Position numbers and translations under genes: made by a program. A DNA stretch of 64,000 bases from an uncultured Campylobacter sp. (GTDB lineage: Bacteria; Campylobacterota; Campylobacteria; Campylobacterales; Campylobacteraceae), in contig CAUPZQ010000007.1 in assembly GCA_963515915.1 (NCBI GenBank), forward strand, positions 180 through 64,179, given 5' to 3'. The first letter of the stretch is position 1; every line of letters starts with the position of its first letter. This document shows, in pieces, positions 1 to 64,000 of the stretch. The notes under the pieces were generated by a model. That model was not told where the DNA came from, did not search any database, and saw only the letters and a program-made list of their open reading frames with translations.

Positions 1-243
1 AAATACCGCTGCGATACAAAGGGCCTGCGCGATGCTAAGAGTGCCGCTTCCGACGCTGGTGCCGAAGGAATTTGCCACGTCGTTTCCGCCGATATTAAAG
101 GCCATAAAGATGCCCAAAAATACCGAAACTAAAAATAGCATTTTATCGCCGCTTCCTATAAAACCGAATCCCCAGATAAGAAAATAGATTGTTACGCCGC
201 AGAATATGCCGTAGAAAATGAGACTTATCTTGCTAGATTTCAT
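1..243 (-). CDS. Inorganic phosphate transporter, PiT family (first 81 codons; gene runs off the window start)
   Basis: Reverse-complement translation from the ATG at 243-241 gives MKSSKISLIFYGIFCGVTIYFLIWGFGFIGSGDKMLFLVSVFLGIFMAFNIGGNDVANSFGTSVGSGTLSIAQALCIAAVF. The GGNDVANSFGTSVGSG block is the PiT/PHO4 signature. It is absent from the ORF track because the window edge truncates it. Confidence 0.8.
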   Translation of the reverse strand, partial: MKSSKISLIFYGIFCGVTIYFLIWGFGFIGSGDKMLFLVSVFLGIFMAFNIGGNDVANSFGTSVGSGTLSIAQALCIAAVF

Positions 244-416
244 AGCTCTCCCTTAAAATCCGCGAAATTTTACCACACGCGCCTTAATCCCCACTAAATC
301 GCACGGGCGAGGTATATAAATTTTAATTTTAAAAGCGAATTTAGTGGCGCGCGCTAAGCTTTATTAAATCAATACTTCGTTACAATCCGCATTAAATTTT
401 AAAACCGAGGCGAAAA

Positions 417-806
417 ATGTCTAGAATTCCGCTGCAAAGCCCATATTTCGGAATATTCATAATGCTAATCCTGGCTTTTTGCGTCTTTTCGCTCATCGTT
501 AAACTATCCTCTTTGGTAGGCTCGCGTTTGGCAGACAGGCGCGACGAGCGGCTAAAGGGTGAAATTTACGAAAGCGGACCCGAGGCCGTCAAGCAGCCCA
601 ACCGAATGAACTCCCACTTTTTTTTGATAGCCGTGCTTTTCATACTTTTTGACGTCGAGATTATCTTTATGTTTCCATGGGCGGTAAATTTTAAAATTTT
701 AGGCGTGTTCGGGCTCGTGGAGATGGCGTTTTTCATCGTATTATTAGGCATCGGTTTCATCTACGCCTGGAAAAAAGGAGCGCTAAATTGGCAGAGCATA
801 AGATAA
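417..806 (+). CDS. nuoA: NADH:quinone oxidoreductase subunit A
   Basis: 129 aa with 3 TM segments. The [13 protein letters not shown] block is typical of NuoA/ND3. It is the first gene of a colinear nuo cluster. Confidence 0.9.
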
Positions 807-1297
807 ACTACGCGCGCGAAAACGGACTTCCCGTAGTTCTCACCACCGTCGATAAGCTGATCGCGTGGGGCAGGAGTAACTCTTTGTGGGCGATGACATA
901 CGGGCTTGCGTGCTGTGCGATCGAGATGATGGCGGCGGGCGCGGGCAGATTCGACTTCGACCGCTTCGGCACGATATTTCGCGCAAGCGCCAAGCAATCG
1001 GATGTGATGATAATCGCAGGCACGCTTAGTAAAAAGCACGCCGAGTTTACGCGCCGCCTATACGACGCGATGCCAGAGCCCAAATGGGTCATCAGCATGG
1101 GTAGCTGCGCCAATACCGGAGGGATGTTTAATACCTACGCGACCGTGCAGGGTTGCGACCGCATAGTGCCCGTGGATATCTATCTGCCTGGATGTGCGCC
1201 TCGCCCTGAGACGCTGCAGTTTGCGCTGATGGTACTGCAAAAAAAGATCCGCACCCAAACCCCGCGCCGCGCGCAAAAGGCAAAAAGGCTGATCTGA
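788..1297 (+). CDS. nuoB: NADH:quinone oxidoreductase subunit B
   Basis: TTG start overlaps the nuoA end. The [15 protein letters not shown] and PGCAPRPE motifs are the N2 Fe-S ligand motifs of NuoB/PSST. Confidence 0.93.
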
Positions 1298-2085
1298 TGA
1301 GAAAATTTAATCCCAAAGGCGATCAGAGTAAAAAAAATTACTACAAAGACAGATTTTTCGTTCCCGAAGAAACGCCGAAGTTGGAGGTAGCCAAAAGCGA
1401 TTTTAAAGACGATCTGGACGCGCTTGAAGGCATTCAAATTTTAAACTCATACGTGGAATTTAACACTCTCGTGCTCTATGTGGAGCCTGGACAAAATTTA
1501 GCGGCGCTGCGTGCGCTTAAGAGCGCGGGATATGAAATTTTATGCGAGCTAAGCGGCGTGGATTTTACCGAGGCTCGCGGCGGCATCGAGGTTTTTTATC
1601 AGCTTTTGGATATCAAAAGAGCGCGCCGCGCGCGGCTAAAGTGCTTCGTGCCGAATGAGAGCTTTTTGCAAAGCGCTGCGGGTATCTACAAAAGCGCGAA
1701 CTGGGCGGAGCGCGAGCTATACGATATGATGGGCGTTTGGATTGAAAATCATCCAAATTTGGCGCGCCTAATAATGCCCGATGATTGGTTCGGACACCCG
1801 CTTTTGAAGTCCTACCCGCTGCAAGGAGACGAGTTTGCCAAGTGGTACGAGGTGGATAAAATTTTTGGGGTTGGCGCGCGTGAGCGGATCGGCGAAGAAA
1901 ACCGAAATTCCGCATTCGTGGATGAAAAAGATACCTTTAACTTTACGCGGCTCTATCATGAGGGCGGTTACGGCGAGCCGCGGCCGCAAGAGAAAATTTT
2001 ACAAGAATATCAGGAAGAGGGCGGCGTGCGTTTCGTAAAACGCGTTAAACGCGGAATTTACAAGATCATCACAAAGAGAAAATAA
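1297..2085 (+). CDS. nuoC: NADH:quinone oxidoreductase subunit C
   Basis: ATGA overlap with the nuoB stop. The [18 protein letters not shown] and HPLLKSYPL blocks are typical of the 30-kDa subunit. Confidence 0.9.
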
Positions 2086-3311
2086 TGCAAAATCCAAGCA
2101 AGCTAAGACCGTTTTTCGAAAACATCGAGTACGAGCGCGAGGGCGCGAATATGATCTTAAATTTCGGTCCGCAGCACCCAAGCGCGCACGGCCAGCTAAA
2201 GCTAGTGCTGGAGCTTGACGGCGAGCGTATCGTGCGTGCGCGTCCGGGCGTGGGCTATATGCACCGAGGCATCGAAAAGATGGCAGAAAATATGATCTAC
2301 GCGGAATTCGTCCCCGTAACCGACCGCGTCGATTATGTCGCATCGGGCTCGAACAACTACGGCTTTTGCGCCGCGGTCGAGAAGCTCTGCGGCATCGAAG
2401 TGCCGCGCCGCGCGCAGATCATCCGCACGATCTTGCTGGAGCTTAATCGCATTAGCTCGCACCTTCTGTTTTTGGGTACGCACGCGCTTGACATCGGCGC
2501 GATGACGGTATTTCTCTACTGCTTTCGTTCGCGCGAATACATACTCGATCTCATAGAAAAATACTGCGGCGCGCGCCTTACACACAATAATATCAAAATC
2601 GGCGGCGTGTTTTTGGACCTGCCTAACGGCTGGTTAGAAGAGATGTTGAAATTTTGCGACGAATTCCCGAGCGATATTAAAGAATTTGAAGATATGCTTG
2701 ATACCAATAGAATTTGGCTGATGCGAACCGAGGGCGTGGGCGTGATTTCGCACGAAAATGCCCTTAGCTGTGGCTGTAGCGGAGTAACACTGCGCGCTAG
2801 CGGACATGCGTGGGATATCCGCAAAGAGGAGCCCTATCTCATCTACGACGAGCTTGATTTCGAAGTGCCGTATGCGAGCGAGGGCGACTGCTACGCGCGT
2901 TATAAATGCTATATGGCGGAGATGCGCGAGAGCCTTAAAATTTTGCGCCAGTGCGCGAAGCACTACCCGCTGAGCGATCCGCAAATTTTAGCGATCAATC
3001 CCGCTTACGTAAATCCTAGCAAAGAGCAGATTATGGCGCAAAACTACTCGCTGATGCAGCATTTCGTACTGGTTACGCAGGGCTTACGCCCGCCCGTGGG
3101 CGAAATTTACGCCGCGAGCGAGAGCCCTAAGGGCGAGCTTGGATTTTATATCCGCTCGATGGGCGAAAGTCGTCCGTACCGCCTTAAGATCCGCACGCCG
3201 AGCTTTTGGCACTGCGCGGTCTATGAGGAAATTTTACCCGGGCAGTATCTTGCCGACGCCGCGGCGATCATCGGCAGCACTAATATTATCTTAGGCGAGG
3301 TGGATCGATGA
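2085..3311 (+). CDS. nuoD: NADH:quinone oxidoreductase subunit D
   Basis: 408 aa with [21 protein letters not shown] and C-terminal GEVDR, which are NuoD/49-kDa signatures. Confidence 0.93.
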
Positions 3312-3538
3312 AACGCTACGATTTAAGGCATCTGGGCGATAAATTTTTAAACCGCATGGGCGAAATTTTAAAAAATTCCGCTCACGGCGAGACGATGATC
3401 TTTATGTTTGAGATGGGCGATTTCAGCGCGGTTCAAAAAAGCGCAGATCTGGTGGAGGGGCTAAATTCCACGCTTTTAAATTCCATCCGATATAACCAGG
3501 TCGATTGGATGATAGTCGCAAAAAAGGGGAGAATATGA
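3308..3538 (+). CDS. Small protein occupying the nuoE slot (C. jejuni Cj1575c-like); not a NuoE homologue
   Basis: 76-aa ORF whose start overlaps the nuoD stop. It has no 2Fe-2S Cys motif. Its position matches the Campylobacter/Helicobacter-type nuo operon. Confidence 0.65.
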
Positions 3539-4242
3539 AAATTTTAAATTTTGCGCCGCTACTTAGACTGCAAAGTCCGGGGCTTACGGAAGGTTTTAAA
3601 CACGCTAAAATTTTAAGCGTATCGCCGTTGCGAGATCCGTATTTAGAAAGTGAGCTGATTAAATGCGAGATCGGCGCGCAAAACTTCGTGCTGGCGCTAA
3701 TCTGCGCGAGCTTTTGCGACGAGCCATATTTCGCGGAGCTGGATCTGGAGTATCTAAACGGCGAAAGCAACGTGGACGAGGAGGAGATCGGGCAGATTTG
3801 CGAGTTTTTACGGGGGGGCTGCGACGCGCTTTTGATCGACGATGCGCTTATTAAAACTCATCCCGATGCCGAAAATATCAAAGCTTTTCTGTCTCTCATA
3901 GCGGCAGAATTCGGAGTTAAAATTTTAAGCTTACGCGGCGAGCAAGTGGAGCTGGCCGCACCGCATGCGGTAAATTTAAGCCCGCTTAAAGAGCCTATGA
4001 ACTTCGACGGCGCCGTGGTTTTCAAACACGATGCGGATGATCGGCTCGTCGGCGGAGTGTATTTTAGTATGGTCGCAAAGATCAAATACGGCGATCGCGT
4101 CCGCATCAAAACGCCGCATTTAAATTTGGAAAAAGAATTTATCCAAGAGGGGTGGATAAATGGCGCGATCGCGCTTCTAGGCTCGGGCGGACGGGGCTTT
4201 AGCGGCTATAATTTCGAACTAGCCGAAATTTCTAAGGTTTAA
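3535..4242 (+). CDS. Protein occupying the nuoF slot (C. jejuni Cj1574c-like); not a NuoF homologue
   Basis: GGGGAG RBS lies a few nt upstream of the ATG at 3535; the ORF track starts earlier, at 3505. I could not see an FMN/NADH glycine-rich motif or a CxxCxxC cluster. It is followed directly by nuoG. Confidence 0.7.
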   Translation: MKILNFAPLLRLQSPGLTEGFKHAKILSVSPLRDPYLESELIKCEIGAQNFVLALICASFCDEPYFAELDLEYLNGESNVDEEEIGQICEFLRGGCDALLIDDALIKTHPDAENIKAFLSLIAAEFGVKILSLRGEQVELAAPHAVNLSPLKEPMNFDGAVVFKHDADDRLVGGVYFSMVAKIKYGDRVRIKTPHLNLEKEFIQEGWINGAIALLGSGGRGFSGYNFELAEISKV

Positions 4243-4243
4243 A

Positions 4244-6937
4244 ATGGCAAAAATCACGATCGACGGTAAAGCTTGCGAGTGCGACGAGGGCGAGTACATC
4301 CTGCAGGTCGCGCGTCGCTGCGGCGTTTTTATCCCTGCGCTTTGTTATCTAAGCGGAGGTACGCCGACGCTCGCATGCAGACTTTGTATGGTCGAAGCGG
4401 ACGGCAAGCGCGTCTATAGCTGCAACGCCAAGGCCAAGGACGGCATGGTCATCTACAGCCGCAGCCCTGAGATCGACGCTGAGCGCGAAGCGATTGCGCA
4501 GGTTTATTGTATCAACCATCCGATGGCGTGCGGGGTTTGCGATCAAAGCGGCGAGTGTGAGCTTCAAAATTTAGCCCATCTGATGCGCACAAATACCCAA
4601 AGCTACGCTATCCGCGATACGGCGCGCGAGGTACAGGATTGGGGATATTTAAGCTACGATCCTAGCCTTTGTATCGTCTGCGAGCGCTGTATCACCGCCG
4701 CAAAAGACCGCTTGGGCGTAGATGCGTTTAAGCTCGTTCCGCGCGGCGGAGACGCGCCGAGCAAGGAGCAAAAGGACGCGATGCCTAAAGACGCCTACGC
4801 CGTGTGGAACAAACTTCAAAAAAGCCTAATCGCGCGGGTAAATGAAAATGATGATTGCGTAAACTACGGCGAGAGCGCGGCGGTCTGCCCGACGGGGGCT
4901 CTAGTAGAGAGCGCGTTTAAATACGTTTCAAACGCCTGGGAGCTGCGTCAAATCCCCGCTTCCAACCCGCACAGCAGCGACTGCGAACTGCTTTATTACG
5001 AGGTCAAGCGCCGCGGCATAGGCGACCCGCGTGAAAAAATTTATCGCGTTAGCAGCGACATAAATTTTAGCGTTCTGCATGCAGGAGCGCGCTTCGGCTG
5101 GGATTTTTCAAACGAGCGGGCGAGCAAAAACGAAGCGGTTTTTAACCGCATCGTGCGCGGCATCGAGGATGGCGAGATCAAAAATATCAAATTTAATAGC
5201 TTTATCACCAACGAAGAGGCGCGGATTTTAGAGCTTTTGCGGCAAAAATTTAAGCTCGCTCTGATTAACGACGAAGCGCTTGCGTATCAAAAATTCCTGC
5301 GCGAATTTTCTAAGCTTAGCGGCACGAAATTTTATAATGCGGATTCGCAGACGGTTAAAAATAGCGATTTCATCGTAGTTTGCGGCACATTTTTACGCAG
5401 CGACGCGCCAAATCTGGGCTATACGGTAAACAGCGCCTGCAAGCTAAATAAGGCAAGCGGGATCTATTTTCATCCGTTTTGCGACGAGGGCATTAAGGGT
5501 TTTGGCAAAAATTTTATCCATCAGCCGCACGCTGCGGGCTTGGAGGCGCAGATCCTGCTTTGGATCTTGCAAAAGTTCGGGCGCGATCTGCCTGAGTGGC
5601 TGGATGCGAAACTCGCGGCGGAATTTGAAATTTCGCGCGCTGCGGCGAAGGAAAATTTAGACGAGAAATCCGTGGGTTCGCAAAATCCTGAAAATTCTGC
5701 GGAGGCAAATGGCTCTGAGAACGTTGCGAGTGCGAGCGGTGCCGAAAATTCCGCAGGCACAAGCGCCGCAGATTCCATAAAGAATTCCGCGCAGAATACC
5801 GAGAATCCTGCGGAAAGTAAAATTTCAAATTTCGCCCGTGCGCTAGGTCTGGATGAGCAAAAAGTAGATGAAATTTTGGCCAAAAAGGAGCATTTTTCGC
5901 TCATCATCGGCGAGGATTTTATCCGCACGCCAAATAGCGCTATGCTCGCGCGGCTGGCAGGCTTGGTGCAGCGCTATACGCCATTTAAAGTACTAGTGAT
6001 GCCGCCGCGCACTAACAGCCTGGGCGTCGCGCTCATCTGTGAGCTTAGCGCGCAAATGAGCGCGGGCGAGACGCTAGGCTACAACGAAGTGGGCGATATA
6101 AGCTTTGGCGTGCTGGAAGCGGATCTGGATGCGCCTAGTTTGGTGCAGCAGGAGGGCACGTTTACGAATTACGACAAGCGCGTGGTGCCTACTAATGCGG
6201 CGCTTGATTACGGCGGATACGAGCTAAACGACATCGCCTGTGCGCTGGGAGTTTGCGCGGAGCACGCGATCGACTATACACCTAGCTTGGGCGCGGATTT
6301 TGAGCCGATTAAATTTGACGATTTAGAAAATTTCTACGACAACGGCGGCGCAAACCACCGCGGATATGAGTTGCGAAACAAGGAGCTCGCTGCTAGCGAG
6401 GAGGAGTTTGAAATTTCGCTTTCAGCGCCGCTTAGCGCGGGCACAGGCGAAACTTTAATCTATGAGGCAAATCCGCTGCATCACTTCAATAAATTTAGCG
6501 GCGCAAGCAGCGGGCTGGGCGAAGCGGGCGCGCTGTATCTAAGCCCTGGCATCGCCGAAGCTCTGGGCGTGAGCGTGGGCGACGTCGTTAAAATTTACAA
6601 AGCGGACGGCGCGAGCAACGATAAAAAAACTAGCGGCGCGGGCAAAACGAGTGCCGCTAATGATAAAAGCGGTGCCGGTCGTGCAAAAAAAGCAGATCGC
6701 GTTAGCGACGCGCATAAAGCAGACGGCGCCGGTGATGAAAACAGCGAAAACGGCGCGACTGAGCTCGTAAATTTAAACTGCGAAATCGTCGCTAGCGTAA
6801 AGACCGATCCAGGCTTTAGCGGGGTGTATCTGCCGTATTTTGACGAGAAACTAGGCGGCGAGATATTTTTCAAAACCTCACGCTACGCAAGCGTGAAAAT
6901 CGATAAAATTCCAAAGGAGAGGGCAGATGAGCGATAG
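4244..6937 (+). CDS. nuoG: NADH:quinone oxidoreductase subunit G, with two internal low-complexity inserts
   Basis: N-terminal Fe-S Cys clusters are present (CYLSGG..CRLC; HPMACGVCDQSGEC; CIVCERC; AAVCPTGA), followed by a long molybdopterin-oxidoreductase-like body. Operon position fits. The 897 aa include the ENSA-type segment (about 5640-5830) and a DKK/GAG segment (about 6600-6760). Confidence 0.9.
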   Translation: MAKITIDGKACECDEGEYILQVARRCGVFIPALCYLSGGTPTLACRLCMVEADGKRVYSCNAKAKDGMVIYSRSPEIDAEREAIAQVYCINHPMACGVCDQSGECELQNLAHLMRTNTQSYAIRDTAREVQDWGYLSYDPSLCIVCERCITAAKDRLGVDAFKLVPRGGDAPSKEQKDAMPKDAYAVWNKLQKSLIARVNENDDCVNYGESAAVCPTGALVESAFKYVSNAWELRQIPASNPHSSDCELLYYEVKRRGIGDPREKIYRVSSDINFSVLHAGARFGWDFSNERASKNEAVFNRIVRGIEDGEIKNIKFNSFITNEEARILELLRQKFKLALINDEALAYQKFLREFSKLSGTKFYNADSQTVKNSDFIVVCGTFLRSDAPNLGYTVNSACKLNKASGIYFHPFCDEGIKGFGKNFIHQPHAAGLEAQILLWILQKFGRDLPEWLDAKLAAEFEISRAAAKENLDEKSVGSQNPENSAEANGSENVASASGAENSAGTSAADSIKNSAQNTENPAESKISNFARALGLDEQKVDEILAKKEHFSLIIGEDFIRTPNSAMLARLAGLVQRYTPFKVLVMPPRTNSLGVALICELSAQMSAGETLGYNEVGDISFGVLEADLDAPSLVQQEGTFTNYDKRVVPTNAALDYGGYELNDIACALGVCAEHAIDYTPSLGADFEPIKFDDLENFYDNGGANHRGYELRNKELAASEEEFEISLSAPLSAGTGETLIYEANPLHHFNKFSGASSGLGEAGALYLSPGIAEALGVSVGDVVKIYKADGASNDKKTSGAGKTSAANDKSGAGRAKKADRVSDAHKADGAGDENSENGATELVNLNCEIVASVKTDPGFSGVYLPYFDEKLGGEIFFKTSRYASVKIDKIPKERADER

Positions 6938-7922
6938 TGCATTTTATTTCGTAGCTACCGTCTTAAAGGCGCTCGTGATTTTAGCCGTCATCGCGCTGCT
7001 CTCGGGGCTTGCGACCTACGCCGAGCGCAAGGTGCTTGCCTTTATGCAGCGCAGGATCGGGCCCTCTATGGTCGGGCCTGCGGGACTTTTGCAGGTTGGC
7101 GCGGATATGATAAAGCTTTTTACCAAAGAGGACGCGATCCCTGCGCGGGCGAATAAGCTTCTTTTCAAAATCGCGCCGATAATATCGGCTACGGGCGCTT
7201 TCGTGGCGCTTTCGGTAGTGCCGCTGCTGCCGGAGTTTACGATCGGCGGGCGGACGATCCAGCCGATTTTAAGCGATATAAATGTGGGAATTTTATTCCT
7301 GCTCGGAGCTAGCGGCACCTGCGTTTACGGACTGCTGATCGGAGGGCTTGCAAGCTACAATAAATGGGGCACGATAGGCGCGTTTCGCGCGTTTTTGCAG
7401 ATCACCTGCTTTGAGGTGATAAACGGCCTTAGCCTGATCCCTATCGTGATGATCACGGGCTCGCTCTCGCTCATCGACATCGTAAGCGCGCAAAGCGGCG
7501 GCATAGATAAGTGGTTTATCTGGAAAGAGCCCGTTTGCTTCGCGCTCTTTCTCATCGCAGCCTTTGTAGAGTGCAACCGCACGCCGCTGTGCCTTACCGA
7601 AAACGAAACCGAGATCGTAGCGGGCGCGGGTACGGCATATTCGGGAATGCGCTGGGGTATGTTTTTTATCGGCGAATACGCCAATATCATAACCTACTCA
7701 GTCGCTACGACGCTGTTGTTTTTGGGCGGATTCAACGCGTTTTGGTTTATCCCCGGCGGCGTTATGATGGTGTTAAAATCAAGCCTCGTGTTTTTCTGCT
7801 TTTTATGGGCGCGCGCGGCGTGGCCGCATCTGCGCCCCGATCAGCTGATGAGGCTTTGCTGGAAAGTCTGCATGCCGCTAGCTCTTGCTTGCGTGCTAAT
7901 TACAGCGCTAGCGATCGTTTAA
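6927..7922 (+). CDS. nuoH: NADH:quinone oxidoreductase subunit H
   Basis: AERKVLAFMQRRIGP motif, 8 TM-type hydrophobic segments, and operon position. Confidence 0.93.
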   Translation: MSDSAFYFVATVLKALVILAVIALLSGLATYAERKVLAFMQRRIGPSMVGPAGLLQVGADMIKLFTKEDAIPARANKLLFKIAPIISATGAFVALSVVPLLPEFTIGGRTIQPILSDINVGILFLLGASGTCVYGLLIGGLASYNKWGTIGAFRAFLQITCFEVINGLSLIPIVMITGSLSLIDIVSAQSGGIDKWFIWKEPVCFALFLIAAFVECNRTPLCLTENETEIVAGAGTAYSGMRWGMFFIGEYANIITYSVATTLLFLGGFNAFWFIPGGVMMVLKSSLVFFCFLWARAAWPHLRPDQLMRLCWKVCMPLALACVLITALAIV

Positions 7923-7932
7923 GGAGGGTGCG

Positions 7933-9123
7933 ATGGCAAGATACATTGAGATCGATAAACGAGCTCCTATTAGATCCGGCGGCGATAAGCTTCGCAGATT
8001 TCTAGCCCGCACCTTTAGTGGCGAGCTTTTCGTGGGGCTGTGGGTTGTTTTGCGAAATATGTTTAAGCGCGGTGGCTCGCATACGCTTCGGTATCCTATG
8101 GAAAAATTTGTCATGCCGCCTAGATACCGCGGCGTGCACAAGCTTATGCGCCTGCTTGAAAGCGGCAGCGAGCGCTGCATCGGATGCGGCTTGTGCGAGA
8201 AGATCTGCGTGGCAAACTGTATCGCGATGGAGACCAGCCTCGGCAGCGACGGTCGCAAAAAAGTAGATAACTACTCGATAAATTTAGGGCGCTGCGTCTA
8301 TTGCGGGCTTTGCGCGGACGTCTGCCCCGAGATCGCTATCGTGCACGGCTGCGAATATGAGCTTGCGAGCGAGCAGCGCGCGTATTACGGCTTTAAAGAG
8401 GATCTTTTGATTCGCGGCGAAAATTTATGTTTAAACGGCGCGGCGCAGGAGTTTGCAGGCTATGGCAGCCTGGATGAAAACGCAGGCGCGCGGATCAAGG
8501 TGACGCCGAATGCCTATATAAAAAGCGACGCCGCAAGCGATGAGCTAAGCTTAAAGAGCGCGGATTCAAATTTAAAAAGCGCCGCGGAAAGCTCTAAAAA
8601 AGAGGGTGTCGCTAGCGATAAAATTCTATTTTCAGGCGGCGCGGGCTTAAGCGGCGAAATTTCAGCCGAGCGGCAAGACGTGGGGCGGGCAAGCTTAAAG
8701 GAAAGATCCACCACGGACGCCGAAAATTCTAAAGAGAATTCCGCGGACGCTGAAAATTCTACGCTTGATTTGGCGCGAAATTCCAAAGGAAATTCCGCCT
8801 CACAAAATGCAAAAGATTCCGCTACGGATAGTAAAAATTTGGCGGAGAATTCTAAAGAAAATTTCGCTCCGCAGAGCGCCGAAGATTCCGCCGCTCAAAG
8901 TAAAAATTTTAAAGATAATTCTGTTGCGTCGCACGCCGAAAATTCTGTCGGTGAGCTTGCTACGGACGGCGATTCTGCGGAAAATTCTAAAGAAAATTCC
9001 GCCATGCAAGACTCGGGGAGTTCCGCCGCGCGAGGTAAAAAATCTAAGGCAAATTCCAAAAAGAATTCCGCCGCGGACGCTGAGAATTCTACGCAAAGCT
9101 CCGCGCAGGGGGAGGAGCAATGA
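7933..9123 (+). CDS. nuoI: NADH:quinone oxidoreductase subunit I with a long C-terminal low-complexity extension
   Basis: Two ferredoxin motifs (CIGCGLCEKICVANC and CVYCGLCADVCPE) lie within the first ~165 aa. The remaining ~225 aa are Asn/Ser/Ala/Glu/Lys-rich repeats (ENSKENSA, NSADAENST x2). Confidence 0.9.
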   Translation: MARYIEIDKRAPIRSGGDKLRRFLARTFSGELFVGLWVVLRNMFKRGGSHTLRYPMEKFVMPPRYRGVHKLMRLLESGSERCIGCGLCEKICVANCIAMETSLGSDGRKKVDNYSINLGRCVYCGLCADVCPEIAIVHGCEYELASEQRAYYGFKEDLLIRGENLCLNGAAQEFAGYGSLDENAGARIKVTPNAYIKSDAASDELSLKSADSNLKSAAESSKKEGVASDKILFSGGAGLSGEISAERQDVGRASLKERSTTDAENSKENSADAENSTLDLARNSKGNSASQNAKDSATDSKNLAENSKENFAPQSAEDSAAQSKNFKDNSVASHAENSVGELATDGDSAENSKENSAMQDSGSSAARGKKSKANSKKNSAADAENSTQSSAQGEEQ

Positions 9124-9647
9124 TACAAACTCTTGCATTTTATTTTTTCAGCGCGGTTTGCCTGGCGCTTTTCGGTATCAGCGTTTTTAGCAAAAACGTC
9201 CTTTATGCCCTTAGCGCGCTGGCTGGCGGCATGGTCTTTATGAGCGGATTTTTCTTCTTGCTGGATGCGGAGTTTTTAGGCGTGGTGCAGATCATAGTTT
9301 ATACCGGCGCCGTGATCGTGCTTTACGGCTTCGCGCTGATGTTTTTGGGCGCGGATAAAAACGTAAGCGAGCCGAAAAAGGGGGCAAGGCTATTTTTCGC
9401 GCTTAGCGGCGTGATCGCATTTTTGCTCGTGATTATCGTGCTTGGCGCAGTGGTCGCAAACAACGTAGAAACGCTTAAAATTTTAAACACCGACGATACC
9501 GAGGCGCTTGGGATGATTATTTTTACGAAATATCTGGCGATTTTCGAGCTTGCCGCCGTGATGCTGCTCGTGGCGATGATCTGCGCTATCGTGCTTGCGC
9601 ATAAGCAGATGGACGCGAGCCTGAGCTACGAAGAGAGCGAGGGGTAA
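9120..9647 (+). CDS. nuoJ: NADH:quinone oxidoreductase subunit J
   Basis: 175 aa, 5 hydrophobic segments, ATGA overlap with the nuoI stop, and operon position. Confidence 0.88.
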   Translation: MIQTLAFYFFSAVCLALFGISVFSKNVLYALSALAGGMVFMSGFFFLLDAEFLGVVQIIVYTGAVIVLYGFALMFLGADKNVSEPKKGARLFFALSGVIAFLLVIIVLGAVVANNVETLKILNTDDTEALGMIIFTKYLAIFELAAVMLLVAMICAIVLAHKQMDASLSYEESEG

Positions 9648-9648
9648 A

Positions 9649-9972
9649 ATGGCTCTAAATCACTATCTGATTGTCGCTGCGATGATGTTTGGGCTCGGGC
9701 TTGCGGGTATGATGAAGCGAAGAAATTTGATAATGCTCTTTTTTTCGAGCGAAATTTTATTAAACGCCGCAAATTTAGCCCTCGTCGCCGTGGCGAAATT
9801 TTACGACAATATAAACGGCGAAATTTTTGCGCTTTTCATCGTCGCGATCGCCGCGAGCGAGATGGCCGTGGGGCTTGGGCTGCTCATCTTGTGGTATAAG
9901 AAAACGGGCAGCATCGAACTTGACAGCTTCGTAAATTTTAAAAATCCTTCCAAGGACGGGCCGGATGCTTGA
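9649..9972 (+). CDS. nuoK: NADH:quinone oxidoreductase subunit K
   Basis: 107 aa with 3 TM segments and the conserved AASEMAVGL-type block. Operon position fits. Confidence 0.9.
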   Translation: MALNHYLIVAAMMFGLGLAGMMKRRNLIMLFFSSEILLNAANLALVAVAKFYDNINGEIFALFIVAIAASEMAVGLGLLILWYKKTGSIELDSFVNFKNPSKDGPDA

Positions 9973-11812
9973 TACCGTTTTTGTATGGCTCTTAATCGCC
10001 CTTTTCGCACCGCTTGCCTCGGCGATATTCGCAGGCGTTTTCATTCGCGCCAAAGATAAGATGTTTATTGGCGTAGTCTGCTCGGCGCTGGTGATTTTAA
10101 GTACTATCGCGTCGCTTGCTTTGATGGAGCTCGTCTCTGACAACCGCCTAATCAGCGTAAATTTAGCCGATTTCATAAGCACGGGATTTTTGGACGCAAA
10201 ATTTAGCTTTCTCATAGATAGCGTAAGCGCGGTGATGATGGTGGTCGTAGGCATAGTTTCCAGCGTCGTGCATGTGTACTCGATCTACTATATGTGGGAT
10301 GATGAAAACTTCGCTAAATTTTTCAGCTTCCTGGGGCTTTTCGTTTTTTCGATGCTGGTTTTGGTAACGAGCGATAATTTTTTAGGACTTTTCATCGGCT
10401 GGGAGGGGGTCGGACTCTGCTCGTGGCTGCTAATAGGCTTTTGGTATGATAGGAGCAATTACAGCTGGTGCGCCAATGAAGCTTTCATAATGAACCGCAT
10501 CGCAGATCTTGGGATGTTGCTTGGAATTTTTCTGATATATTTAAATTTCGGCTCGTTGCGCTACGAGGTGTTATTTGCGAACGCAGCGAGCTTGGAGCCT
10601 GAAATTTTAACTCTGATCGCCGCACTTTTATTTATCGGTGCGATGGGCAAAAGTGCGCAGTTTCCGTTTCATACCTGGCTAGCCGACGCGATGGCGGGTC
10701 CGACGCCCGTGTCTGCGCTCATTCACGCAGCGACGATGGTTACGGCGGGCGTTTATCTGGTAATTCGCGCAAACGCGATTTTCGCGCTCGCGCCCGAAGT
10801 AAGCGGTTTTATCGTCTGCTTGGGCGCTTTTGTGGCGGTCTTTGCGGCATCGATGGCGCTGGTTCATAACGATCTTAAAAAGATCATCGCCTACTCCACG
10901 CTTTCGCAGCTTGGCTATATGTTTGTAGCCGCGGGGCTCGGGGCGTATTGGATCGCGTTATTTCATCTGGCGACGCATGCGTTTTTCAAAGCGCTTCTAT
11001 TTTTGGGCGCGGGCAACGTAATGCACGCGATGAAAGACGATCTAAATATCCAAAATATGGGCGGATTATATAAGTTTATGCGGCCTACGGCGATTTTGAT
11101 GTGCATAGGCTCGCTCGCGCTTTGCGGATTTTATCCGTTCGCGGGCTTTTTTTCAAAAGATAAAATTTTGGAAGCGGCGTGGAGCGCGGACGCGTATTTT
11201 ATCTGGGCGCTGCTGTTTGCGGGCGCTGCGATGACGACGTTTTACAGCGTGCGTCTGATAATGCTTGTGTTTTTCGGCAAGCAAAATTTTACCCACCATC
11301 CGCACGAGGCGAAAGGCTTCGCCCTTATCGCGATGGGCGTGTTAGCCGTGCCTGCGGTGATCGCTGGCTTTTTCGAGCACGATTTTGCTGAGTTCGTGCT
11401 TAGCATACTGCCCGGATTTAAAATTTCGATCCCGCACGGCGTGGAGGTAATTTTGATCGCCCTAACGCTAGCGATGATAAGCGTGGTGGCGATCGGCACG
11501 ATTTGGACATACGGCAAGGGCAAATTTAGCCAAAATTTAAAGAACTGCAAATTTTATAAAATTTTGATCGCGCAGTATTTTATCCCGCAAATTTACGAGC
11601 GCGTGATCGTGCGCGGATACGCTAAGCTTAGCGAGATCTGCGCTAAATGCGACGGCGCGATCATAGACGCCAGCGTTGATCTGATCGCTCGCATCGCGGT
11701 AAAAGGCGGTGAAGGAGCGGATCGCGCAAGCAATAGCGGAGATTTGAGCGCAAATTTAAGGTGGATGGTTTTGGGATCTTTCATTTTGCTGATTTTGGCG
11801 TTTGCGCTGTGA
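9965..11812 (+). CDS. nuoL: NADH:quinone oxidoreductase subunit L
   Basis: 615 aa antiporter-like subunit with the WEGVGLCSWLLIGFW, GKSAQFPFHTWLADAMAGPTPVSALIHAATMV motifs. Confidence 0.93.
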   Translation: MLDTVFVWLLIALFAPLASAIFAGVFIRAKDKMFIGVVCSALVILSTIASLALMELVSDNRLISVNLADFISTGFLDAKFSFLIDSVSAVMMVVVGIVSSVVHVYSIYYMWDDENFAKFFSFLGLFVFSMLVLVTSDNFLGLFIGWEGVGLCSWLLIGFWYDRSNYSWCANEAFIMNRIADLGMLLGIFLIYLNFGSLRYEVLFANAASLEPEILTLIAALLFIGAMGKSAQFPFHTWLADAMAGPTPVSALIHAATMVTAGVYLVIRANAIFALAPEVSGFIVCLGAFVAVFAASMALVHNDLKKIIAYSTLSQLGYMFVAAGLGAYWIALFHLATHAFFKALLFLGAGNVMHAMKDDLNIQNMGGLYKFMRPTAILMCIGSLALCGFYPFAGFFSKDKILEAAWSADAYFIWALLFAGAAMTTFYSVRLIMLVFFGKQNFTHHPHEAKGFALIAMGVLAVPAVIAGFFEHDFAEFVLSILPGFKISIPHGVEVILIALTLAMISVVAIGTIWTYGKGKFSQNLKNCKFYKILIAQYFIPQIYERVIVRGYAKLSEICAKCDGAIIDASVDLIARIAVKGGEGADRASNSGDLSANLRWMVLGSFILLILAFAL

Positions 11813-11819
11813 GGTGGGC

Positions 11820-13349
11820 ATGGAATACTTTTTAAGTTTGGTTATATTTTTTCCGGCGGTAGCTGCGGTTTTGGGCTTTTTGATCGACGAAGCGAGCATT
11901 AAGACCTACGCCGTTACGATGAGCTTTATAGAGTTCGTGCTTTCGCTCGTTTTGTGGATACTCTACGAGCCGGTGGACGGCATCGCGTTTAGCGTGCTGC
12001 ACCCTTTCATAAGCGAATACGGCATCAACTACTTCATCGGCGTGGACGGAATTTCGCTGTTTTTAGTGATCCTAAGCACGCTGGTTACCTTTTTAGCGCT
12101 ACTTAGCCTAAGTATCAAAGAGCGCGCCAAAAATTTAATCATCTGCATTCTATTTTTAGAGATGACGATGGTGGGCGTTTTCGTGGCGCTGGATGCGATT
12201 TTGTTTTACATTTTTTGGGAACTTTCGCTTATTCCGATGCTCTATATCATCGGCGCGTGGGGCAGCGGCAAGAGAATTTACGCCGCGGTAAAATTTTTCA
12301 TCTACACCTTCCTGGGTTCAATGTTTCTACTCGTAGGACTCGTAGCGATGAGCTATTTCTACCACGAGGCTACGGGCGAGTATAGCTTTAATATCCTAGA
12401 CTGGCAGAGCCTGTCGCTGCCGCTTAGCACGCAAATTCCTCTATTTTTGGCATTTTCGATCGCCTTTGCGATCAAGACGCCTTGCTTTCCTTTTCATACC
12501 TGGCTTCCGTACGCGCACGGGCAGGCTCCTACGATAGGCTCGGTTCTGCTTGCCGCGGTGCTTCTTAAGATGGGCACCTACGGCTTTGTGCGATTTTCGC
12601 TGCCGCTATTTCCCGACGCGAGCGTGTATTTTAGCGGGATGATGTGCGCCGTGGCGATCGTTATGATCATCTATGCAAGCTTCATCGCCTTTGCGCAGAA
12701 GGATATCAAACAGGTTATCGCGTATAGCTCGATCGCGCATATGGGCGTCATAATGCTAGGAATTTTTTCAATGAGCCGTGAAGGAATGAGCGGTGCGGTA
12801 TTTTTGATGATAAGCCACGGTATCGTAAGCGGCGGGCTTTTTATGCTCGTAGGCTTTTTATACGACCGCAGGCACACGAAGCTTTTTGGCGAGTTCGGCG
12901 GGCTTGCGCGGGTGATGCCGCTTTATGCGTTTTGCTTTTGCGTCGTGCTGCTAGGCTCGATAGGACTTCCGCTTACGATCGGCTTCGTGGGAGAATTCCT
13001 AAGCCTTGCGGGGATTTTTAAAATAAGCTTTAGCTACGCGCTTTTGGGCGGGCTCGGTATCATAATGGGCGCGATCTATTCGATGAATCTTTATAAAAAG
13101 ACCTTTTTCGGTGCGCTCGTGCATGATGAGAATAAAAAGCTAAGCGATCTAAACAGAACCGAGCTTTGCTCTATCATCCCGATCTGCGTGCTGGTGGTAG
13201 TGCTCGGCGTCGCGCCAAATTTGATGCTAAAGAGTATCGAGCCCAGCGTAACGCAAAGCCTTGAGCTGATGTTTAATAAAGCCTCGCAAACCGCGACCCG
13301 CGCCTATATGGAAAAAGCAAATTTTAAGGTAAGAAGCGATGCAAAATAA
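11820..13349 (+). CDS. nuoM: NADH:quinone oxidoreductase subunit M
   Basis: A GAGGTG RBS precedes the ATG at 11820; the ORF track uses the TTG at 11802. FPFHTWLPYAHGQAPT and LKMGTYGF are antiporter-like motifs. Confidence 0.9.
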   Translation: MEYFLSLVIFFPAVAAVLGFLIDEASIKTYAVTMSFIEFVLSLVLWILYEPVDGIAFSVLHPFISEYGINYFIGVDGISLFLVILSTLVTFLALLSLSIKERAKNLIICILFLEMTMVGVFVALDAILFYIFWELSLIPMLYIIGAWGSGKRIYAAVKFFIYTFLGSMFLLVGLVAMSYFYHEATGEYSFNILDWQSLSLPLSTQIPLFLAFSIAFAIKTPCFPFHTWLPYAHGQAPTIGSVLLAAVLLKMGTYGFVRFSLPLFPDASVYFSGMMCAVAIVMIIYASFIAFAQKDIKQVIAYSSIAHMGVIMLGIFSMSREGMSGAVFLMISHGIVSGGLFMLVGFLYDRRHTKLFGEFGGLARVMPLYAFCFCVVLLGSIGLPLTIGFVGEFLSLAGIFKISFSYALLGGLGIIMGAIYSMNLYKKTFFGALVHDENKKLSDLNRTELCSIIPICVLVVVLGVAPNLMLKSIEPSVTQSLELMFNKASQTATRAYMEKANFKVRSDAK

Positions 13350-15114
13350 TCTTTTAAATTTAGCCTCGATCGCGCCTATGGCGATACTCGGAGGATTTGC
13401 CCTGCTGATGCTCGCGGTTTCGCTTTTTGCGCGCACGCTATCATATAAATTTTACGCCGTCATCACGATACTAGCTCTAGCTCTTGGCTTCGGGCTTGTT
13501 TTCGGATACAACAGCGGCATACGCGGGCTTTTCGACGTAATGCTAGTGGACGGAATCGCGACGCTATCGATGCTTATTATGCTCGCAGGCTCGATATTTT
13601 TCATCTTTTTGTCTTTGGGTACAAGAAGCGCGCACGAGTACCACACGGCGGAGTTTTTCGTGCTGTTTTTATTCGTGCTCGTGGGCTATGAGTTTATGGT
13701 CGCGAGCGAAAGCTTAATGATGATCCTCGTTGGGCTTGAGACGGGCTCGCTGGCGCTTTATACGCTAATCGCGCTTCACAACCGCGCCAGATCGGTAGAA
13801 GCGGCGCTAAAATACTTCATAATGGGCGCGCTGGGATCGGGCTTTTTCGCATTCGGCGCGGCGATGTTTTTTCTATTGACCGGCTCTATGGAAATTTCAA
13901 ATATCGCGCAGATTGCTAAGAGTTCAAATTTACAAACCAGCGTCCTACTTTTCGCCGCCTGCTCATTTATGATCGTCTCGATAGGATTTAAGCTCTCGCT
14001 GATCCCGTTTCACACCTGGACGCCCGACGTTTACGAGGGCGCGAGCTCGGCAATGGCGGGCTTTATGTCCGTTGTCCCCAAAATCGCGGGCTTTGTCGTG
14101 GCGATCAGGCTGTTTGAAGCGCTACAAAGCATCGGCGTGCAGTGGCTAAACATCGTGCTCTACGCCGTAGCGGTGCTTACGATGAGCTTAGCGAACCTTA
14201 TGGCGCTCGTGCAGCGCGACGTCAAGCGGATGCTTGCTTTCAGCTCCGTTTCGCACGCGGGCTTCGTACTCTGCGCGATCGTGATTGGCTCAACGCAGGC
14301 AAACGCGGCGCTTTTCACCTACTGGATCCTATATGCCGTGGCGAACCTCGGGGCATTTGCCTTCATCTGGTGTGTACGGCAAAGACATGCGCGCTCGTTA
14401 AATTTAAAATTTAAAACCCAAAACCCCGCTTTAAATTTAAACGCAAACGGCGAGAGCTCTATCTCAAACCCAAGGCCCGCTTTTTCGCAAAATCGCGAGC
14501 CGAGCTTTGCCGGCAAGTTAAATTTAGGCGCGAACGGGCAAAATTCAGCCTGCGACGAGTGGAGCGTTAAAGCGAGCGAGCAAAATTCTAAAGCAAGCGG
14601 GCCAAATTTGAAAGCGATCGAGCCCGGCGCGGAAGCGAGCTTTTTCGGCACTAAAACTTGCGAGCCAGGCGCCGAAATTTGCGAGCAAAGCTCTAAGTTC
14701 GCGGCTCGCTTCGAGCATCCGTTTGAGAAATTTGACGGGCTGATCCGCACCCATCCACTTTTTGCGCTATGCGCGGCGATCTTTATGCTCTCGCTTGCGG
14801 GTATCCCGCCGTTTAGCGTGTTTTGGGGCAAGATGTATCTGCTAAGCGCCGCGGTCAATTCGGGCTATTTCGCCCTCGCCGTCATCATGGCGGTAAATAG
14901 CGCGCTCGCGCTGTATTACTATCTGCGCCTCATCGTGCGTATGTTTTTGCACGAGCCGGGGGAGGACGCGGAGCTTGACGGCTCGCTGGGCGCGGTCTCG
15001 GTGCAGATAAAATTCGCCGTCGTGCTAGCTAGCGTGGCATGCGTGCTGGCGCCGTTTTTAGTGAAATTTCTAACCGGAGCAGTAAATAATTTCGTCTTTT
15101 TAAGCGGGTATTAG
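13339..15114 (+). CDS. nuoN: NADH:quinone oxidoreductase subunit N with a ~115-aa internal insert
   Basis: FHTWTPDVYEGASS, SVSHAGF and LSLAGIPPFSVFWGK are NuoN motifs. Residues ~348-462 (NLKFKTQNPALNLNANG...SSKFAARFEH) are non-TM low-complexity sequence interrupting the TM array. Confidence 0.9.
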   Translation: MQNNLLNLASIAPMAILGGFALLMLAVSLFARTLSYKFYAVITILALALGFGLVFGYNSGIRGLFDVMLVDGIATLSMLIMLAGSIFFIFLSLGTRSAHEYHTAEFFVLFLFVLVGYEFMVASESLMMILVGLETGSLALYTLIALHNRARSVEAALKYFIMGALGSGFFAFGAAMFFLLTGSMEISNIAQIAKSSNLQTSVLLFAACSFMIVSIGFKLSLIPFHTWTPDVYEGASSAMAGFMSVVPKIAGFVVAIRLFEALQSIGVQWLNIVLYAVAVLTMSLANLMALVQRDVKRMLAFSSVSHAGFVLCAIVIGSTQANAALFTYWILYAVANLGAFAFIWCVRQRHARSLNLKFKTQNPALNLNANGESSISNPRPAFSQNREPSFAGKLNLGANGQNSACDEWSVKASEQNSKASGPNLKAIEPGAEASFFGTKTCEPGAEICEQSSKFAARFEHPFEKFDGLIRTHPLFALCAAIFMLSLAGIPPFSVFWGKMYLLSAAVNSGYFALAVIMAVNSALALYYYLRLIVRMFLHEPGEDAELDGSLGAVSVQIKFAVVLASVACVLAPFLVKFLTGAVNNFVFLSGY

Positions 15115-15134
15115 AGTTATTTTAAGAGGATGCA

Positions 15135-16928
15135 ATGGAAAACTATGAAAGACTATTTAATGATTTGAAATCAAAAGGGATGATAATAGAAAATATCAAT
15201 TCTATTCATATTAGAAATTATATAAAAAAGGAAGATGAAAGATATATTATTAAGGATTTTAGAAATTCTCCCAGGATAAATGATGCGTTAGACCTGCCTA
15301 AGATTATTTGCGAGCTTGAGGTAGAATTCCAAAATTGTGATTTTTATAGTCTAAATATAACGGGAGTTATAGGAGAAAAAATAAGTTTTATTGGTTGTAA
15401 ATTTAAAGAAGCAATCTCATTTGAAAATTCTAAATTTAAAAAATACGTTTCGTTTGAGAAATCCGAATTTAACAGCATTGTTGACTTTTCAAATTGCATA
15501 TTTGAAAAACTGGTAAATTTTGATAACTCTGACGAGAAAGAACATACAAAACCAATAAATTTTTCTAATGTTATATTCCAAGATAACGCTTATTTTAATA
15601 ATATCGTATTTAATAATTATGCAGACTTCCATGGAGCCATATTTAAAAAAGTAGCATCTTTTTACGGCGTGCGATTTAAGGACTTTGTAAATTTTTCCGC
15701 CACTATATTTGAAGGAGATTTAAATTTAGTAAATTCTAAACTGGACTTTGAATATGAAGATTTGAAGCAAGCTATAATCAAAGCTGCAAAAAGCAGCTCT
15801 ATTAAAGAGACGGCGAATGATTTCCGCGATAGTTTTAGAGTTTTAAAAAATACAGCGACTAAAACGGGGAATCATCTTGATGCTATAAGATACTGCGTTT
15901 CCGAATTATATTGTAAGGAAATAGAGCTAGAAGACGATCTTAAAAATAAAGAATCTAAAGATCCGGCAAGAAAGAATATTAAAAATTTTATAGATTTAAT
16001 GCTATTAAAACTTTATCGTGTTACGAGCGACCATCATTCAAATCTCGTAAAGATCATTAATTTTGCCGCCACTGTTGTAGTGTTTTATGGGATCTTAAAT
16101 TGGTTTTTCCCTCGTTTGTATGTATGCTTAGAAGAAGGGAAGCGCGGCTTACAAAATTGGTTATTTTTCTTTGTTTTTATCTTTATAGCAGTTATGTTTG
16201 CAATTTGGATTATAAGGGCGGTCGCTCAAAGGTGGAAAGACCTAGTATTTGTCTTAATACTTCCAATTGCCCTTATTGCCTTGCTTCAGTTTTCTTTTCG
16301 GGATTCATTTATGTCGGAAGCTAATGATATTCTTAATACTACGGGTGCATTTGTTCTTATATTTTTATCCCTTATTTGCGGGTATACCTATACCTCTGAA
16401 AAGATGGGATACAAAATCTCTTACGTTTTTCATATTTCTATTTATGTTTGCTTTATAATGTTTTTATTCGTTAAGCCAGAGCTTTTTAATCCATTTAATG
16501 GGATATTTCAAAGTACAAAAATAGAGCCTAATAAATTTAGAAATTATGTATTAGAAAACAATGAAAGTGCACCAAAGGAAATTTTGAATTTAATAAAGAT
16601 TAATAGCGGCAAAAGTGTGGATTATGATATTAAACTAATTGCGAATCATCGCCTTGCAATTCTAAAGCAAATAGACAGCGAAAATAACCAATCAAAACCC
16701 GAAGGAAGATTAAATGTATTCAGTTATTTTTGTCCTTCCGCATATTTAGAAGAATCTACGAATGATAAAAAATATGTGCAAATTTATAACATTCTTTTGG
16801 ATGATGAAATTTCGGAAATATCTAAAAAAATATCAAAAGCGGGCTATTTGGTTTATGCTTTTATCATGCTTTTGATTATTTACTCTCTTACAAAAACGGC
16901 GCGTCGTAACTCCATCGTACCTAGTTAA
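15135..16928 (+). CDS. Pentapeptide-repeat-like N-terminal domain fused to a multi-pass membrane domain; function unknown; likely horizontally acquired
   Basis: 597-aa ORF with an AAGAGGA RBS, 20 nt after the nuoN stop. Residues ~65-205 form serial 5-residue-period F/L/I repeats (CDFYSLNITG..ISFIGCKFKEAISFENSKFKKYVSFEKSEFNSIVDFSNCIFEKLVNF..). About 5 TM segments lie at aa ~305-460, plus a C-terminal TM. G+C hand counts: 10/60 at 15181-15240 and 21/60 at 16081-16140, against 41/60 in nuoN at 14941-15000. Confidence 0.75.
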   Translation: MENYERLFNDLKSKGMIIENINSIHIRNYIKKEDERYIIKDFRNSPRINDALDLPKIICELEVEFQNCDFYSLNITGVIGEKISFIGCKFKEAISFENSKFKKYVSFEKSEFNSIVDFSNCIFEKLVNFDNSDEKEHTKPINFSNVIFQDNAYFNNIVFNNYADFHGAIFKKVASFYGVRFKDFVNFSATIFEGDLNLVNSKLDFEYEDLKQAIIKAAKSSSIKETANDFRDSFRVLKNTATKTGNHLDAIRYCVSELYCKEIELEDDLKNKESKDPARKNIKNFIDLMLLKLYRVTSDHHSNLVKIINFAATVVVFYGILNWFFPRLYVCLEEGKRGLQNWLFFFVFIFIAVMFAIWIIRAVAQRWKDLVFVLILPIALIALLQFSFRDSFMSEANDILNTTGAFVLIFLSLICGYTYTSEKMGYKISYVFHISIYVCFIMFLFVKPELFNPFNGIFQSTKIEPNKFRNYVLENNESAPKEILNLIKINSGKSVDYDIKLIANHRLAILKQIDSENNQSKPEGRLNVFSYFCPSAYLEESTNDKKYVQIYNILLDDEISEISKKISKAGYLVYAFIMLLIIYSLTKTARRNSIVPS

Positions 16929-16942
16929 ACAGCATGGGTCTT

Positions 16943-17878
16943 TTAAATCTTGCGGCGAAGGAGCTTTAAAATTTCACGCTCCAGCTCTTGCGGCGGCGCC
17001 GAAATTTTATCCGCAAACTGCGAGCGGTTGAAGGTGCGTTGGCGCTTTGCGAGCTGTACCGTGTGCAGGCTTATGAGCTGCTCGCACTGCGCCCGCGAAA
17101 TCTGCCCGCGCAAAAGCTGCCCGCACTCCTTTAGCCCGATGCAGCCTAGCGCCCTGCACTCTGCACCGTAACGAGCGAATAAAAACTCCGCCTCCTCTAA
17201 AAGCCCGCGCTCAAACATCGCCTTCGTACGCGCCTCGATGCGCTGCGCAAGCCACTGTTTAGGCGCGTCGATCTCAAAAATTTTAATATCCGAAATCACG
17301 GGCGGGGCGGTGTTTTCGCGTAGAAATTTACTCGGAGCCTCGCCGCAAAATTTATAGATGCTTAGCCATTTTTTTAACCGAAAACTGTCCGCCGCGCTAA
17401 GCTTTGCGGCAAATTCCGGATCGATCCGCTGCGCTAGAGCGTAAATTTCATCGTTTGGAATTTCGCTTTTAAAATCGGGAACCTTCGGCGCCAGCCCGCT
17501 TAGCATCGCTTTGAGATAAAACCCGCTGCCGCCCGTGATTATCAAAGGCGCGCCGCTACGCCCTGCAAAAGCCCGCGCGGCGGCGTATTCTTTAATAAAC
17601 TCGCCGACGCTGAAGTATTCGTTTGGATAGATTAAATTTACGCCGAAGTGCTTGATCTCGCGTAGCTGCTTTTCGCTTGGCTTAGCGCTTGCGATGTCGA
17701 TCTGGCGGTAAATGCAGAGCGAATCAAGGCTCAAAATCACGGCGCCGATCTCTCGCGCGATACTTAGCGCAAGATCGCTTTTGCCGCTTGCTGTGGTGCC
17801 GATGATCGCGATCTGTGGGCTTGCGTGCGAGTTTTGATTTTGGCTCAAGGCGTTTCCTTTCGTAAATTTTTCGTTCAA
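16943..17878 (-). CDS. miaA: tRNA dimethylallyltransferase
   Basis: P-loop [19 protein letters not shown] and the IPPT-family layout in 311 aa. Apparent TTG start. Convergent with the AT-rich gene. Confidence 0.88.
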
Positions 17879-17913
17879 ATTATATCAAATTTAGAGCTAT
17901 TCTTACTTTTTTT

Positions 17914-17922
17914 TGATACAAT
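17914..17922 (+). promoter_or_regulatory. Candidate extended -10 (TGaTACAAT) for the prenyltransferase gene
   Basis: TGATACAAT lies 23 nt upstream of the ATG at 17945 and is preceded by a T-rich tract, as is usual for Campylobacter sigma-70 promoters. Confidence 0.3.
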
Positions 17923-17944
17923 GGTGCCCAAAATAAGGGGCAAA

Positions 17945-18814
17945 ATGGCTAAATTTAAAGAAATTTTATCCGACATCAACGAATTAATAGTTTTTAAACA
18001 CTCGGTTTTCGCGCTACCGTTTATCTTTACGGCGATGATTACTGCGAGCAAGCTGCAAAACGGCTCGGTATGGTTCGGCTGGAAGCTGCTTTTTTTAGGG
18101 ATTTTATGCGCGGTAAGCGCAAGAAGCTTCGCTATGGCGTTAAATCGTTACTTGGACGAGGAGATCGACCGCGCCAATCCGCGCTGTGCTTCGCGCCCCA
18201 GCGTAGACGGACGGATCGGGCGCGGGAATTTACTGCTTTTCATCATCGCAAACGCGGTAGTTTTCATAGCGGTTTCGGCGTTTATAAATCCTTTGGCACT
18301 TAAGCTTTCGGTGCCGATTTTAGCGGCATTAGGCGGATATTCGTATTTTAAGCGTTTTAGCGAGACTGCGCATTTGATGCTCGGCTTTTGCTTAGGGCTT
18401 GCGCCGATTGCCGGAGCGATCGCCGTTAGCGGCGTAATTCCGCTATGGTCGGTGCTGCTGTGTCTCGGGGTAGTATTTTGGGTAGGCGGCTTTGACGTGT
18501 TGTATTCGCTTCAAGATATGGAATTTGACCGCACGGCTGGGCTTTACAGCATCCCTGCGCTTTACGGCAAAGAAGCTTCGATGTTTATCTCTAAAATTTT
18601 TCATACCGTGGCGGTACTTTTTTGGCTGCTGTTTTGCGCGGCGGCAAATTTAGGCTTTTTTGCCTATCTTGGTGTGGCTGCGTGCGCGGCGATCCTGTAC
18701 TTCGAGCATAGGATCGTGCAGAAAGATTTTAGCAAGATTGATCGCGCGTTTTTCACGCTCAATGGCTACTTGGGCATCGCCTTTTTTGCTTTTGTTTTTG
18801 TAAATTTATTTTAA
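17945..18814 (+). CDS. UbiA-family aromatic prenyltransferase (menaquinone/futalosine-pathway MqnP-like)
   Basis: An AAGGGG RBS precedes the ATG at 17945; the ORF track starts at 17825, overlapping miaA. It has the NRYLDEEIDRANPR (NxxxDxxxD) motif, a second Asp-rich motif (YSLQDMEFD), and 8-9 TM segments. Confidence 0.8.
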   Translation: MAKFKEILSDINELIVFKHSVFALPFIFTAMITASKLQNGSVWFGWKLLFLGILCAVSARSFAMALNRYLDEEIDRANPRCASRPSVDGRIGRGNLLLFIIANAVVFIAVSAFINPLALKLSVPILAALGGYSYFKRFSETAHLMLGFCLGLAPIAGAIAVSGVIPLWSVLLCLGVVFWVGGFDVLYSLQDMEFDRTAGLYSIPALYGKEASMFISKIFHTVAVLFWLLFCAAANLGFFAYLGVAACAAILYFEHRIVQKDFSKIDRAFFTLNGYLGIAFFAFVFVNLF

Positions 18815-18823
18815 GGAACCCCT

Positions 18824-19183
18824 ATGGATCTTAACACTATCATCATTTTAGGACTTTGCGTCGTTATATTTTTGATGTTTTTCGTCATATATTTTAAGGA
18901 TAAGCAAGCGGATAAAAAATTCGAGCGATTTGATCAAGTGTTGACCGATGCTATGCAGGAAAATTATCTGCTTAAAAAGAAGGTCGAGGAGCTAAAAGAG
19001 ATGATCGATTCGGGCGGCAAAGTCGCTCCTAATATCGATATAAACGCGATTGCAGACGTGATCGACGAGACGATAGAGCAGAGACTAGATGTAGTGCCTA
19101 CGATGATCGACGAGCGGGTAGAAAAGCAGATCAGACCGCTTCTGGATCAGCTTAAAGAGCTCATCGGCTCGGTAAGAAAATAG
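18824..19183 (+). CDS. Small membrane-anchored coiled-coil protein, unknown function
   Basis: 119 aa with one N-terminal TM (IIILGLCVVIFLMFFVIYF) followed by a charged helical region. It is tightly spaced after the upstream gene. Confidence 0.6.
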   Translation: MDLNTIIILGLCVVIFLMFFVIYFKDKQADKKFERFDQVLTDAMQENYLLKKKVEELKEMIDSGGKVAPNIDINAIADVIDETIEQRLDVVPTMIDERVEKQIRPLLDQLKELIGSVRK

Positions 19184-19230
19184 CCGGAGCAATATAAAAA
19201 TAAAATTTTGCAAAATCGCTTTGTTTTTTA

Positions 19231-19236
19231 TATAAT
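19231..19236 (+). promoter_or_regulatory. Candidate -10 box (TATAAT) for moaA-queE-queD
   Basis: TATAAT preceded by TTGTTTTTTA, 28 nt upstream of the ATG at 19264. Confidence 0.35.
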
Positions 19237-19263
19237 CGCCGCAAATTGATATTAAGGCAAAAT

Positions 19264-20229
19264 ATGCTAATTGATAAATTTGGACGAACGATCGATTATT
19301 TGCGCATTTCGGTTACACAGCGGTGTAATTTTAGATGCAGATATTGCATGCCAAGTACGCCGTTTAATTGGGTGCCGCGAGAGAATATTTTAAGCTTTGA
19401 GGAGATGTTTTTATTCGTCAAAGTTGCGATCGACGGTGGCGTGAAAAAGATCCGCATAACCGGCGGCGAACCGCTGGTGCGAAAGGGGATCGAAGATTTT
19501 ATAAAGATGATCGCGGATTATGCTCCGGACATCGATCTTGCGCTTACTACCAACGGATATTATCTCAAAAACTACGCGCGCGCCTTGAAAAACGCGGGGT
19601 TAAAACGCATCAATATGTCGCTTGACTCGCTGCGTCCGGAGCGGGCTAAATTTTTAGCTCAGCGCGGCGTGCTTTATAACGTCTTAGAAGGCCTTGACGC
19701 CGCGCTTGAAGCGGGACTAAAAGTCAAGCTAAACACTGTCGCGCTAAAAGGGATCAACGACGACGAGCTGATCTATTTGCTGGAATTTGCCCGCGAGAAG
19801 GATTGTCAGATCCGCTTCATAGAATTTATGGAAAACACCCATGCCGGCGATCTTGTAGGCTTAAAATCAAACGAAATTTTAGATATTTTAAGGCGCAAAT
19901 TTATCTTTACCGCTCTGCCGAAATCTCAGAGCTCGCCCGCGTCGCTTTACGCGCTTGGGGACGGCTACACCTTCGGTATCATCGATCCGCACAAGCACGA
20001 TTTTTGCGAGAGTTGCAACCGTATCAGACTAAGCGCCGAGGGGCTTTTGATCCCGTGCCTTTACTTTGAAGACGCGCTAAGTATCAAAAAGGCGGTCAAA
20101 GAGGGCGACATCGCCGCAGCCGCCGAAATTTTGGCTAAAATTTTAGCGAATAAGCCCGAAAAAAATCGCTGGCAAGCGGACGCTTCGAATGAAATTTCAA
20201 GCCGCGCATTTTACGAGACGGGCGGATGA
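19264..20229 (+). CDS. moaA: GTP 3',8-cyclase (molybdenum cofactor biosynthesis protein A)
   Basis: Radical-SAM [10 protein letters not shown] motif, a GGEPLVRK block, and the C-terminal [13 protein letters not shown] second-cluster motif. Confidence 0.92.
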
Positions 20230-21191
20230 GGCTTGTTGAGAGCTTTTTAAGTATCCAAGGCGAGGGCAAATATGCAGGCAGGCTCGCGTTTTTCTTTCGC
20301 TTTGCGGGCTGCAATCTGCGCTGCGAGGGCTTCGGCGGCGAGCGCATTTCGCCAAAGACCGGCGAGATCTTGCGCGGCTGCGATACGATCCGCGCGGTGT
20401 TTGCAAACCACTTCGAACATGAAGAAATTTTAAATTTAGCCCAGCTTTTGAATAAAATTCCAAATTTATTAGGTTTGTCCTGTTCTGAGCCCGTGTGCTC
20501 TGCGCTAGGTTTTTGCGCCGCCGAGTCTTTTTCTGAAAGCGATACCTTAAATTCTACCGCCGCGCAAACGCTTCTCCGCCTAGGCAAGAGCGCAGAAAAT
20601 TCTTTAAATTTAACGAGCGAAAATTCTTTAAATTTCGCGGCGCAGAATTCTTCAAATTTAAATCCGCAAAGCTCCGCCTCGCCGCAGAGCGCTAAGCTTT
20701 ATCAAAAGCCGATCGTCGTTATCACCGGCGGCGAGCCGATGTTGCATCACAAAGAGGCGCTATTTTACGAGTTCGTCTGCGAGCTGCTTGCGCGCGGACA
20801 CGCGGTGCACTTCGAAACCAACGGCACGATTTTAGTGGATTTTGAAAAATTTCCCGCCTACAAAAACTGCGTCTTTGCGGTCTCGCCTAAACTCTCAAAC
20901 TCCGCCGAGCCGCGCGAACGCAGGTTGAGCTTCGCCGCGCTGCGAAGCTTAAAACAAAACGCAAAAGATAGCTTTTATAAGTTTGTCATCTCGCCCGAGT
21001 TTGACGCGCAGCCCGAGATCGCTGAAATTTTAGCGGCGTGCGAGAGCGAGGTTTATTGCATGCCGTGCGGCGCAGATCGTCGCGAGCTGGAAAGCGGCGC
21101 GCAATTTTGCGTGGATTTTTGCCTAAAAAACGGCTATAATTACTCCGATCGCCTGCACATTAGAATTTGGGGCGAGAAGGACGGGGTATGA
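20226..21191 (+). CDS. queE: 7-carboxy-7-deazaguanine synthase (radical SAM) with a ~95-aa internal insert
   Basis: [34 protein letters not shown] and FETNGT are QueE motifs. ATGA overlap with the moaA stop. The insert lies at ~20420-20705. Confidence 0.85.
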
Positions 21192-21769
21192 TAATCAGGA
21201 AATTATACGAATTCGAAAACGCTCACATCGTGCGCCTGTGCGGCTCGAAGCGATGTCGCACGAGCATCCACGGCCACTCCTATAGATGCGAAATTTTGCT
21301 TAGCTCAAATTTTTTGGATGAAGCGGGTATGGTTTACGACTTTGGTTATATGAAGCTCGGTATTCGCGAGCTTATCGATAGTTTCGACCACGCTACGACG
21401 ATCTACGCGCGCGATGATGCCAGCTACATCGCGGATCTTAAAAAACACAGCGCGCGCTGGGTACAGATACCGCTAAATCCGAGCGCGGAGCAGTTTTGTA
21501 GAATTTTTTTCGTTCTAATCGACCGACTTTTGAGCCTGACTCAGATGCAAAACGGTGAGCGCGAAGTAAAGCTTCACAGCGTCATCGTGCACGAAACGGC
21601 CACCGGCTACGCGCAGTGCTTCCGCGAGGACGCCTACAACGCGCAGATGGGCGAGATCGCGCTGGATGAGATAGAATTCTCGCCCGCCGTGCGCGAGGAG
21701 TGGAGGCAACCTGAGCTTTGGCAAAAGCTGCTACGCGGCGAAAAAATCATCTATCCAAAGGACTGCTGA
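21188..21769 (+). CDS. queD: 6-carboxy-5,6,7,8-tetrahydropterin synthase
   Basis: ATGA overlap with the queE stop. FENAHIV and HGHSYRCEI (Zn-binding His) are typical of the PTPS/QueD family. Confidence 0.85.
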   Translation: MIIRKLYEFENAHIVRLCGSKRCRTSIHGHSYRCEILLSSNFLDEAGMVYDFGYMKLGIRELIDSFDHATTIYARDDASYIADLKKHSARWVQIPLNPSAEQFCRIFFVLIDRLLSLTQMQNGEREVKLHSVIVHETATGYAQCFREDAYNAQMGEIALDEIEFSPAVREEWRQPELWQKLLRGEKIIYPKDC

Positions 21770-21990
21770 TGAGAAATTTCTTTAAATTTGGCGCGGGTTT
21801 TGTGCGCGTTTTTGCCGCGTGGGCGATCTTTGTCTGCGCGCTTGCTTTGGGCGGTTGCGACGATGAGAAAAAGGACGCCCTGCAAAAGCCGCCGGTGGAT
21901 AGCGAGGTGCCAAAGGACGTACCTATCGCGCCTAGCGAGCCCAAAGTCGATATAAACGCCGATATGCCGCCGCTTCCGGTGACGGAATAA
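21769..21990 (+). CDS. Small lipoprotein, unknown function
   Basis: The ATG at 21769 overlaps the queD stop. Signal peptide with an ALALGGC lipobox; 73 aa. Confidence 0.6.
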   Translation: MRNFFKFGAGFVRVFAAWAIFVCALALGGCDDEKKDALQKPPVDSEVPKDVPIAPSEPKVDINADMPPLPVTE

Positions 21991-22367
21991 GGTGGAGCGT
22001 TGAAAAATCTGCGCCTAAATTTGAAAATTTTTAAAATTTGCGTTATTCGTATGCGGCGCGTAAGCGCGATTTTAGCGTCTTTTTTGCCCGTGCGATCTGC
22101 GCAAAGAAATTTTAAATTTCATAAAGCTCTATCCGCAAAATTTCATTCTTGGCGCGAGAGATACGGCGCAAAACCGGAGTTGAGAGAGCGCGCGGTAAAT
22201 TTTGGCGCAATAAATATCCGCGACCGCTTTGAAAGGTTTTTAAAATTTCAAAGGCGCGGAGCAGGTCTGTCTTATCTCGCGCCGAAAAAATTTGCGTTGA
22301 AATTCGGTCGTTTCGGCTCTAGCCGCGCAAAATTTTATCCTGCAAATTTAACCCTCCGGCGGAAGTA

Positions 22368-22850
22368 ATGGATTATCTGTATCAAAGTGCCCTGAGCTTT
22401 CATAAGTTTTTCGCGCTAGCTGCGGCGATTTTAACGATAATTTATCTGATCTTTACCCAGCTTAAGATCGATGCGGCGGCGGAATTTTGCCCTCGCAGCG
22501 AGGCTTTAAATTCCGCCGCCTCCGCGCCGCAAGCTGGGAATTTAAAGCAAAAGAGCAGATCTGGGCTTAGATTTCTTAGGCGCATCAGGCTGTTTTTGCC
22601 GATATATTATGCGATTCTCGCGGCGCTGATAATTAGCGGAAGCGTGATGCTGCCGGTGCTGCGCTTTGATCTGAGCTTTAAAATTTACTTTATGGCGGTC
22701 GGATCGCTAGCGATGATCGCGCTTAGCGCGGCGTCTTACAAGCGGCTAAAAATCGCGTATCTGAGCCAAAACTTTACGCCGTATCAGCGCAAAATGCGGG
22801 TGATTTTGGGGCTAAGCTTAGCGATAATTTTGATAGCGAGTGTTATTTGA
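22368..22850 (+). CDS. Membrane protein, unknown function
   Basis: 160 aa with 4 hydrophobic segments. Its stop overlaps the rsmE start. Confidence 0.6.
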   Translation: MDYLYQSALSFHKFFALAAAILTIIYLIFTQLKIDAAAEFCPRSEALNSAASAPQAGNLKQKSRSGLRFLRRIRLFLPIYYAILAALIISGSVMLPVLRFDLSFKIYFMAVGSLAMIALSAASYKRLKIAYLSQNFTPYQRKMRVILGLSLAIILIASVI

Positions 22851-23506
22851 TGGTATATTTTTACGATAAGCTTGCAGGCGAACAGAGCCTGATTTTGCAG
22901 AATGATCAGTTTTTGCACCTAAAGGCTAGGCGAGCAAGGGCGGGCGAGCGCATAGACGTGCGCAATCTAAAGGACGGGGCGAGTTATCTATATGAGATCG
23001 CCGAAATTTCGCGCAAGGGTGCGGCTCTGAATTTGGTTTTTAAAAGCTCCGTTTTTACGCCGAGCCACGATTTTTGCGTCGCTTGGGCGGTCGTCGAGAG
23101 CGCCGTGATCGAAAAGAGCCTGCCTGCGCTAAACGAGATGGGCGTCGGGCGGCTTGTTTTGGTCTATGCCGATCTGTCGCAGAAAAACGTGCGGCTCGAT
23201 TTGCAAAGGATGGATCGGATTTTGATTAACTCGTCTCAACAATGCGGGCGAAATTCCATCATGCAGATCGAGGTTTTGAGCGGCTCGGACGAGCTTGCGC
23301 AAAGATATGAAAACGTAAGCCTGATCGATTTTGGCGGCAAGAACATCGACATTTTCGGCGGCGAGGAGATTGCGTTCATCGGCCCCGAAGGCGGGTTTTC
23401 GCCGCGCGAAAGGGAGAAATTTAAAAACGCCTATGCGCTTAATAGCCCCTATATTTTGCGCTCAAATACCGCGCTAATCGCAACTTGCGCGAAGCTGATG
23501 TTTTAA
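22850..23506 (+). CDS. rsmE: 16S rRNA (uracil1498-N3)-methyltransferase
   Basis: The C-terminal GPEGGFSPRE motif and RSNTA block are typical of the RsmE/SPOUT family. Confidence 0.82.
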   Translation: MVYFYDKLAGEQSLILQNDQFLHLKARRARAGERIDVRNLKDGASYLYEIAEISRKGAALNLVFKSSVFTPSHDFCVAWAVVESAVIEKSLPALNEMGVGRLVLVYADLSQKNVRLDLQRMDRILINSSQQCGRNSIMQIEVLSGSDELAQRYENVSLIDFGGKNIDIFGGEEIAFIGPEGGFSPREREKFKNAYALNSPYILRSNTALIATCAKLMF

Positions 23507-23792
23507 ACGCTCGGCAAATTTTAAAATTTAAAAGCCGCGCGCTTTAAATTTTGGAATTTAAAATTTGCCCTGCGCGATCCGCTATGTTTATCTGCGGCTT
23601 GACGCACTGCGCGTATTTGCCGCGGCGCATCTTCGCGCGCTGTATTTTGCACGCCGCAGTGAAATAAAATTTTACTCGCAAGTAGGCTAAATTTTAAAAT
23701 TTTCGCGTCCAAAAAGCATGCCTGAAAGAAAATCAGCGCTTTGCCGAGAGTTTTTTTAAAACCCTTTAAATTTGCTTTTTAGATAAAAAAGT

Positions 23793-23800
23793 TGTATAAT
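23793..23800 (+). promoter_or_regulatory. Candidate extended -10 (TGTATAAT) for rpmE
   Basis: TGTATAAT lies 35 nt upstream of the rpmE ATG, with an A/T-rich tract upstream. Confidence 0.4.
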
Positions 23801-23834
23801 CGCAACCTTTTAAAATCATCAAAAAGGATCAAAA

Positions 23835-24035
23835 ATGAAAAAAGATATCCATCCGAACTTTGTCGAAACGACCGTTACCTGCGCTTGCGGCAACACTTTT
23901 AAAACACGCTCGAACAAGCCTGAGATCCGCGTCGATATCTGCTCCAACTGCCATCCGTTTTTCACTGGCAGCGAGAAGATCGTAGATAGCGCGGGTCGCG
24001 TCGAGAAATTTAAGCAAAAATACGGAATGAAATAG
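23835..24035 (+). CDS. rpmE: 50S ribosomal protein L31
   Basis: [26 protein letters not shown]...[10 protein letters not shown] is the L31 zinc-ribbon signature. Confidence 0.95.
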
Positions 24036-24851
24036 TTGCTATATCTCATTCCTACGCCGATAGGAAATCTAAGCGATATCTCGAGCCGCGCGCTTGAGGT
24101 ATTGCAAAGCTGCGAAATCCTAATCTGCGAGGATACGAGGGTTTCAAAAAAACTTCTAAACTTATTATCCGATAAATTTCAAATTTCATTTAAAATTTCA
24201 CAATTTTACTCGCTGCACACGCACAACGAAGCGGAGTTTTTCGCAGGCTTTGATGCGGCGCTTCTGCGCGAGCAAATTTGCGCATACGTAAGCGACGCAG
24301 GCATGCCCTGCATCAGCGATCCGGGGATTGCGCTCGTAAAATTTGCGCAACGAAGTAGCATAACCTACGAGGTGCTTAGCGGTGCAAACGCTCTGCTGCT
24401 CGCAGCCGCCGCAAGCGGACTGGTGGAGAAAGAATTTAGCTTTTTAGGCTTTTTGAACAATGACGGCGCACAGCGCAAAGCCCAGATTCTAAATTTAATG
24501 CAAAGCCCCTATCCGTGCGTACTATATGAATCCCCAAAGCGTGTGGTAAAGCTAATAGAGCAGATCGCTGGGATCGATGCGCAGCGCAAAATTTTTGCGA
24601 TTAAGGAAGCCACGAAAAAATTTGAAACCAAATTTTTCGGTAGCGCCGCAGAGCTCTTGCTGAAGCTAAAAAGTGCAAATTTAAACGGCGAGTGGTGCGT
24701 CGTGATTGACGGCGCAGGCGAGAAAAGCTTTGAAAAAATCACGCAGGAAGATATTCTCTCGCTTGAGATCGCGCCGAAAATAAAAGCAAAACTACTCTCA
24801 AAAATTAGCGGCGAACCCGCCAAAGAAATATATAAAAATTTGATACGCTAA
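24036..24851 (+). CDS. rsmI: 16S rRNA (cytidine1402-2'-O)-methyltransferase
   Basis: LYLIPTPIGNLSDIS.RALEVL...CEDTR N-terminus and an SDAGMPCISDPG block. TTG start directly after the rpmE stop. Confidence 0.88.
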   Translation: MLYLIPTPIGNLSDISSRALEVLQSCEILICEDTRVSKKLLNLLSDKFQISFKISQFYSLHTHNEAEFFAGFDAALLREQICAYVSDAGMPCISDPGIALVKFAQRSSITYEVLSGANALLLAAAASGLVEKEFSFLGFLNNDGAQRKAQILNLMQSPYPCVLYESPKRVVKLIEQIAGIDAQRKIFAIKEATKKFETKFFGSAAELLLKLKSANLNGEWCVVIDGAGEKSFEKITQEDILSLEIAPKIKAKLLSKISGEPAKEIYKNLIR

Positions 24852-24886
24852 GTCATATTTTAACCGTTTTTCGCTAAAATCCCAAA

Positions 24887-25588
24887 ATGATTATTTACGG
24901 CAAGCAGCTGTTTTTGCACCTTTTAAACCGGCATCCGCAGAAATTTATCCGCATCATCCTTGCTAAGGAGTGCGAGAAAGAAATTTTTAAAAAGATCGCC
25001 GCGACCGGCGTAAAAATCGAGCGCGCCGATCCGAAAAAAGCTCAAGCCCTCGCTCGCGGAGGCAACCATCAAGGCTTCTTGGCCGAGGTGGAGGAGTTTA
25101 GCTTCGGCGATCTTGCTAGCGTCAAAGACGATAAATTCGTGCCGATCCTTTATGGGCTTACCGACGTCGGAAACATCGGCGCAATAATGCGCAGCGCCTA
25201 TGCTTTGGGTGCAGACAGCGTGATCGTCGTCGCAAATAATCTAAATATGGCGGGCGTAGTGCGCGCAAGCTCGGGCGCGGCGTATGAGCTAAACGTCGTT
25301 AAGGTCGCAGACGGGCTTAGCACGATAAACGAGCTTAAACAAAGCGGCTTTGAAATTTATGCCGCGAGTGCGGACGGGACGAACTTTAAGGAGTTAAAGC
25401 TCGGCGCGAAAAACGCACTCGTAATGGGGAACGAAGAAGAGGGGATACCTACTAGGGCGCTTAAAAAATGCGACTGCGCGGTATCTATAAAGATGCGCGA
25501 AGGCTGGGATTCGCTTAACGTAAGCGCGGCATTTGCGATACTATGCGATGGAATTTTAAATGGAAGAAATAGAAGAGAAGTTAAATAA
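24887..25588 (+). CDS. SpoU/TrmH-family RNA 2'-O-methyltransferase (RlmB-like)
   Basis: GNIGAIMRSAYALGAD, LVMGNEEEGI and SLNVSAAFAI are the three SPOUT motifs. Confidence 0.82.
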   Translation: MIIYGKQLFLHLLNRHPQKFIRIILAKECEKEIFKKIAATGVKIERADPKKAQALARGGNHQGFLAEVEEFSFGDLASVKDDKFVPILYGLTDVGNIGAIMRSAYALGADSVIVVANNLNMAGVVRASSGAAYELNVVKVADGLSTINELKQSGFEIYAASADGTNFKELKLGAKNALVMGNEEEGIPTRALKKCDCAVSIKMREGWDSLNVSAAFAILCDGILNGRNRREVK

Positions 25589-26579
25589 TACGGACGAGCA
25601 GGCGGAACAAACTGAGAAGCCGGAGCAAACACAGCAGCCAAAAAATAGCGATCTAGATAAATTAAAATCTATGGATCTGATAGAGATAGCGCGCACGACG
25701 CGCATCGACGCGCAAAATTTAGAATACATCATCAATAAAGATTTCGAGAAGCTAGCAAATTTTAACGTGAAGGGCTACATTAAAATTTTAGAGCGCGAGT
25801 TCGGGCTGGATCTATCGGACTGGCTTAGCGAGTTTGAGAGCGCCAAAGCGAGCTTTGCGCCCGTTAAAAAAGCTAAAGTCGAGCAGGTCTATGGTCAAAG
25901 AGTTAGCCCTAACAAAAGCGGCAGCGGCTGGCTTATGTGGCTGCTTGCGATGGTGTTAATTATAGGTGCGATCTTTTATTTTGGACTTTATAAAAGTTTT
26001 GGCGAATTTTTGGGCTCGCTTTTATGGGAGCAAAACAAAACCACCTATTCTGACGCTCCGATTGTAAATAATACTCAAAAAAAGCTTGAAAACATCGGTA
26101 TCGACGTCATTTCGCGCAACGCTACAGATGAAAAATTCGCACTAAAGTCAGATGCCAATGCAGCCGCTGCTGTGGATGAAAATTTAAGCTCGCTAAACGC
26201 GCTGGACCGCTCTATCAGGATCGAGCGCGCGAGTGCCAAAACGGAGGAAAATTCCACCGACGAAAACGCCACGCAAAGCGCACCTGCGCCCAGCAAAGAT
26301 ATCGTGCTTAATCCACGCGGCAAGATGTGGATCGGGATCATTGATCTAAAAAGCGGCAAGAAGCGTGAGATGGTCATCAATGCCCCTTACGTAGTCGCTT
26401 CGCAAGGGGATGAGGAGCTGCTAATCTCTACCGGTCACGGGATGTTTGAGCTCGGCAAAGCCGATGGCAACGTAACTTTCAGCGAAAGAAACACTCAAAA
26501 ATTTCACGTTAAAGATGGCAATATCACTAAAATTTCAGCCGATGAGTTTCTGCGCCTAAACAAGGGCAAAAAGTGGTAA
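25560..26579 (+). CDS. Single-pass membrane protein with an N-terminal HTH-like segment (RodZ-like; tentative)
   Basis: 339 aa: acidic N-terminus, possible HTH (IEIARTTRIDAQNLEYI), one TM (WLMWLLAMVLIIGAIFYFGLY), a low-complexity linker and a beta-rich C-terminal domain. Confidence 0.5.
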   Translation: MEEIEEKLNNTDEQAEQTEKPEQTQQPKNSDLDKLKSMDLIEIARTTRIDAQNLEYIINKDFEKLANFNVKGYIKILEREFGLDLSDWLSEFESAKASFAPVKKAKVEQVYGQRVSPNKSGSGWLMWLLAMVLIIGAIFYFGLYKSFGEFLGSLLWEQNKTTYSDAPIVNNTQKKLENIGIDVISRNATDEKFALKSDANAAAAVDENLSSLNALDRSIRIERASAKTEENSTDENATQSAPAPSKDIVLNPRGKMWIGIIDLKSGKKREMVINAPYVVASQGDEELLISTGHGMFELGKADGNVTFSERNTQKFHVKDGNITKISADEFLRLNKGKKW

Positions 26580-27063
26580 AGCTCTCGCTCGTAGGGCTTT
26601 TGCCGCCACCGAGAGTAAAATTTTGGCTTTCTGCGGCGAGTGCGACCTAAATTAAACCTAGGAGCGTAAATTTAAAGAGTTTTAAAATGCGCTGCCTTGG
26701 ATAAAATTTCAAGTGGTGTATATAAAATTTTAAGCGTTGCGGGCGCCTGAGTGTTAAATTTAAGAGGCGTCGTCCACGGCGCCGTGCAAAACGGCAGCTT
26801 TAATCGTTATCGTTTTGATCGGACGTAAATTTAAACAGCGCCGCAAAGGGTCGTGATGCTCTAAATTTAAACAATCAATGCCTCCGCGGTTTTAAAATTT
26901 TAGCGAGGTAAAAGTTTAAATTGCTCGAGCAATATAAAAAGCGCCGCCGCATCGACGCTAAGGCTTGAAATTTTAGCCTCCGTGCGGCGCGAGCAGATCG
27001 CGGCGCTTAAGGCGCGAAATTTTAAATATGGCTTGAAAATTACTTTAAAATAAGAGGTTTGAG
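26580..27063. repeat. ORF-free intergenic tract built from GC-rich words separated by TAAATTTAAA-type words
   Basis: 484 bp with no credible ORF. (T)AAATTTAA(A/G) recurs at about 26668, 26754, 26826 and 26862, and AAATTTT words at 26619, 26719, 26737, 26893, 26962 and 27018. Confidence 0.7.
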
Positions 27064-28269
27064 ATGTTTGACGAAATTCGTTTTTCAAAAATCGAGCGTT
27101 TGCCCAATTACGTTTTTGCCGAGGTCAATGCCATAAAAATGGCGGCGCGCAGAGCCGGCGAAGATATAATCGATTTTTCGATGGGCAATCCCGACGGCAG
27201 GACGCCGCAGCATATAATCGACAAGCTTTGCGAAAGCGCGCAAAAGGACAAGACGCACGGCTACTCCGTAAGCCAGGGCATTTACAAGCTACGACTTGCG
27301 TGCGCGAATTGGTACAAGCGCAAATACGGCGTGATCTTAGATCCGGAAAGCGAGATCGTCGCGGTGATGGGCTCTAAGGAGGGCTTCGTGCATCTAACTA
27401 GCGCGATCGTAAATCCGGGCGATGTCGCAGTGGTGCCCGATCCTGCGTATCCGATCCACACTCAAGCCTTCATCATCGCGGGCGGTAATGTCGTTAAAAT
27501 CCCGCTTGCCTATGATGAGAATTTAAATTTTAATGAGAATAAATTTTTCATTGATCTACAAAGAACCTTCGACGAGAGCATTCCGCGCCCGAAATACGTC
27601 GTCGTAAATTTCCCGCACAATCCCACCACCGTCGTCGTGCAAAAGAGCTTCTACGAGCGGCTCGTGGCGATGGCGCGACAGGAGCGGTTTTATATCATCA
27701 GCGACATCGCTTATGCAGAGATCGCTTTTGACGATTACAAAACGCCGTCGATCTTTGAGGTTCAGGGTGCGAAGGATGTCGCAGTCGAGGCGTACACGCT
27801 CTCTAAAAGCTACAATATGGCGGGCTGGCGCGTGGGTTTTGTTAGCGGTAATAAAAAGCTCGTCGCTGCGCTTAAAAAGATCAAGTCGTGGTTTGATTAC
27901 GGCATGTTTACGCCGATCCAAGTAGCCGCCACGATCGCGCTGGACGGGCCGCAAGAGTGCGTAGAGGAGATCCGCGCGAGCTATGAGAAGCGTAGGAATT
28001 TTTTGATTGACGCTTTTGCGGACGCGGGCTGGCAGATCGCTAAACCTAGCGCGTCGATGTTTGCGTGGGCGAAATTACCGCCAGCGGCGGCTCATCTAAG
28101 GAGCATGGAGTTTTCCAAGCAGCTTCTTACCAAGGCGCGCGTCGCCGTAAGTCCGGGCGTGGGCTTTGGCGCGGCGGGAGACGATTACGTGCGGATCGCT
28201 TTTATCGAAAACGAAAACAGGACCCGCCAGGCTGCTAGAAATATAAAAAAATATTTGAAAGAGATCTGA
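27064..28269 (+). CDS. Class I/II pyridoxal-phosphate aminotransferase (aspartate/alanine aminotransferase-like)
   Basis: 401 aa. The SKSYNMAGWRVGF block carries the PLP-Lys region. Also NFPHNPTT and an upstream GNPDG block. Confidence 0.85.
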   Translation: MFDEIRFSKIERLPNYVFAEVNAIKMAARRAGEDIIDFSMGNPDGRTPQHIIDKLCESAQKDKTHGYSVSQGIYKLRLACANWYKRKYGVILDPESEIVAVMGSKEGFVHLTSAIVNPGDVAVVPDPAYPIHTQAFIIAGGNVVKIPLAYDENLNFNENKFFIDLQRTFDESIPRPKYVVVNFPHNPTTVVVQKSFYERLVAMARQERFYIISDIAYAEIAFDDYKTPSIFEVQGAKDVAVEAYTLSKSYNMAGWRVGFVSGNKKLVAALKKIKSWFDYGMFTPIQVAATIALDGPQECVEEIRASYEKRRNFLIDAFADAGWQIAKPSASMFAWAKLPPAAAHLRSMEFSKQLLTKARVAVSPGVGFGAAGDDYVRIAFIENENRTRQAARNIKKYLKEI

Positions 28270-29537
28270 TGAAAGTAGCTATTTTAGGCGTCGGCACCGT
28301 AGGTAGCGAAGTTGCAAACATTTTGATTAAAAATAAAGATATCATCCTTGCGCGCGCGGGCGTTAGCATAGAGCCAGTAATCGGGCTCGTGCGCGATACG
28401 AGTAAAAAGCGCGATGTGCAAATTCCGCTTAGCAGCGACGCTGGGAGTATCATCGAGCGCGACGACATCGACGTTTTTGTAGAGCTTATGGGTGGGGTAG
28501 AAAAGCCCTACGAGATCGTAAGCGAAATTTTAAAGCGCAAAAAGGCGGTTGTTACCGCAAATAAGGCGCTTTTGGCTTATCATCGCTACAAGCTTCAGGC
28601 TCTAGCGGGCGATACGCCTTTTGGCTTCGAAGCGAGCGTAGCGGGCGGAATTCCGATTATCAAAACCCTGCGCGAGGGGCTAAGCGCCAATCGTATCGAA
28701 AAAATAATCGGCATCGTAAACGGCACGAGCAACTTCATCCTTACAAATATGATGCAAAAAAACGAGAAATTTGAGGACGCGCTAAAGCGAGCTCAAGAGC
28801 TCGGATATGCCGAAGCCGATCCTAGCTTTGATATCGGCGGATTTGACGCGGCGCATAAGCTTTTGATCTTAGCTAGCATCGCATACGGCGTGCACGGAGA
28901 CCCTGAAGATATCCTAATCGAGGGGATCGAGGAGATCACGCAGGAGGATATCTATTTTGCGCGCGAATTCGACTTCATAATCAAGCTGCTTGCGGTAGCC
29001 AAGCGCGCGTGCGACAATAAAGTCGAGCTGCGCGTCCATCCTGCGCTCATTTCAAAGGATCAAATGCTTTCAAAAGTAGACGGCGTGATGAACGGCGTGA
29101 GCATCTACGGAGACTGCGTCGGCGAGAGTATGTATTATGGCCCGGGCGCGGGCGGAAGCGCTACGGCAAGTGCGGTTATAAGCGATCTCATCGACATCGC
29201 GCGCGATAATAAAAATCCGATGCTCGGATATAAAATTTTGCCGAGCGAAAATTTTATGCAAATTCTGCCGAGCGAGCAGATCCGTACGAAGTATTATTTC
29301 AGGCTGCGCGTGCGCGACGAAAAGGGCGTGCTCGCTAAGCTTACGAACATTATGAGCTTAAACGATCTTTCGATCGACAGCTTTTTGCAAAAGCCGAAGC
29401 TCAAAACGGACGAGGAAGTGACGCTGTTTTTCACGACGCATACGTGCTGCGAGAAGGACATAAAGCGCGCAATAAGCGTGATCGGCGGCGAAAATTTCAT
29501 CACGCAAAAGCCTTTTATGATCAGGATCGAAAGCTAG
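28269..29537 (+). CDS. hom: Homoserine dehydrogenase
   Basis: GVGTVGSEV Rossmann motif, the catalytic region NGTSNFILTNM...GYAEADPSFDIGG.DAAHKL, and a C-terminal ACT-like domain. Confidence 0.92.
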   Translation: MKVAILGVGTVGSEVANILIKNKDIILARAGVSIEPVIGLVRDTSKKRDVQIPLSSDAGSIIERDDIDVFVELMGGVEKPYEIVSEILKRKKAVVTANKALLAYHRYKLQALAGDTPFGFEASVAGGIPIIKTLREGLSANRIEKIIGIVNGTSNFILTNMMQKNEKFEDALKRAQELGYAEADPSFDIGGFDAAHKLLILASIAYGVHGDPEDILIEGIEEITQEDIYFAREFDFIIKLLAVAKRACDNKVELRVHPALISKDQMLSKVDGVMNGVSIYGDCVGESMYYGPGAGGSATASAVISDLIDIARDNKNPMLGYKILPSENFMQILPSEQIRTKYYFRLRVRDEKGVLAKLTNIMSLNDLSIDSFLQKPKLKTDEEVTLFFTTHTCCEKDIKRAISVIGGENFITQKPFMIRIES

Positions 29538-29538
29538 C

Positions 29539-29877
29539 TTGGGCTTAAAAGAATACGTTTTCGGCTTTGCCTGCGAGGACCGTGCGGCGGAATTTTTACG
29601 CGGCGAAGGATTTGAAATTTTAAAACGAAATTTTCGTTGCCGCTTCGGCGAGATCGACATAATCGCGCGTAAAGACGGTATTTTGCACTTCGTCGAGGTG
29701 AAGGCTACGAGCGGCGATTATGACGCCGCAGAGCGCGTAACTAGCGCCAAGATGGCTAAAATTTTAAAGGCGGCGGAATTTTATCTGATGAGCTGCGATA
29801 CGGACGAGCCGTGGCAGATCGACGTCGTGGAAGTTTATACAAAGCAGATAAAATTTATCGCCAACATATCTTTTTAA
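29539..29877 (+). CDS. yraN: YraN-family (UPF0102) endonuclease-like protein
   Basis: 112 aa with GEIDIIA and the FVEVK motif. TTG start right after the hom stop. Confidence 0.8.
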   Translation: MGLKEYVFGFACEDRAAEFLRGEGFEILKRNFRCRFGEIDIIARKDGILHFVEVKATSGDYDAAERVTSAKMAKILKAAEFYLMSCDTDEPWQIDVVEVYTKQIKFIANISF

Positions 29878-29912
29878 ATTAGAATTTTTATTATTTATTT
29901 AAGATAATGAAC

Positions 29913-29918
29913 TATAAT
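29913..29918 (+). promoter_or_regulatory. Candidate -10 box (TATAAT) for trxA
   Basis: TATAAT lies 30 nt upstream of the trxA ATG, within an AT-rich leader. Confidence 0.35.
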
Positions 29919-29947
29919 CCACGGAATTTTAACACAAGGAGAACATC

Positions 29948-30262
29948 ATGGGAAAGTATATAGAGCTTACTTCGGAGAATTTCGACGTTATTAAAGAGGG
30001 TGTCGCGCTAGTCGATTTTTGGGCGCCTTGGTGCGGACCGTGCCGTATGATCGCCCCGATCATCGAGGAGCTTGCGAACGATTACGAGGGCAAGGCTAAA
30101 ATTTGCAAAGTAAATACCGACGAAGCGCAGGATCTTGCGGTGCAGTTCGGCGTCCGCTCGATCCCTACGATTCTATTTTTCAAAGACGGCGAGCTAAAAG
30201 CCCAACTCATCGGCGCGCAATCCAAACAGATCATAGCCGACAAACTAAACTCGCTTCTGTAA
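29948..30262 (+). CDS. trxA: Thioredoxin
   Basis: WAPWCGPCRM active site; 104 aa. Confidence 0.96.
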   Translation: MGKYIELTSENFDVIKEGVALVDFWAPWCGPCRMIAPIIEELANDYEGKAKICKVNTDEAQDLAVQFGVRSIPTILFFKDGELKAQLIGAQSKQIIADKLNSLL

Positions 30263-30267
30263 ATTTT

Positions 30268-30290
30268 AAAAGGGCGGCTTTCGCCCTTTT
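30268..30290 (+). terminator. Rho-independent terminator after trxA
   Basis: AAAGGGCG-gcttt-CGCCCTTT hairpin followed by a T run. Confidence 0.7.
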
Positions 30291-30372
30291 CCCTTCCACT
30301 CATCGTTTTATTAATTAAATTCGTAAATTTAACGCCCGCGGCTTTACTTAATAAAATAATTAAGGAGAAAAA

Positions 30373-31317
30373 ATGTTAGATTTAGCAATTATCGGCGGCG
30401 GCCCTGCAGGGCTAGCGGCGGGGCTTTATGCTACTAGAGGCGGTTTAAAAGACGTCGTGATGTTTGAGATGGGTATGCCTGGTGGGCAGATCACCTCAAG
30501 CTCCGAGATGGAAAACTATCCTGGCGTTGCTGCGGTGACTGATGGGATGAGCTTTATGGCGCCTTGGCAGGAACAGTGCTTCCGCTTCGGGCTGAAGCAT
30601 GAGATGGTGCGCGTGCTACGCATCTCAAAAGACGGCGACGGAAATTTTACGATCTATCTCGAGGGCGATCAAACACGACGCGCGCGTGCCGTTATCGTAG
30701 CTACGGGCTCTACTCCGCGCCGCGCGGGGATCGAGGGCGAGGATGAGTTTTTCGGTCGCGGCGTCAGTACCTGCGCGACCTGCGACGGGTTTTTTTACAA
30801 GGGCAAAGAGGTTGCCGTCCTAGGCGGCGGCGATACGGCGCTAGAGGAGGCTCTGTATCTAGCTAAAATTTGCTCTAAAGTCTATCTGATCCATCGCCGC
30901 GATGAGTTTCGCGCCGCGCCTTCGACCGTGCAAAAGGTGCGCGAAAGTGAGAATATCGAGCTCATTACAAGCGCGCTCGTAGAGCAGATCAAAGGTGATG
31001 CAAGCGGCGTAACGGGCGTCGTTGTCAAAGATAAAACAAGCGGCGCCGCGCGTGAGCTGCAGCTACCTGGGATCTTCGTATTCGTGGGGCTTGACGTGCG
31101 AAACGAGGTGCTAAAGGGCGATGATGGTAAGTTCATTTGCGACGTCACGCCAGGCGGGCAGGTCGCGGTAAATTTAAAGATGCAAACAAGCGTACACGGA
31201 CTATTCGCGGCGGGCGATATGAGGCAAGATGCGCCTAAGCAGGTCGTTTGCGCGGCAGGCGACGGCGCGGTTGCCGCACTTAGTGCGATCGCATATCTGC
31301 AAGGACACGATAAATAG
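30373..31317 (+). CDS. trxB: Thioredoxin-disulfide reductase
   Basis: [15 protein letters not shown] motif, CATCDGFFY redox-active disulfide, and [18 protein letters not shown] motif. Confidence 0.95.
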
Positions 31318-31474
31318 GCCTATATTCGGCGTAAAATTTCACGGCGCGGCGGGCGAAGCTACTTCCGTCGCGCTTTAAATTTAAAATCATACCTGAAATT
31401 TTGAATGAAATTTTATTATAAGAAAAGCGTCTAAATTTTAAAATTTTATCAAATTTAGTCGCGAGATGAGGCAC

Positions 31475-32203
31475 TTATTGCCTTTCGTAGAAGCCCGCTA
31501 TGACATCTTTTGACTTCATTTTATTTACGGGATCTTCTTTACCGTTCGTGATAAGTTTAAATTTATCAGACAGACTTACGCTTTTGCCCTCATTTAAGAT
31601 AAAATTTAGCTCGATAGCAAGCTTTGATAACCCATCTTCTTTATGTCCGAAGCTCGCGTCCAACTGCTCTGCCGTTATTTGCGAGTAATAAACGGCTGCT
31701 TTTAAGCACTCCATAATAAAGTCTATGTAGATTTCGGTATTGCTTTCTTTTAGTATCTCCCCTTTTAATTTGTCGTCGCAATCGACCGACTTCCATTCCT
31801 CCTCAAAAATTCTATTTTGCCTTTGATTTTTAAGTGTTTCTTGAAATTTAGCTTCGTTTAATTTGCAGTATTCTTTTGCCAGCTTAAACAAACCCTGCGC
31901 GTCGTAAGCCTTGCCCTCATAAAAAGTCATAACCCTTTTTAAAGATGAGTCTAACATCTCTTGTTTATATGATTTAAGCCTCTGCTCTACATCCACGTCG
32001 CAGACCATCTTGACCGTCTTTAATCCGCCGTTTTCCTCTTTACTCCACGTGATATTTTTGCAGATTTTCGAGCCCTCGATCGCCGCGCCGATACTCATAG
32101 ATTCAAAATCTGGCAGAGTGTAGTTTTTCACAAGTCCCACATCGTCATCGCCGCATCCTGCAAAAATCAACGCCGCAAGCGCAGCGCCCAATACGTATTT
32201 CAT
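31475..32203 (-). CDS. Lipoprotein, unknown function (lower G+C than neighbours)
   Basis: 242 aa with signal peptide and lipobox (ALIFAGCGDD). It is Lys/Glu-rich with several Cys, and I recognised no family motif. It sits between trxB and the tRNA with the UCA anticodon. Confidence 0.7.
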   Translation of the reverse strand: MKYVLGAALAALIFAGCGDDDVGLVKNYTLPDFESMSIGAAIEGSKICKNITWSKEENGGLKTVKMVCDVDVEQRLKSYKQEMLDSSLKRVMTFYEGKAYDAQGLFKLAKEYCKLNEAKFQETLKNQRQNRIFEEEWKSVDCDDKLKGEILKESNTEIYIDFIMECLKAAVYYSQITAEQLDASFGHKEDGLSKLAIELNFILNEGKSVSLSDKFKLITNGKEDPVNKMKSKDVIAGFYERQ

Positions 32204-32343
32204 ACTCGCTCCTTCAAGAAAAGTTAACGAACAATGCTATCCGCCTCTGTTTAATAATGGATAAATTTAGAGCTTAAATTTGAGATAAATTCGCAAAGCG
32301 CTAGAGATCAAGAATGCAAAAGTGAAATTTTATGAAAGAATTC

Positions 32344-32440
32344 GGCGAGAGAGGGAGGGAATCGAACCCCCCGGAAAACGGTCAACCGCCCTCCTATCGG
32401 ATTTGAAGTCCGCAGACGCCACCAGGTCGCCATCCTCTCC
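32344..32440 (-). tRNA. selC: tRNA-Sec (anticodon UCA), selC-like
   Basis: The reverse complement reads GGAGAGGATGGCGACCTGGTGGCGTCTGCGGACTTCAAATCCGATAGGAGGGCGGTTGACCGTTTTCCGGGGGGTTCGATTCCCTCCCTCTCTCGCC. It has anticodon loop CUUCAAA (UCA), a 9-bp long variable arm (GGAGGGCGG/CCGTTTTCC with G-U pairs), and T-loop GGTTCGATTCC. I could not fold the acceptor/D arm into the textbook bacterial 8/5 Sec form by hand, so the ends are approximate. Confidence 0.72.
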
Positions 32441-32468
32441 AAATGCGGGAATTATAGCGAGATAAAAT

Positions 32469-35216
32469 TTATTTAGCTTTAAAGAGGCTAAATTTTAAGC
32501 CCTTTCGGCTCATTATTAATGACGGCAGGATTATGAGCGCGCCCAAAAGTAGCAGGCTCATCACCAGACATATCAGCAGTCCGAAGTAGATCGTAGGCCA
32601 GAAATTACTCATCATCATCACACTAAAACCTAAAATGATCGCAAACGACGTATAATACATCGCGTATCCGATACTTGCGTGGCTCGCGCGGATCGCCGCG
32701 GCCTCGTCGCCGCTGCGCGCAAACTCCCGCTTGTAGCGGTAGATGTAGTGGATGACGTCGTCCACGCCGATACCGATGCTGATCGCCGCTATCGTGATGC
32801 TCATGATATCCAGCGGAATGCCCGCAACGCCCATGATGCCGAAGCAAGCGCAAAGCGGGATTAAATTTACGACGATCGCGATAAGCGCGTATGAAAACGA
32901 GCGAAAGATGATCACGAAAAGCACGAAAAGCACGAGCACGGTGATACCCAGGGTGTCTATCTGCGAGCTCATCAGGCTTTGAAGCATATTGTTATAAAGC
33001 ACCATTATACCGCTGATCTGCACCGTGACATTATCTTTAGCGAGCAGGGAGTCCAGATCGCGCTTAAGATCGGCTAGGAATTGCGCCCTGCGGAGATTCG
33101 GATCGCTATCTATCGTGCGGATGCTAAAGTGCGCCTCGTTCGCTTCGATATTTACAAAGGGCGAAAGTACCAATTCGCGGTAATTTGCGGGCATTTCAGA
33201 GTAGATTAGAGCAAGGCTCAGATCGTCCAGATCGCGCCCCTGATTAATCTGCTTACCGAGCTTTAAAAGCGATGCGAGCGAGCTTACGTTGCCGATAAAC
33301 TCGTGCCCCGCGACGTTTTTGTCCTTCAAAAAATCATCTATTTTGCCGATGATGCGCATCTTTTCGGATGTGAACCAATACTGCGGCTTGTTCTCGTTGG
33401 CGGCGTATTCGGCTTCGAAATCGCCAAAATCGTCGCTCGCGGTGGAATTTTGTTCTAAATTTGCGGCGCGGGTTTGATCTGAATTTACGGCTTCATTTGA
33501 TTGTGCTGCCGCAGCGGAGCCTTGCTCAGAAAAATTTTGATCATTTAAATTTTGCGTGATAGAATTTTGCCGAGTAGAATTTGCCGCAAAATTTCGCTCA
33601 GCGGGATTGGAATTTTCGCCGTTCTTAGAATTTGCGCTGCCGCTCGCGGAATTTTCACTCTCGCTAGCAGAATCCGCGCTGCTCGCGCTTTTAAATTTAA
33701 CGACGATATCAAGCGGAATCGTTCCGCCGAGATTTGTATCGATGACCTCCATGCCCGCGCGGATGTCGGTGCTTTTTTTGAAGTAGCCGATGAAGCTGTT
33801 TTCGACGCGCAGCTGTGAGATACCGTAAAGCCCGAAGATCACCGCCGCAGCGCACACGCCGTAGATCGCGCCTCTGCTACGTAGCGCCGTTTCGGCGCAC
33901 CAAAGCGTAAATTTAAAGTGCTGCTCGAAGCTGCGATTATTGTGCGTGCGCCTTAGAAGCGACATAACTGCGCCGAATACTCCAAATGCCGTAACTAGCG
34001 AGATACTGATGCCTACGCTCATCATAATTCCCAGAGAAATTACGGGCTTTATATCGCAAAAAATTAGCGACATAAAGCCGATAACGGTCGTAAAGATTGC
34101 GAAAAAGCAGGGTCTTGCGCGCTCGCGCAGCACTGCATAAACGAGCTGGCGCTGCGAAAATGCGTGAAAGCGCGCGCTAAACTCGCGGTAGGCGACGATT
34201 AGGTGGATACAGACCGAAACCGTTATGATGAGTTGAAGCGCTATGAAATTTGAGCTAATCACCGTGACCTCAAAGCTCAAAAATCCGAATAATCCCGCTG
34301 CGAGCACGACCGAATACGCGCAGATGATGAGTGGCAGCAGGATAAATTTTGCCTGTCTAAAAAAGAGCCAAAAGCAAGCCAAAAGCAGCACCAAGGCGCC
34401 GAGTCCGTAGGTCGCCAGATCCGAGCGGACGTAGCCCACCATATCGTCTGCGATCATATTCAGCCCACCTAGAAACAATCGGTCGCCCGTAAATTCCTTC
34501 TCAAAGCCCGCGATCAGCGCGCGCAAAGCCACAATATCTCGGTGATCCTTTTCGCGCAGTTCGTCGCGGTAGGATTTAAAATTTTGCTCTGCAACTTTAA
34601 GCGCGTCTTTAAGCTGTGAAATTTGAGCCCCCGAGTGGTTGGCCTCATGCTCTGCTTGCTCTAGAGCGCTTTTAGCTCCGTCTCTTAGGCGCAAAAGCTC
34701 CTCGTAGCGGGTCTGAGGCTTTAAATTTATCAAAATTGCGGTAGTGCGAAAATCGGCGCTTACTAAATTTGATGCGTAAAAGGGGCTTGTGGCGAACTCG
34801 CGCCTAGCCGCGGTTAAATTTACGTCCGCGTCGGTAAGAGTGGGTATGTGCTTAAGCAGCTCGCTCATACCGCCACCTTTGTTTAGCAAAAGCGGCACAT
34901 TCGTGATGTCCGTGACGCTAGCGACGAAATCCAGCTTGGAAAAAGCCGCATCCATCTGCTCTATCTTACGAATCGTCTCGGGCGCTAAAAGATCGCCCGC
35001 GGGAGTGTATGCAAGCACCAAGAAATTCGGCGTTTCGTAGCGTTTGGATACTTCGCGCCAAATTTGAAGGTCTTTGTCATTATCTAGTAGAAGCGTCTGG
35101 CTCGAAGCGTCGATCTCGAGCTTTGTGGAGTAATATCCGAAAAAGAGCGCCAGCGCTGTAAACAGTGCAAGCGTGATTTTCGGAAACGCGACGATTAAGC
35201 GAAAAATTTTTTTCAA
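32469..35216 (-). CDS. RND-superfamily (MMPL/HpnN-like) exporter with two 6-TM bundles and an internal low-complexity insert
   Basis: 915 aa with two hydrophobic 5-6 TM blocks (aa ~270-420 and ~770-900), each preceded by a large soluble loop. It is co-directional with and adjacent to mlaC/mlaA. The insert lies at aa ~515-610. Confidence 0.78.
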   Translation of the reverse strand: MKKIFRLIVAFPKITLALFTALALFFGYYSTKLEIDASSQTLLLDNDKDLQIWREVSKRYETPNFLVLAYTPAGDLLAPETIRKIEQMDAAFSKLDFVASVTDITNVPLLLNKGGGMSELLKHIPTLTDADVNLTAARREFATSPFYASNLVSADFRTTAILINLKPQTRYEELLRLRDGAKSALEQAEHEANHSGAQISQLKDALKVAEQNFKSYRDELREKDHRDIVALRALIAGFEKEFTGDRLFLGGLNMIADDMVGYVRSDLATYGLGALVLLLACFWLFFRQAKFILLPLIICAYSVVLAAGLFGFLSFEVTVISSNFIALQLIITVSVCIHLIVAYREFSARFHAFSQRQLVYAVLRERARPCFFAIFTTVIGFMSLIFCDIKPVISLGIMMSVGISISLVTAFGVFGAVMSLLRRTHNNRSFEQHFKFTLWCAETALRSRGAIYGVCAAAVIFGLYGISQLRVENSFIGYFKKSTDIRAGMEVIDTNLGGTIPLDIVVKFKSASSADSASESENSASGSANSKNGENSNPAERNFAANSTRQNSITQNLNDQNFSEQGSAAAAQSNEAVNSDQTRAANLEQNSTASDDFGDFEAEYAANENKPQYWFTSEKMRIIGKIDDFLKDKNVAGHEFIGNVSSLASLLKLGKQINQGRDLDDLSLALIYSEMPANYRELVLSPFVNIEANEAHFSIRTIDSDPNLRRAQFLADLKRDLDSLLAKDNVTVQISGIMVLYNNMLQSLMSSQIDTLGITVLVLFVLFVIIFRSFSYALIAIVVNLIPLCACFGIMGVAGIPLDIMSITIAAISIGIGVDDVIHYIYRYKREFARSGDEAAAIRASHASIGYAMYYTSFAIILGFSVMMMSNFWPTIYFGLLICLVMSLLLLGALIILPSLIMSRKGLKFSLFKAK

Positions 35217-35239
35217 ATACCGCTCTTTTAGGCGCGCTG

Positions 35240-35830
35240 CTATTCGCCGCTATTGATGACGGTGGAATTTAGCCGCTTTATAAGCTCGTCAAAGCCCAAG
35301 CTTTGCGTTACGTCGCCTAGCTGCGAGCGGTAGGTTTGAATTAGGCTAACGCCCACGATATCGACGTCGTAGATACGCCAATCAGAGCCGTTAGGATAAA
35401 ATTTAAAATCGATGTCGTAGTTTTTCTGTTCGCCGATGACCTGCGTTTTTAGCACGCGGCGCTTATCGCTCGGGCTTTGTTTGCTTAGCACCTTCATATC
35501 CTGATCGGTATAAAGCGAAAGCTTTTCGATAAACGAGCGCTTTAGATGCGCCTCGAAGGCTTTATTAAATTCCGCGATCTGTGCGGGGCTAAGGCTAGCG
35601 TAATGCTTGGCAAGGGAGAGCTTTGCCATCATCTTGTAATCGAAGTAGCCGTCAAAAAGCGCAAAGATTTTCGCGGGCTTTGCGTCTTTGGGCGCGCTGC
35701 TTCGCATAATATTTACGGCCTCGGCGACCTTCTGGCTCATCACCGGCTCGATATCCGCATCGCTAATAGCGTGCGCCGAAATCAAAAGCGCTCCGCAAAG
35801 CGCTAGAACTTTTAAAATTTTCATTTTCAT
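35240..35830 (-). CDS. mlaC: MlaC/Ttg2D-family periplasmic phospholipid-binding protein
   Basis: 196 aa with a signal peptide. Family-typical FDGYFDYKMMAKLSLAKHY and WRIYDVDIVGVSLIQTYRSQ blocks. Confidence 0.78.
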   Translation of the reverse strand: MKMKILKVLALCGALLISAHAISDADIEPVMSQKVAEAVNIMRSSAPKDAKPAKIFALFDGYFDYKMMAKLSLAKHYASLSPAQIAEFNKAFEAHLKRSFIEKLSLYTDQDMKVLSKQSPSDKRRVLKTQVIGEQKNYDIDFKFYPNGSDWRIYDVDIVGVSLIQTYRSQLGDVTQSLGFDELIKRLNSTVINSGE

Positions 35831-36570
35831 TCCTTTATTAGTTTTTCGCGATTTTGCTCGTAAGCATCGCGCAAAAACGGATATAGATCCACCGCATCTT
35901 TGGTCATTTTTTCATAAAATTTCGGATCGCGCGAGTAGTCGTTAAATATTCTAAATCCATTGACGGAGTTTCGAACAGTGCCGTCTTTAATATAATTTAT
36001 CGGGTTTGAAAAATAATCTCCGACAAGTCCCGCTGTATCGCGTAGATTGCTTTGTCCTAAGATCGGCCAGACGATGTGAGGACCCGCCGGCACGCCCCAA
36101 TACCCGAGTGTCTGCCCGAAATCCTCGTCGTGGCGTGGAATTCCGTAGTATTTGCCCGCCATATCATTAAGTCCGCCGAAGCCAACGGTCGAATTGATCA
36201 AAAACCGTTTCGTCTCATCCCAAGAATTTTCAAATTTGCCCTGTAGTAGGTTGTTTACGAGCCTCATCGGATATAAAATATTATAGAAAAAATTTGAAAA
36301 CGCGCCCTGGATCGGATCGGGCATTACGTAATCGTAGCCGCTGGCTACTGGGGTTAATATGTATGAGTAAAATACGTCGTTAAAGCTCGTCATAACGCGG
36401 TTATAGCCGCTAAGCGGATCGAAAACCTCGCGTTTGGCAAACTCCTCATCAAAACCATCCGTATCGCCAGGTGCTACGTCTTGCTTTTGCGAGCAACCGC
36501 AGAGTGCCAATGCTGCGGCTAAGAATATAATTTTTATAAATTTCAAATGTGACCCTTCTTTATAAATCAA
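35827..36570 (-). CDS. mlaA: MlaA/VacJ-family outer-membrane lipoprotein
   Basis: Lipobox LALCGCS. DPLSGYNRVMTSFND...NFFYNILYPMRLVNNLLQGKF is the VacJ signature. Its stop overlaps the mlaC start. Confidence 0.85.
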   Translation of the reverse strand: MIYKEGSHLKFIKIIFLAAALALCGCSQKQDVAPGDTDGFDEEFAKREVFDPLSGYNRVMTSFNDVFYSYILTPVASGYDYVMPDPIQGAFSNFFYNILYPMRLVNNLLQGKFENSWDETKRFLINSTVGFGGLNDMAGKYYGIPRHDEDFGQTLGYWGVPAGPHIVWPILGQSNLRDTAGLVGDYFSNPINYIKDGTVRNSVNGFRIFNDYSRDPKFYEKMTKDAVDLYPFLRDAYEQNREKLIKE

Positions 36571-36675
36571 AGTGACGATTTTACAAATTTAAAGAAATTT
36601 TGTCAATAAGGGTAAAATTTCGTATAGAATTTCCCTCTTTATAGCGCAAAATAAAGCCTGCGGCTCTTTAAGAAA

Positions 36676-36692
36676 TATATCAGAGGATATAT
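36676..36692. promoter_or_regulatory. Candidate ModE operator (TATAT-N7-TATAT) overlapping the mod promoter
   Basis: TATATcagaggaTATAT is embedded in the inverted repeat ATATATC-AGAG-GATATAT. It is followed at once by TATAAAAT and lies ~38 nt upstream of the modE-like start. Confidence 0.4.
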
Positions 36693-36729
36693 TATAAAAT
36701 CACGCGAAAGTAAATAAGAAAGGATGAAA

Positions 36730-37518
36730 ATGGACGCAAAATTTGCTTTGGAATTTCTGCTTGGCAACGAAGCATCGCTTTTAGCTAAGCATATTAAGCT
36801 ACTTAAGGCCGTGGACGAAACTAAAAGTATTACAAAGGCCGCAGAGATCGTAGGAGTGTCGTATAAAAACGGCTGGGATGCGCTAAATTTAATCAACAAC
36901 GCGAGCAAAAAACCCCTCATCGTCCGCACTCAAGGCACTAAGAAAAATAGCGGCTCCGAGCTTACCCCTTACGCTCACAAGCTGATTCGCGCTTATGATG
37001 CTATCAGCCACGCGGGCGAGACGTTTTTGAGTGAAATTTTAAAGCTTGACGAGATCACCGAAGAAAGCCTTTTAAGCTTAGAGAAGATCGGCATGAAGCT
37101 TTCTGCACGCAATCAGCTAAGCGTTGAGATTACGGATGTTCAAACAGGCGCTGTAAATTCTCAAATCACGGCTAAGCTCGCAGGTGGTGAAATTTTATGC
37201 GCGACGGTAACCGTAGAGAGCGAAAAGAATTTAGGGCTAAAGGCGGGCAAGGATGTGCTGTTTTTATTCAAAGCTCCAAGCGTCATCATTGTTAAAGGAG
37301 CCTCGGAGAAGCTAAAACTTAGCACGGCGAATCAAATCAAAGGCACGATTAGTGAGGTCAAAATCGGCGCGGTAAACGCAGAGATCTGTCTAGGCACAAG
37401 CTCGCATCAAAACATCACCGCGATCATCACGCGAGAATCTGCTACCGCAATGGGTCTAGGAGTAGGAGATGAAGTAACGGCGATCATCGAGCCTAGCGAG
37501 ATCATTATTGGCGCGTAA
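36730..37518 (+). CDS. modE: ModE-type molybdate-responsive regulator (HTH plus two TOBE/Mop domains)
   Basis: The N-terminal LKAVDETKSITKAAEIVGVSYKNGWDALNLINN block is the ModE HTH. Two SARNQL/STANQI...G.V TOBE repeats follow. The ATG at 36730 has better RBS spacing than the one at 36724. Confidence 0.82.
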   Translation: MDAKFALEFLLGNEASLLAKHIKLLKAVDETKSITKAAEIVGVSYKNGWDALNLINNASKKPLIVRTQGTKKNSGSELTPYAHKLIRAYDAISHAGETFLSEILKLDEITEESLLSLEKIGMKLSARNQLSVEITDVQTGAVNSQITAKLAGGEILCATVTVESEKNLGLKAGKDVLFLFKAPSVIIVKGASEKLKLSTANQIKGTISEVKIGAVNAEICLGTSSHQNITAIITRESATAMGLGVGDEVTAIIEPSEIIIGA

Positions 37519-37619
37519 TAGGATGAGATCGGGTGCGCAAAATTTTAAAATTTAAGGCGTAAATTTAAAATTTTAGATACAATTCGATTCTCGGCGAGAG
37601 CCGAAACGAAAGGCATAAA

Positions 37620-38387
37620 ATGAAGTTAAAAGCACTGCTTTTAGGAATTTTAACCGCAGGCGCGCTTAGCGCAGGAGAGGTCAGCGTAGCAGCCGCTGCG
37701 AACACGACGTATGCGTTTGACGAGATCAAGGCGGAATTTGCCAGGCTGCATCCGCAAACCACGCTAAACGTGAGCTTGGGCGCCAGCGGTGCGCTTAGCA
37801 CGCAGATCAAAAACGGCGCGCCGTTTGATATTTTTATGGCGGCGGATATGAAATTTGCAGACGATCTGCATAAAGAGGGCTTTGCGACGGCGCCTGCCAA
37901 AACCTACGCAAAGGGCAAAGTCGCGATGTTTAGCGTGCGCGGCGTAGATCTTAGCAAAGGGCTTGAAGCTTTAAAAAACCCTAGCGTCAAAACTATCACG
38001 ATAGCAAACCCAAAGACCGCTCCTTACGGCACCGCAAGCGTACAGGCCTTCCAAAAAGCGGGGGTTTACGATGAGATCAAAGGCAAAATCGTAGAAGCAA
38101 AATCGATCGGCGAGGCTCTTTCGCAAGCTCTTAAAGCTTCCGACGTCGGCTTTATCGCCGCTAGCGCGATGTATGCGCCTAAGATGGCAAAGGACGGCTG
38201 CAACGGCAAGCCTTGCAAGCAGGGCGAAAATTTCGTCTTGGTCGATACCAAACTCTACGAGCCGATAGCCCAAGGCATGGTTGTGCTAAACCGCGCCAAA
38301 GACAATGCCGAAGCCAAGGCATTTTATGATTTTATCCTAAGCGATAAGGGTAAGGCGATCTTTGCTAAATACGGATACGAGTTTTAA
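37620..38387 (+). CDS. modA: Molybdate ABC transporter substrate-binding protein
   Basis: Signal peptide, then AAAN..YAFDEI...SLGASGALSTQIKNGAPFDIFMAAD and NP.TAPYG blocks typical of ModA. Confidence 0.88.
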   Translation: MKLKALLLGILTAGALSAGEVSVAAAANTTYAFDEIKAEFARLHPQTTLNVSLGASGALSTQIKNGAPFDIFMAADMKFADDLHKEGFATAPAKTYAKGKVAMFSVRGVDLSKGLEALKNPSVKTITIANPKTAPYGTASVQAFQKAGVYDEIKGKIVEAKSIGEALSQALKASDVGFIAASAMYAPKMAKDGCNGKPCKQGENFVLVDTKLYEPIAQGMVVLNRAKDNAEAKAFYDFILSDKGKAIFAKYGYEF

Positions 38388-38779
38388 TGATTAGAGCGAG
38401 AATCAACGAAATTTTACAAAAAGACGGCATCCATTCTGTAGGATTTATCGCGGGCGGTATCAAGCTGCGCGGCGTATTTCTGCAGCTAAGTAGCGAGCTT
38501 AAGGTAGGCAGTGAAGTTTACGTGGGCTTTAAAAGCACCGATGCGCTTTTATCTCGCGAAGCTCTAAGTGGTGTATCTAGCGAAAACGAAATTCGCGGCA
38601 AGATTATGAGCCTAAGCTTGGGCGAAATTCTATGTACGTTAAAATTTGAAGGCAAGATAAGCTTTGATGTGCTCATTAGCGCGCATTCTGCGCAGGAGCT
38701 TGCTTTACGCGAGGGCGACGAGGTTTTCGCATACATTAGCGCCACTGCGATATATATAGAAAAATATGATAACGATTGA
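38387..38779 (+). CDS. TOBE/Mop-domain molybdate-binding protein
   Basis: 130 aa with two TOBE-like halves (SENEIRGKIMSL...). It lies between modA and modC, with overlapping start and stop codons. Confidence 0.65.
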   Translation: MIRARINEILQKDGIHSVGFIAGGIKLRGVFLQLSSELKVGSEVYVGFKSTDALLSREALSGVSSENEIRGKIMSLSLGEILCTLKFEGKISFDVLISAHSAQELALREGDEVFAYISATAIYIEKYDND

Positions 38780-39614
38780 TTGTAAGAAAAAAATCAGTGA
38801 TGATTTCTCCATTGATGCTCGCTTAGAGATTAACAAAGGCTCGTTTGTGTGCCTATATGGGCGCAGCGGCAGCGGTAAGACTACACTGCTGCGCATTTTG
38901 GCTGGATTTTTGCGCGCAGATAGCGGTAGTATAAAAGACGGCGATCGCGTTCTTCAAGAAGGTAATGAATTCTTAAGTGCGGGCAAGCGCAGGATCGGCT
39001 TTTTGTTTCAAGACTACGCACTTTTTGAGAATATGAGCGTGACGGGCAATCTACTTTTCGCCAGAAACGATCCGCAAAAAGCCGCAATGCTGCTTGAAAT
39101 TTTAGAGCTTAGCGAGTTTGCGAAATCCGGTGTAGAGGGTCTTAGCGGCGGGCAGAAGCAGCGCGTGGCACTTGCTCGCGCACTGATGCAAGAGCCTGAA
39201 ATTTTGCTACTTGACGAGCCACTTTCGGCGCTTGATTTTACGATACGCGAAAAAATTCAAGAGTATCTGCTAAAGATCCACGAGCAGTTTCATCAGACTG
39301 TGATTTTAGTAAGCCACGACATAAGCGAGATTTATAGGCTTTGCAAGCGAGTTTATGAGATGAAGGACGGTAGGATCGTCCACACCGGTACGCCGGAGGA
39401 AATTTTTCTTAAAACTAGCGGCTCACAGAAGTTTTCTTTCGCGGGCAAGATTGTCGATTTGCAAGCACGCGACGGGATCAAAGTAGCCGTCATAGCGATC
39501 GGCAGCCAGCTGTGCGAAGTGGTGCTAAGCAATGCAGAAGCCGAGGGCTTGCAAGTAGGCGACGAGGTCAAAACAGGCGCTAAAGCTTTTAATATCACTC
39601 TGCGTAAAATTTAA
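38766..39614 (+). CDS. modC: Molybdate ABC transporter ATP-binding protein with a C-terminal TOBE domain
   Basis: Walker A GRSGSGKTT, signature LSGGQKQRVALARAL, Walker B LLLDEP, and a C-terminal TOBE-like segment. Confidence 0.88.
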   Translation: MITIDCKKKISDDFSIDARLEINKGSFVCLYGRSGSGKTTLLRILAGFLRADSGSIKDGDRVLQEGNEFLSAGKRRIGFLFQDYALFENMSVTGNLLFARNDPQKAAMLLEILELSEFAKSGVEGLSGGQKQRVALARALMQEPEILLLDEPLSALDFTIREKIQEYLLKIHEQFHQTVILVSHDISEIYRLCKRVYEMKDGRIVHTGTPEEIFLKTSGSQKFSFAGKIVDLQARDGIKVAVIAIGSQLCEVVLSNAEAEGLQVGDEVKTGAKAFNITLRKI

Positions 39615-40654
39615 ACTTACAGGCAAGCTTTTGGGCGTGCCCAGGTGAGAAATTTCAACTAGATTAGAGATTTAAATGTAGACTCTTATGGAATTTTACG
39701 TGGAATTTAGACGATGGATTTTGTGAAATTTTAGCTAGATTTGCCCGCAAAATACGGTGAGATTTTAAAATTTCATTCGCATCGCGCTTAGATTTTCATG
39801 AAACACAAAATTTAAACGCAGGCTAGAGTAAAACCGCAATGCGAGATTAGATAGCGTGGGGGCTAAGCTTTAAATTTTAGATTTTGCGCAGACAGGCGCC
39901 GTTAAATTCCTTCTTCTAATTTATTGATTGGTGCGGTGGGTTTATTTTTAAATTTGGCGACTTTTGATTTGCTTTTTTGGCAGGAGTTGCACGAATTCTA
40001 TCATGCGATCTTGGTAAAAATTTAATGTAAAGCTTCGCAAAAACTTAAATTTTTAGATTTGGAATTTTGCCTGGATTTTGTGGCTTTGAAATTTTAAAAG
40101 CTCTAACGGCTCGAAGCTTGAGCGTTAAACTGGCTTAATGAGCTATGACAGGATTTCATTAACCCGGTTTTTAGATTTATGCGAAATTTTAATTTCGTCT
40201 TGTCGGGCTCAATGAAATTTCGCTAGGTCGTTCGGAGGGCGTCGTTTAGCCTATCTTGCGTGAAATTTGCGCTCAGATAAATCCTGCCCGCTTAAGTTTT
40301 AAAGCCTAGTGAAGCTTTTTGGAATTTAGCTCAGCAAAATTCGTGGTCTTAAAAATTTGCCGGCTTGGGTAGAGCTTAAAAGCTCAGCAGGATTTGCACG
40401 CTTGAAGGAATTTATTAGCCAAGCAATTTTATAAAATTCCGCTCGCTTTAGCTTGCGTGAAATTTTTAAAATTTCATTTTGCTAAAGCTCTTGCGCAGCT
40501 AGGTCTGCGCAGAATTTTTCAAAATTTTATTTTGCAAGACCTTATGGCTATGTGGTTTGCGCAAATTCTATCCAGCTTTGCCTCTAAATTTTAAAGCAGA
40601 GCTAGGCTTTTAAAATTTTATAGTTTGGGCCCAGCGGCTCGGCTCGGAGGATAA
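39615..40654. repeat. 1.04-kb ORF-free, RAATTY-rich tract with degenerate tandem units, splitting modC from modB
   Basis: No ORF of 60 aa or more on either strand. It has dense GGAATTT/GAAATTT/AAATTT words, partly spaced ~10-12 bp apart (39690-39740, 40045-40095). Three GCTCAG..CTT units lie at 40271, 40329 and 40382. Near-palindromes TGAAATTTTTAAAATTTCA (40458-40476) and CGAAATTTTAATTTCG (40181-40196) are present. Confidence 0.8.
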
Positions 40655-41344
40655 ATGTTTGAAATTCTAAAGGGACTCGATTACACGCCGTTTTTCGTCT
40701 CATTAAAGCTTGCGAGCTTAACGACGCTCGCGTTGTTTATCATCTGCGTGCCGCTTGCGTTTTTTATGGCGAGAAAAAATTTCCGCGGCAAAAGCGTGAT
40801 CGAATCAATCATCTCGCTTCCACTCGTGCTGCCGCCTTCGGTGCTAGGGTTTTACCTGCTCGTTTTTCTATCGCCGTATTCGGTGCTGGGGGAGTTTTTT
40901 GACAAACACTTCGGGCTTAGACTCGTATTTAATTTCAGCGGGCTTGTGATCGCGAGCTGTATCTACTCGCTGCCGTTTATGTTTTCGCCGCTGGTTTCGG
41001 GCTTTCGCTCGCTTCCGCGCTCGCTTTTTTGGGCGTGCGATTCGCTAGATAAGAGCTATTTCTCCAAGCTTTTCCGCGTCGCGTTGCCTGCGATTCGCCA
41101 CTCCCTGCTTAGCACCTTGGTGATCTGCTTTGCGCACACGATGGGCGAGTTCGGCGTCGTGCTGATGATCGGCGGCAGCGTGAGCGAGCAGACCAAGGTC
41201 GCCTCCATCGCGATCTACGAAGCGACCGAGACGCTCGATTTCGCGCAGGCTCACGCGTATTCGGCGCTGATGCTGCTTTTTAGCTTTGCAGTGCTTTTGA
41301 TCATGCATTTTTTGGGCGCAAAGGGCGCAAAAACACGAGCTTAA
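40655..41344 (+). CDS. modB: Molybdate ABC transporter permease
   Basis: 229 aa with 5-6 TM segments, a CysTW/ModB-type EAA loop region (SLDKSYFSKLFRVALPAIRHSL), and a GGAGG RBS. Confidence 0.85.
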   Translation: MFEILKGLDYTPFFVSLKLASLTTLALFIICVPLAFFMARKNFRGKSVIESIISLPLVLPPSVLGFYLLVFLSPYSVLGEFFDKHFGLRLVFNFSGLVIASCIYSLPFMFSPLVSGFRSLPRSLFWACDSLDKSYFSKLFRVALPAIRHSLLSTLVICFAHTMGEFGVVLMIGGSVSEQTKVASIAIYEATETLDFAQAHAYSALMLLFSFAVLLIMHFLGAKGAKTRA

Positions 41345-41395
41345 ATCGGCTTTAAAACGAAATTTGCTAAAATCCCGCAAAATTTGGAATTTGGC

Positions 41396-44300
41396 ATGAA
41401 AAACAAAAAAGACTTCGTTACCGAAAGATTTAACGCCGCCTTGATTCTAGGCGCTGCGCTGCTTACGCTTGTAGTAGTTTGCGAGATTAGCTTTTTGCGC
41501 ACTAGGATCGCTACACAGCTTGATTTGCGGACGCGCACGGCGATTACTTTACTTAAAAATACCGACGAGTCGCTTTTTAGCGAGCTTGAAATTTTAAAAG
41601 AAAATATCCTTTCTTTGGACGCAAGGCACGAAGCTGAGCAAAGCAAGCTTTATGCGGATTTGATCCGCAACGTCGTAAAATCTTCTCATAGATTTGACGC
41701 TATTTTTTATCTGCGCGCCCGCGGCGCGGAGCAGGAGAGCTTGGCGCATTTTTCATCGGATGCGCGTATTTCGGATCTTGGCGAGATACGGCTTGCGGAT
41801 ATCGCAAGCGAGCTAAAAAAGGATGAATGGGTATCGCGCTATATGATGATGGATGGGGCGTGGCGGTATTTTTTAATCAAGCGCGTAAACGCTGATTCAT
41901 ATCTGCTAGGTTTTGCCAACACCGCTAGGCCGATTGCCAGGCTCTCTTCGCTGGGAGATATTTTGGTCTTTAATGCCGAAGGTAAATTCTTTAACGCTTC
42001 TGGCAGCGTAACCGATATATTAGGGCGGGATTTTGATTTTTCGCGTCTAGGCGAAGTGGTGAGCTTTGAAGACGAATCTGGGCTAAGCTTTGCATATCTT
42101 GCGAAATTTGGAAATAATTTCGTAATGGCTCGCGAACGAGCCGGCTATTTTTTAGGCGCGGACGATTTTATCGTCGTAGCGCTAGCGGCGGCTATTTTAG
42201 CTTATTTAATCCTTCTAATTTCAAATTTTACGTTTTTAAAAAAGCGCGTTTTCATCCCGCTCGCGGCAGTTCAAAACGCTCTGCGCCAAGGAGATTATCA
42301 CTCCAAAATTCGCGATATAGAAGCGCTAAATCCGCTAAGCTCCGTCTTAGAAATTTCTAAATCCATAGACGAGGTTTTGAAGTCTAATCTGCGCCACGGC
42401 GATTTTAGCCTCAGCTTTAAAGATGCGCTAAAATACAGCTCCCTTTCGGTGCTTAGCATCGATAACGTCGCAGGCACGATCGAAAGCGCTAGCAACGGCG
42501 CACGCGAGCTTTACGGCGATGACGTCGTGGGGCGGAATATCTTCGCGCTGCAAGCAGGCTCATTTTACGATCACGCCTATCAAACCCAGCGCGCAAACTA
42601 TGTCAAAGAAAACTATGTCGTAACCCGCCAAGAAACCAAAAATGGCGTCAAGGACCTCTATGTTAAAAAATCTTATATCCGCGACGGAAGTAAAATTTCA
42701 ACCCTTTTTGTGGTACTGGATGCGTCAAAATATCGCAGATTTTACGATGAAACTAAGCAAAAATATGAGTATTTAAATCACGCGCCTATCGTTACACTCG
42801 TGTTTGACTACACTTCGGGCAAGATCGTAGATGCTAGCAAAAATATAAAAGAGCTTTGGGGTTACGAAGCGGCGCAGTTTTTAAGCGGCGAGATAAGGCT
42901 ATGGGATTTGCTGGATGAAAAGGATGCGAATGAGGCTAAAAATGAAATTTTAAACCGCTTAGCCGATATGCCCGCAGAAGAGCTAAGCTTTTCTCAAAGC
43001 TATAAAATTCGCCATAATGACAATATCCGCTATAGCTACGAAGTGAGCATCTATGTCAAAAAGTCCGCCGCCAGGGCTGCGTTTTATTTTCAAAATATCG
43101 ATGACGATGTTAAGGCGATCCGCGGCTTGCAGGAGGATTTGGACTTTTACCGCACCGTAATCGAGACTAGGAATTTTTGCACCTGCTTAATCGATCTTGA
43201 TGCGCAGACGCTGTCGTTTGATAAAAATTACTTTAAAATTTTAAAATATCGCGGCAAAAGGCTAAATACTGCGATGAGCTTTGGGGAGTTTAGTTATGAA
43301 ATTTACTTCGCGGATTTAGAGAATTTCAATAAAATGATCCGCGAATGCACCGCCGGGCTTAGAAGCGATTTTAGCTGCGAATTCCGTCTGCGAAACGCCG
43401 CTAATGCCTATACTTGGATCAGTATGCAAGGCTACGTCACCGAAAAGCACGGCTCTCGCTCTCGCCTTGTAAAAACTACGCTCGAAGATATTAGCTCGCG
43501 CAAGCAGACGGAGCTGGAGTTAAATTTAAACGCCAACGTCTTTTCGCGCTCGCTAGAGGCGATCTTAATCACAGATGAGAGCGGTCGCGTGCTGCGCGCT
43601 AATAACGCCTTTTACGAAATCACCGGCTATAGCGAAAGCCAAACTATCGGCAAAATTCCAAATTTCTTCGCTCCTACAGAGGGTGGGGCAGACGTGATGG
43701 AGAGGATTAGAAAAAATCTCGTCGGCAAACAAACCTCTTACAAAGATGAAATTTACGGACTAAAAAGAGGTGGTGGCACCTTTCCTGCGCTATTTACGGC
43801 AATTGCGATAAAGGATGATTTTTCGCTTACTTCAAATTTCATTTTGATGTTTACCGAAATTTCGCAGATCAAGCAAAAAGAGAGCGAGCTAGCTAAGATT
43901 GCTCACCACGACGCGCTTACCGGGCTTCCAAATAGAGTATATTTTATGAAGGCTGCGCAGAGATTTACGGCAAGCTCGGGCGAAAATTCCAAGCTTATGG
44001 CAGTGCTTTTCATCGATTTTGACGGCTTTAAGGCGATCAATGACACCTACGGGCACGAGGTCGGCGATATGTTTTTGCAGGCTATCTCAAAGGCGATGAG
44101 TGGGCTATTGCGTAAAGGCGATATCTTAGCGCGCCTAGGCGGTGATGAGTTTGGAGCTATCATTGGCGATCTGCAAAGTAAGGATGCCGCGCATGTGCTA
44201 TTAGATCGTCTGCTTGGAATTTCAAAGATGAAATTTAACCTCAAAGGCAACGAAATTAGCGCAAGCATCAGCGTTGGCGCAGCGTTTTACGACGGCAGCG

Positions 44301-45459
44301 AAAAGATCGATTTTCCAGGACTTTTATCGCGCGCAGATAGGGCGATGTATCGCGCCAAAACGAGCGGTAAAAACCGCTACTGCATCTTTGAGCGCGCCGA
44401 AGCAGACGAACCTAGCGAGGAAGGGATTGCTGCAGCGATCGAAGAGGGGGAGTTTTTCGTGCTCTATCAGCCGATCATTGGCGGCGCACAGATTTATGGA
44501 TATGAGCTGCTTTTACGCTGGGATCGCGGAAAGCGCGGAATTCTTGCCCCGCAGGATTTTGCGCAGATATTAAGCGAGCCTCGATTTGAGTTGCCGATCT
44601 CAAAATTTGCGTTTTCAAAGATGATGGAATTTAATGCTCAAACGGGTACAAACTGCTCTATAAATTTAAGCCTATCTGTATTGCAAAGCGACGAATTTTA
44701 CGCTTTTGTAGCTCACAGCTTGCGAGACAGAGCTAATGCAAAAGGCGAGTTGATGTTTGAGATAACCGATTTTAGCGAGCAAAATTTTAAGGAATTCGCC
44801 CCTGCGCGTGGGCGTTATGCAGATCTTGGGGTTAAATTTGCTCTTAATAGTGCAAATAAAAGCAATATCCCATTCCTGAATGCCCAGCCTTTCGATGTCG
44901 TTAAAATCGACCGCGAGCTCTGCCTTGACATAGGCAAGAAAAAAAATGCTATCCGAACGATGGTGGAGATCACAGGCAAGCTAAAGCGGGAGTTTGGTTT
45001 TGCTCTGGGCGCTCAAGGGGTCGAAAACGCGCTGTCGCTGCGGCTTTTAAACAATTTGAAATTTAACTATCTGCAGGGAAATTTTATCGCAAAAGCGCTG
45101 GATCGCAGGGAGATAGACGCTTTCATCGCGCGATTTAAAGATACGCCCAAGCTCGCAGCCATCGACAAAGATGAGTTTATCAGCTTTTTAAACGCGCTTG
45201 ATTACAAAGAGCTTGCTTTAAGCTTCGTTTTGCGCGCCGATGCGGGCGATCTGAGCCCCGGAGAGTTTGAAGGCTTTAGAGCAAAATTCGGCGAAATTTT
45301 AAATAAAACTCAAAGCGCGGGCAGCGAAAAATTTGCGCCAACTACAGAAATACGTAAGCAAATTTTAGATATTCTTTCGCTTGATTATCGCGTTTTAGCA
45401 AGCTTCATCTCGGGCTTTAAGGCGCGACTGGATCAGTTCATAAGCGATTTGGAGGCAGC

Positions 45460-45463
<4 letters not shown>
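41396..45463 (+). CDS. Membrane-anchored multi-PAS GGDEF-EAL signalling protein (c-di-GMP metabolism)
   Basis: About 1355 aa: TM, a ~240-aa extracytoplasmic-type domain, TM, several PAS-like repeats, then GGDEF and EAL-like domains. The GGDEF domain (LTGLPNR..FIDFDGFKAINDTYGH..RLGGDEFG) has an RKGD I-site 5 aa upstream. The EAL-like domain has FFVLYQPI..YELLLRW, FEITD, KIDREL and AQGVEN. The start could instead be the TTG at 41384. Confidence 0.88.
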
Positions 45464-47570
<2,107 letters not shown>

Positions 47571-47573
47571 ACC

Positions 47574-47618
47574 CGGTGAAATTTTAAAATTTCACCCGTT
47601 GCGGGCGGTGCGACCGCC
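47574..47618 (+). terminator. Two consecutive hairpins after purA (terminator-like)
   Basis: A perfect 22-nt palindrome GGTGAAATTTTAAAATTTCACC (47574-47595) is followed by GGGCGGT-gcg-ACCGCCC (47602-47618). There is no clean U-run after the second hairpin. Confidence 0.45.
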
Positions 47619-47645
47619 CATAGAACTGAATTTAAAGGAACGATC

Positions 47646-48197
47646 ATGCGAATACGACTACCACATGTGCCATATATCGCGCATAAAATAGCGCTGGATC
47701 TGCTAAACTCGGGCTGCGTTACGCTTAGTGCAGGCATAGAGCCCGTCGCGAAGGAAGCTGACGAGATCATAAGGACCGATCTGCAAAAAGAAAGAGCGAT
47801 AGACGAGCGCGCAAATGAGCTGATAGATGAGCGCATAAGCGAGCTAGATGAGATGAGCGTGAATAAAAAAGATATGTTTTGGCTCATCAAACGCCACATC
47901 GCAAACGACGAGAATTTCGAGCTAAATTTTGAGGATCGCTACGGCACCATATCGCATAAAATTTTAGAAACCGTTTGGAAGAAAAATTTGATCGATTACA
48001 AAGTCTCGGAAAACAGGCTGAAGACGATAATTTATAACGCGATCGACGAATATCTTAAGAATTATCAAAAGATTGAGGATACGGTCTATGAAAAGATCGA
48101 GGGCTACAAGCAAAAATTGATCCCAGGTACCGAAGAATACGAGCTTGTGTTTGAAAAGCTCTACGAAGAGGAGCTAAGAAAACGGGGCATGTTATAA
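47646..48197 (+). CDS. Conserved hypothetical protein (DUF507-like; tentative)
   Basis: 183 aa, a charged helical protein with an AAAGGA RBS. Family assignment is from memory of the MRIRLPHVPYIAHKIALDLL-type N-terminus only. Confidence 0.55.
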   Translation: MRIRLPHVPYIAHKIALDLLNSGCVTLSAGIEPVAKEADEIIRTDLQKERAIDERANELIDERISELDEMSVNKKDMFWLIKRHIANDENFELNFEDRYGTISHKILETVWKKNLIDYKVSENRLKTIIYNAIDEYLKNYQKIEDTVYEKIEGYKQKLIPGTEEYELVFEKLYEEELRKRGML

Positions 48198-49315
48198 TGA
48201 ACGCGTATATCTACATAGAAAACGGCATCTATCTGCAAGCCAAGGCGTTCGGCAAGGGCGGCAGCGCATTCGGCGAGCTTGTGTTTAACACCTCCGCCAC
48301 GGGCTACGAGGAGATCATCTCGGATCCCAGCTACGCGGGGCAGTTTATTATTTTCACTATGCCTGAAATCGGTATCGTAGGGATCAACGAAAACGACAAG
48401 GAAAGCTCCAAAATCCATGCCAGCGGAATTTTCGTAAGAAATTTTAACAACGAGCCTTCAAATTTCCGCTCGCAGATGAGCTTGGAGGATTATTTTCTGC
48501 AAAACGGAAAATTCGGTGTTTACGACATCGACACTAGATTTTTAACCAAGATGCTGCGCGACGAGGGCAGCCTGCGCGCCTTCGTTTCGACCGAGATCAG
48601 CGATAAGGCGGCTCTTAAAAAAGCGCTTAGCGAGTCTGCGCGCATAGAGGAGATCAACTACGTAAGCATCGTAAGCACGAAGGCGCCGTACAAGCACACA
48701 TCGGGTCGCTGGGACGCCGAGAGAGGAAGCTACGCTCAGCCCGCAAGCTGCGGCAAAAAGATAGCCGTGATCGATTACGGCGTCAAGCGAAACATCCTAA
48801 ACGAGCTTTGTGATCTGGGGCTCGGCGTCGAGGTTTTCCCGCACGACGTTAAAGCGGAGAGCCTGATTGCGAAATTTAAAGAGGGGCAGATCGACGGCGT
48901 GTTTTTATCAAACGGCCCGGGCGAGCCTCGCATGCTTAAAGAGGAGATCGCGCAGATCAAAAAGATGGTCGAAGCGCGCGTGCCGATTTTTGGAATTTGC
49001 TTGGGTCATCAGCTGCTAAGCAACGCGATGGGATATGAGACTTACAAGCTGAAATTCGGCCAGCACGGCGCAAACCACCCGGTGCAAAATCTGCGCACCA
49101 AATCGATCGAGATCACCGCGCAAAACCACAACTACAACGTCCCCGAAACGATCGCGCAGATATGCGAGATCACGCACCGAAATCTTTTCGACGGCACGAT
49201 CGAGGGCGTGAGATACAGGGAGTACCCCGTATTTTCGGTGCAGCATCACCCCGAAGCTAGCGCGGGGCCTACCGAGAGCAAATATATCTTCAAAGAATTT
49301 CTTGAAATTTTATGA
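48197..49315 (+). CDS. carA: Carbamoyl-phosphate synthase small (glutaminase) subunit
   Basis: The catalytic Cys lies in GICLGHQLL and the His in HHPE. N-terminal CPSase small-chain domain (TGYEEIISDPSYAGQ). Confidence 0.94.
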   Translation: MNAYIYIENGIYLQAKAFGKGGSAFGELVFNTSATGYEEIISDPSYAGQFIIFTMPEIGIVGINENDKESSKIHASGIFVRNFNNEPSNFRSQMSLEDYFLQNGKFGVYDIDTRFLTKMLRDEGSLRAFVSTEISDKAALKKALSESARIEEINYVSIVSTKAPYKHTSGRWDAERGSYAQPASCGKKIAVIDYGVKRNILNELCDLGLGVEVFPHDVKAESLIAKFKEGQIDGVFLSNGPGEPRMLKEEIAQIKKMVEARVPIFGICLGHQLLSNAMGYETYKLKFGQHGANHPVQNLRTKSIEITAQNHNYNVPETIAQICEITHRNLFDGTIEGVRYREYPVFSVQHHPEASAGPTESKYIFKEFLEIL

Positions 49316-49336
49316 TTTTTAAAATTTTGCCCGCAC

Positions 49337-49366
49337 TAAATTTTACCGCGGTCGCGCGGTAAAATT
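49337..49366 (+). terminator. Hairpin after carA (terminator-like)
   Basis: AAATTTTACCGCG-gtcg-CGCGGTAAAATTT is a perfect 13-bp stem whose 3' arm runs into TTTT. Confidence 0.6.
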
Positions 49367-50223
49367 TTAAATTTACGGCAAGCTTTAAATTTTAATGCGG
49401 TCTTTGCGTCGTAAATTTAAAGCCCGTCGCAGTCTGGATGATTGCAGGCTGGAGCGGTACGCAAAGTGTGCTTTTGCGGGCTGAAGATTGCCGCGGTGAT
49501 TTTGGATTAAGCAGCTTTTTGGATGAAACGAATCTGTGCTAGTCGCGATTTTAAATTTAAACTGGCTGCGCGCCGTATGCTTTTCATTCGTGTGATTTCG
49601 TGTCTGTATAACTTCTAAGCTCGCAGCTAAATTTCATGCGTTTTAAATTTAAAAATTGGGCTTGGTGCGCTTAGCTCTTTTAAACAGATCCTGCGGTACA
49701 TTTAGCATGGCTTCAAGCTTTTAAATTTGACGAGTCGTCTTGTTGCCGTCAAGTTATGCAAATAAACGCCTTGCCGCCCGTAAAATTTTTTCTAGCGCCG
49801 TTCGCCCACTAAAATCTTATTGACGCAGTTTTGCCAGTTATGCCTAGTTTTTTGGTAAACTATACCTTGCCCTTCAAATCTTATCGTCGCTGTTTCATTT
49901 CCCTCTAAAATATTTGCCTAAAATAAAATTCCGCTCCGCCGCGTAGTGAAATTTTACCTACGCTAGCTTTGGAATTTTACTTTCAGCCGCTCTTAAATCT
50001 CTTTCGCACCGATAAGATTTAACTCGCATCACTTTAAATTTTTGTCCCATTCCTGGGCTGCGGTTTTTATCCACGCTTGTTTTAGATCCCGCTCATATTT
50101 GCACCTAAAATAATAGTCGTGTTACTTTGTGAAATTAAATTTTTAACTTAACATTATTTTAAGCTCAATAAAAGAGAAAATTTGAAAGAATTTCATTTGA
50201 AATTTCGCCTTTAGGGGTCTGCT
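49367..50223. repeat. ORF-free intergenic tract with degenerate direct repeats, upstream of the response regulator gene
   Basis: About 0.9 kb with no ORF of 60 aa or more. GCCCACTAAAATCTTATTGACGCAGTTTT (49804) and GCCCTTCAAATCTTATCGTCGCTGTTT (49869) match at about 21 of 28 positions and lie 65 bp apart. Weaker copies lie near 49901 and 49987. There are many TAAATTTAAA/AAATTTT words. Confidence 0.7.
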
Positions 50224-50907
50224 ATGAGCTGCGCTTTAAAAGAGCTGGACGTCTTGCTAGTCGAGGATGATACTAAATTACTAGCCTCGCTGCATAAGGC
50301 GTTTGAGGGTATTTTTAACAACGTTTACAATGCCCAAAACGGGCTTGAAGGTGTGAAAAAATTCAAAAAATTTAGCCCTAATCTCGTCATTACCGATATT
50401 TTAATGCCGATCGAGGATGGGCTAGCGATGATACGTCAGATCAAGCAGATCTTTCCGCATGCCCCTATCGTGGTGCTTAGTGGCTTCAGTAGGGAGGAGC
50501 AGCTAAAAGGCGTTATGGAGATTGGCGTCGAGCGGTATTACTTTAAGCCGGTAGATATCGCCGCATTCGTGCTAGAGATAAGTGCGCTGATGAAGTCTAA
50601 GCTGGACTCTGTACGAGTCGTAAATATGGGTGCGGGCTACGTATTTGACGGGCTTCGTCGTATTTTACTAAAGGATGGCGAGCAGATCGTGCTTACTAAA
50701 AAGGAGCTTTCTTTTGTTTCGCTGCTAGCCAGTCGCGTGGGCGAGCTGGTACTTTACGAGGAGATCAAGCGTTATGTTTGGACCGAAGGAGCCGTGAGTG
50801 ATACGGCGCTTCGCACTTTCGTCAAGCGTATCCGCGATAAAGTGGGAGGCGAAATCATAAAAAACGTCCCGAGCCTGGGATACAAGATCGAGCTTGAGCC
50901 CGCTTAA
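50224..50907 (+). CDS. OmpR/PhoB-family response regulator (no adjacent histidine kinase)
   Basis: The receiver has VEDD, the phospho-acceptor in VITDILMP, VLSG and FKP. C-terminal winged helix (LTKKELSFVSLL..RTFVKRIRDKVG..LGYKI). Confidence 0.9.
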   Translation: MSCALKELDVLLVEDDTKLLASLHKAFEGIFNNVYNAQNGLEGVKKFKKFSPNLVITDILMPIEDGLAMIRQIKQIFPHAPIVVLSGFSREEQLKGVMEIGVERYYFKPVDIAAFVLEISALMKSKLDSVRVVNMGAGYVFDGLRRILLKDGEQIVLTKKELSFVSLLASRVGELVLYEEIKRYVWTEGAVSDTALRTFVKRIRDKVGGEIIKNVPSLGYKIELEPA

Positions 50908-51182
50908 ATTTGATCGCGTTTTTGCCGCTTTGTAATTTATGGAATCCACTCGTAAAATTTTGCGTCGAAATATGTCGCGATTAATGCGGAGCGAGGTAGA
51001 ATTCCGCGCTCAAAGCGCCACAGATTAAAATTTTACGCTCATCCAACTTGCTAAATTTGACTTGATAAAATTTAGCCTCTCAAGCTTTTCAAAAACTTCT
51101 TTGCTTAAAAGCCCAAACTAAAAATTTCTTGCTAAAATATCGCAAAATTCCGCGTTCTGCGAATCGCTCTAAAGGATTTGTT

Positions 51183-54095
51183 TTGAAAAATTTGCCCTCT
51201 AAAAATCTTTTTGTCTACACTAGCTCGCGTGCGCTACGCGCGGCGCTGCAAAACGAGAGCGGCGGCGTGTTGGCGCCCAGGATTACGTTGGCGGAATTCT
51301 ACGAAAAGGCGCTTTTTGTACCGGATCTTGTCGCTTGCGGCGAGATAGACCGCGCGCTTTTTATGAAGCAGGCGGTGAGCGAGAGCAAGCGCGCGGACGA
51401 AAGGCTTAAATTCCCTAGCGAGCTTTACGAGTTTATGCGCAACCGCGAGTATCTTTTCGGCTTTTTCAAGGAGCTTGCGACGGAGCGCGTAAGTATCGAT
51501 GCGCTCGATCTTAGCGACACCTATGCGTGGTATGCCGAGCATTTTGAAATTCTGCGAGAGCTAGCGGGGGCGTATGCAAGGATTTTGCGTGAGCATGGAT
51601 TTTACGACGAGATCACGCTGCCCGCGCTTTATGAGTTAAACGAATCCTATCTGCGCGGATTTGAGCGGATAGAAATCAACATCGACGGCAATCCTAGTAC
51701 ATTTGAGTTCGAGGTTTTTAAGCGCGCTGCGGAGCTGAGCGAGGTCGTACTGAGCTTTAGAGCCACGACTTTAAATTCCAAGCCCGTGCGCGCGGTGGAG
51801 GAGCTTTGCGGCATAAGCCTAGAGTTAGGTTTTGCATACCGCGTAAATCTTGGTACGGGTGAAATTCTAAGCCGCGAGCCGCTAAGCGTGGGCGGAGCGG
51901 TTGTGTGTAGAGGCTTTGAGTTGCGAAGCTTGCAGGCGAGCTATGTTTTTGAAAAAATTTCATCCTTCGTGCGCGCGGGCATCGCGCCGGAGCGCATCGC
52001 GGTAATTTTGCCCGACGAGAGCTTTGCCGGCACACTGCGGCTTTACGACGAGCGCATCGCAAGGGCTCGCGGTTCGCACCGCATGCTAAATTTTGCGATG
52101 GGAGAGAAGCTTAAAGATAGCCTATTTTACGTAACGCTAGAGAAAATTTCGCAGTGCTTAAAAGAAGCGCGCATGCCGAAATTTGGCGTAGATTACCACG
52201 CATTCAAAAGTCCGAATGGAGGATTTTTGGATACGGGGGATTCCGCGACACAGCAAAATTTAGCGCTAGGGAATTTCGCTTCTGATAATTCTGCATCGCA
52301 AAATTTAGCACAGCAAAATTCCCCGTTTGATTGCGAAATTTTTTCAAATTCTAAAATGGATTTAAATTTTATATCTGCGCGAGAGTTTGAAAATACGGCA
52401 AATTTTGAAATTCTGCACGAAATTTCGGCGGAACGCGCGGATAGCGCGGGAGAGCAAAGCTTTTCTTTGGATATTGCAGAGTTGCAAGAGTCCTTGGAGT
52501 GTGCGCAGCAGCCCGATTATTCGGTTAGCGCAAAACAGCAAGAGCTTTTAAAGCAGCGTCAAGAGAGCCTACGACACTCTATGCAGCGGGAGCATATAGA
52601 GCTTGAGGAAGAAGATAGGTATTCAAAAAGCCCTAAACAGCGCGATCGCTTTAGGCACTCTAAAATGCGCGAGGACGCAGATGAATATCCGCAGCGCCCA
52701 AACCCGCAGGAGCTTGATCTGTTTTTTGCGAGTGTGGGCGTGGATGAGGCACTTTTTGGTGAGTTCGCACGCGATTTTGCAAAGCAAGTAAGCTTTGAGC
52801 ATTTCGAGGCGCTAATTGCCAAGCTCGCCTGTTTACCCAAAATTAGCGACGCGCTGCTGCAAGAAAAGCTAAAAGAGCCGCTATATCTAATTAAAATTTT
52901 GCTTCGAAAATTTAAGGACGAAAACCTAAACTTAGGCAATCTGATCGATCTTTTTTTGCTAGAAATTTCGCGCATTAAGCTTGATGATGTTCGTGGCGGA
53001 AAGGTCACGGTAATGGGGCTTTTAGAGAGCCGCGGACTGCAATTTGACGGCGTGATAATCCCCGATTTTAACGATGATCTGGTGCCTAAGCGCAGTAGCG
53101 GAGAGATGTTTTTAAACTCCGCTTTGCGCGCTAGAGCAGGGCTCATCAGCCACGCAGACCGCGAAAATTTACAAAGATTTTACTACGACGGCTTGCTAAG
53201 AGGCGCTAAAAAAAGCGCGATTTGCTATCTGCAAAGCGTCGAGAAATTGCCTTCGCGGTTTTTGAAAAGCTTTGAAGTGCAACAAGACGCGGAATTTTCG
53301 CAGGAAGATTATTTGCGGCTTTTTGGGAGAGAGGAATTTAAGCCCGCCTTATGCGGACAAGAAGATCCCGTGGCTCGCCATGATTTTTTTGCCGAGGAGC
53401 TGTCGTTTTCGCGGTTGGATACGTTTTTAGAATGCAAGAGGAAGTATTATTACCGCTACGTTTTCGGGCTGAGGGAGGGGCTAAAATTCGGTGAGGACAA
53501 TGCGCTTTTGGGCAAAATTTTACATACGAGTTTTCAGCGTTTATACGAGCGAGCGGGGATGAAATTTAGCATGGAAAAATTTCGCCCTATTTATTCGCAG
53601 CTTGCGCGAGAAGCAGGGATTGCGCGCTTTGATGCGGAGCTTGAGCTAAAATCGGTAGAAAAGCTAGCTAGGCTTTTAGAAGAGCATGAGCAAATTTGGA
53701 GCTTTAGCGGTAGTGAAGTATCGCTAAAAGGCGAGCTTGACGGAGTGCGGCTGAGCGGGCGGATCGACCGCATCGACGAAGATAAGGCAGGGCGGAAGTT
53801 TATCATCGATTACAAACGTGGTTCAGCTAAAAAACATATGGAAAAATTCCAGCTTACGTTTTATCGCGCGCTTTTGGCTCAGGAGTGCGAATGCGCCTAT
53901 CTATCGCTAAAAGACTGCGCGTTTGCAGCTCCTGGCGACAAAACGCCTAGCTTAGAAAACCTACGCGAGACGCTAAACTCTATCGGCAAGGAATTTGCAA
54001 GCGAGGTTGCTTTTACACGCACGGAAGCGGTGCAAAGCTGCGAATACTGCGATTATAAAATCATTTGCAAGGGGCAGATTGATGGCAAAATTTGA
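51183..54095 (+). CDS. addB: AddB-type helicase-nuclease subunit (PD-(D/E)xK nuclease with a C-terminal Cys cluster), carrying a ~170-aa internal insert
   Basis: The C-terminal nuclease block is GRIDRIDED..FIIDYKRG, and Cys residues (CKRKYYYRY ... CEYCDYKIIC) resemble the AddB Fe-S/nuclease domain. It overlaps the addA start. The start is uncertain: TTG at 51183 with an AAAGGA RBS, or TTG at 51129 as in the ORF track. Confidence 0.75.
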   Translation: MKNLPSKNLFVYTSSRALRAALQNESGGVLAPRITLAEFYEKALFVPDLVACGEIDRALFMKQAVSESKRADERLKFPSELYEFMRNREYLFGFFKELATERVSIDALDLSDTYAWYAEHFEILRELAGAYARILREHGFYDEITLPALYELNESYLRGFERIEINIDGNPSTFEFEVFKRAAELSEVVLSFRATTLNSKPVRAVEELCGISLELGFAYRVNLGTGEILSREPLSVGGAVVCRGFELRSLQASYVFEKISSFVRAGIAPERIAVILPDESFAGTLRLYDERIARARGSHRMLNFAMGEKLKDSLFYVTLEKISQCLKEARMPKFGVDYHAFKSPNGGFLDTGDSATQQNLALGNFASDNSASQNLAQQNSPFDCEIFSNSKMDLNFISAREFENTANFEILHEISAERADSAGEQSFSLDIAELQESLECAQQPDYSVSAKQQELLKQRQESLRHSMQREHIELEEEDRYSKSPKQRDRFRHSKMREDADEYPQRPNPQELDLFFASVGVDEALFGEFARDFAKQVSFEHFEALIAKLACLPKISDALLQEKLKEPLYLIKILLRKFKDENLNLGNLIDLFLLEISRIKLDDVRGGKVTVMGLLESRGLQFDGVIIPDFNDDLVPKRSSGEMFLNSALRARAGLISHADRENLQRFYYDGLLRGAKKSAICYLQSVEKLPSRFLKSFEVQQDAEFSQEDYLRLFGREEFKPALCGQEDPVARHDFFAEELSFSRLDTFLECKRKYYYRYVFGLREGLKFGEDNALLGKILHTSFQRLYERAGMKFSMEKFRPIYSQLAREAGIARFDAELELKSVEKLARLLEEHEQIWSFSGSEVSLKGELDGVRLSGRIDRIDEDKAGRKFIIDYKRGSAKKHMEKFQLTFYRALLAQECECAYLSLKDCAFAAPGDKTPSLENLRETLNSIGKEFASEVAFTRTEAVQSCEYCDYKIICKGQIDGKI

Positions 54096-57000
54096 AAATT
54101 ATCTGGCGCTTGAAGCAAGCGCAGGCAGCGGCAAGACCTTCAATCTCGCGGTCAGGTTCATCGAGCTGGTGCTAAAAGGCGAGCCGATCAACGAAATTTT
54201 AGCGCTTACCTTTACTAAAAAAGCGGCTGCTGAGATGAAAACGCGCATCGTGGAGAAATTTCAAAATTTGCTGCTTTTGCAGGATGGTTCGTTAAAGCCT
54301 AGCGCCGAGCTGCAGCAAATTTGCGAGGATCTAAATATGAGCGCGGATGAGGTTATGGCAGCGCAACAGCGCCTACTGCCTAAATTTTTAAGCGAGAGCC
54401 TAAACGTCTTTACCTTCGATGCGTTTTTTGCAAAGGCTCTGCGCTCGTTTGCGTTAAACAGCGGCATTGATCCAAGCTTTGAAAACGATGAAGGGATTTT
54501 AGGCGTGCAGCAGGCGGCGTTTTTAGGTGCGATTTGTAAAAACGAAGCGCTATTAAGAGAGGTCGTGGACTACGTAAGCGACTCAGGAATGACAAAGAGC
54601 GAGTTTTTAAATAGCTTGCAAAGCATTTGGAGAGGCGATATAAGCATAAATCCGCCCACGCTTCCCGCAAGCTCCGCGCTAGCAGAGATAAATGAAATTT
54701 TATCTCGCTTGCAAAAAGCGGCGAGAGATGCGGGCGTAAGCGCTGGAGCCGTAAATGGGCTAAGCCCTGTTAGTGATCTGTCAAAATTATCTTCTGGTTT
54801 CATTCTTTCGGCTCTTGCCAACGGCAGTTTCGATTATCCGCGCTCACAGCTTAAAAAAATTTCGCATCTTGACGGCGAGTTAGCAAAGCTAAAAGACGCC
54901 ATAGCTCGCGAAATAGCGTGGATGGATGCGATATATGCGGCTAAGCTGGCAGGACTAATTAGAATTTATGCCGAAGCGCTTAAATCGGTGCAGCGCAAAA
55001 GCGGCAAGCTCACGTTCGGCGATGTCACCGCAGCTGTGCACTCGCTGCTAAATCCAAACGCAGAGGCGTTACAGGGCAACCGCGAGCTTTTGTATTTCAG
55101 GCTCGATTCTAAAATCACGCATATTTTAATCGACGAATTCCAAGATACCGACATTTGCCAGTATGAAATCATGCTGCCGCTAATCTCTGAGGCGCTTGCT
55201 GGCAAAGGAGCGGAAGAGCGCTGCGGTAGCTTTTTTTACGTAGGCGATAAAAAACAGAGCATCTATAAATTTCGCGGCGCAGAGAGAAAAATTTTTGATA
55301 TTTTGCGCGAGCAGTTTAGCCAAATCAAAACGCAGAGTCTGCCGCGCAATTATCGTAGCTTAAAACTCATTGTAAAATTTGTAAATGAGATCTTGCGCGA
55401 TAAATTTGCGTCTTATGAAGATCAAATCGCGGCAAATAAGCTAGATGACGATCTGCCCGCTTCGGTGCTGCAAAAAATCAAGGATTATCCTCTTTCTCAT
55501 CCGCGAATGCCACTATTTGAGGTGCAAAGCGACGATTATGGCTACGTAGCAGCGTTTTCATACGACGACGTGCTAAAGGGGGCTGCGGAGCAAGCGCGCA
55601 GGCTTGTTGAGGAGTGCGGCGTGAGAGCTGATGATATCGCGATTTTATGCTGGAAAAACGAGCATGTAAGCGCGCTAAAAGAGATGCTATCGGAATTTTG
55701 CGAGGTGTGTAGCGGCTCAAATAAGGCTCTGCGTTGCAGCGAGCAGATAAATGCCGTAATTCAATACGCGAAATTCTGCGTAGGTGGCGATGAAATTTAT
55801 CTGCGAAATGCCGAAGCGATTTTGGGTAGGCAGCTTAAAAAGATAGCGGTCGATCTGCATAAAAATGCGCAAAAAACGGCAGAATTTATAGCTAGCTCGC
55901 TGAAATTAAATTTTGTCGATCCAGATCTGCTACTGTTTTTTGAGACGCTGGCAAAATTTAATAGTTTTAGCGAGTATCTGTTTGCAAACGACGAAACGGA
56001 GGTATTTGCCAAGGAACAAAGCGGCATTAAAATTATGACCGTGCATAAGTCCAAGGGGCTTCAGTTCCCGCACGTAATCGTCTGCGACCGCATCGGAGGA
56101 AAAGACCGGGGTGAGAGCTCAAAGCTCGCAACGGACTATGATTTTGCCACGCATAAGTGGAGAATTTTTTATAAATTTGCGAGCAGAAAGAGCCTGGATA
56201 CGGAATTTGCAGCATTAATGGATGAAAACGATCGCTCTGCGCATGAAGAGGATATAAACAAGCTCTACGTGGCATTTACCCGCGCCGAACGCTCACTCAT
56301 CATCGTAAAACGCTCCGAGGCAAAAATAGATCAATACAATTATAGCTTTTTTTCGCCTTACGCCAAAAAGACCAAGGGCGCGGGTGTCGTGAAGTGGCTG
56401 GATATCCCGGATTTTCAATACGGCTACATAATACCAAGCTCCGTAAAATCAGAAGAGCAGCCACCGCGCAAAAAGATCGCGCTCGTAGCGGGCGAGCCTC
56501 AAGGCGCGCAAGAAAAAGCAGGCGGCGGCGAAACGGAGGCGCTAAGCGCGATATATTTCGGCGAGGCGCTGCACTATGCTCTGGAGATGAGCGAAGGCTT
56601 TGGGCCGGATGAAATTTTGCGAGGAGTGAGCTTAGCAAGAGGTCGCTACGCTAAATTTTTAAATGACGCGGATTTTGAAAATATCGCGGCGCGGGCGCTA
56701 GGACTAAGCAAAAACGAGGAATTTTTAGCTCTGATAAAGGGCGCTTGGGCTTATAAAGAGATGCCGATAAAAAGCTCGGAGGAGGAACTTTTGCGCGTAG
56801 ATCTGGCATGCTTTAGGCAGGATGAAATTTTACTTTTTGACTACAAAAGCTCCGAAAAATACCTCGCGCAAAACAAAGCTCAAGTGGCGCGGTATAAAAG
56901 CGTGATCCGCGAGTTTTATCCGCATACGCGGGTGCGCGCCTTTGTGCTGGCTCTCGAAACTGCGGGCGCTAAGCTGATCGAAGTAAATGAGGAGGGATAA
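54082..57000 (+). CDS. addA: AddA/RecB-type UvrD-family helicase-nuclease
   Basis: Walker A ASAGSGKTF, DEFQDT (motif II), YVGDKKQSIYKFRGA, TVHKSKGLQF and a C-terminal nuclease-like LFDYKS. The ATG at 54082 is preferred over the ORF-track start at 53995. Confidence 0.85.
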   Translation: MAKFENYLALEASAGSGKTFNLAVRFIELVLKGEPINEILALTFTKKAAAEMKTRIVEKFQNLLLLQDGSLKPSAELQQICEDLNMSADEVMAAQQRLLPKFLSESLNVFTFDAFFAKALRSFALNSGIDPSFENDEGILGVQQAAFLGAICKNEALLREVVDYVSDSGMTKSEFLNSLQSIWRGDISINPPTLPASSALAEINEILSRLQKAARDAGVSAGAVNGLSPVSDLSKLSSGFILSALANGSFDYPRSQLKKISHLDGELAKLKDAIAREIAWMDAIYAAKLAGLIRIYAEALKSVQRKSGKLTFGDVTAAVHSLLNPNAEALQGNRELLYFRLDSKITHILIDEFQDTDICQYEIMLPLISEALAGKGAEERCGSFFYVGDKKQSIYKFRGAERKIFDILREQFSQIKTQSLPRNYRSLKLIVKFVNEILRDKFASYEDQIAANKLDDDLPASVLQKIKDYPLSHPRMPLFEVQSDDYGYVAAFSYDDVLKGAAEQARRLVEECGVRADDIAILCWKNEHVSALKEMLSEFCEVCSGSNKALRCSEQINAVIQYAKFCVGGDEIYLRNAEAILGRQLKKIAVDLHKNAQKTAEFIASSLKLNFVDPDLLLFFETLAKFNSFSEYLFANDETEVFAKEQSGIKIMTVHKSKGLQFPHVIVCDRIGGKDRGESSKLATDYDFATHKWRIFYKFASRKSLDTEFAALMDENDRSAHEEDINKLYVAFTRAERSLIIVKRSEAKIDQYNYSFFSPYAKKTKGAGVVKWLDIPDFQYGYIIPSSVKSEEQPPRKKIALVAGEPQGAQEKAGGGETEALSAIYFGEALHYALEMSEGFGPDEILRGVSLARGRYAKFLNDADFENIAARALGLSKNEEFLALIKGAWAYKEMPIKSSEEELLRVDLACFRQDEILLFDYKSSEKYLAQNKAQVARYKSVIREFYPHTRVRAFVLALETAGAKLIEVNEEG

Positions 57001-57079
57001 AATTTTAAAGCTTAGATGAAATTTGAACGTAGATAGATTAAAGACAGCTTAAATTAAGTTATACGTAAGGATATTTCTA

Positions 57080-57085
57080 TATAAT
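57080..57085 (+). promoter_or_regulatory. Candidate -10 box (TATAAT) for rplM-rpsI
   Basis: CTATATAAT lies 31 nt upstream of the rplM ATG. Confidence 0.35.
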
Positions 57086-57115
57086 CACAGCTCAAATTTT
57101 AATAAGGCGGAAACC

Positions 57116-57541
57116 ATGACAGAAATTACAAAGCCTAGCGAAGTTAAGCGCGACTGGGTCGTTATCGACGCGACCGACAAAAGATTCGGTAGGATGCTTA
57201 CCGAAGTTGCGGTATTGCTACGCGGCAAACACAAACCAAGCTACACTCCAAACGTGGATTGCGGAGATTACGTCGTTATCATCAACGCTTCAAAAGCCGT
57301 ATTTACCGGCAATAACAAGGGCGACGACAAGCTTTATCACAGCTACTCGGGCTATTTCGGAAGCGTAAAGAGTGTGAAATTTCAAGACCTGCTTAAAAAC
57401 AATCCGGCAAAACTCTACAGACTTGCGGTTCGCGGCATGCTTCCTAAAACGAAGCTCGGCAAGGCGATGATCAAAAAGCTATTCGTATATGAAGGCGGCG
57501 AGCACCCTCATACTGCGCAAACAACTAAAAAAGGAAAATAA
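57116..57541 (+). CDS. rplM: 50S ribosomal protein L13
   Basis: [44 protein letters not shown] is the L13 signature. Confidence 0.96.
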
Positions 57542-57543
57542 TC

Positions 57544-57933
57544 ATGGCGACAATTTATGCAACCGGAAAGAGAAAAACTGCCGTAGCTAAGGTTTGGGTA
57601 AAACCTGGAAGCGGCAAAATCGTAGTAAACGGCATGGATCTAAACACCTGGCTAGGCGGTCACGAAGCGATCAAACTAAGGGTTGTTCAGCCGCTTTTGG
57701 CGACTAAACAAGAGACCTCGATGGATATCACCGCGCAAACTTTAGGCGGCGGATATTCGGCTCAAGCGGATGCGCTAAAGCACGGAATTTCAAAAGCGCT
57801 TGCCGCGATGGACAAAGATTTTAGGGCGGCCCTTAAGCCAAAAGGTCTGCTAACTCGCGATAGCCGCGTGGTTGAGCGAAAGAAATTCGGTCGCCGCAAA
57901 GCGCGTAGAAGTCCGCAGTTCTCTAAGAGATAA
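57544..57933 (+). CDS. rpsI: 30S ribosomal protein S9
   Basis: [10 protein letters not shown]...GGG.SAQA.A..HGI..AL and the C-terminal ERKK.G..KARR..QFSKR are S9 signatures. Confidence 0.96.
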
Positions 57934-57938
57934 TGTTT

Positions 57939-57976
57939 TTTACAAATTTGTGACGAAATTGTCACGAATTTGTAAA
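57939..57976 (+). terminator. 16-bp hairpin after rpsI (terminator or operator)
   Basis: TTTACAAATTTGTGAC-gaaatt-GTCACGAATTTGTAAA has one T-G pair and is followed by TTCTTTAAAAATTTT. Confidence 0.5.
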
Positions 57977-58032
57977 TTCTTTAAAAATTTTATGGTAATA
58001 TCGAATTACAACTTTATTTGAAAGGATGTTTA

Positions 58033-59055
58033 ATGAAGAAAGTTCTACTTGCATTAAGCTTGTGTGCATCCGGCGCATTGTTCGCTAGCGATGCTGATTA
58101 TCACTGGGAGATCACCCCTACTATTGGTGGAATGACTCATGAGGGCAATATGGATTTGGATTCGAATTTTATGTTCGGCCTGCGTCTTGCCAAAAATTTA
58201 CAAGATTCGTTTATCGATCAAGTAGAGGTTGGTTTTGATTACTCTCGCAATATTGGCGTAGAGGATTTAGCTCACAGAGTAGGCAACGACAAGCCTGATG
58301 CTAAATACTATCACATCAATGCTGTAAAAGATTTGGTAAATTTCACCGATAATTTCAAATTATACGGCTTGCTAGGTCTTGGCTATATGGATTACACTAA
58401 AGACGTTTACAACGATGGCGATCAAGATAGCGGCTTCGGTCAATACGGCTTGGGTCTAAAATACTACATTACCGACAATTTCGCTACAAAACTTGAAGCA
58501 CGCGATGCTATCAGATTTGACGACGGCAACCACGTATTGTTCTATACTCTAGGCTTTGCAGTTGATTTTGGCAAGAGATATGCTGATGCAGCTCCAGCTG
58601 CCGCTCCGGCTCCTACAGGCTGCAAAGATGCAGATAATGACGGCGTATGCGATAATGTCGATAGATGCCCAGGCACACCTGCCGGCGTAGTTGTTGATGA
58701 ATACGGCTGCGAGAAGGTTATTAGATTAAATTTAGGCGTAAATTTCGCTACAGATAGCTCAAAAATTTCCCCTGAGTTTATGAACCAGATCAAAAACGTA
58801 AGCGACGTGCTAGTAGCCCACCCTGATTACAAAGTAATTCTAGAGGGTCACACCGATAGCACCGGCTCGAATGCATATAATCAAAAGCTTTCCGAGCGCA
58901 GAGCTGCTGCAGTTGGAGGTGCGCTTAAGAGCTTCGGCGTAGATGCTAGCAGAATCACCACTGTAGGATACGGCGAGACTAAGCCTATCGCTACAAACGC
59001 TACTAAAGCAGGCCGCGCTCAAAATAGACGCGTTGATGCTAAATTTAGAAAATAA
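58033..59055 (+). CDS. OmpA-family outer-membrane protein (beta-barrel, TSP3-like Asp-rich linker, OmpA_C peptidoglycan-binding domain)
   Basis: Signal peptide MKKVLLALSLCASGALFA, an N-terminal barrel-like alternating sequence, then DADNDGVCDNVDRCP. The C-terminal motif is GHTDSTGSNAYNQKLSERRAAAV...NRRV. Confidence 0.88.
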   Translation: MKKVLLALSLCASGALFASDADYHWEITPTIGGMTHEGNMDLDSNFMFGLRLAKNLQDSFIDQVEVGFDYSRNIGVEDLAHRVGNDKPDAKYYHINAVKDLVNFTDNFKLYGLLGLGYMDYTKDVYNDGDQDSGFGQYGLGLKYYITDNFATKLEARDAIRFDDGNHVLFYTLGFAVDFGKRYADAAPAAAPAPTGCKDADNDGVCDNVDRCPGTPAGVVVDEYGCEKVIRLNLGVNFATDSSKISPEFMNQIKNVSDVLVAHPDYKVILEGHTDSTGSNAYNQKLSERRAAAVGGALKSFGVDASRITTVGYGETKPIATNATKAGRAQNRRVDAKFRK

Positions 59056-59074
59056 TCTTTTCTAGATCCACATA

Positions 59075-59100
59075 AGCGGGGCTTCGGCTCCGCTTTTTTT
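59075..59100 (+). terminator. Rho-independent terminator after the OmpA-family gene
   Basis: AGCGGGGC-ttcg-GCTCCGCT followed by TTTTTTT. Confidence 0.85.
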
Positions 59101-59121
59101 ATATCCAAATTAAATTTTAAA

Positions 59122-60183
59122 ATGCCAAAATTCCAAACCACTCTGCTTTTTGATCTCGATGGTACGCTCATAGACTCCACGCCCGCGATACTGGACGGCT
59201 TTCACTACGCGTTTGCGCATTTGGGCGCTGCAGAGCCTAGCGACGAAGCGATTAAAAAGCTTATCGGGCATCCGTTAGGGGTAATGTTTGAGCGCCTTGG
59301 CGCGGCACGGGATGTGCAGAATTTCGTGCTCGCCTACAAACAGCGATACGCGCAGATATTTTTGGATCAGACCGTTTTGCTAGGTGGTGCGTTCGAGGCG
59401 GTTCGCGCGGCGAACAGGTTTGCAAATTTAGGCGTCGTAACCACTAAAACGTCGAAATTTTCTAAAATTTTATTACAGCATCTGGGTATCGCGGAATTTT
59501 TCGGCACCATTGTCGGGCGAGAGGACGTGCAAGATCCCAAACCAAGCGCCGAACCGATTTTAAAGGCCCTCGAAAATTTAGGAATTTGCGGCGCGACCGC
59601 TAGCAAGAGTTCAAATACAATTAGCAGTAAAGCTTGCTATGCTACTGCCGATAAAAATACAAGCGCTGCTAGCAGGAGCGCGATTTTGAATGAAATTTCA
59701 GCGCCTGATTTAAAGAGCCTTCTTGCGCTTGATCCTGATCCTAGCAAAGTTTACGAGCAAAATTTAAGCAGCATCGCGAGTCAAAATTCTGATAGAATTT
59801 CGTTTAAAAATTTAAGCGAAGTAAAGAGCGATAGACACGAGGCTGGCGATAAGAGCCGAAAGGACAATATCGGCACCGAGGAAGAGAGCGATAAAGGCGG
59901 AGCGCGCGGCAGTAAAATTTATAATGCGCATGAGCCAAATTTCACTCCTTGTTGTTATGACAAAATTTGCAGCGATAAAATCACGCCTTCTGTTAGCCAA
60001 AATATCTTTATGATAGGCGATACGTCGCTTGACGCCATCGCGGCAAAGTCAGCAGCGGTGCGAAGCGTGGGAGTGAGATGTGGCTACGGCAGTGCCGCGG
60101 AGCTGCAGGCATACTTCGAGTTCGTATGCGCGGACGCAAAAGAGGCGGTTGAGCTGATACGCGAAATTTTATCAAAATTTTAG
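59122..60183 (+). CDS. HAD-superfamily phosphatase (phosphoglycolate phosphatase-like) with a ~140-aa insert
   Basis: Motif I is LLFDLDGTLIDS, motif II is GVVTTKT, then K..P.P, and motif IV is MIGDTSLDAIAAKSA. The insert sits between ILKALENLGI and NIFMIGDT. Confidence 0.8.
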   Translation: MPKFQTTLLFDLDGTLIDSTPAILDGFHYAFAHLGAAEPSDEAIKKLIGHPLGVMFERLGAARDVQNFVLAYKQRYAQIFLDQTVLLGGAFEAVRAANRFANLGVVTTKTSKFSKILLQHLGIAEFFGTIVGREDVQDPKPSAEPILKALENLGICGATASKSSNTISSKACYATADKNTSAASRSAILNEISAPDLKSLLALDPDPSKVYEQNLSSIASQNSDRISFKNLSEVKSDRHEAGDKSRKDNIGTEEESDKGGARGSKIYNAHEPNFTPCCYDKICSDKITPSVSQNIFMIGDTSLDAIAAKSAAVRSVGVRCGYGSAAELQAYFEFVCADAKEAVELIREILSKF

Positions 60184-61164
60184 GTGCAATAAAGCGAATT
60201 TTTTCTAGCTTCGATGCGCTATTTTTGCGAATACTTAGAAGTGAACCCGCGCCCGAAATTTAAAATTTCCAATTAATTTTTGAGTTTTAAACAGCACGCG
60301 ATATGAATTTGCTCGTGCTATTTAGCTGGAAAGCAAGGCGCTTTCTAGGTTTTCAAACGATACGCGGAGTTAAATTTCGCACATTTCTGCTCTGGTCTAG
60401 CAAAATAGCCTGTGCTGAACTAACAATGTACGGGAATATTTCACTTTGTCCATAGTACTTGATCTGATTCGTTTAATGTTCGGTATTAGCAGCGTATGGG
60501 AAAATTTTGCTACTTCGAGTAATTGTGTTTTATTCACTTTCGGTTTGTATTAACACAATGTACTGGAAAATCTTGCCGTAGCCAAATTTTGCGCAATTTC
60601 GCAATATCTTTTGAGCTGCGAACGGCTTTTGCAAGAAATTTTATGCAAGTTTCGCGCTCAAATTTTGGCTTTGATTTTAGTTTAGACCCCATTTAGTAGC
60701 GATAAATTCTACGCTTCGCTTGAGGCAAGTATTTGGTAGGCTTTTTGTGCGTCTTATCGCAAGCCTATTTGACGCTTATTTAGGCGCCGTATTTGGGTTC
60801 AGTCGCAATTATGCTCGCTGCGGATTTTGGTGTGATTTATAGCATTTAAGGCTGTGCCCGCCCAGCGAGCACTAAACATATATGTTTTGAAGGCAGGCTT
60901 ATATGCTAAAATTTCATCCTGCGACAAATAGCTCGCGAAGGCGTAAATATAGGATAAACTAGCCAAATTTTAAAATTTAGCTCCGCGGCGAGCAGCCATA
61001 TTCTTTTATCGGAGCCTATGAAAGCAGCGTTAGCTTTTACGTTTTAATTTTATTGTTTAGGCGCAGCAGGGCTTTAAATTTAATTAAAATTTTGCAAAAT
61101 TTTAAAATTTCGCCCGCTCTTATGCTTTTTTAAAGCAAAATTCTATAAAATACTGCTTCCGCAA
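60184..61164. repeat. ORF-free ~1-kb tract upstream of tRNA-Gln containing a 66-bp-period motif
   Basis: No ORF of 60 aa or more. GTACGGGAATATTTCAC (60428), GTATGGGAAAATTTTGC (60494) and GTACTGGAAAATCTTGC (60560) are spaced exactly 66 bp apart. AAATTTTAAAATTT words lie at about 60967 and 61097. Confidence 0.65.
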
Positions 61165-61238
61165 TGGGCTATCGTCTAATGGCAGGACAACAAACTCTGG
61201 ATTTGTGAATATAGGTTCGACCCCTATTAGCCCATCCA
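61165..61238 (+). tRNA. tRNA-Gln (anticodon CUG)
   Basis: It folds by hand into a cloverleaf. Acceptor TGGGCTA/TAGCCCA, D stem GTCT/GGAC, anticodon stem ACAAA/TTTGT with loop CTCTGGA, T arm ATAGG-TTCGACC-CCTAT, discriminator T, and an encoded CCA. Confidence 0.92.
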
Positions 61239-61407
61239 TTCAAATTTTAACTCCATTTATTGTAGCTGGCCTAAAATTATTTTAGTAGGCGCCTGTTTGT
61301 GCATAAAACCGAAACGCCTAATGTCAGAAAGAAAATGGTGAAGCCAAATCCGTCAATCGATTAAATTTTGATGATTATAGGATGATTTGCCGCTTTAAAG
61401 CGGCGGA

Positions 61408-61869
61408 TTATTTGATTTTTTCTTTGCCTTTGTAAGTGGCGATGCTTTGATACGAGCCGTCTTTTTTAAACGCCACCACGTCATAGACCTCGGGCTGAGA
61501 GCCTTGCTCCATACCTGGTGCTTCTAGTGGCATGCCAGGTACTGCTATGCCGATAACGTCTTTAGGCTTATTTTTTAGTAGCGTGCGGATCTCGCTTGCT
61601 GGCATATGCCCTTCGACTACATATCCGTCTACGATCGCGGTGTGGCAGCTAGCGAGCTCCAGCGGAAGCCCAAGCTCATTCTTCTTCTGGATAAGCGGCT
61701 CGTCGGCCAGCGAAATCATCTCGACTTCAAATCCGTTTTGCTCCATGTATTTTGCCCAGTTGTGACAACAGCCGCAACTCTCGCCGTGATAGACCTTGAC
61801 ATGTTCGCCCGCCGAGACATAGCTTCCTAATGCCGCTAAAAGCGCACCTACAAATAAAATTTTCTTCAT
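61408..61869 (-). CDS. DUF411-family (CopG-like) periplasmic metal-binding protein
   Basis: 153 aa with a signal peptide, the CGCCHNW motif, and the CHTAIVDGYVVEGHMP block typical of DUF411. GGAG RBS. Confidence 0.8.
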   Translation of the reverse strand: MKKILFVGALLAALGSYVSAGEHVKVYHGESCGCCHNWAKYMEQNGFEVEMISLADEPLIQKKNELGLPLELASCHTAIVDGYVVEGHMPASEIRTLLKNKPKDVIGIAVPGMPLEAPGMEQGSQPEVYDVVAFKKDGSYQSIATYKGKEKIK

Positions 61870-62017
61870 ATTTTACTCCAGTGATTAAAAGTCCTCGATT
61901 ATACAATACGAATAGTAAATTTTTAAGAGCGAACCATATAACTCTAAGATTAAATTTGACGAAGCAGACCCGCTTGTAAGCCGAAATTTTAAAATTTCGG
62001 CGTCGCGGATAAGTTGG

Positions 62018-62446
62018 TTATAGGCACTGAGAGAGTGCTGATTTAATAGCGGATTTTGATACGTAGCCTTCCGAATCGCTGGTAAGTGATACGTCGCAGC
62101 CTGGCTTATAGTTTTTCCAGGTGTAGATATTGCCATTGTCTTCGGTTGTTTTGATGGAGTCTGGCTGTTTATTCCATGCAGAAATTACTTGATTGATATG
62201 AAATGCATCGCTGCGGTCTTTCGGCGCATTAGTCATACCTGTGCTATCGGGCAAGGCCGTTTCGACCATATCGGTAGTGCCTGCGGTGGAAACCTCTTGA
62301 ACTTTATCATTTACGCCGCCGATATTTGTTTTACTGCTTTGGGATTTTGTTTGATTGCGTACTCCGCTTGGTTCGTTGGATATATTCCAGTTGGAACAAC
62401 CGATAAAAAATACCGCTGCTATGAGCGCAGCTATTAAATTTCTCAT
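62018..62446 (-). CDS. Lipoprotein, unknown function
   Basis: The start is taken at the ATG with a GGAG RBS (MRNLIAALIAAVFFIGCS lipobox). The ORF track begins 5 codons earlier. Confidence 0.65.
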   Translation of the reverse strand: MRNLIAALIAAVFFIGCSNWNISNEPSGVRNQTKSQSSKTNIGGVNDKVQEVSTAGTTDMVETALPDSTGMTNAPKDRSDAFHINQVISAWNKQPDSIKTTEDNGNIYTWKNYKPGCDVSLTSDSEGYVSKSAIKSALSQCL

Positions 62447-62665
62447 AAAATTCTCCTTCAAAAATTTCGTTGCGATAGTAGCACATTTATCTTTAGTTTA
62501 AAATAAATCCGAGCCCTTGAAATTTGAAATTTCGTAGGAATTTTGCGAGGCGTTTCAGTAGGAATTTATAAAATTTCGGATAATATTCAAAATTTAATAC
62601 CAAACGGGCTTTTAAATTTTGCACGGCAAATGCCTTTTTGGCTACCAAATTTTAAAGGATTTTTG

Positions 62666-62974
62666 ATGTATGCTATCATCAAACACGGCGGCAAGCAGTA
62701 TAAGGTCGAAGAGGGCAACTACCTAAATTTAGACCATTTTAATGCTGAGCCGAAAGCAAAGCTCGAGCTTAGCGAAGTTTTAGCGCTAAACGACGGCGAG
62801 TTAAAGGTAGGGGCACCGTTCGTAAAGGGTGCCAAGGTGGTTTTGGAGGTCGTTTGCGAAGGCAAGGATAAAAAAGTCGTTATCTTCAAAAAACGCAGAC
62901 GCAAAGATTCAAAAGTAAAACGCGGCTTCAGACGCCAATACACCCGCGTCAAAGTCGTTTCGATTAACGCATAA
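62666..62974 (+). CDS. rplU: 50S ribosomal protein L21
   Basis: [17 protein letters not shown] is the canonical L21 N-terminus. The ORF-track start at 62543 is an upstream in-frame extension. Confidence 0.95.
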
Positions 62975-62984
62975 AGGATAGGAA

Positions 62985-63242
62985 ATGGCACACAAAAAAG
63001 GTCAAGGTTCAACCCAAAATAATAGAGATAGTATCGGACGCCGCTTGGGTGTTAAAAAATTCGGTGGCGAGTTTGTGCGCGCGGGCAACATCATCATCCG
63101 CCAGCGCGGCACTGCGACGCACCCAGGCTGCAACGTAGGCATGGGCAGCGATCACACGATTTTCGCGCTGATCGACGGCGTCGTAAAATTTGAGCGAAAA
63201 GATAAAAACCGCAAAAAAGTATCGGTTTATCCGGCTGCGTAA
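62985..63242 (+). CDS. rpmA: 50S ribosomal protein L27
   Basis: [40 protein letters not shown] is the L27 signature. Confidence 0.96.
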
Positions 63243-63258
63243 ATATCGCTAAATCTTC

Positions 63259-63279
63259 GGGGGCGCAAGCCCCTCTTTT
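63259..63279 (+). terminator. Rho-independent terminator-like hairpin after rpmA
   Basis: GGGGGC-gcaa-GCCCCT followed by CTTTT. Confidence 0.6.
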
Positions 63280-63351
63280 AAAATTTCACCCGTTTAAAAA
63301 TTATCTTCAACTCATTTGGCTATAATTGCCGTTTCAAATTTAAGGATAGCT

Positions 63352-64000
63352 ATGTTCATAGACAGCGTAAAATTTAGCGTCAAATCAGGGGGCGGCGGCG
63401 CAGGTTGCGTCAGCTTCCGCCGCGAAAAATTCGTCATCCTAGGCGGTCCCGACGGCGGCGACGGCGGCGACGGCGGCGACGTGTATTTCAGAGTCGATAA
63501 AAACTCCCACACCCTCTCATCCTATAAGGGCAAGCGGGAGTTTAAAGCACAAAACGGCGCACCCGGCGAGGGTCGCAAAAAGACGGGCAAAAGCGGCGAG
63601 GATCTCTATCTCATCGTCCCTCCAGGCACCAGCGTTTACGACGAGGATAGCGGCGAGCTGGTGCTTGATATGCTAAATGACGGCGAGACGAGGCTGTTTT
63701 TAAAAGGCGGCAAAGGCGGGCTTGGCAATGTGCACTTTAAAAGCTCGATCAACCAAGCCCCCGAATATGCGCAAAAAGGCCTAGAGGGGCAGACGCGCGA
63801 GGTGCGCTTGGAGCTAAAACTTATTGCAGACGTTGGGCTCGTAGGCTTTCCAAACGTGGGCAAAAGCACGCTAATCTCGACCGTCTCAAACGCCAAACCC
63901 CAGATCGCAAACTACGAGTTTACCACTCTCACGCCAAAGCTTGGTCTAGTCGAGGTTGATGAATACAGCGGCTTTGTCATGGCCGATATCCCTGGCATCA
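63352..64000 (+). CDS. obg: GTPase Obg (N-terminal part; continues past the window end)
   Basis: The ATG at 63352 gives [46 protein letters not shown]...[16 protein letters not shown], the Obg fold. It then reads [15 protein letters not shown] (G1 motif). It is missing from the ORF track because no stop lies within the window. Confidence 0.93.

Follow-up and report, generated by a model that had tools for sequence, protein, structure and literature searches.

The window analysed here is a 64-kb stretch of DNA from an uncultured Campylobacter with 47% G+C. Its NuoD protein is 98–99% identical to those of uncultured Campylobacter MAGs, which places the host in this genus, and its identity is 82% with NuoD of an unclassified Campylobacter isolate, falling to 75% with those of C. 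concisus and C. geochelonis. On the plus strand lie the nuo genes for NuoG, with a low-complexity insert (5650–5850), and NuoI, with a low-complexity C-terminal extension (8500–9123), followed by a pentapeptide-repeat gene (15135–16928). An ORF-free tract of 1,040 bp (39615–40654) separates the genes for an ABC-transporter ATPase and for a permease. The most frequent hexamer of the window is AAATTT, a palindromic form of the degenerate word RAATTY. In total, 655 RAATTY sites were counted (448 AAATTT, 95 GAATTT, 86 AAATTC and 26 GAATTC), giving 10.2 sites/kb, in line with the frequent sites, about one per 100–150 bp of chromosome, expected of the Campylobacter RAATTY system. Their mean spacing is 97 bp with a coefficient of variation of 1.16. 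The hand counts of the original prediction (15 sites in 8701–9100, two in 7933–8400 and four in 39661–39780) were reproduced exactly. Its statement that RAATTY saturates intergenic tracts and inserts was borne out in that densities are highest there, at 21/kb in intergenic DNA (16/kb for AAATTT alone), 28/kb in the ORF-free tract (29 sites, including 39661–39780) and 37/kb in the NuoI tail, but it proved too narrow, as the word is in excess in ordinary coding DNA too (8.8/kb).

To quantify the excess, the counts were compared with several null models. Base composition alone predicts about 76 RAATTY and 21 AAATTT sites, which makes the AAATTT excess 21-fold. Dinucleotide-preserving shuffles of the window, the null named in the original prediction, gave 223.9 ± 12.4 RAATTY (z = 34.7, about 3-fold excess) and 90.4 ± 8.5 AAATTT sites (z = 42, about 5-fold). 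With the same type of shuffle, the 116 intergenic AAATTT sites compare with 23.8 expected (z = 21.5, 4.9-fold). In coding DNA, 329 AAATTT sites were found where a codon-order shuffle predicts 52.6 (z = 40, 6.2-fold) and a synonymous-codon shuffle 101.5 (z = 31, 3.3-fold); for the 500 coding RAATTY sites the corresponding expectations are 126 and 220. The over-representation within genes is therefore 2.3- to 6-fold above codon-preserving shuffles, as is looked for in uptake words of the DUS/USS type. All three reading frames are populated by coding AAATTT (87/120/122). Since the excess appears in every frame, over both codon shuffles and in intergenic DNA, it acts at the DNA level rather than the protein level, and it is reached through synonymous codon choice, the choice of neighbouring amino acids and very dense intergenic DNA.

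Next, we asked which words are enriched. Relative to dinucleotide content, the observed/expected ratio (O/E) is 5.0 for AAATTT, 1.7 for AAATTC/GAATTT and 0.85 for GAATTC, while the seven other NAATTN classes, which are not RAATTY, are all depleted (0.09–0.55). Among these are AAATTA/TAATTT (0.55) and AAATTG/CAATTT (0.25), whose A/T content is nearly as high. Of the single-base variants, most of those that no longer match RAATTY are depleted (0.31–0.78), and the sole variant that still does is enriched (1.5). RAATTY makes up 83% of AATT cores in the window versus approximately 34% in sister genera. The enrichment pattern thus matches degenerate R-AATT-Y and not A/T richness. No enrichment was seen for GAATTC (1.1-fold relative to the synonymous shuffle), which is a valid form of RAATTY and costs least where genomic G+C is higher; this indicates that the pressure favours AAATTT in particular. 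A weak extended consensus, T-N-AAATTT-N-A, surrounds the sites.

The dominance of AAATTT with GAATTC unenriched could also mean that A3T3 is favoured for DNA structure, i.e. curvature, nucleoid-protein binding or promoter architecture, and that its match to RAATTY is coincidental. TTTAAA is 2–3 times enriched as well, and intergenic DNA avoids long homopolymers, with AAAAAA reaching 0.12 and TTTTTT 0.26 of the expected count, both of which would suit such a role. However, a structural preference does not account for the depletion of AAATTA/TAATTT and AAATTG/CAATTT alongside enriched AAATTC/GAATTT, and the excess is equally strong in all three gene frames, unlike a structural promoter signal. 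It is also absent from sister genera with similar G+C. A search of the window for 10–11 bp helical periodicity of RAATTY sites detected none, nor any other period within 64 kb; the proposal that phased A/T tracts imply curvature thus found no support here. We regard the structural explanation as very improbable.

Could the sites be by-products of repeats, be it of peptide repeats in the inserts or of a small element scattered through intergenic DNA? Locally, this is the case. The NuoI extension, recognized by translation and comparison, consists of degenerate repeats rich in (E/K)-N-S and contains repeat families D3 and D5. NuoI is 396–419 aa long in the clade of the window versus 193–245 aa in other Campylobacterota, and Pfam assigns it only 4Fe-4S domains (residues 81–135). 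All 15 tail sites within 8701–9100 (8 AAATTC, 4 GAATTC and 3 AAATTT) fall into one codon register, R-AAT-TCN/TTN, read as x-Asn-Ser/Phe. The RAATTY cluster of the NuoI tail is a by-product of this Glu/Lys-Asn-Ser peptide repeat. Similar ENS/KNS-type units occur in the NuoG insert, which holds six RAATTY sites and a copy of family D5 (5765–5790). The count of 12 AAATTC/GAATTC among the 15 tail sites was correct. The conclusion once drawn from it, that word forms are adapted to their context, finds no support, given the shared register and given that AAATTT, stop-free in every frame, still forms 66% of coding RAATTY (327 of 498).

Intergenic DNA offers a second candidate repeat. The 14-nt palindrome AAATTTTAAAATTT, composed of two AAATTT sites in overlapping register, is present in nine copies, eight of them intergenic, where about none are expected. 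Most of the nine double-site palindromes lie just past gene ends, and two of six folded clearly better than shuffles. One copy of AAATTTTAAAATTT (23516–23529) starts 10 bp past the stop codon at 23506 (folding z = -1.75). The palindrome at 47579–47592, with G+C arms GGTG...CACC, begins 9 bp past the stop codon at 47570 and forms a hairpin of -23.4 kcal/mol (z = -3.9); a second GC hairpin follows. Another, with arms GCCG...CGGC (61984–61997), lies between two minus-strand genes (z = -3.2). The hairpin at 31433–31446, between convergent genes ending at 31317 and 31475, is no better than shuffles, and the palindrome at 37540–37553 lies in a 101-bp spacer (37519–37619) ahead of AAATTTAAAATTT at 37561. 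Nevertheless, peptide repeats and the palindrome together cover only about 35 of the 655 sites, the commonest site-centred 12-mer has just seven copies in the window, and conserved genes of unique sequence carry the excess. The tract at 39615–40654 showed no repeat-family relation to the other tracts, and nothing longer than about 24 bp is common to the large intergenic tracts. The earlier suggestion of a repeat-family by-product therefore stands for 8701–9100 and 5650–5850 only; as a general explanation it is refuted, and we give it almost no weight.

To see how widely the excess is distributed, we compared loci around the nuo operon across the Campylobacterota. The 27 Campylobacter loci, many of which are not independent (about 12 lineages in all, C. 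concisus alone supplying 11 loci), contain 9.5 ± 1.2 RAATTY/kb independent of their G+C content (0.30–0.51). In 46 loci of other Campylobacterota the density is 1.8 ± 1.0/kb and drops as G+C rises. Every sampled Campylobacter locus showed the excess, and sister genera, including those of similar G+C, lacked it, so that the word is shared genus-wide, as is the case for DUS/USS-type words. Published genome counts are in the same range, with 8.4 sites/kb in C. jejuni (PMC4294202) and, for approximate genome sizes, about 8.4/kb in C. coli (count from PMC8627207) and about 6.6/kb in C. fetus (count from PMC13436318). Within Campylobacter, O/E climbs with G+C (rho = 0.86), from a slight excess of 1.2–1.5 at 30% G+C, which indicates that the excess compensates for composition. 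Orthologous nuo genes contain 64 AAATTT sites in the window, 78 in C. concisus, 11 in Sulfurospirillum and three in a Sulfuricurvum of 47% G+C. Of the 56 aligned AAATTT sites of the window, only 21 coincide with a C. concisus site, so individual positions turn over at a maintained density.

The constraint on individual sites was assessed with four relatives of about 94% nucleotide identity. RAATTY sites were retained in 90–97% of cases, compared with 71–76% for all hexamers and 83–84% for other A/T-only hexamers. At third codon positions, A/T changed in 2–7% of cases inside RAATTY versus 16–18% elsewhere. This reduced silent change persists within the same codon types (Mantel-Haenszel odds ratio 0.12–0.39) and, in three of the four comparisons, against A/T runs of five or more, and it disappears at the degenerate R position, for example in GAA codons. 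As expected of a HIP-type word, a hyper-abundant palindrome is conserved between genomes beyond neutral expectation. Together with the roughly 5-fold excess of AAATTT over dinucleotide content, this protection at silent positions gives RAATTY, mostly as AAATTT, the look of a signal maintained across the genome rather than a peculiarity of some spacers.

The reduced substitution inside sites would equally follow from biased repair. A sequence-specific mutation or repair bias that turns near-matches into RAATTY could generate functionless sites neutrally, and both the lower substitution away from the motif and the depletion of its one-off neighbours agree with this. Methyl-directed or very-short-patch-like correction, the Elhai model, was proposed for HIP1 (PMC4390886). 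Yet a density of about 9.5/kb held across a 20-point G+C range looks like a set-point, not a by-product, and amino-acid adjacency is involved, the synonymous shuffle expecting about twice as many AAATTT sites as the codon-order shuffle. Moreover, m6A does not deaminate into a mismatch, and we know of no such repair system for m6A. A neutral origin thus seems distinctly unlikely.

The signature is weaker in two regions of probable foreign DNA. The pentapeptide-repeat gene (30% G+C) is the only gene of the window with a significantly low share of RAATTY among AATT cores (17 of 31, 0.55 versus 0.83; binomial p = 2e-4). An immunity-gene islet of 35% G+C upstream showed a share of 0.65 versus 0.89 in two of three strains.

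An orphan methyltransferase matching RAATTY is known for the genus (PMC13436318, PMC4294202); in C. jejuni the enzyme is M.CjeIAI of the D12 class (PMC4294202), and DNA uptake requires CtsM-methylated sites (PMC8468864, PMC8627207). A search for the [DN]PP[YFW] methyltransferase motif found none in the selected ORFs of the window, with three chance six-frame hits outside genes, and the 10 kb preceding the window, examined in three strains, held no methyltransferase either. The link to this system drawn by the original prediction gains indirect support from the Campylobacter host, the R-AATT-Y specificity, the genus limit and the silent-site conservation. Judging from sequence comparison, we moderately favour the interpretation that the sites are a maintained footprint, uptake-sequence-like or HIP-like, of CtsM/RAATTY methylation. 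RAATTY is the target of CtsM, an orphan N6-adenine methyltransferase conserved in the genus (M.CjeIAI type, D12 class), which is presumably encoded in this genome and would methylate the motif in this organism as well. In C. jejuni, methylated RAATTY tells the competence machinery that DNA is of its "own kind"; here, too, fragments carrying it would be preferentially taken up and recombined. As envisaged for Neisseria DUS and Haemophilus USS, such a preference and selection for exchange among kin could create and preserve sites over time and keep their density near one per 100 bp, which in a 47% G+C genome demands about threefold RAATTY and fivefold AAATTT excess. Three observations fit less well. 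The excess is slight in Campylobacter of 30% G+C. The preference for AAATTT is not predicted by a plain "any RAATTY" model and counts against this interpretation. In addition, one methylated site reportedly sufficed for C. jejuni transformation in the 2017 CtsM study of Beauchamp and colleagues; if so, a requirement for a site every 100 bp has no explanation.

Uptake bias, rather than another use of the methyl mark, would be the driving force in this scheme. Alternatively, CtsM-type methylation may keep the sites for another purpose, such as organising the chromosome or nucleoid, marking DNA for replication or repair, or epigenetic regulation. Any role in which methylated RAATTY is read would agree with the specificity, the restriction to the genus and the conservation at silent sites. 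Intergenic density is 2–3 times coding density, and HIP1, likewise an over-represented and conserved target of orphan methyltransferases, has been assigned a function in the nucleoid (PMC5861425, PMC4390886). On the other hand, no role of CtsM methylation other than that in transformation has been demonstrated (PMC8468864, PMC8627207), the spacing is irregular and lacks a period, and the positional turnover between species argues against site-specific regulation. We therefore consider a non-uptake role unlikely.

Finally, the methylation footprint that we favour can be compared with known systems. The closest is CtsM/RA(m6A)TTY discrimination in C. jejuni (Beauchamp et al. 2017, cited in PMC8468864, PMC8627207), with the same motif in the same genus and the same density of about 8–10 per kb; the words enriched here mirror the degenerate R...Y ends of the enzyme site. 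In C. jejuni-like genomes, with 30% G+C, the motif is near compositional expectation, whereas here the same density is held against 47% G+C, with AAATTT as top hexamer and GAATTC unfavoured. As in Neisseria DUS and Pasteurellaceae USS, a short word occurs far more often than expected across the core genome, genes included, is common to related species and weaker in probable foreign DNA, and may in places pair into hairpins after genes; build-up through uptake bias (molecular drive) is compatible with this. DUS and USS are non-palindromic words of 9–12 nt, read as sequence without methylation and occurring about once per kb, whereas RAATTY is a degenerate 6-nt palindrome with only the weak T-N...N-A extension, presumably read only when methylated and occurring about ten times per kb. 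Cyanobacterial HIP1 (GCGATCGC) is a G+C-rich octamer with 15- to 300-fold excess and kb-scale periodicity; RAATTY differs as an A/T hexamer with 5-fold (dinucleotide) to 21-fold (base-composition) excess and no periodicity within 64 kb. Like HIP1 and the alternate HIPs, it is a hyper-abundant palindrome, conserved within and between ORFs, whose one-off variants are depleted. HIPs are targets of conserved orphan methyltransferases and have recently been linked to methylation-dependent transformation efficiency (PMC4390886, PMC5861425, bioRxiv 10.1101/2024.09.10.611283).

RAATTY, a degenerate palindrome with the forms AAATTT, AAATTC/GAATTT and GAATTC, occurs 655 times in the window (10.2 per kb), and AAATTT, with 448 copies, ranks first among all 4,096 hexamers. 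Base composition alone leads one to expect about 76 RAATTY and about 21 AAATTT sites. Dinucleotide-preserving shuffles gave 224 ± 12 RAATTY (z = 35) and 90 ± 8.5 AAATTT (z = 42). The original prediction staked its case on an excess over a dinucleotide null, and this excess is present. Its hand counts of 15 sites in the NuoI tail, 2 in the nuoI core and 4 at 39661-39780 were reproduced exactly, as was its split of the NuoI-tail forms into 8 AAATTC, 4 GAATTC and 3 AAATTT. With Markov nulls of order 3-4 the observed-to-expected ratio (O/E) falls to 1.05-1.5; these nulls are uninformative, because the motif is already contained in their tetramers and pentamers, which absorb the signal.

AAATTT reaches its peak density of 16 per kb in intergenic DNA (116 copies against 23.8 expected, z = 21.5). 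Saturation had been proposed for intergenic tracts and inserts; the intergenic density is indeed the highest, but the limitation to these regions fails, as ordinary coding DNA is enriched too. The 329 coding copies of AAATTT compare with 52.6 after a codon-order shuffle (z = 40) and 101.5 after a within-gene synonymous-codon shuffle (z = 31), and are spread over the three reading frames (87/120/122). The frame spread, the synonymous shuffle and the excess between genes together indicate that the effect acts on DNA and rule out a protein-level cause. The excess works via synonymous codon choice (approximately 3.3-fold) and amino-acid adjacency (a further approximately 2-fold). The genes of a few very conserved membrane subunits, nuoB, nuoH and nuoJ, are nearly site-free.

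The specificity of the excess was assessed by comparing ten strand-symmetric NAATTN classes with their dinucleotide expectation. For the RAATTY classes O/E was 5.0 (AAATTT), 1.7 (AAATTC/GAATTT) and 0.85 (GAATTC), and all seven classes that violate R...Y were below expectation: AAATTA 0.55, AAATTG 0.25, CAATTA 0.27, CAATTC 0.16, CAATTG 0.09, GAATTA 0.24 and TAATTA 0.31. RAATTY flanks are present on 83% of the window's AATT cores. Likewise, one-base variants of AAATTT that break RAATTY mostly lie at 0.31-0.78 of the synonymous-shuffle expectation, while the sole variant that retains it is in excess, at 1.5. ATATTT (1.35) departs from this pattern, and so does AATTTT/AAAATT (2.2), whose surplus comes from its overlap with AAATTT. 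Other A/T palindromes (AATATT, ATTAAT, TAATTA) are depleted. Thus, the shape of the excess fits a degenerate RAATTY specificity in which the all-A/T form is strongly preferred. A simple "any RAATTY" model does not account for the lack of preference for GAATTC, which is a genuine discrepancy.

A favoured A3T3 DNA structure could also be invoked, and the earlier suggestion of helical phasing or curvature from A/T tracts pointed the same way. The phasing was not borne out: neither the pair-distance histogram to 120 bp nor the Fourier spectrum contains a 10-11 bp period, and the sites have no regular spacing and are slightly clustered (CV 1.16). The pair-distance excess is confined to lags 7-8 and is due to overlapping AAATTT(T)AAAATTT. 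Since phasing is missing and the specificity does not fit, the structural explanation is very improbable. Several further features of composition were observed. Intergenic homopolymers are strongly avoided (AAAAAA 4 against 34 expected, 0.12; TTTTTT 11 against 43, 0.26), and A3-4/T3-4 block alternations are plentiful in intergenic DNA. The whole window is two-toned, with the dinucleotides GC, CG, AA and TT at 1.4-1.8 times expectation, the mixed steps AC/GT, CA/TG and CC/GG at 0.56-0.82 times, and TTT, AAA, GCG and CGC as the commonest trinucleotides. Rfam and tRNA scans of the window matched tRNA-Sec and tRNA-Gln alone, and no RNA family explaining the A/T-block tracts was found. The tRNA-Sec gene (32347-32440, minus strand) adjoins the gene for a 915-aa MMPL-family transporter.

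The window has a G+C content of 47.4% and a coding share of about 89%. In addition to the two tRNA genes it contains the nuo operon, miaA, an AddAB-type helicase-nuclease pair, a gene for a GGDEF-EAL protein and ABC-transporter genes. Its NuoD is 98-99% identical to that of several uncultured Campylobacter MAGs, 82% to that of an unclassified Campylobacter isolate and approximately 75% to those of C. concisus and C. geochelonis, and a 74.7-kb metagenome scaffold encodes an identical NuoD. The window is therefore chromosomal DNA of an uncultured Campylobacter lineage of unusually high G+C.

For comparison, loci flanking the nuo operon were collected by one NuoD-alignment scan of species-representative genomes and four exact-protein look-ups, giving 27 Campylobacter loci (about a dozen lineages) and 46 loci of other Campylobacterota, including Sulfurospirillum, Sulfuricurvum, Sulfurimonas, Sulfurovum and Nitratifractor. 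The Campylobacter loci (G+C 30-51%) contain 9.5 ± 1.2 RAATTY per kb with no fall as G+C rises, whereas the other loci (G+C 32-62%) contain 1.8 ± 1.0 per kb, falling with G+C. The fraction of AATT cores with RAATTY flanks (f) is 0.49-0.97 in the former and 0.15-0.56 (mean 0.34) in the latter. Within the Campylobacter loci, RAATTY O/E climbs with G+C (Spearman 0.86). AAATTT is the top hexamer in the window's clade, C. concisus and several other species; leaving aside the 30% G+C group, its O/E wherever it is top-ranked is 2.5-5.5, and species with 30% G+C have AAATTT at close to the expected frequency. Published data agree with this RAATTY density for C. jejuni, at 8.4 sites per kb (a methylome table lists 27,514 motif positions over the two strands; PMC4294202), and, with approximate genome sizes, give about 8.4 for C. 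coli (PMC8627207) and about 6.6 for C. fetus (PMC13436318). In codon-aligned orthologous nuo genes, AAATTT occurs 64 times in the window, 78 in C. concisus, 11 in Sulfurospirillum and 3 in a Sulfuricurvum that also has 47% G+C. Only 21 of the 56 aligned window sites share their position with C. concisus at similar site numbers, indicating that single sites turn over while density is maintained. In a separate observation, GAATTC is almost missing from C. concisus (8 counts in 106 kb with the two strands taken together, O/E 0.11) and absent from 15 kb of one locus of the C. concisus and related-MAG group; the window's clade has no such depletion. This scarcity suggests an EcoRI-type restriction system in C. 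concisus and the related-MAG species.

The constraint on individual sites was analyzed over the window's first 13 kb, where four relatives at approximately 94% nucleotide identity overlap it. Of the RAATTY sites, 90-97% are retained in these relatives; among hexamers as a whole the share is 71-76%, and among the remaining A/T-only hexamers it is 83-84%. Third-codon A/T positions differ in 2-7% of cases inside RAATTY versus 16-18% outside, and first and second codon positions display no such difference. The effect survives stratification by codon identity (Mantel-Haenszel odds ratios 0.12-0.39) and, when non-RAATTY A/T runs of at least five serve as the reference, holds in three of the four comparisons. 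ATT codons changed in none of 34-37 cases inside sites versus 20-27% outside; GAA codons whose third base occupies the degenerate R position had no constraint effect. These comparisons provide direct evidence for preservation of the sites themselves, through selection, biased uptake and recombination, or biased repair. Repair bias of a neutral kind, as the explanation of the whole pattern, appears quite unlikely.

A by-product of a repeat family had also been considered as the source of the sites. NuoI (7933-9123) has a low-complexity C-terminal extension of approximately 190 residues from about 8500, rich in (E/K)-N-S units. Among the compared Campylobacterota loci the extension is confined to the window's clade, where NuoI has a strain-variable length of 396-419 aa against 193-245 aa elsewhere. 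All 15 sites of the tail lie in one codon register, R-AAT-TCN/TTN, so this cluster is a by-product of the peptide repeat. NuoG (4244-6937) is 897 aa long versus 775-818 aa in relatives, with low-complexity Ser/Ala/Asn/Glu/Lys-rich inserts at 5650-5850 and about 6640-6800 built of units as in the NuoI tail. The proposed adaptation of coding inserts to "stop-free" forms is no general rule, as AAATTT is stop-free in every frame and makes up 66% of coding sites. As a general source the repeat explanation fails, and it holds locally only. All-against-all BLAST found no repeat family common to the large intergenic tracts, such as 39615-40654. This tract of approximately 1 kb separates the ATPase gene of an ABC transporter from the permease gene; it has 38% G+C and 28 RAATTY per kb, lacks any ORF that reaches 46 aa, and may be a decayed gene or spacer. 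A dispersed repeat or MITE was rejected as site source, as a repeat search, TRF and the all-against-all BLAST of intergenic tracts yielded only 16-37-nt low-identity families, which consist of the same A/T blocks.

The perfect 14-nt palindrome AAATTTTAAAATTT is present in nine copies (686, 23516, 23689, 31433, 37540, 47579, 60965, 61097 and 61984) versus approximately none expected, eight of them intergenic. The copies usually lie no more than about 10 bp from the end of a gene, mostly just after it, and frequently have complementary G+C arms; in two of the six folded copies the hairpins were clearly better than shuffles. They may be putative terminator-like or protein-binding sites.

Two low-GC regions that look foreign carry a weaker RAATTY signature. 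The 30% G+C pentapeptide-repeat gene at 15135-16928, directly 3′ of nuoN in surroundings of 47-53% G+C, is the sole gene significantly low in RAATTY fraction (f = 0.55, 17/31, p = 2e-4) and is probably acquired DNA. Just upstream of the window (approximately 2200-5400 in L086-L088, three loci with 10 kb of upstream sequence), a 35% G+C islet has f = 0.65 versus 0.89 in two of three strains. Its small genes encode Imm45/Imm53 immunity-protein domains and vary in content by strain, which makes a polymorphic-toxin immunity island the probable interpretation. RAATTY is also under-represented in C. fetus prophages (PMC13436318).

In C. jejuni, the orphan D12-class methyltransferase CtsM marks RAATTY, and the competence machinery admits only DNA with methylated sites (PMC8468864, PMC8627207, PMC4294202). 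Most probably, the excess is part of the CtsM/RAATTY system of Campylobacter. That it is the genomic footprint of this system as known from C. jejuni, with methylation, ctsM and uptake presumed for this organism, is the best-supported reading, which we hold with moderate confidence. An orphan D12-class enzyme would mark RAATTY in this lineage, and the competence machinery would admit only DNA with methylated RAATTY. Site-rich DNA would be preferentially taken up and recombined, and/or kin exchange would be selected, creating and preserving sites, and this pressure could hold density constant while G+C drifts. The [DN]PP[YFW] methyltransferase motif is absent from the window's selected ORFs (three chance six-frame matches lie outside any gene), and the 10 kb upstream contain no methyltransferase Pfam family. 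A methyl mark with another function, for example a HIP1-like nucleoid or regulatory role, seems unlikely. Tentatively, we extend the uptake reading to the genus: RAATTY could be a true uptake or kin-recognition sequence, maintained by selection or drive at a set-point of about 1 per 100 bp whatever the G+C drift, with reshaped synonymous codons, neighbouring amino acids and intergenic DNA in the G+C-richer lineages.

We found no description of RAATTY over-representation in the literature searched, nor of the compensation for composition, the pattern of excess and depletion that follows RAATTY or the constraint at silent sites; the latter three merit genus-wide study. The C. jejuni genome is A/T-rich and RAATTY is frequent there from composition alone, so that genome shaping by RAATTY is not discernible. 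G+C-richer Campylobacter provide the contrast: the same density against composition, R...Y flank specificity and silent-site protection. It thus becomes testable whether sequence evolution throughout Campylobacter genomes is driven by transformation bias or by some other use of the methyl mark, whether AAATTT is the preferred form, and whether the signal decays upon ctsM loss. In practice, the RAATTY share of AATT cores offers an easy means of marking out Campylobacter contigs and foreign DNA inside them, and the high site density is relevant to methylation-based enrichment and the design of transforming DNA.

If the uptake reading is true, RAATTY would be the first palindromic, methylation-dependent signal with a genomic footprint of the uptake-sequence type. 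The window's RAATTY would then work like cyanobacterial HIP1 and like DUS and USS, for which the same logic of uptake bias building up sites has been proposed. Paired DUS/USS sites occur in terminators, and the placement and folding of AAATTTTAAAATTT recall these as a tentative parallel.

Follow-up and report, generated by a model that had tools for sequence, protein, structure and literature searches.

The window, by which is meant the whole stretch of DNA from a member of the Campylobacter gracilis group that was analyzed (64,000 nt), encodes seven housekeeping proteins that carry eight long low-complexity segments, two of them in NuoG, and it raises the question of how such segments come to lie in frame in conserved proteins and why their DNA recalls that found between genes. 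A sequence-only reading of the window had named NuoG, NuoI, NuoN, QueE, an MMPL/RND exporter, AddB and a HAD phosphatase as hosts, and segments were confirmed in all seven. The explanation that we regard as likely is that these are loops born by slippage, probably disordered, which have been shaped by selection or drive at the DNA level for the word RAATTY.

Inserts and the sites that they occupy

The segments range from 57 to 201 amino acids, with no modal unit. NuoG i1 (aa 467-524, nt 5642-5815, + strand) is a linker, the lineage-specific form of a hypervariable site, and NuoG i2 (aa 790-846, nt 6611-6781, +) is rich in Gly, Ala, Lys and Asp. The C-terminal tail of NuoI (aa 196-396, nt 8518-9120, +) begins where the conserved core stops (...TPNAY) and extends as far as a stop codon that overlaps the nuoJ start (GGAGGAGCAATGA). 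The NuoN insert (aa 353-450, nt 14395-14688, +) lies at a loop that has 8 residues in solved NuoN; that of QueE (aa 85-155, nt 20478-20690, +) contains tandem units; that of the MMPL/RND exporter (aa 511-608, nt 33393-33686, −) was found by a low-complexity scan. The AddB insert (aa 360-526, nt 52206-52706, +) has two parts of differing composition, the first RAATTY-rich (Asn/Ser/Gln) and the second rich in Glu, Arg, Gln and Lys, and the HAD insert (aa 156-289, nt 59587-59988, +) separates the Lys-containing motif from the GDxxxD motif; this insert and the second half of that in AddB show a lower degree of low complexity. The involvement of three complex I subunits had been thought remarkable, but 3 of 13 nuo genes, with 7 of 55 genes hit overall, is not an unusual outcome (hypergeometric p = 0.20).

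In every internal case, family sequence resumes in frame on either side of the insert, as judged from outgroup alignments, solved structures and Pfam. At the NuoG i1 site, outgroups have a variable Lys/Glu linker or nothing, and the relative L051 carries ∼164 residues; NuoG i2 is present in the gracilis complex and missing from L051 and all outgroups. Outgroup NuoI terminates at ...TPLAY or bears a short tail. The NuoN insert is missing in seven outgroups, and residues 348-461 of the query correspond to residues 387-395 of chain N in 8e9g. Query residues 54-163 of QueE correspond to chain residues 71-106 of 4NJG, and residues 134-292 of the HAD protein to 134-157 of 6f2x, from which the insert segment is missing; the fifteen solved homologues matched by the HAD protein are 207-243 residues long. 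Among the AddB matches listed, all 150 representatives (mostly ∼770-800 residues) align in at least two stretches, roughly query 25-350 and 525-985, and all relatives of ≤53% identity have a gap at the insert; the P0121 AddB (67% identity) carries an insert that is shorter and cannot be aligned, in which QNFK/ENFK words occur. Counterparts of the NuoN, NuoG i2 and AddB inserts were thus absent from the orthologues compared, and those of the QueE and HAD inserts from the solved homologues aligned. Sharing of segments across Campylobacterota, which the sequence-only reading took as the mark of an ancient domain, was seen weakly, in the NuoG i1 linker and in short NuoI tails of some Helicobacter. 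The inserts therefore appear to be lineage-specific, a description that for the MMPL/RND exporter is limited in that solved structures match no more than its C-terminal transmembrane part (aa 726-903), outside the insert. The sites appear from these comparisons to be permissive spots, namely short loops, inter-domain linkers and one C terminus, in agreement with the earlier suggestion of repeat expansion tolerated in surface loops.

The inserts are richer in Asn, Ser and Ala (10, 17 and 14%) than the whole proteins (5, 9 and 11%), their peptides are hydrophilic by composition, and ENS, QNS, NS and NF occur in them 15, 7, 34 and 9 times, respectively. In all eight, the coding frame is the sole stop-free one among the three sense-strand frames, the remaining two having 2-22 stops each per insert; an antisense frame is likewise stop-free in NuoG i1, NuoG i2 and NuoN, and the NuoI tail has no stops in its coding frame and 1-18 in the other five. 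Judged from open frames and composition, the segments are probably translated and probably disordered. Pfam places MMPL domains on each side of the exporter insert, and HAD_2 (8-155) and Hydrolase_like (292-331) in the HAD protein. As a separate observation on the exporter, its best PDB match is Plasmodium falciparum NCR1, which has an Asn-rich tract of its own that was aligned to the insert.

RAATTY in the lineage and within the inserts

A point absent from the sequence-only reading is that RAATTY is enriched across the sampled sequence of the lineage and conserved inside drifting inserts. The window holds 655 copies against 76 expected (8.6-fold), of which 448 are AAATTT, the top hexamer (order-1 Markov z = 38, order-2 z = 33), and the other three variants number 86, 95 and 26. 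The complex, sampled over 894 kb, has an observed/expected ratio of 9.3 and L051 one of 10.3, against 0.5-1.5 in 26 outgroup loci. A 30%-GC accessory island, present in 4 of ∼40 relatives, reaches just 2.5. Lys-Phe is written AAA-TTT 82 times against 47 expected, and the motif-encoded dipeptides KF, NF and EI are enriched 1.47-, 1.66- and 1.67-fold, whereas the reversed dipeptides are not.

The DNA of the inserts is, as had been claimed, unlike ordinary coding sequence (4-mer Jensen-Shannon divergence of 0.038 versus 0.010 ± 0.002 for random coding chunks). The further claim, that it looks like intergenic DNA, was borne out in one respect: RAATTY density is 23.7/kb in inserts and 20.0/kb in intergenic DNA, compared with 8.0/kb in other coding sequence, reaching ∼28/kb in NuoG i1 and ∼40/kb, the densest, in the exporter insert. 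It did not extend to the overall k-mer spectrum, in which inserts are no nearer to intergenic DNA than is ordinary coding sequence, or to GC content (48% in inserts versus 41% in intergenic DNA, in a genome of 47-50%), and NuoG i2 is almost free of the word (one site, 5/kb). The intergenic look is therefore due to one word, RAATTY, mostly AAATTT. It is scarce both in NuoG i2 and in the enlarged NuoG i1 of L051, so that the birth of inserts is not dependent on it.

The peptide words noted earlier (ENSA, KNSA, QNS, NLN, KF and NF) all come from a single DNA word, RAATTY, according to the frame in which it is translated; GAAAATTCYGC, for example, reads E-N-S-A. Within inserts the word lies mostly in frame 2, where it encodes Asn-Ser/Leu/Phe, at 57 of 69 sites (11 of 11 in the exporter insert), compared with 142/154/114 over the frames of other coding sequence; an extra 141-residue NuoG insert in L051 uses frame 1 only (KIS/EIS, 9 of 9). 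Asn-Ser is written AAT-TCN in 33 of 34 cases in inserts and in 11 of 39 elsewhere. RAATTY is ∼3-4 times better conserved than neighboring insert bases, synonymous position included: divergence per column is 0.038 versus 0.103 (p = 7e-11), the AATT core is 0.96 identical versus 0.85 at other A/T sites (p = 5e-6), variants occur at frequencies of 0.008 (motif-destroying), 0.034 (neutral) and 0.036 (motif-keeping), and AAT to AAC changes within the motif at 0.003-0.014 versus 0.05-0.13 in other T-ending two-fold codons (p = 0.01); it should be noted that these statistics come from three genes and ∼21-33 motif sites in related, non-independent sequences, and that aligners may favor lining up repeated words, though gaps made up only 3% of the parts tested. 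At the Y position T-to-C changes reach 0.062, against 0.018 in the core, but A to G at the R position is no commoner than motif-destroying A-to-G changes, so that, of the precise R/Y degeneracy ascribed to the constraint, only half is borne out.

Divergence, repeats and length variation

The amino acid sequence of the inserts is almost unconstrained, the three codon positions diverging roughly as fast as synonymous sites: in inserts, positions 1, 2 and 3 are 0.884, 0.875 and 0.839 identical to the window, compared with 0.973, 0.985 and 0.871 in flanks, where four-fold sites give 0.844. Within the complex, DNA identity is 0.83-0.86 for NuoG i1 and 0.79-0.85 for NuoG i2 (flanks of i1 ∼0.95), and over 120 QueE homologues identity is 0.67-0.88 in the insert and 0.93-1.0 in the core. 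L051 has an insert at the NuoN site that cannot be aligned with that of the complex, although the flanks are ∼95% identical at the protein level.

The inserts hold fixed positions in ∼52 sister species, in which flanking genes have ∼95% DNA identity; simple presence or absence was never seen within the species complex, and length shifts gradually, in multiples of three. It is within inserts that the window has its best tandem repeats, and the locally duplicated units there measure 15-85 nt. The top-scoring repeat, in QueE (20595-20666), consists of three 24-nt units encoding ENSLNLTS; the NuoN insert has a repeat of period 21, and the exporter insert has periods of 15 and 21. In the NuoI tail a 26-nt unit, GCSGAAAATTCTAAAGARAATTCCGC, recurs in nine degenerate copies, nested in three ∼85-nt copies; the tail spans 107-224 residues in 54 genomes, short and long tails differing by deletion or duplication between two copies of the block ENSTLDSARNSKENSASQSAEDSA. 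Among relatives, the AT words of the NuoN insert are invariant, and its GC spacers vary and carry 3-12-nt indels.

Origin of the inserts, alternatives and related systems

We propose that replication slippage, together with unequal recombination between local repeats, both short (15-26 nt) and longer (∼70-85 nt), gives rise to the inserts and alters their length, under two constraints. At the protein level, the frame would have to stay open and the peptide hydrophilic, which would place RAATTY mostly as xxR-AAT-TYx (Asn-Ser/Leu/Phe) and favor the RAATTC variant (Ser) in inserts. At the DNA level, the lineage would be under strong selection or drive for palindromic RAATTY, mainly AAATTT, and DNA under weak constraint, in inserts as well as between genes, would fill with the word between drifting GC-rich spacers, which would make inserts resemble intergenic DNA and enrich them in Asn, Ser, Ala, Glu and Lys. 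RAATTY is the CtsM m6A methylation motif, which C. jejuni needs for DNA uptake; C. jejuni imports only DNA carrying methylated RAATTY (PMC10046745, PMC8468864), and this methylation is widespread in Campylobacter species, with the motif under-represented in prophages (PMC13436318). The force behind the enrichment would most likely be uptake-biased recombination, the drive proposed for the DUS/USS uptake sequences. The 64-kb window contains no methyltransferase gene, and no methylome or competence data for the gracilis lineage were found in the literature.

The sequence-only reading had offered, as one of two possibilities, a repeat family or miniature element colonizing genes, and one may imagine an RPE- or MITE-like element, inserted in frame in genes and between them, of which the inserts are decayed copies. 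Insertion in frame within housekeeping genes, the palindromic nature of RAATTY, the near-palindromic 26-nt NuoI unit and inserts new to a single lineage (NuoG i2 in the complex, the extra 141-residue NuoG insert in L051) would fit, as would a 17-nt inverted repeat (94% complementary, 5617-5633/5820-5836) that brackets NuoG i1, but the latter consists of over-abundant AAATTT words (BLAST E = 0.16). All-against-window BLASTN of insert DNA gave no match above 17-20 nt outside each insert itself, with either another insert or intergenic DNA, the sole significant matches being 22-24-nt repeats inside the NuoI tail; the eight inserts share no terminal structure, consistent terminal repeats or target duplications, their lengths are disparate, and their growth is visibly through local duplication. 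This reading is already largely refuted, and we hold it to be very improbable. An artefact of assembly or annotation, or removal before the mature protein by an intein, an intron or translational bypass, is scarcely credible: beyond the unusual composition nothing favors it, the same inserts recur in ∼52 independent genomes (that of QueE in 120 protein clusters), the coding frames are open, Pfam found in the host proteins host-family domains only and no intein or Hint domain, and Rfam no intron.

Retention of inserts at the same sites in ∼52 species without loss, the maintained hydrophilic character, and the NuoI tail, with its minimum of 107 residues and well conserved initial ∼100, would be expected of functional modules, such as disordered tethers or regulatory tails that serve the assembly of complex I or contacts between proteins, with the DNA words a by-product of Asn/Ser codons. 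However, the near-synonymous rate at all codon positions and the unalignable sequence of L051 speak against them, and protein-level selection predicts neither the near-exclusive use of AAT-TCN nor the depletion of AAT-to-AAC changes, nor the enrichment and density of RAATTY in non-coding DNA; we think modules improbable. Mutational or repair bias, A3T3 curvature or nucleoid-protein sites could instead underlie RAATTY, with no part played by methylation-dependent uptake, the inserts being neutral slippage products that equilibrate to that bias; this is unlikely, if worth keeping in mind. In its favor, adjacent AT words (TTAA, ATTT, TTTA and AAAT) are conserved as well as AATT in inserts, AAATTT far exceeds the other variants, and A to G at the R position is not relaxed. 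Against it, conservation does not extend to A/T sites beyond the motif, and T is conserved less than any other base; other hexamers of A3T3 composition are rare (AATATT 12, TTTAAA 177), T to C is tolerated at Y but not in the core, and the enrichment is missing in AT-richer outgroups and weak in the foreign island, as with uptake or self-recognition motifs.

The inserts have partial parallels elsewhere. The Rickettsia RPE resemble the inserts in adding in-frame peptides at places where the structure of a conserved housekeeping protein tolerates them, with the same DNA also between genes, but are a discrete family of ∼100-150 bp with a consensus and hairpin, whereas the present inserts share ≤20 nt and grow through local duplication. 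Housekeeping proteins of P. falciparum have Asn-rich, low-complexity, hydrophilic inserts between conserved blocks that, like those described here, are lineage-specific, length-polymorphic and near-neutral, with a composition set by nucleotide-level bias; that organism, a eukaryote, has a genome of 80% AT and a bias toward AT in general, in contrast to a single hexamer in a genome of intermediate GC content. HIP1 (GCGATCGC), the highly iterated palindrome of cyanobacteria, is methylated and common inside genes, and we know of no case in which it nucleates long in-frame low-complexity inserts. It is reported to improve natural transformation in a way that depends on both homology and methylation (bioRxiv 10.1101/2024.09.10.611283) and, like RAATTY, is a short, genomically abundant palindrome, although it is another word in another phylum. 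The USS/DUS of Pasteurellaceae and Neisseriaceae (Findlay & Redfield 2009, PMC2817400) are likewise short words over-represented genome-wide, which gather at poorly conserved protein positions in preferred reading frames, raise the frequency of the peptides that they encode and are scarce in recently acquired genes; RAATTY shows all four traits in the sequence analyzed here. They are 9-12-nt, non-palindromic, unmethylated and bound directly by the uptake machinery, whereas RAATTY is a 6-nt palindrome whose uptake role is known only from C. jejuni and is m6A-dependent; construction of long inserts by USS is not reported, and here RAATTY words sit in them.

Low-complexity inserts in seven conserved proteins

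The window has a GC content of ~47% and carries the nuo operon, moaA, queE, the gene for an MMPL/RND exporter, addB/addA, and further housekeeping genes. Taking the first 165 amino acids of NuoI, which are conserved, as query, a locus scan restricted to a single genome for each species found 53 loci with 94–98% protein identity, labeled uncultured Campylobacter or, in one case, C. gracilis, together with a more distant relative, L051; 26 loci from the same scan (Helicobacter, Sulfurospirillum, Sulfurimonas, and others) formed the outgroup set. At the DNA level, nuoH plus nuoM is 94–98% identical to the window in 52 close loci, and the window therefore belongs to the C. gracilis species complex; the corresponding identity in L051 is 82–90%. 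Solved structures were used for comparison in the cases of QueE, the HAD phosphatase, and NuoN, and representatives of clusters at 50% identity in that of AddB. The best 120 matches in the QueE homologue search are all proteins of the gracilis complex, from which length variation can be read, outgroups being absent.

The sequence-only reading attributed low-complexity inserts to seven proteins, and eight such segments could indeed be delimited by anchoring on conserved flanking peptides: residues 467–524 (i1) and 790–846 (i2) of NuoG, 353–450 of NuoN, 85–155 of QueE, 511–608 of the MMPL/RND exporter, 360–526 of AddB, and 156–289 of the HAD phosphatase, as well as the C-terminal tail of NuoI (residues 196–396). 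Asn, Ser, Ala, Glu, Lys, Gln, Asp, Gly, and Thr make up 65–90% of the insert residues and hydrophobic residues 7–21%. An unbiased low-complexity scan of all proteins of the window found the same set, minus the HAD phosphatase, and no extra protein. In alignments with 7–9 outgroups, the NuoN insert, NuoG i2, and the NuoI tail are all absent. Where solved homologues are available for QueE, HAD, and NuoN, the inserts map by sequence alignment into short gaps: the NuoN insert takes the place of an 8-residue loop, that of QueE aligns between residues 71 and 106 of 4NJG, and that of HAD aligns between residues 134 and 157 of 6F2X, which belongs to a set of fifteen matching solved HAD homologues (207–243 amino acids). 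All 150 of the listed AddB representatives, mostly of ~770–800 amino acids, match the query in at least two stretches, and in the aligned examples residues 350–525 of the query have no counterpart. It should be noted that the AlphaFold2 model of QueE (mean pLDDT 34) derives from a shallow alignment of 28 sequences that are at least 88% identical and is uninformative on disorder of the insert.

The host reading frame is preserved across the inserts, as seen in the alignments of NuoG, NuoI, NuoN, and AddB and in the stop counts; the coding frame contains no stop in any insert and each other sense-strand frame contains 2–22, an antisense frame being likewise stop-free in three inserts. Some 52 independent assemblies and the best 120 QueE clusters contain the same inserts, and this recurrence, together with the stop-free coding frame, excludes an assembly artefact. 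An intein or other intervening sequence was also rejected, Pfam returning domains of the host families only and Rfam, over the window, two tRNAs only. N-glycosylation sequons (D/E-X-N-X-S/T) were considered as well, but by eye the ENS and KNS peptides do not fit, and the host proteins are mostly cytoplasmic. The presence of inserts in three nuo subunits of one complex, which had been called remarkable, is unexceptional given the local insert density (p = 0.20).

Variation among relatives and origin of the inserts

Within the complex, NuoH (331 amino acids) and NuoM (515 amino acids) are constant in length, and QueE is nearly so (320–322 amino acids); NuoG (867–927 amino acids), NuoN (586–608 amino acids), and the NuoI tail (107–224 amino acids) are variable. 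The flanking coding DNA is ~95% identical to the window, whereas the inserts are 79–86% identical, with indels of 3–12 nt. Identities at codon positions 1, 2, and 3 of the inserts are 0.884, 0.875, and 0.839, respectively, and since these are near the value for four-fold sites in the flanks (0.844), the peptide sequence of the inserts is close to neutral. In L051, the NuoN, NuoI, and NuoG i1 sites are occupied by unalignable inserts, and NuoG i2 is missing. The NuoG orthologue of L051 (1094 amino acids) has, at the i1 site, a 164-residue expansion that is poor in the palindromic word RAATTY (mostly AAATTT), and it also contains a private 141-residue insert of GDKIS, DEIS, and DKIL repeats. In a relative of AddB with 67% identity, the insert is shorter and unalignable. 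These differences indicate that the inserts are old at some sites and younger at others and that gain is ongoing.

Two of the sites also vary beyond this group. The NuoG i1 site holds a Lys/Glu linker in many Campylobacterota. In the Helicobacter loci of the scan (L054–L073), NuoI varies between 209 and 292 amino acids through short hydrophilic C-terminal tails, of 20–85 residues in some, that are not enriched in RAATTY, and the NuoI C terminus seems to be generally tolerant of extension in Campylobacterota. The NuoN insert (14392–14540) is dimorphic within the complex in alignments of loci L001–L053, about 5 of 40 sequences having a second, strongly divergent haplotype with 27 extra nt on the 5′ edge, which suggests recombinational exchange of alleles.

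Two sources had been proposed for the inserts, namely a mobile element colonizing genes in frame, similar to the Rickettsia palindromic elements or a MITE, and repeat expansion tolerated in loops. The first is not upheld, the inserts having neither a shared consensus nor common termini. In a BLASTN comparison (word size 9) of the eight inserts with the window, the longest match outside an insert's own sequence was 17–20 nt, and the sole significant hits were 22–24-nt repeats internal to the NuoI tail. Terminal inverted repeats, hairpins, and target-site duplications were not found in seven inserts, NuoG i1 alone having a 17-nt flanking repeat. This inverted repeat brackets i1 at 5617–5633 and 5820–5836 and is 94% complementary (GGCGGAATTTGAAATTT / AAATTTCAAATTTCGCC), but it is made of AAATTT words, has a BLAST E value of 0.16, and may be a chance occurrence. 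Expansion, on the other hand, agrees with the internal repeats, the biased hydrophilic composition, and a length polymorphism that, among close relatives, runs in multiples of three. Of all tandem repeats in the window, the one with the highest score lies in the QueE insert (3 × 24 nt, encoding ENSLNLTS), and tandem repeats of period 15–21 are present in the NuoN, RND, and AddB inserts. The NuoI tail is built from nine degenerate 26-nt units (A-E-N-S-K-E-N-S-A) nested in three ~85-nt copies, and its short class corresponds to the long class without the stretch that separates two occurrences of the block ENSTLDSARNSKENSASQSAEDSA. The inserts are products of slippage or duplication at sites that are probably permissive and have been kept open and hydrophilic. 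A further 24-nt tandem repeat (47794–47859, 2.7 copies, score 72) lies outside these inserts, within a 183-residue open reading frame at 47646–48197.

The stop codon of NuoI overlaps the start of nuoJ at 9100–9123 (GGGGAGGAGCAATGA). The terminal ...QGEEQ of NuoI is near-invariant over 50-odd tails of any length, a few having QEEEQ, QGDEQ, QREEQ, or HGEEQ, presumably because it encodes the nuoJ Shine-Dalgarno sequence and overlaps the start. The open frame of the 200-codon tail may be kept in part by translational coupling rather than by a function of the tail.

Enrichment and conservation of RAATTY

With 448 copies, AAATTT outnumbers every other hexamer in the window, and none is more strongly over-represented under order-1 and order-2 Markov models; for the RAATTY class, 655 sites are observed versus 76 expected (8.6-fold). 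The ratio of observed to expected is 9.3 in the complex (894 kb), 10.3 in L051, and 0.5–1.5 in the 26 outgroup loci, and the over-representation is lineage-specific. The peptides ENSA (GAAAATTCYGC), KNSA (AAGAATTCCGC), QNS, NLN, KF, and NF are RAATTY in different frames.

The view that the inserts look like intergenic DNA holds for the density of this word, which is 23.7 per kb in inserts, 20.0 per kb in intergenic DNA, and 8.0 per kb in other coding DNA, the last being still 7.6-fold over expectation. It fails for overall composition: in the k-mer test, the inserts are distant from ordinary coding sequence, yet their distance to intergenic DNA is no smaller than that of ordinary coding sequence, and their GC content is 48% versus 41% for intergenic DNA. 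In composition they form a third class beside coding and intergenic DNA. Three intergenic stretches of ~0.9–1.2 kb each (39615–40654, 49316–50223, and 60184–61407) are packed with AAATTT at ~20 RAATTY sites per kb; they contain no open reading frame of at least 100 residues, and their one Rfam match is a tRNA-Gln at 61165–61238. The noncoding share of the window, ~12%, seems high for a Campylobacter.

A 30%-GC island at 15135–16928 (+), between nuoN and miaA, encodes a 597-residue protein that combines pentapeptide repeats (Pfam PF13576) with hydrophobic segments at the C-terminal end. It is found in 4 of ~40 related loci only, at 86–88% identity, and resembles an accessory gene of recent acquisition. 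Its RAATTY density is 9.5 per kb, only 2.5-fold over expectation, so that the word is scarce in recently acquired DNA as judged from this one island.

A first layer of constraint concerns the peptide. Of the 69 RAATTY sites within the inserts, 57 are read as xxR-AAT-TYx (Asn-Ser/Leu/Phe), whereas those in other coding sequence are distributed 142/154/114 over the three frames, and RAATTC variants (Ser) are about four times as frequent as in intergenic DNA; the frame bias and the RAATTC excess fit selection for a hydrophilic peptide. However, the private NuoG insert of L051 uses the Lys/Glu-Ile-Ser frame only (nine of nine sites), and the frame bias is therefore partly inherited through duplication of units. 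A second layer of constraint concerns the DNA itself. Asn-Ser is encoded as AAT-TCN in 33 of 34 cases in the inserts versus 11 of 39 elsewhere. In ordinary genes, Lys-Phe is encoded as AAA-TTT 82 times versus 47 expected, and dipeptides encoded by the motif are enriched 1.3–1.7-fold but the reversed dipeptides are not.

The conservation of the word was examined in related sequences of three genes with a few dozen motif sites. In the inserts, the AATT core is 0.96 identical across species versus 0.85 for other A/T sites (p = 5e-6), and per-column divergence is 0.038 in the motif versus 0.103 outside it (p = 7e-11). Mean variant frequencies are 0.008 for changes that destroy the motif, 0.036 for those that keep it (R to R, Y to Y), and 0.034 for others, and the synonymous change of AAT to AAC has a frequency of 0.003–0.014 within the motif versus 0.05–0.13 in comparable codons (p = 0.01). 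No relaxation was seen for A-to-G changes at the R position. In the alignments, AT words are invariant and the GC spacers between them drift; in the QueE insert, conservation is 0.87–0.88 over the RAATTY-dense half and 0.67–0.71 over the RAATTY-poor half. The inserts are neutral apart from the RAATTY words, which are conserved, and which are enriched throughout the sampled sequence of the lineage.

DNA uptake as a candidate force and other loci

Methylated RAATTY, the m6A target of a CtsM-type methyltransferase, is required for DNA uptake by C. jejuni (PMC10046745, PMC8468864), and preferential uptake of DNA that bears it has been shown in that species only. Its methylation is common in the genus Campylobacter, whose prophages are depleted in the motif (PMC13436318). 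From published counts, the density is ~8.4 sites per kb in C. jejuni (PMC4294202) and, given the genome size, ~6.6 in C. fetus (PMC13436318), roughly two-fold over expectation by our estimate from base composition; the density here is 10.2 sites per kb in a much GC-richer genome. No gene for a CtsM-type methyltransferase is present within the window, and a literature search found no methylome of C. gracilis.

RAATTY behaves here like the uptake sequences described by Findlay and Redfield (PMC2817400): it is enriched and biased in frame, leaves its mark in motif-encoded peptides, favors protein positions under little constraint, and is rare in foreign DNA. Because of this parallel, uptake-biased recombination is the favored candidate for the drive behind the enrichment in this lineage. 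A structural or repair-bias cause may instead underlie the pattern. The spacing of RAATTY sites has a 3-nt coding periodicity alone, with 10–11-nt helical phasing absent, in an analysis confounded by orthologous resampling. Extending the favored reading, RAATTY might be a methylation-dependent tag for self-recognition and uptake, amplified about nine-fold through uptake-biased recombination, and the inserts might persist in essential genes as tag clusters, acting as functional cassettes of the DNA within housekeeping genes, that are translated as harmless disordered loops and make uptake and recombination of the flanking essential gene more likely; we consider this extension rather unlikely.

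Low-complexity segments inserted in frame are known, and so are iterated words for uptake or methylation; what seems new here is the two together, with the word conserved in inserts that are otherwise neutral, and this does not constitute a new category. No earlier description of the inserts or of the AAATTT/RAATTY hyper-enrichment of the C. gracilis group was found in the searchable literature, a weak sign of novelty since most subscription journals lie outside that literature. If true, the proposal joins two subjects that are seldom treated together, namely low-complexity inserts of conserved bacterial proteins and the short methylated word on which natural transformation in Campylobacter depends. 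The lineage would then be a natural setting in which to test whether a methylated 6-nt palindrome can act like the DUS/USS uptake sequences, spreading by molecular drive and altering proteomes; it offers ~50 close species, enough GC for the word to be conspicuous, and, as a built-in control, insert DNA that is neutral. In practical terms, the lengths and alignments of complex I, QueE, AddB, and further proteins of this group are inflated, and the segments should be masked in phylogeny and structure modeling.

A tRNA-Sec gene (anticodon TCA) lies at 32347–32440 (−), directly downstream of the MMPL/RND exporter gene. The longest addA-like open reading frame (53995–57000), which follows addB, overlaps it by ~100 nt (53995–54095); translation probably begins at an ATG near 54080, which gives MAKFENYL.

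Follow-up and report, generated by a model that had tools for sequence, protein, structure and literature searches.

In the window analysed here, the whole 64,000-nucleotide stretch of DNA from an uncultured Campylobacter sp. of the C. gracilis type, the complex I subunit NuoI is encoded by an open reading frame of 396 codons plus stop (7933-9123, forward strand), the last 201 residues of which form a lineage-specific tail. The reading we hold to be the more probable one is that this tail is a slippage-generated, near-neutral, disordered and largely dispensable appendage, whose frame has been kept open for the downstream genes nuoJ-N, and that it represents no new functional domain. Such a tail had been described in the initial annotation of the window and, judged from the translation and from comparison with relatives, it is indeed real, built of repeats, of low complexity and in the nuoI frame.

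The gene product was identified as a Campylobacterota-type NuoI by the NCBIfam equivalog model NF004542 (292.5 bits, cutoff 248), which aligns residues 3-197 with model positions 7-197 of 203. Two 4Fe-4S cluster motifs are encoded at 8176-8328 (Pfam Fer4_7/Fer4 at residues 81-133), both of the form CxxCxxCxxxC, the first being C82-x2-C85-x2-C88-x3-C92 and the second C121-x2-C124-x2-C127-x3-C131-P132. We take these to be clusters N6a and N6b, and their cysteines are unvaried in 88 relatives. NuoI/TYKY chains in the PDB match the core with E = 2e-30, and these matches, together with TIGR01971, place the end of the universal NuoI core at about residues 160-165. The core end originally proposed, residues 165-170, therefore holds for the universal core but not for the Campylobacterota-type protein, which is conserved to residue 195. 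Residues 166-195 (8428-8517, forward strand; ...EFAGYGSLDENAGARIKVTPNAY) form a Campylobacterota-specific conserved C-terminal extension within the NF004542 match and outside the variable tail, in which E173, F174, G176, G178, L180, K189, T191, P192 and Y195 show no or almost no variation across the 88 sequences. The last conserved stretch, both in NF004542 and in all relatives, is K.TP.AY (residues 189-195; here ...TPNAY), and relatives without a tail terminate precisely at TPLAY, which supports a boundary at residue 195. Because conservation runs to residues 189-195 in the model and in the relatives alike, the lineage-specific tail comprises the 201 residues from 196 to 396, encoded at 8518-9120, and not the approximately 225 residues from 8440 that had first been assigned to it.

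The tail consists of two parts and a short conserved C-terminus. Part 1 (residues 196-258, 63 aa; 8518-8706, forward strand) is hydrophilic and without repeats (IKSDAASDE...DKILFSGGAGLSGEISAERQDVGRASLKER), and part 2 (residues 259-391; 8707-9105, forward strand) is made of about six degenerate units of 18-23 residues (up to 69 nt), each of which opens with xxxNSKxNSA and which start at about 8716, 8770, 8839, 8908, 8974 and 9043. The units are in turn assembled from 12-nt sub-units, (R)A(R)AATTCYNNN, encoding xNS[K/A]. Both direct repeats noted earlier were recovered. The repeat GAAAATTCTAAAGA(G/A)AATTCCGC is present at 8722 and 8980 and has an additional third copy at 8845, and a search with this pattern allowing up to three mismatches returned three matches compared with none in 100 shuffles. 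The repeat GAATTCCGC(C)GCGGACGCTGA(A/G)AATTCTACGC was found at 8736 and 9063, its copies encoding NSADAENST and NSAADAENST. A direct-repeat search (families D1-D4) retrieved a 26-nt unit nine times and an 85-nt unit three times, at spacings of 69 and 135 nt, and autocorrelation of the tail peaked at lags of 69, 24, 57 and 12 nt. Tandem Repeats Finder reported no tandem array in the tail, because the repeat copies are less than approximately 70% alike. Bacterial N-glycosylation uses the sequon D/E-x-N-x-S/T; the recurrent NS motif, considered as a possible sequon, does not fit this pattern and NuoI is cytoplasmic, and the idea was dropped.

Six amino acids account for 72% of the tail (S 20%, A 16%, K 10%, E 9%, N 9% and D 8%), and hydrophobic residues make up a fraction of 0.10 of the whole tail and of 0.07 of its repeat part. 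The tail had been called long and acidic; it is indeed long, but only mildly acidic, with 25 K+R against 35 D+E and a net charge of -10. In a Pfam search no family matched NuoI beyond residue 152, the tail included. With its biased composition, few hydrophobic residues, internal repeats and no domain match, the tail would class as a low-complexity or disordered region. An AlphaFold2 monomer model built from 88 sequences gave pLDDT values of 62-84 for the N-terminal helices and the ferredoxin core and values below 50 for nearly every residue from 187 onwards, a few single residues and short stretches being at 50 or just above it. No secondary structure was predicted past residue 187 in this monomer model, the reach of which does not extend to folding upon binding. 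An earlier run with 14 near-identical sequences (mean pLDDT 32), in which the core was poor as well, was discarded. The model points to a tail that is probably intrinsically disordered.

To place the tail among its relatives, we compared 53 tail sequences from the Campylobacter gracilis complex, represented by 52 GTDB species-level genomes. NuoI ranges from 302 to 419 residues in this clade, with 302-305 residues in 14 of the 53 sequences and 358-419 in the remainder, and further databases add intermediate lengths of 310-357 residues. All 23 distinct gap blocks among the clade sequences fall in the tail, the core being free of them, and all large indels map to part 2. The short allele lacks about 100 residues, half of the tail, and looks like the product of a deletion between two ...NSTLDSARNSKENSASQSAEDSA unit copies. 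The 14 genomes that carry it are dispersed over the tree, and in a tree of the flanking sequences, which is star-like and in which the flanks diverge by 3-5%, long alleles are intermingled with short ones. Natural alleles about 100 residues apart segregate within one species complex, and the length-polymorphic repeat region could be of use as a strain-typing marker. No clade member has lost the tail entirely (minimum 107 aa), and mean pairwise identity within the clade is 87% in part 1 and 76% in part 2. Composition is steady across the 53 variants, the hydrophobic fraction ranging from 0.09 to 0.15 and the net charge from -2 to -16, and the tail sequence was found on NuoI proteins only.

Comparison of NuoI lengths across Campylobacter, as the initial annotation had proposed, found the long tail in the C. 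gracilis complex and in a single sister species only, NuoI of other Campylobacter having 188-238 residues; C. geochelonis and C. blaseri are among the relatives without a tail. The sister species carries a tail of 142 residues with a similar composition, which is barely alignable with that of the complex (E = 0.003 at best, in short pieces only), while the first 200 residues of the two proteins are 86% identical. The possibility, raised at the outset, of a tail conserved across the order was not borne out.

The tail closes with a conserved C-terminus, QGEEQ plus stop (9106-9123, forward strand), at which nuoI meets nuoJ (9120-9647, forward strand; NCBIfam NF005167 NuoJ, 222.6 bits, cutoff 137). 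The nuoJ ribosome-binding site GGAGG (9111-9115) lies inside the final nuoI codons, and the nuoJ ATG at 9120 overlaps the nuoI TGA at 9121-9123 (ATGA, 9120-9123); both this overlap and the ...STQSSAQGEEQ ending were seen as first described. A Q(G/E/R)(E/D)EQ ending combined with the ATGA overlap, nuoJ starting 4 nt before the end of the nuoI stop codon, is present at 52 of 52 clade loci, and NuoI of the sister species ends in GGDE, with GGAGGAGACGAATGA. In genera without a tail, NuoI ends at TPLAY and is followed by a spacer of 7-10 nt and then by nuoJ. Most tail-bearing nuoI genes overlap nuoJ and encode the nuoJ SD sequence, two loci (L080 and L055) being exceptions.

Selection on the tail is relaxed, and stop codons are avoided in it. 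The dN/dS ratio rose from 0.059 in the core to 0.37 and 0.41 in parts 1 and 2 of the tail, and dS was 0.36 in the tail compared with 0.24 in the core. Among 297 variants in the tail there were no stop variants, against approximately 10 expected. Single-nucleotide changes to hydrophobic residues occurred at frequencies close to mutational expectation (0.17 observed vs 0.16 expected, and 0.12 vs 0.12), and synonymous variants were moderately enriched (0.37-0.39 vs 0.25 expected). This enrichment, and a dN/dS of around 0.4 and hence below 1, indicate some purifying selection on the tail peptide. The only strong selection detected is that against stop codons, a pattern consistent with a 'translated spacer' whose frame stays open for the sake of the downstream operon genes.

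We suggest that the tail arose before the C. gracilis complex and its sister species separated, and that it grew as 12-nt and 69-nt units were added, by slippage or by unequal recombination, between the ...TPNAY end and the last codons doubling as the nuoJ ribosome-binding site. The NuoI C-terminus would be on the cytoplasmic face of the peripheral arm and, because it is exposed there, the tail could hang into the cytoplasm with electron transfer undisturbed. Its sequence and length would drift almost freely, presumably without specific function, under the one strong constraint of a frame open up to the ATGA junction. A stop codon or frameshift would break the coupling of nuoJ translation and leave mRNA untranslated and thereby open to polarity on nuoJ-N, and we infer that polarity or translational coupling is what has kept the frame. 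It should be mentioned that nuoJ has its own SD sequence, which counts against coupling as the reason. Like slippage-made disordered regions in general, the tail has a biased composition, degenerate internal repeats, length variants that stay in frame, a relaxed dN/dS and no predicted fold; it differs from that general class in that its frame appears protected by downstream operon genes. We regard it as a clear case, in bacteria, of a conserved subunit of a respiratory enzyme doubling in length via repeat slippage.

NuoI also has a lineage-specific C-terminal extension in Escherichia coli, where residues 139-180 form an ordered extension of 42 residues that is conserved in its clade and has large buried interfaces with NuoG, NuoB, NuoF, NuoD and NuoE; together, the C-terminal extensions of NuoI, NuoB and NuoF staple the peripheral arm (Kolata and Efremov, 2021; PMC8357420). 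In contrast, the tail described here is 201 residues long, repetitive, length-polymorphic and fast-evolving, with no predicted order, and the clade conservation of a staple was not found in it, considering its dN/dS of 0.37-0.41, the 23 indel blocks, the deletion of half of it in 14 of 53 sequences and its near-unalignability to the sister species. By analogy, the counterpart of the E. coli staple is likely to be the conserved residues 166-195 and not the tail.

Low-complexity tails of 10-110 residues directly after K.TP.AY were also found in other Campylobacterota, including Helicobacter and Wolinella. NuoI has 284 residues in Helicobacter gastrofelis/NHP (with a KE-rich tail), 241 in H. heilmannii, 216 in C. 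upsaliensis, 217-221 in C. coli and at least 236 in Wolinella, and three further Campylobacterota NuoI with unrelated tails have 300, 266 and 230 residues. These tails resemble the present one in their insertion point, their hydrophilic, low-complexity character and, mostly, their overlap with nuoJ, but they are much shorter and of unrelated sequence (KE-rich, ESSADS repeats and others). The K.TP.AY end of NuoI is thus a recurrent accretion site; no tail found there is longer than that of the C. gracilis complex, and no other is made of NS[K/A] units. That a long tail on a peripheral-arm Fe-S subunit is unusual, as had been claimed, is true of its length but not of its kind, since shorter tails occur in other Campylobacterota. 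To our knowledge, small Fe-S subunits of bacterial respiratory chains seldom carry tails this long, and in the literature that we searched neither a NuoI tail nor low-complexity inserts had been described from C. gracilis.

Alternatively, and with a clearly smaller though still appreciable probability, the tail may be a selected functional disordered region, the role of which is set by composition and not by exact sequence; it might be an entropic bristle or spacer, or else a flexible arm that helps to assemble or stabilise the NuoE/F-less peripheral arm or recruits its electron donor. A dN/dS below 1 is consistent with such a role, and so is a composition that is stable in 53 of 53 variants, although replacements by hydrophobic residues are not depleted relative to mutational expectation. 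The clade has never lost the tail, but natural genomes across the tree do without half of it, and the retention of part 1 could be explained by the lack of deletion-mediating repeats there. Likewise, the sister species keeps a tail of similar composition that can hardly be aligned with this one; NuoG and NuoN of the same enzyme have similar inserts, but so does an unrelated MMPL transporter; and the E. coli precedent of C-terminal extensions stapling the arm (PMC8357420) concerns a conserved, ordered element, whereas neither conservation nor predicted order is seen here. We favour the near-neutral slippage origin.

In the nuo operon, nuoI sits between nuoH and nuoJ; nuoA, B, C, D, G and J were named by NCBIfam, and nuoH, K, L and M by operon position and ORF size only. 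Between nuoD and nuoG there is an ORF matching PF16514 (3308-3538; E = 9e-33) and another without a family match (3535-4242), and no NuoF-like ORF was found at this position, in keeping with the layout of a NuoE/F-less complex I. The same layout (nuoA-D, Cj1575c/Cj1574c-type genes, nuoG-N) characterises the flavodoxin-dependent complex I of Campylobacterota, according to Weerakoon and Olson (2008) as cited in PMC3144371 and PMC10770169, and literature cited in PMC3144371 gives flavodoxin, not NADH, as the electron donor in C. jejuni. The C. jejuni-type complex differs in having a NuoI of 213 residues without a long tail and in lacking the NuoG and NuoN inserts. In the genome studied here, inserts similar to the tail occur in NuoG (two), in NuoN and in one MMPL transporter, and both NuoG inserts are length-polymorphic and missing in outgroups. 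Because these other proteins carry similar inserts, the NuoI tail is one case of a lineage-wide habit and is not special to NuoI. The presence of inserts of the same flavour in several complex I subunits could reflect co-selection. We consider it rather improbable, however, that the S/A/N/E/K-rich inserts of NuoG (two), NuoI and NuoN form a co-selected disordered 'corona' on the NuoE/F-less complex rather than being independent neutral products of slippage. Such a corona, with the NuoI tail as its largest element, might serve to keep the electron donor tethered or concentrated, to regulate assembly or to set the spacing of the enzyme in the membrane, and would represent an unrecognised role for disordered appendages on flavodoxin-type complex I.

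Three alternative-frame ORFs within the repeats, of 141 codons on the forward strand (8765-9190) and of 112 and 77 codons on the reverse strand (8800-9138 and 8895-9128), are present as initially listed and are by-products of the repeats, not genes. Although codon shuffles reach the openness of the +1 frame (140 codons) and of the antisense frame (106 codons) only in fractions of 0.006 and 0.007, we do not read this as a sign of a gene, since the repeat context, in which an alternative frame is either wholly open or filled with stops, is lost on shuffling. Their open length scales with repeat length, antisense ORF lengths differ among relatives, the +1 ORF is interrupted in seven of them, dS in the tail is not below that of the core as an overlapping gene would require, and the alternative frames of the NuoI core are comparably open (86-112 codons; 93 and 112 for the antisense ones). 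There is no on/off switching, since all repeat periods (12, 24, 57 and 69 nt) are multiples of 3 and every variant, in 52 of 52 relatives, is in frame. An overlapping gene, or repeats acting as a phase-variable contingency switch, is thus extremely unlikely.

Equally unlikely is the reading of the tail as an artefact, be it a sequencing or assembly error hiding a stop codon near residues 170-200 or an untranslated nuoI-nuoJ spacer. Repeats are difficult to assemble, and one 229-residue protein on a 1.7-kb contig has, upstream of the tail, an N-terminus resembling an out-of-frame NuoI core without Fer4. However, 52 independent assemblies and more than 120 database proteins maintain one frame to the same C-terminus despite the 23 indels and with none of the expected stop variants, and by our own rough estimate 200 random codons would stay open with a probability of (1-0.045)^200, or approximately 1e-4. 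A 9.8-kb metagenome contig spanning the region is also in frame, its only indels being +3, +3 and +15 nt. The hidden stop that the initial annotation had considered was therefore not found, and the artefact reading is effectively refuted. Annotations of C. gracilis-type genomes that give nuoI as a long ORF are correct, and there is no call to 'repair' this ORF or to mark it as a fusion or a frameshift. Compatible with transcription of the tail, though silent on its translation, are a few Logan contigs of low depth, from runs that we guess to be RNA, that touch it, one extending to 8743, one covering 8472-8619 and one covering 8819-8945 and 9079-9229.

The nuoI ORF (7933-9123, +) encodes a protein of 396 aa that carries both 4Fe-4S motifs and matches the NF004542 equivalog model over aa 3-197 (292.5 bits, cutoff 248). 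Alignment with NuoI/TYKY chains of solved structures reaches only ~aa 164, and an extra conserved segment ending in K.TP.AY (aa 189-195) is common to all Campylobacterota relatives. The lineage-specific tail therefore comprises aa 196-396 (201 aa, 8518-9120), so that the long tail proposed in the initial annotation is present, although shorter than the ~225 aa from 8440 suggested there. A scan with one genome per species retrieved 52 loci, which belong to a C. gracilis-type complex and differ by 3-5% in their flanks; one MAG among them bears the label C. gracilis. In all 52 the frame stays open to Q(G/E/R)(E/D)EQ, past the region near the core end where a hidden stop had initially been considered, and nuoJ begins 4 nt upstream of the point where the nuoI stop codon ends, matching the ATGA overlap of the window. 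More than 120 other database proteins of 364-419 aa show 77-100% identity, and the region is bridged by a 9.8-kb metagenome contig whose indels are limited to +3, +3 and +15 nt. Among 297 single-nucleotide variants in the tail there were no stop codons, compared with ~10 expected from the mutational spectrum. Together, the frame kept in relatives and the lack of stop variants effectively rule out that the tail contains a hidden stop or is an untranslated spacer.

The tail is rich in S (20%), A (16%), K (10%), E (9%), N (9%) and D (8%), with a hydrophobic fraction of 0.10. With 35 acidic and 25 basic residues, it is a mildly acidic polyampholyte rather than a strongly acidic tail. Part 1 (aa 196-258) has no repeats, while part 2 (aa 259-391) consists of around six degenerate units of 18-23 aa, each with xxxNSKxNSA at its start and composed of 12-nt sub-units (RARAATTCYNNN). 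Repeat families of 26 nt (nine copies) and 85 nt (three copies, at 69- and 135-nt spacing) were found, and autocorrelation peaked at lags of 69, 24, 57 and 12. The 23-mer repeat noticed initially was recovered three times at ≤3 mismatches, compared with none in shuffles. TRF missed the tandem array in the tail because the copies are too diverged. AlphaFold2, using an 88-sequence alignment, predicted the N-terminal helices and ferredoxin core at pLDDT 62-84; from ~residue 187 pLDDT was <50 for nearly all residues, with no secondary structure predicted after residue 187.

The 53 sequences differ by 23 distinct gap blocks, each of them in frame and confined to the tail. NuoI in the C. gracilis complex occurs as a short allele of 302-305 aa (14 of the 53 sequences) and long alleles of 358-419 aa, with intermediates of 310-357 aa in other databases. 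The short allele appears to have arisen by deletion, with a copy of the ...NSTLDSARNSKENSASQSAEDSA unit at each end; in the window, the distal copy is reduced to a remnant, the repeat initially annotated at 8736/9063. On the flank tree, short alleles are scattered among long ones, indicating a segregating or recurrent polymorphism. dN/dS was 0.059 in the core (aa 1-195), 0.37 in tail part 1 (aa 196-258) and 0.41 in part 2 (here aa 259-396), with mean pairwise aa identities of 97%, 87% and 76%, respectively. Within the tail, hydrophobic replacements are as frequent as the mutational spectrum predicts, and the enrichment of synonymous changes is only mild.

We are inclined to see the tail as a slippage-made disordered appendage, tolerated at the protein surface, drifting almost freely and kept open for the sake of nuoJ-N. 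Slippage would generate the intrinsically disordered tail, which the surface-exposed C-terminus of NuoI would tolerate; in E. coli, the C-terminal extension of NuoI follows a path along the peripheral-arm surface (PMC8357420). Both sequence and length would be nearly free to drift, but a stop inside the tail would be expected to break the coupling to nuoJ translation and expose nuoJ-N to possible polarity, which would explain the open frame. The main rival, that the tail is a functional disordered region whose role is set by its composition, seems rather doubtful to us. Across the repeat part, open frames indeed occur at +1 and in antisense, as initially reported. Open length follows repeat length among relatives, the +1 frame is broken in seven relatives, dS in the tail is not depressed and the NuoI core shows similar open stretches, all of which argues for by-products rather than genes. 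We reject an artefact, an overlapping gene and phase variation as readings of the tail.

Outside the complex, the sister species (L051/P0121) has a NuoI of 337 aa with 86% identity across the first 200 residues; its 142-aa tail matches that of the window at E = 0.003, in short stretches only. NuoI is 188-221 aa long in named Campylobacter (geochelonis, blaseri, coli, upsaliensis, lari, vulpis, molothri and others) and ~190 aa in Sulfurospirillum and Hydrogenimonas, where the C-terminus is at TPLAY; complex I is wholly absent from C. rectus, C. showae and C. mucosalis (PMC10770169). Unrelated low-complexity tails follow the same TP.AY motif in Helicobacter gastrofelis/NHP (284 aa, KE-rich), in H. 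heilmannii (241 aa) and in NuoI clusters of 300, 266 and 230 aa, so that accretion at the NuoI C-terminus has recurred within this phylum. Of the tails found, that of the window lineage was the longest, and searches with the tail alone matched only NuoI proteins. A literature search found no paper describing the NuoI tail. It is a new, extreme case of the low-complexity extensions already known in conserved proteins, and as such of modest interest. Two database records stand apart: P0292 (229 aa, on a 1.7-kb NCBI contig), in which the tail is preceded by an apparent out-of-frame reading of the NuoI core, is probably frameshifted or misassembled, and P0317, a 284-aa NuoI in which the segment with the cluster motifs is internally duplicated, is probably an assembly artefact.

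Comparison of loci L058, L062, L066 and L073 with L053, L056, L057, L059, L060, L063 and L077 distinguished two types of nuoI-nuoJ junction in Campylobacterota. Where nuoI lacks a tail, the protein stops at TPLAY and 7-10 nt separate the gene from nuoJ. Most tail-bearing nuoI genes overlap nuoJ, which begins 4-16 nt upstream of the point where the nuoI stop codon ends. The final codons of these nuoI genes contain the SD sequence of nuoJ, and this accounts for the recurring ...KGE/GEE termini; in the window, the last five codons (QGEEQ) double as this sequence (GGAGG, 9111-9115) and the ATGA overlap. L080 (229 aa) and L055 are exceptions: the former lacks the overlap, and for the latter a nuoJ start was not detected. 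The setting is a Campylobacterota-type nuo operon on the + strand, with nuoA (417-806), nuoB (788-1297), nuoC (1297-2085), nuoD (2085-3311), nuoG (4244-6937), nuoI, nuoJ (9120-9647) and nuoN (13339-15114) identified by NCBIfam, and putative nuoH (6927-7922) and nuoK, nuoL and nuoM (9649-13349) assigned by position and size. Between nuoD and nuoG, two + strand ORFs stand in for nuoE/nuoF, a Pfam PF16514 'putative NADH-UOR chain E' (3308-3538, E = 9e-33) and an ORF without a match in family searches (3535-4242), with ATGA-type overlaps at both junctions, as for nuoI/nuoJ. Immediately 3' of nuoN lies a 597-aa pentapeptide-repeat protein (PF13576; 15135-16928, +), for which NCBIfam returned no match.

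Similar inserts were found elsewhere in the same genome. NuoG (897 aa, compared with an 819-position family model) has two hydrophilic, low-complexity S/A/N/E/K/G-rich inserts (...PENSAEANGSENVASASGAENSAGTSAADSIKNSAQNTENPAESK... and ...KADGASNDKKTSGAGKTSAANDKSGAGRAKKADRVSDAHKADGAGDENSENG...; 5615-5845 and 6572-6772, +) that are length-polymorphic within the clade; outgroups lack them, and NuoG of the sister species carries a different one of ~130 aa. In NuoN (591 aa, 496-position model), a hydrophilic loop of ~110 aa (...NLKFKTQNPALNLNANGESSISNPRPAFSQNREPSF..., ~14383-14718, +) lies outside the family model, splitting the match into aa 4-352 and 462-586. An MMPL-family transporter (926 aa, 32472-35249, -) carries an ENSA-type low-complexity insert of ~100 aa (SASSADSASESENSASGSANSKNGENSNPAERNFAANSTRQNS..., 33393-33716, -), so that such inserts extend beyond complex I and the NuoI tail is one case of a lineage-wide tendency. 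The commonest words in the window are AAATTT-containing 8-mers, with 189 occurrences of AAATTTTA/TAAAATTT in the 64 kb, the G+C content of which is 47%. The + strand contains 13 copies of GAAAATTC, compared with ~1.2 expected from base composition, and five of these are in the tail; this AAATTT oligonucleotide bias may feed slippage-prone units.
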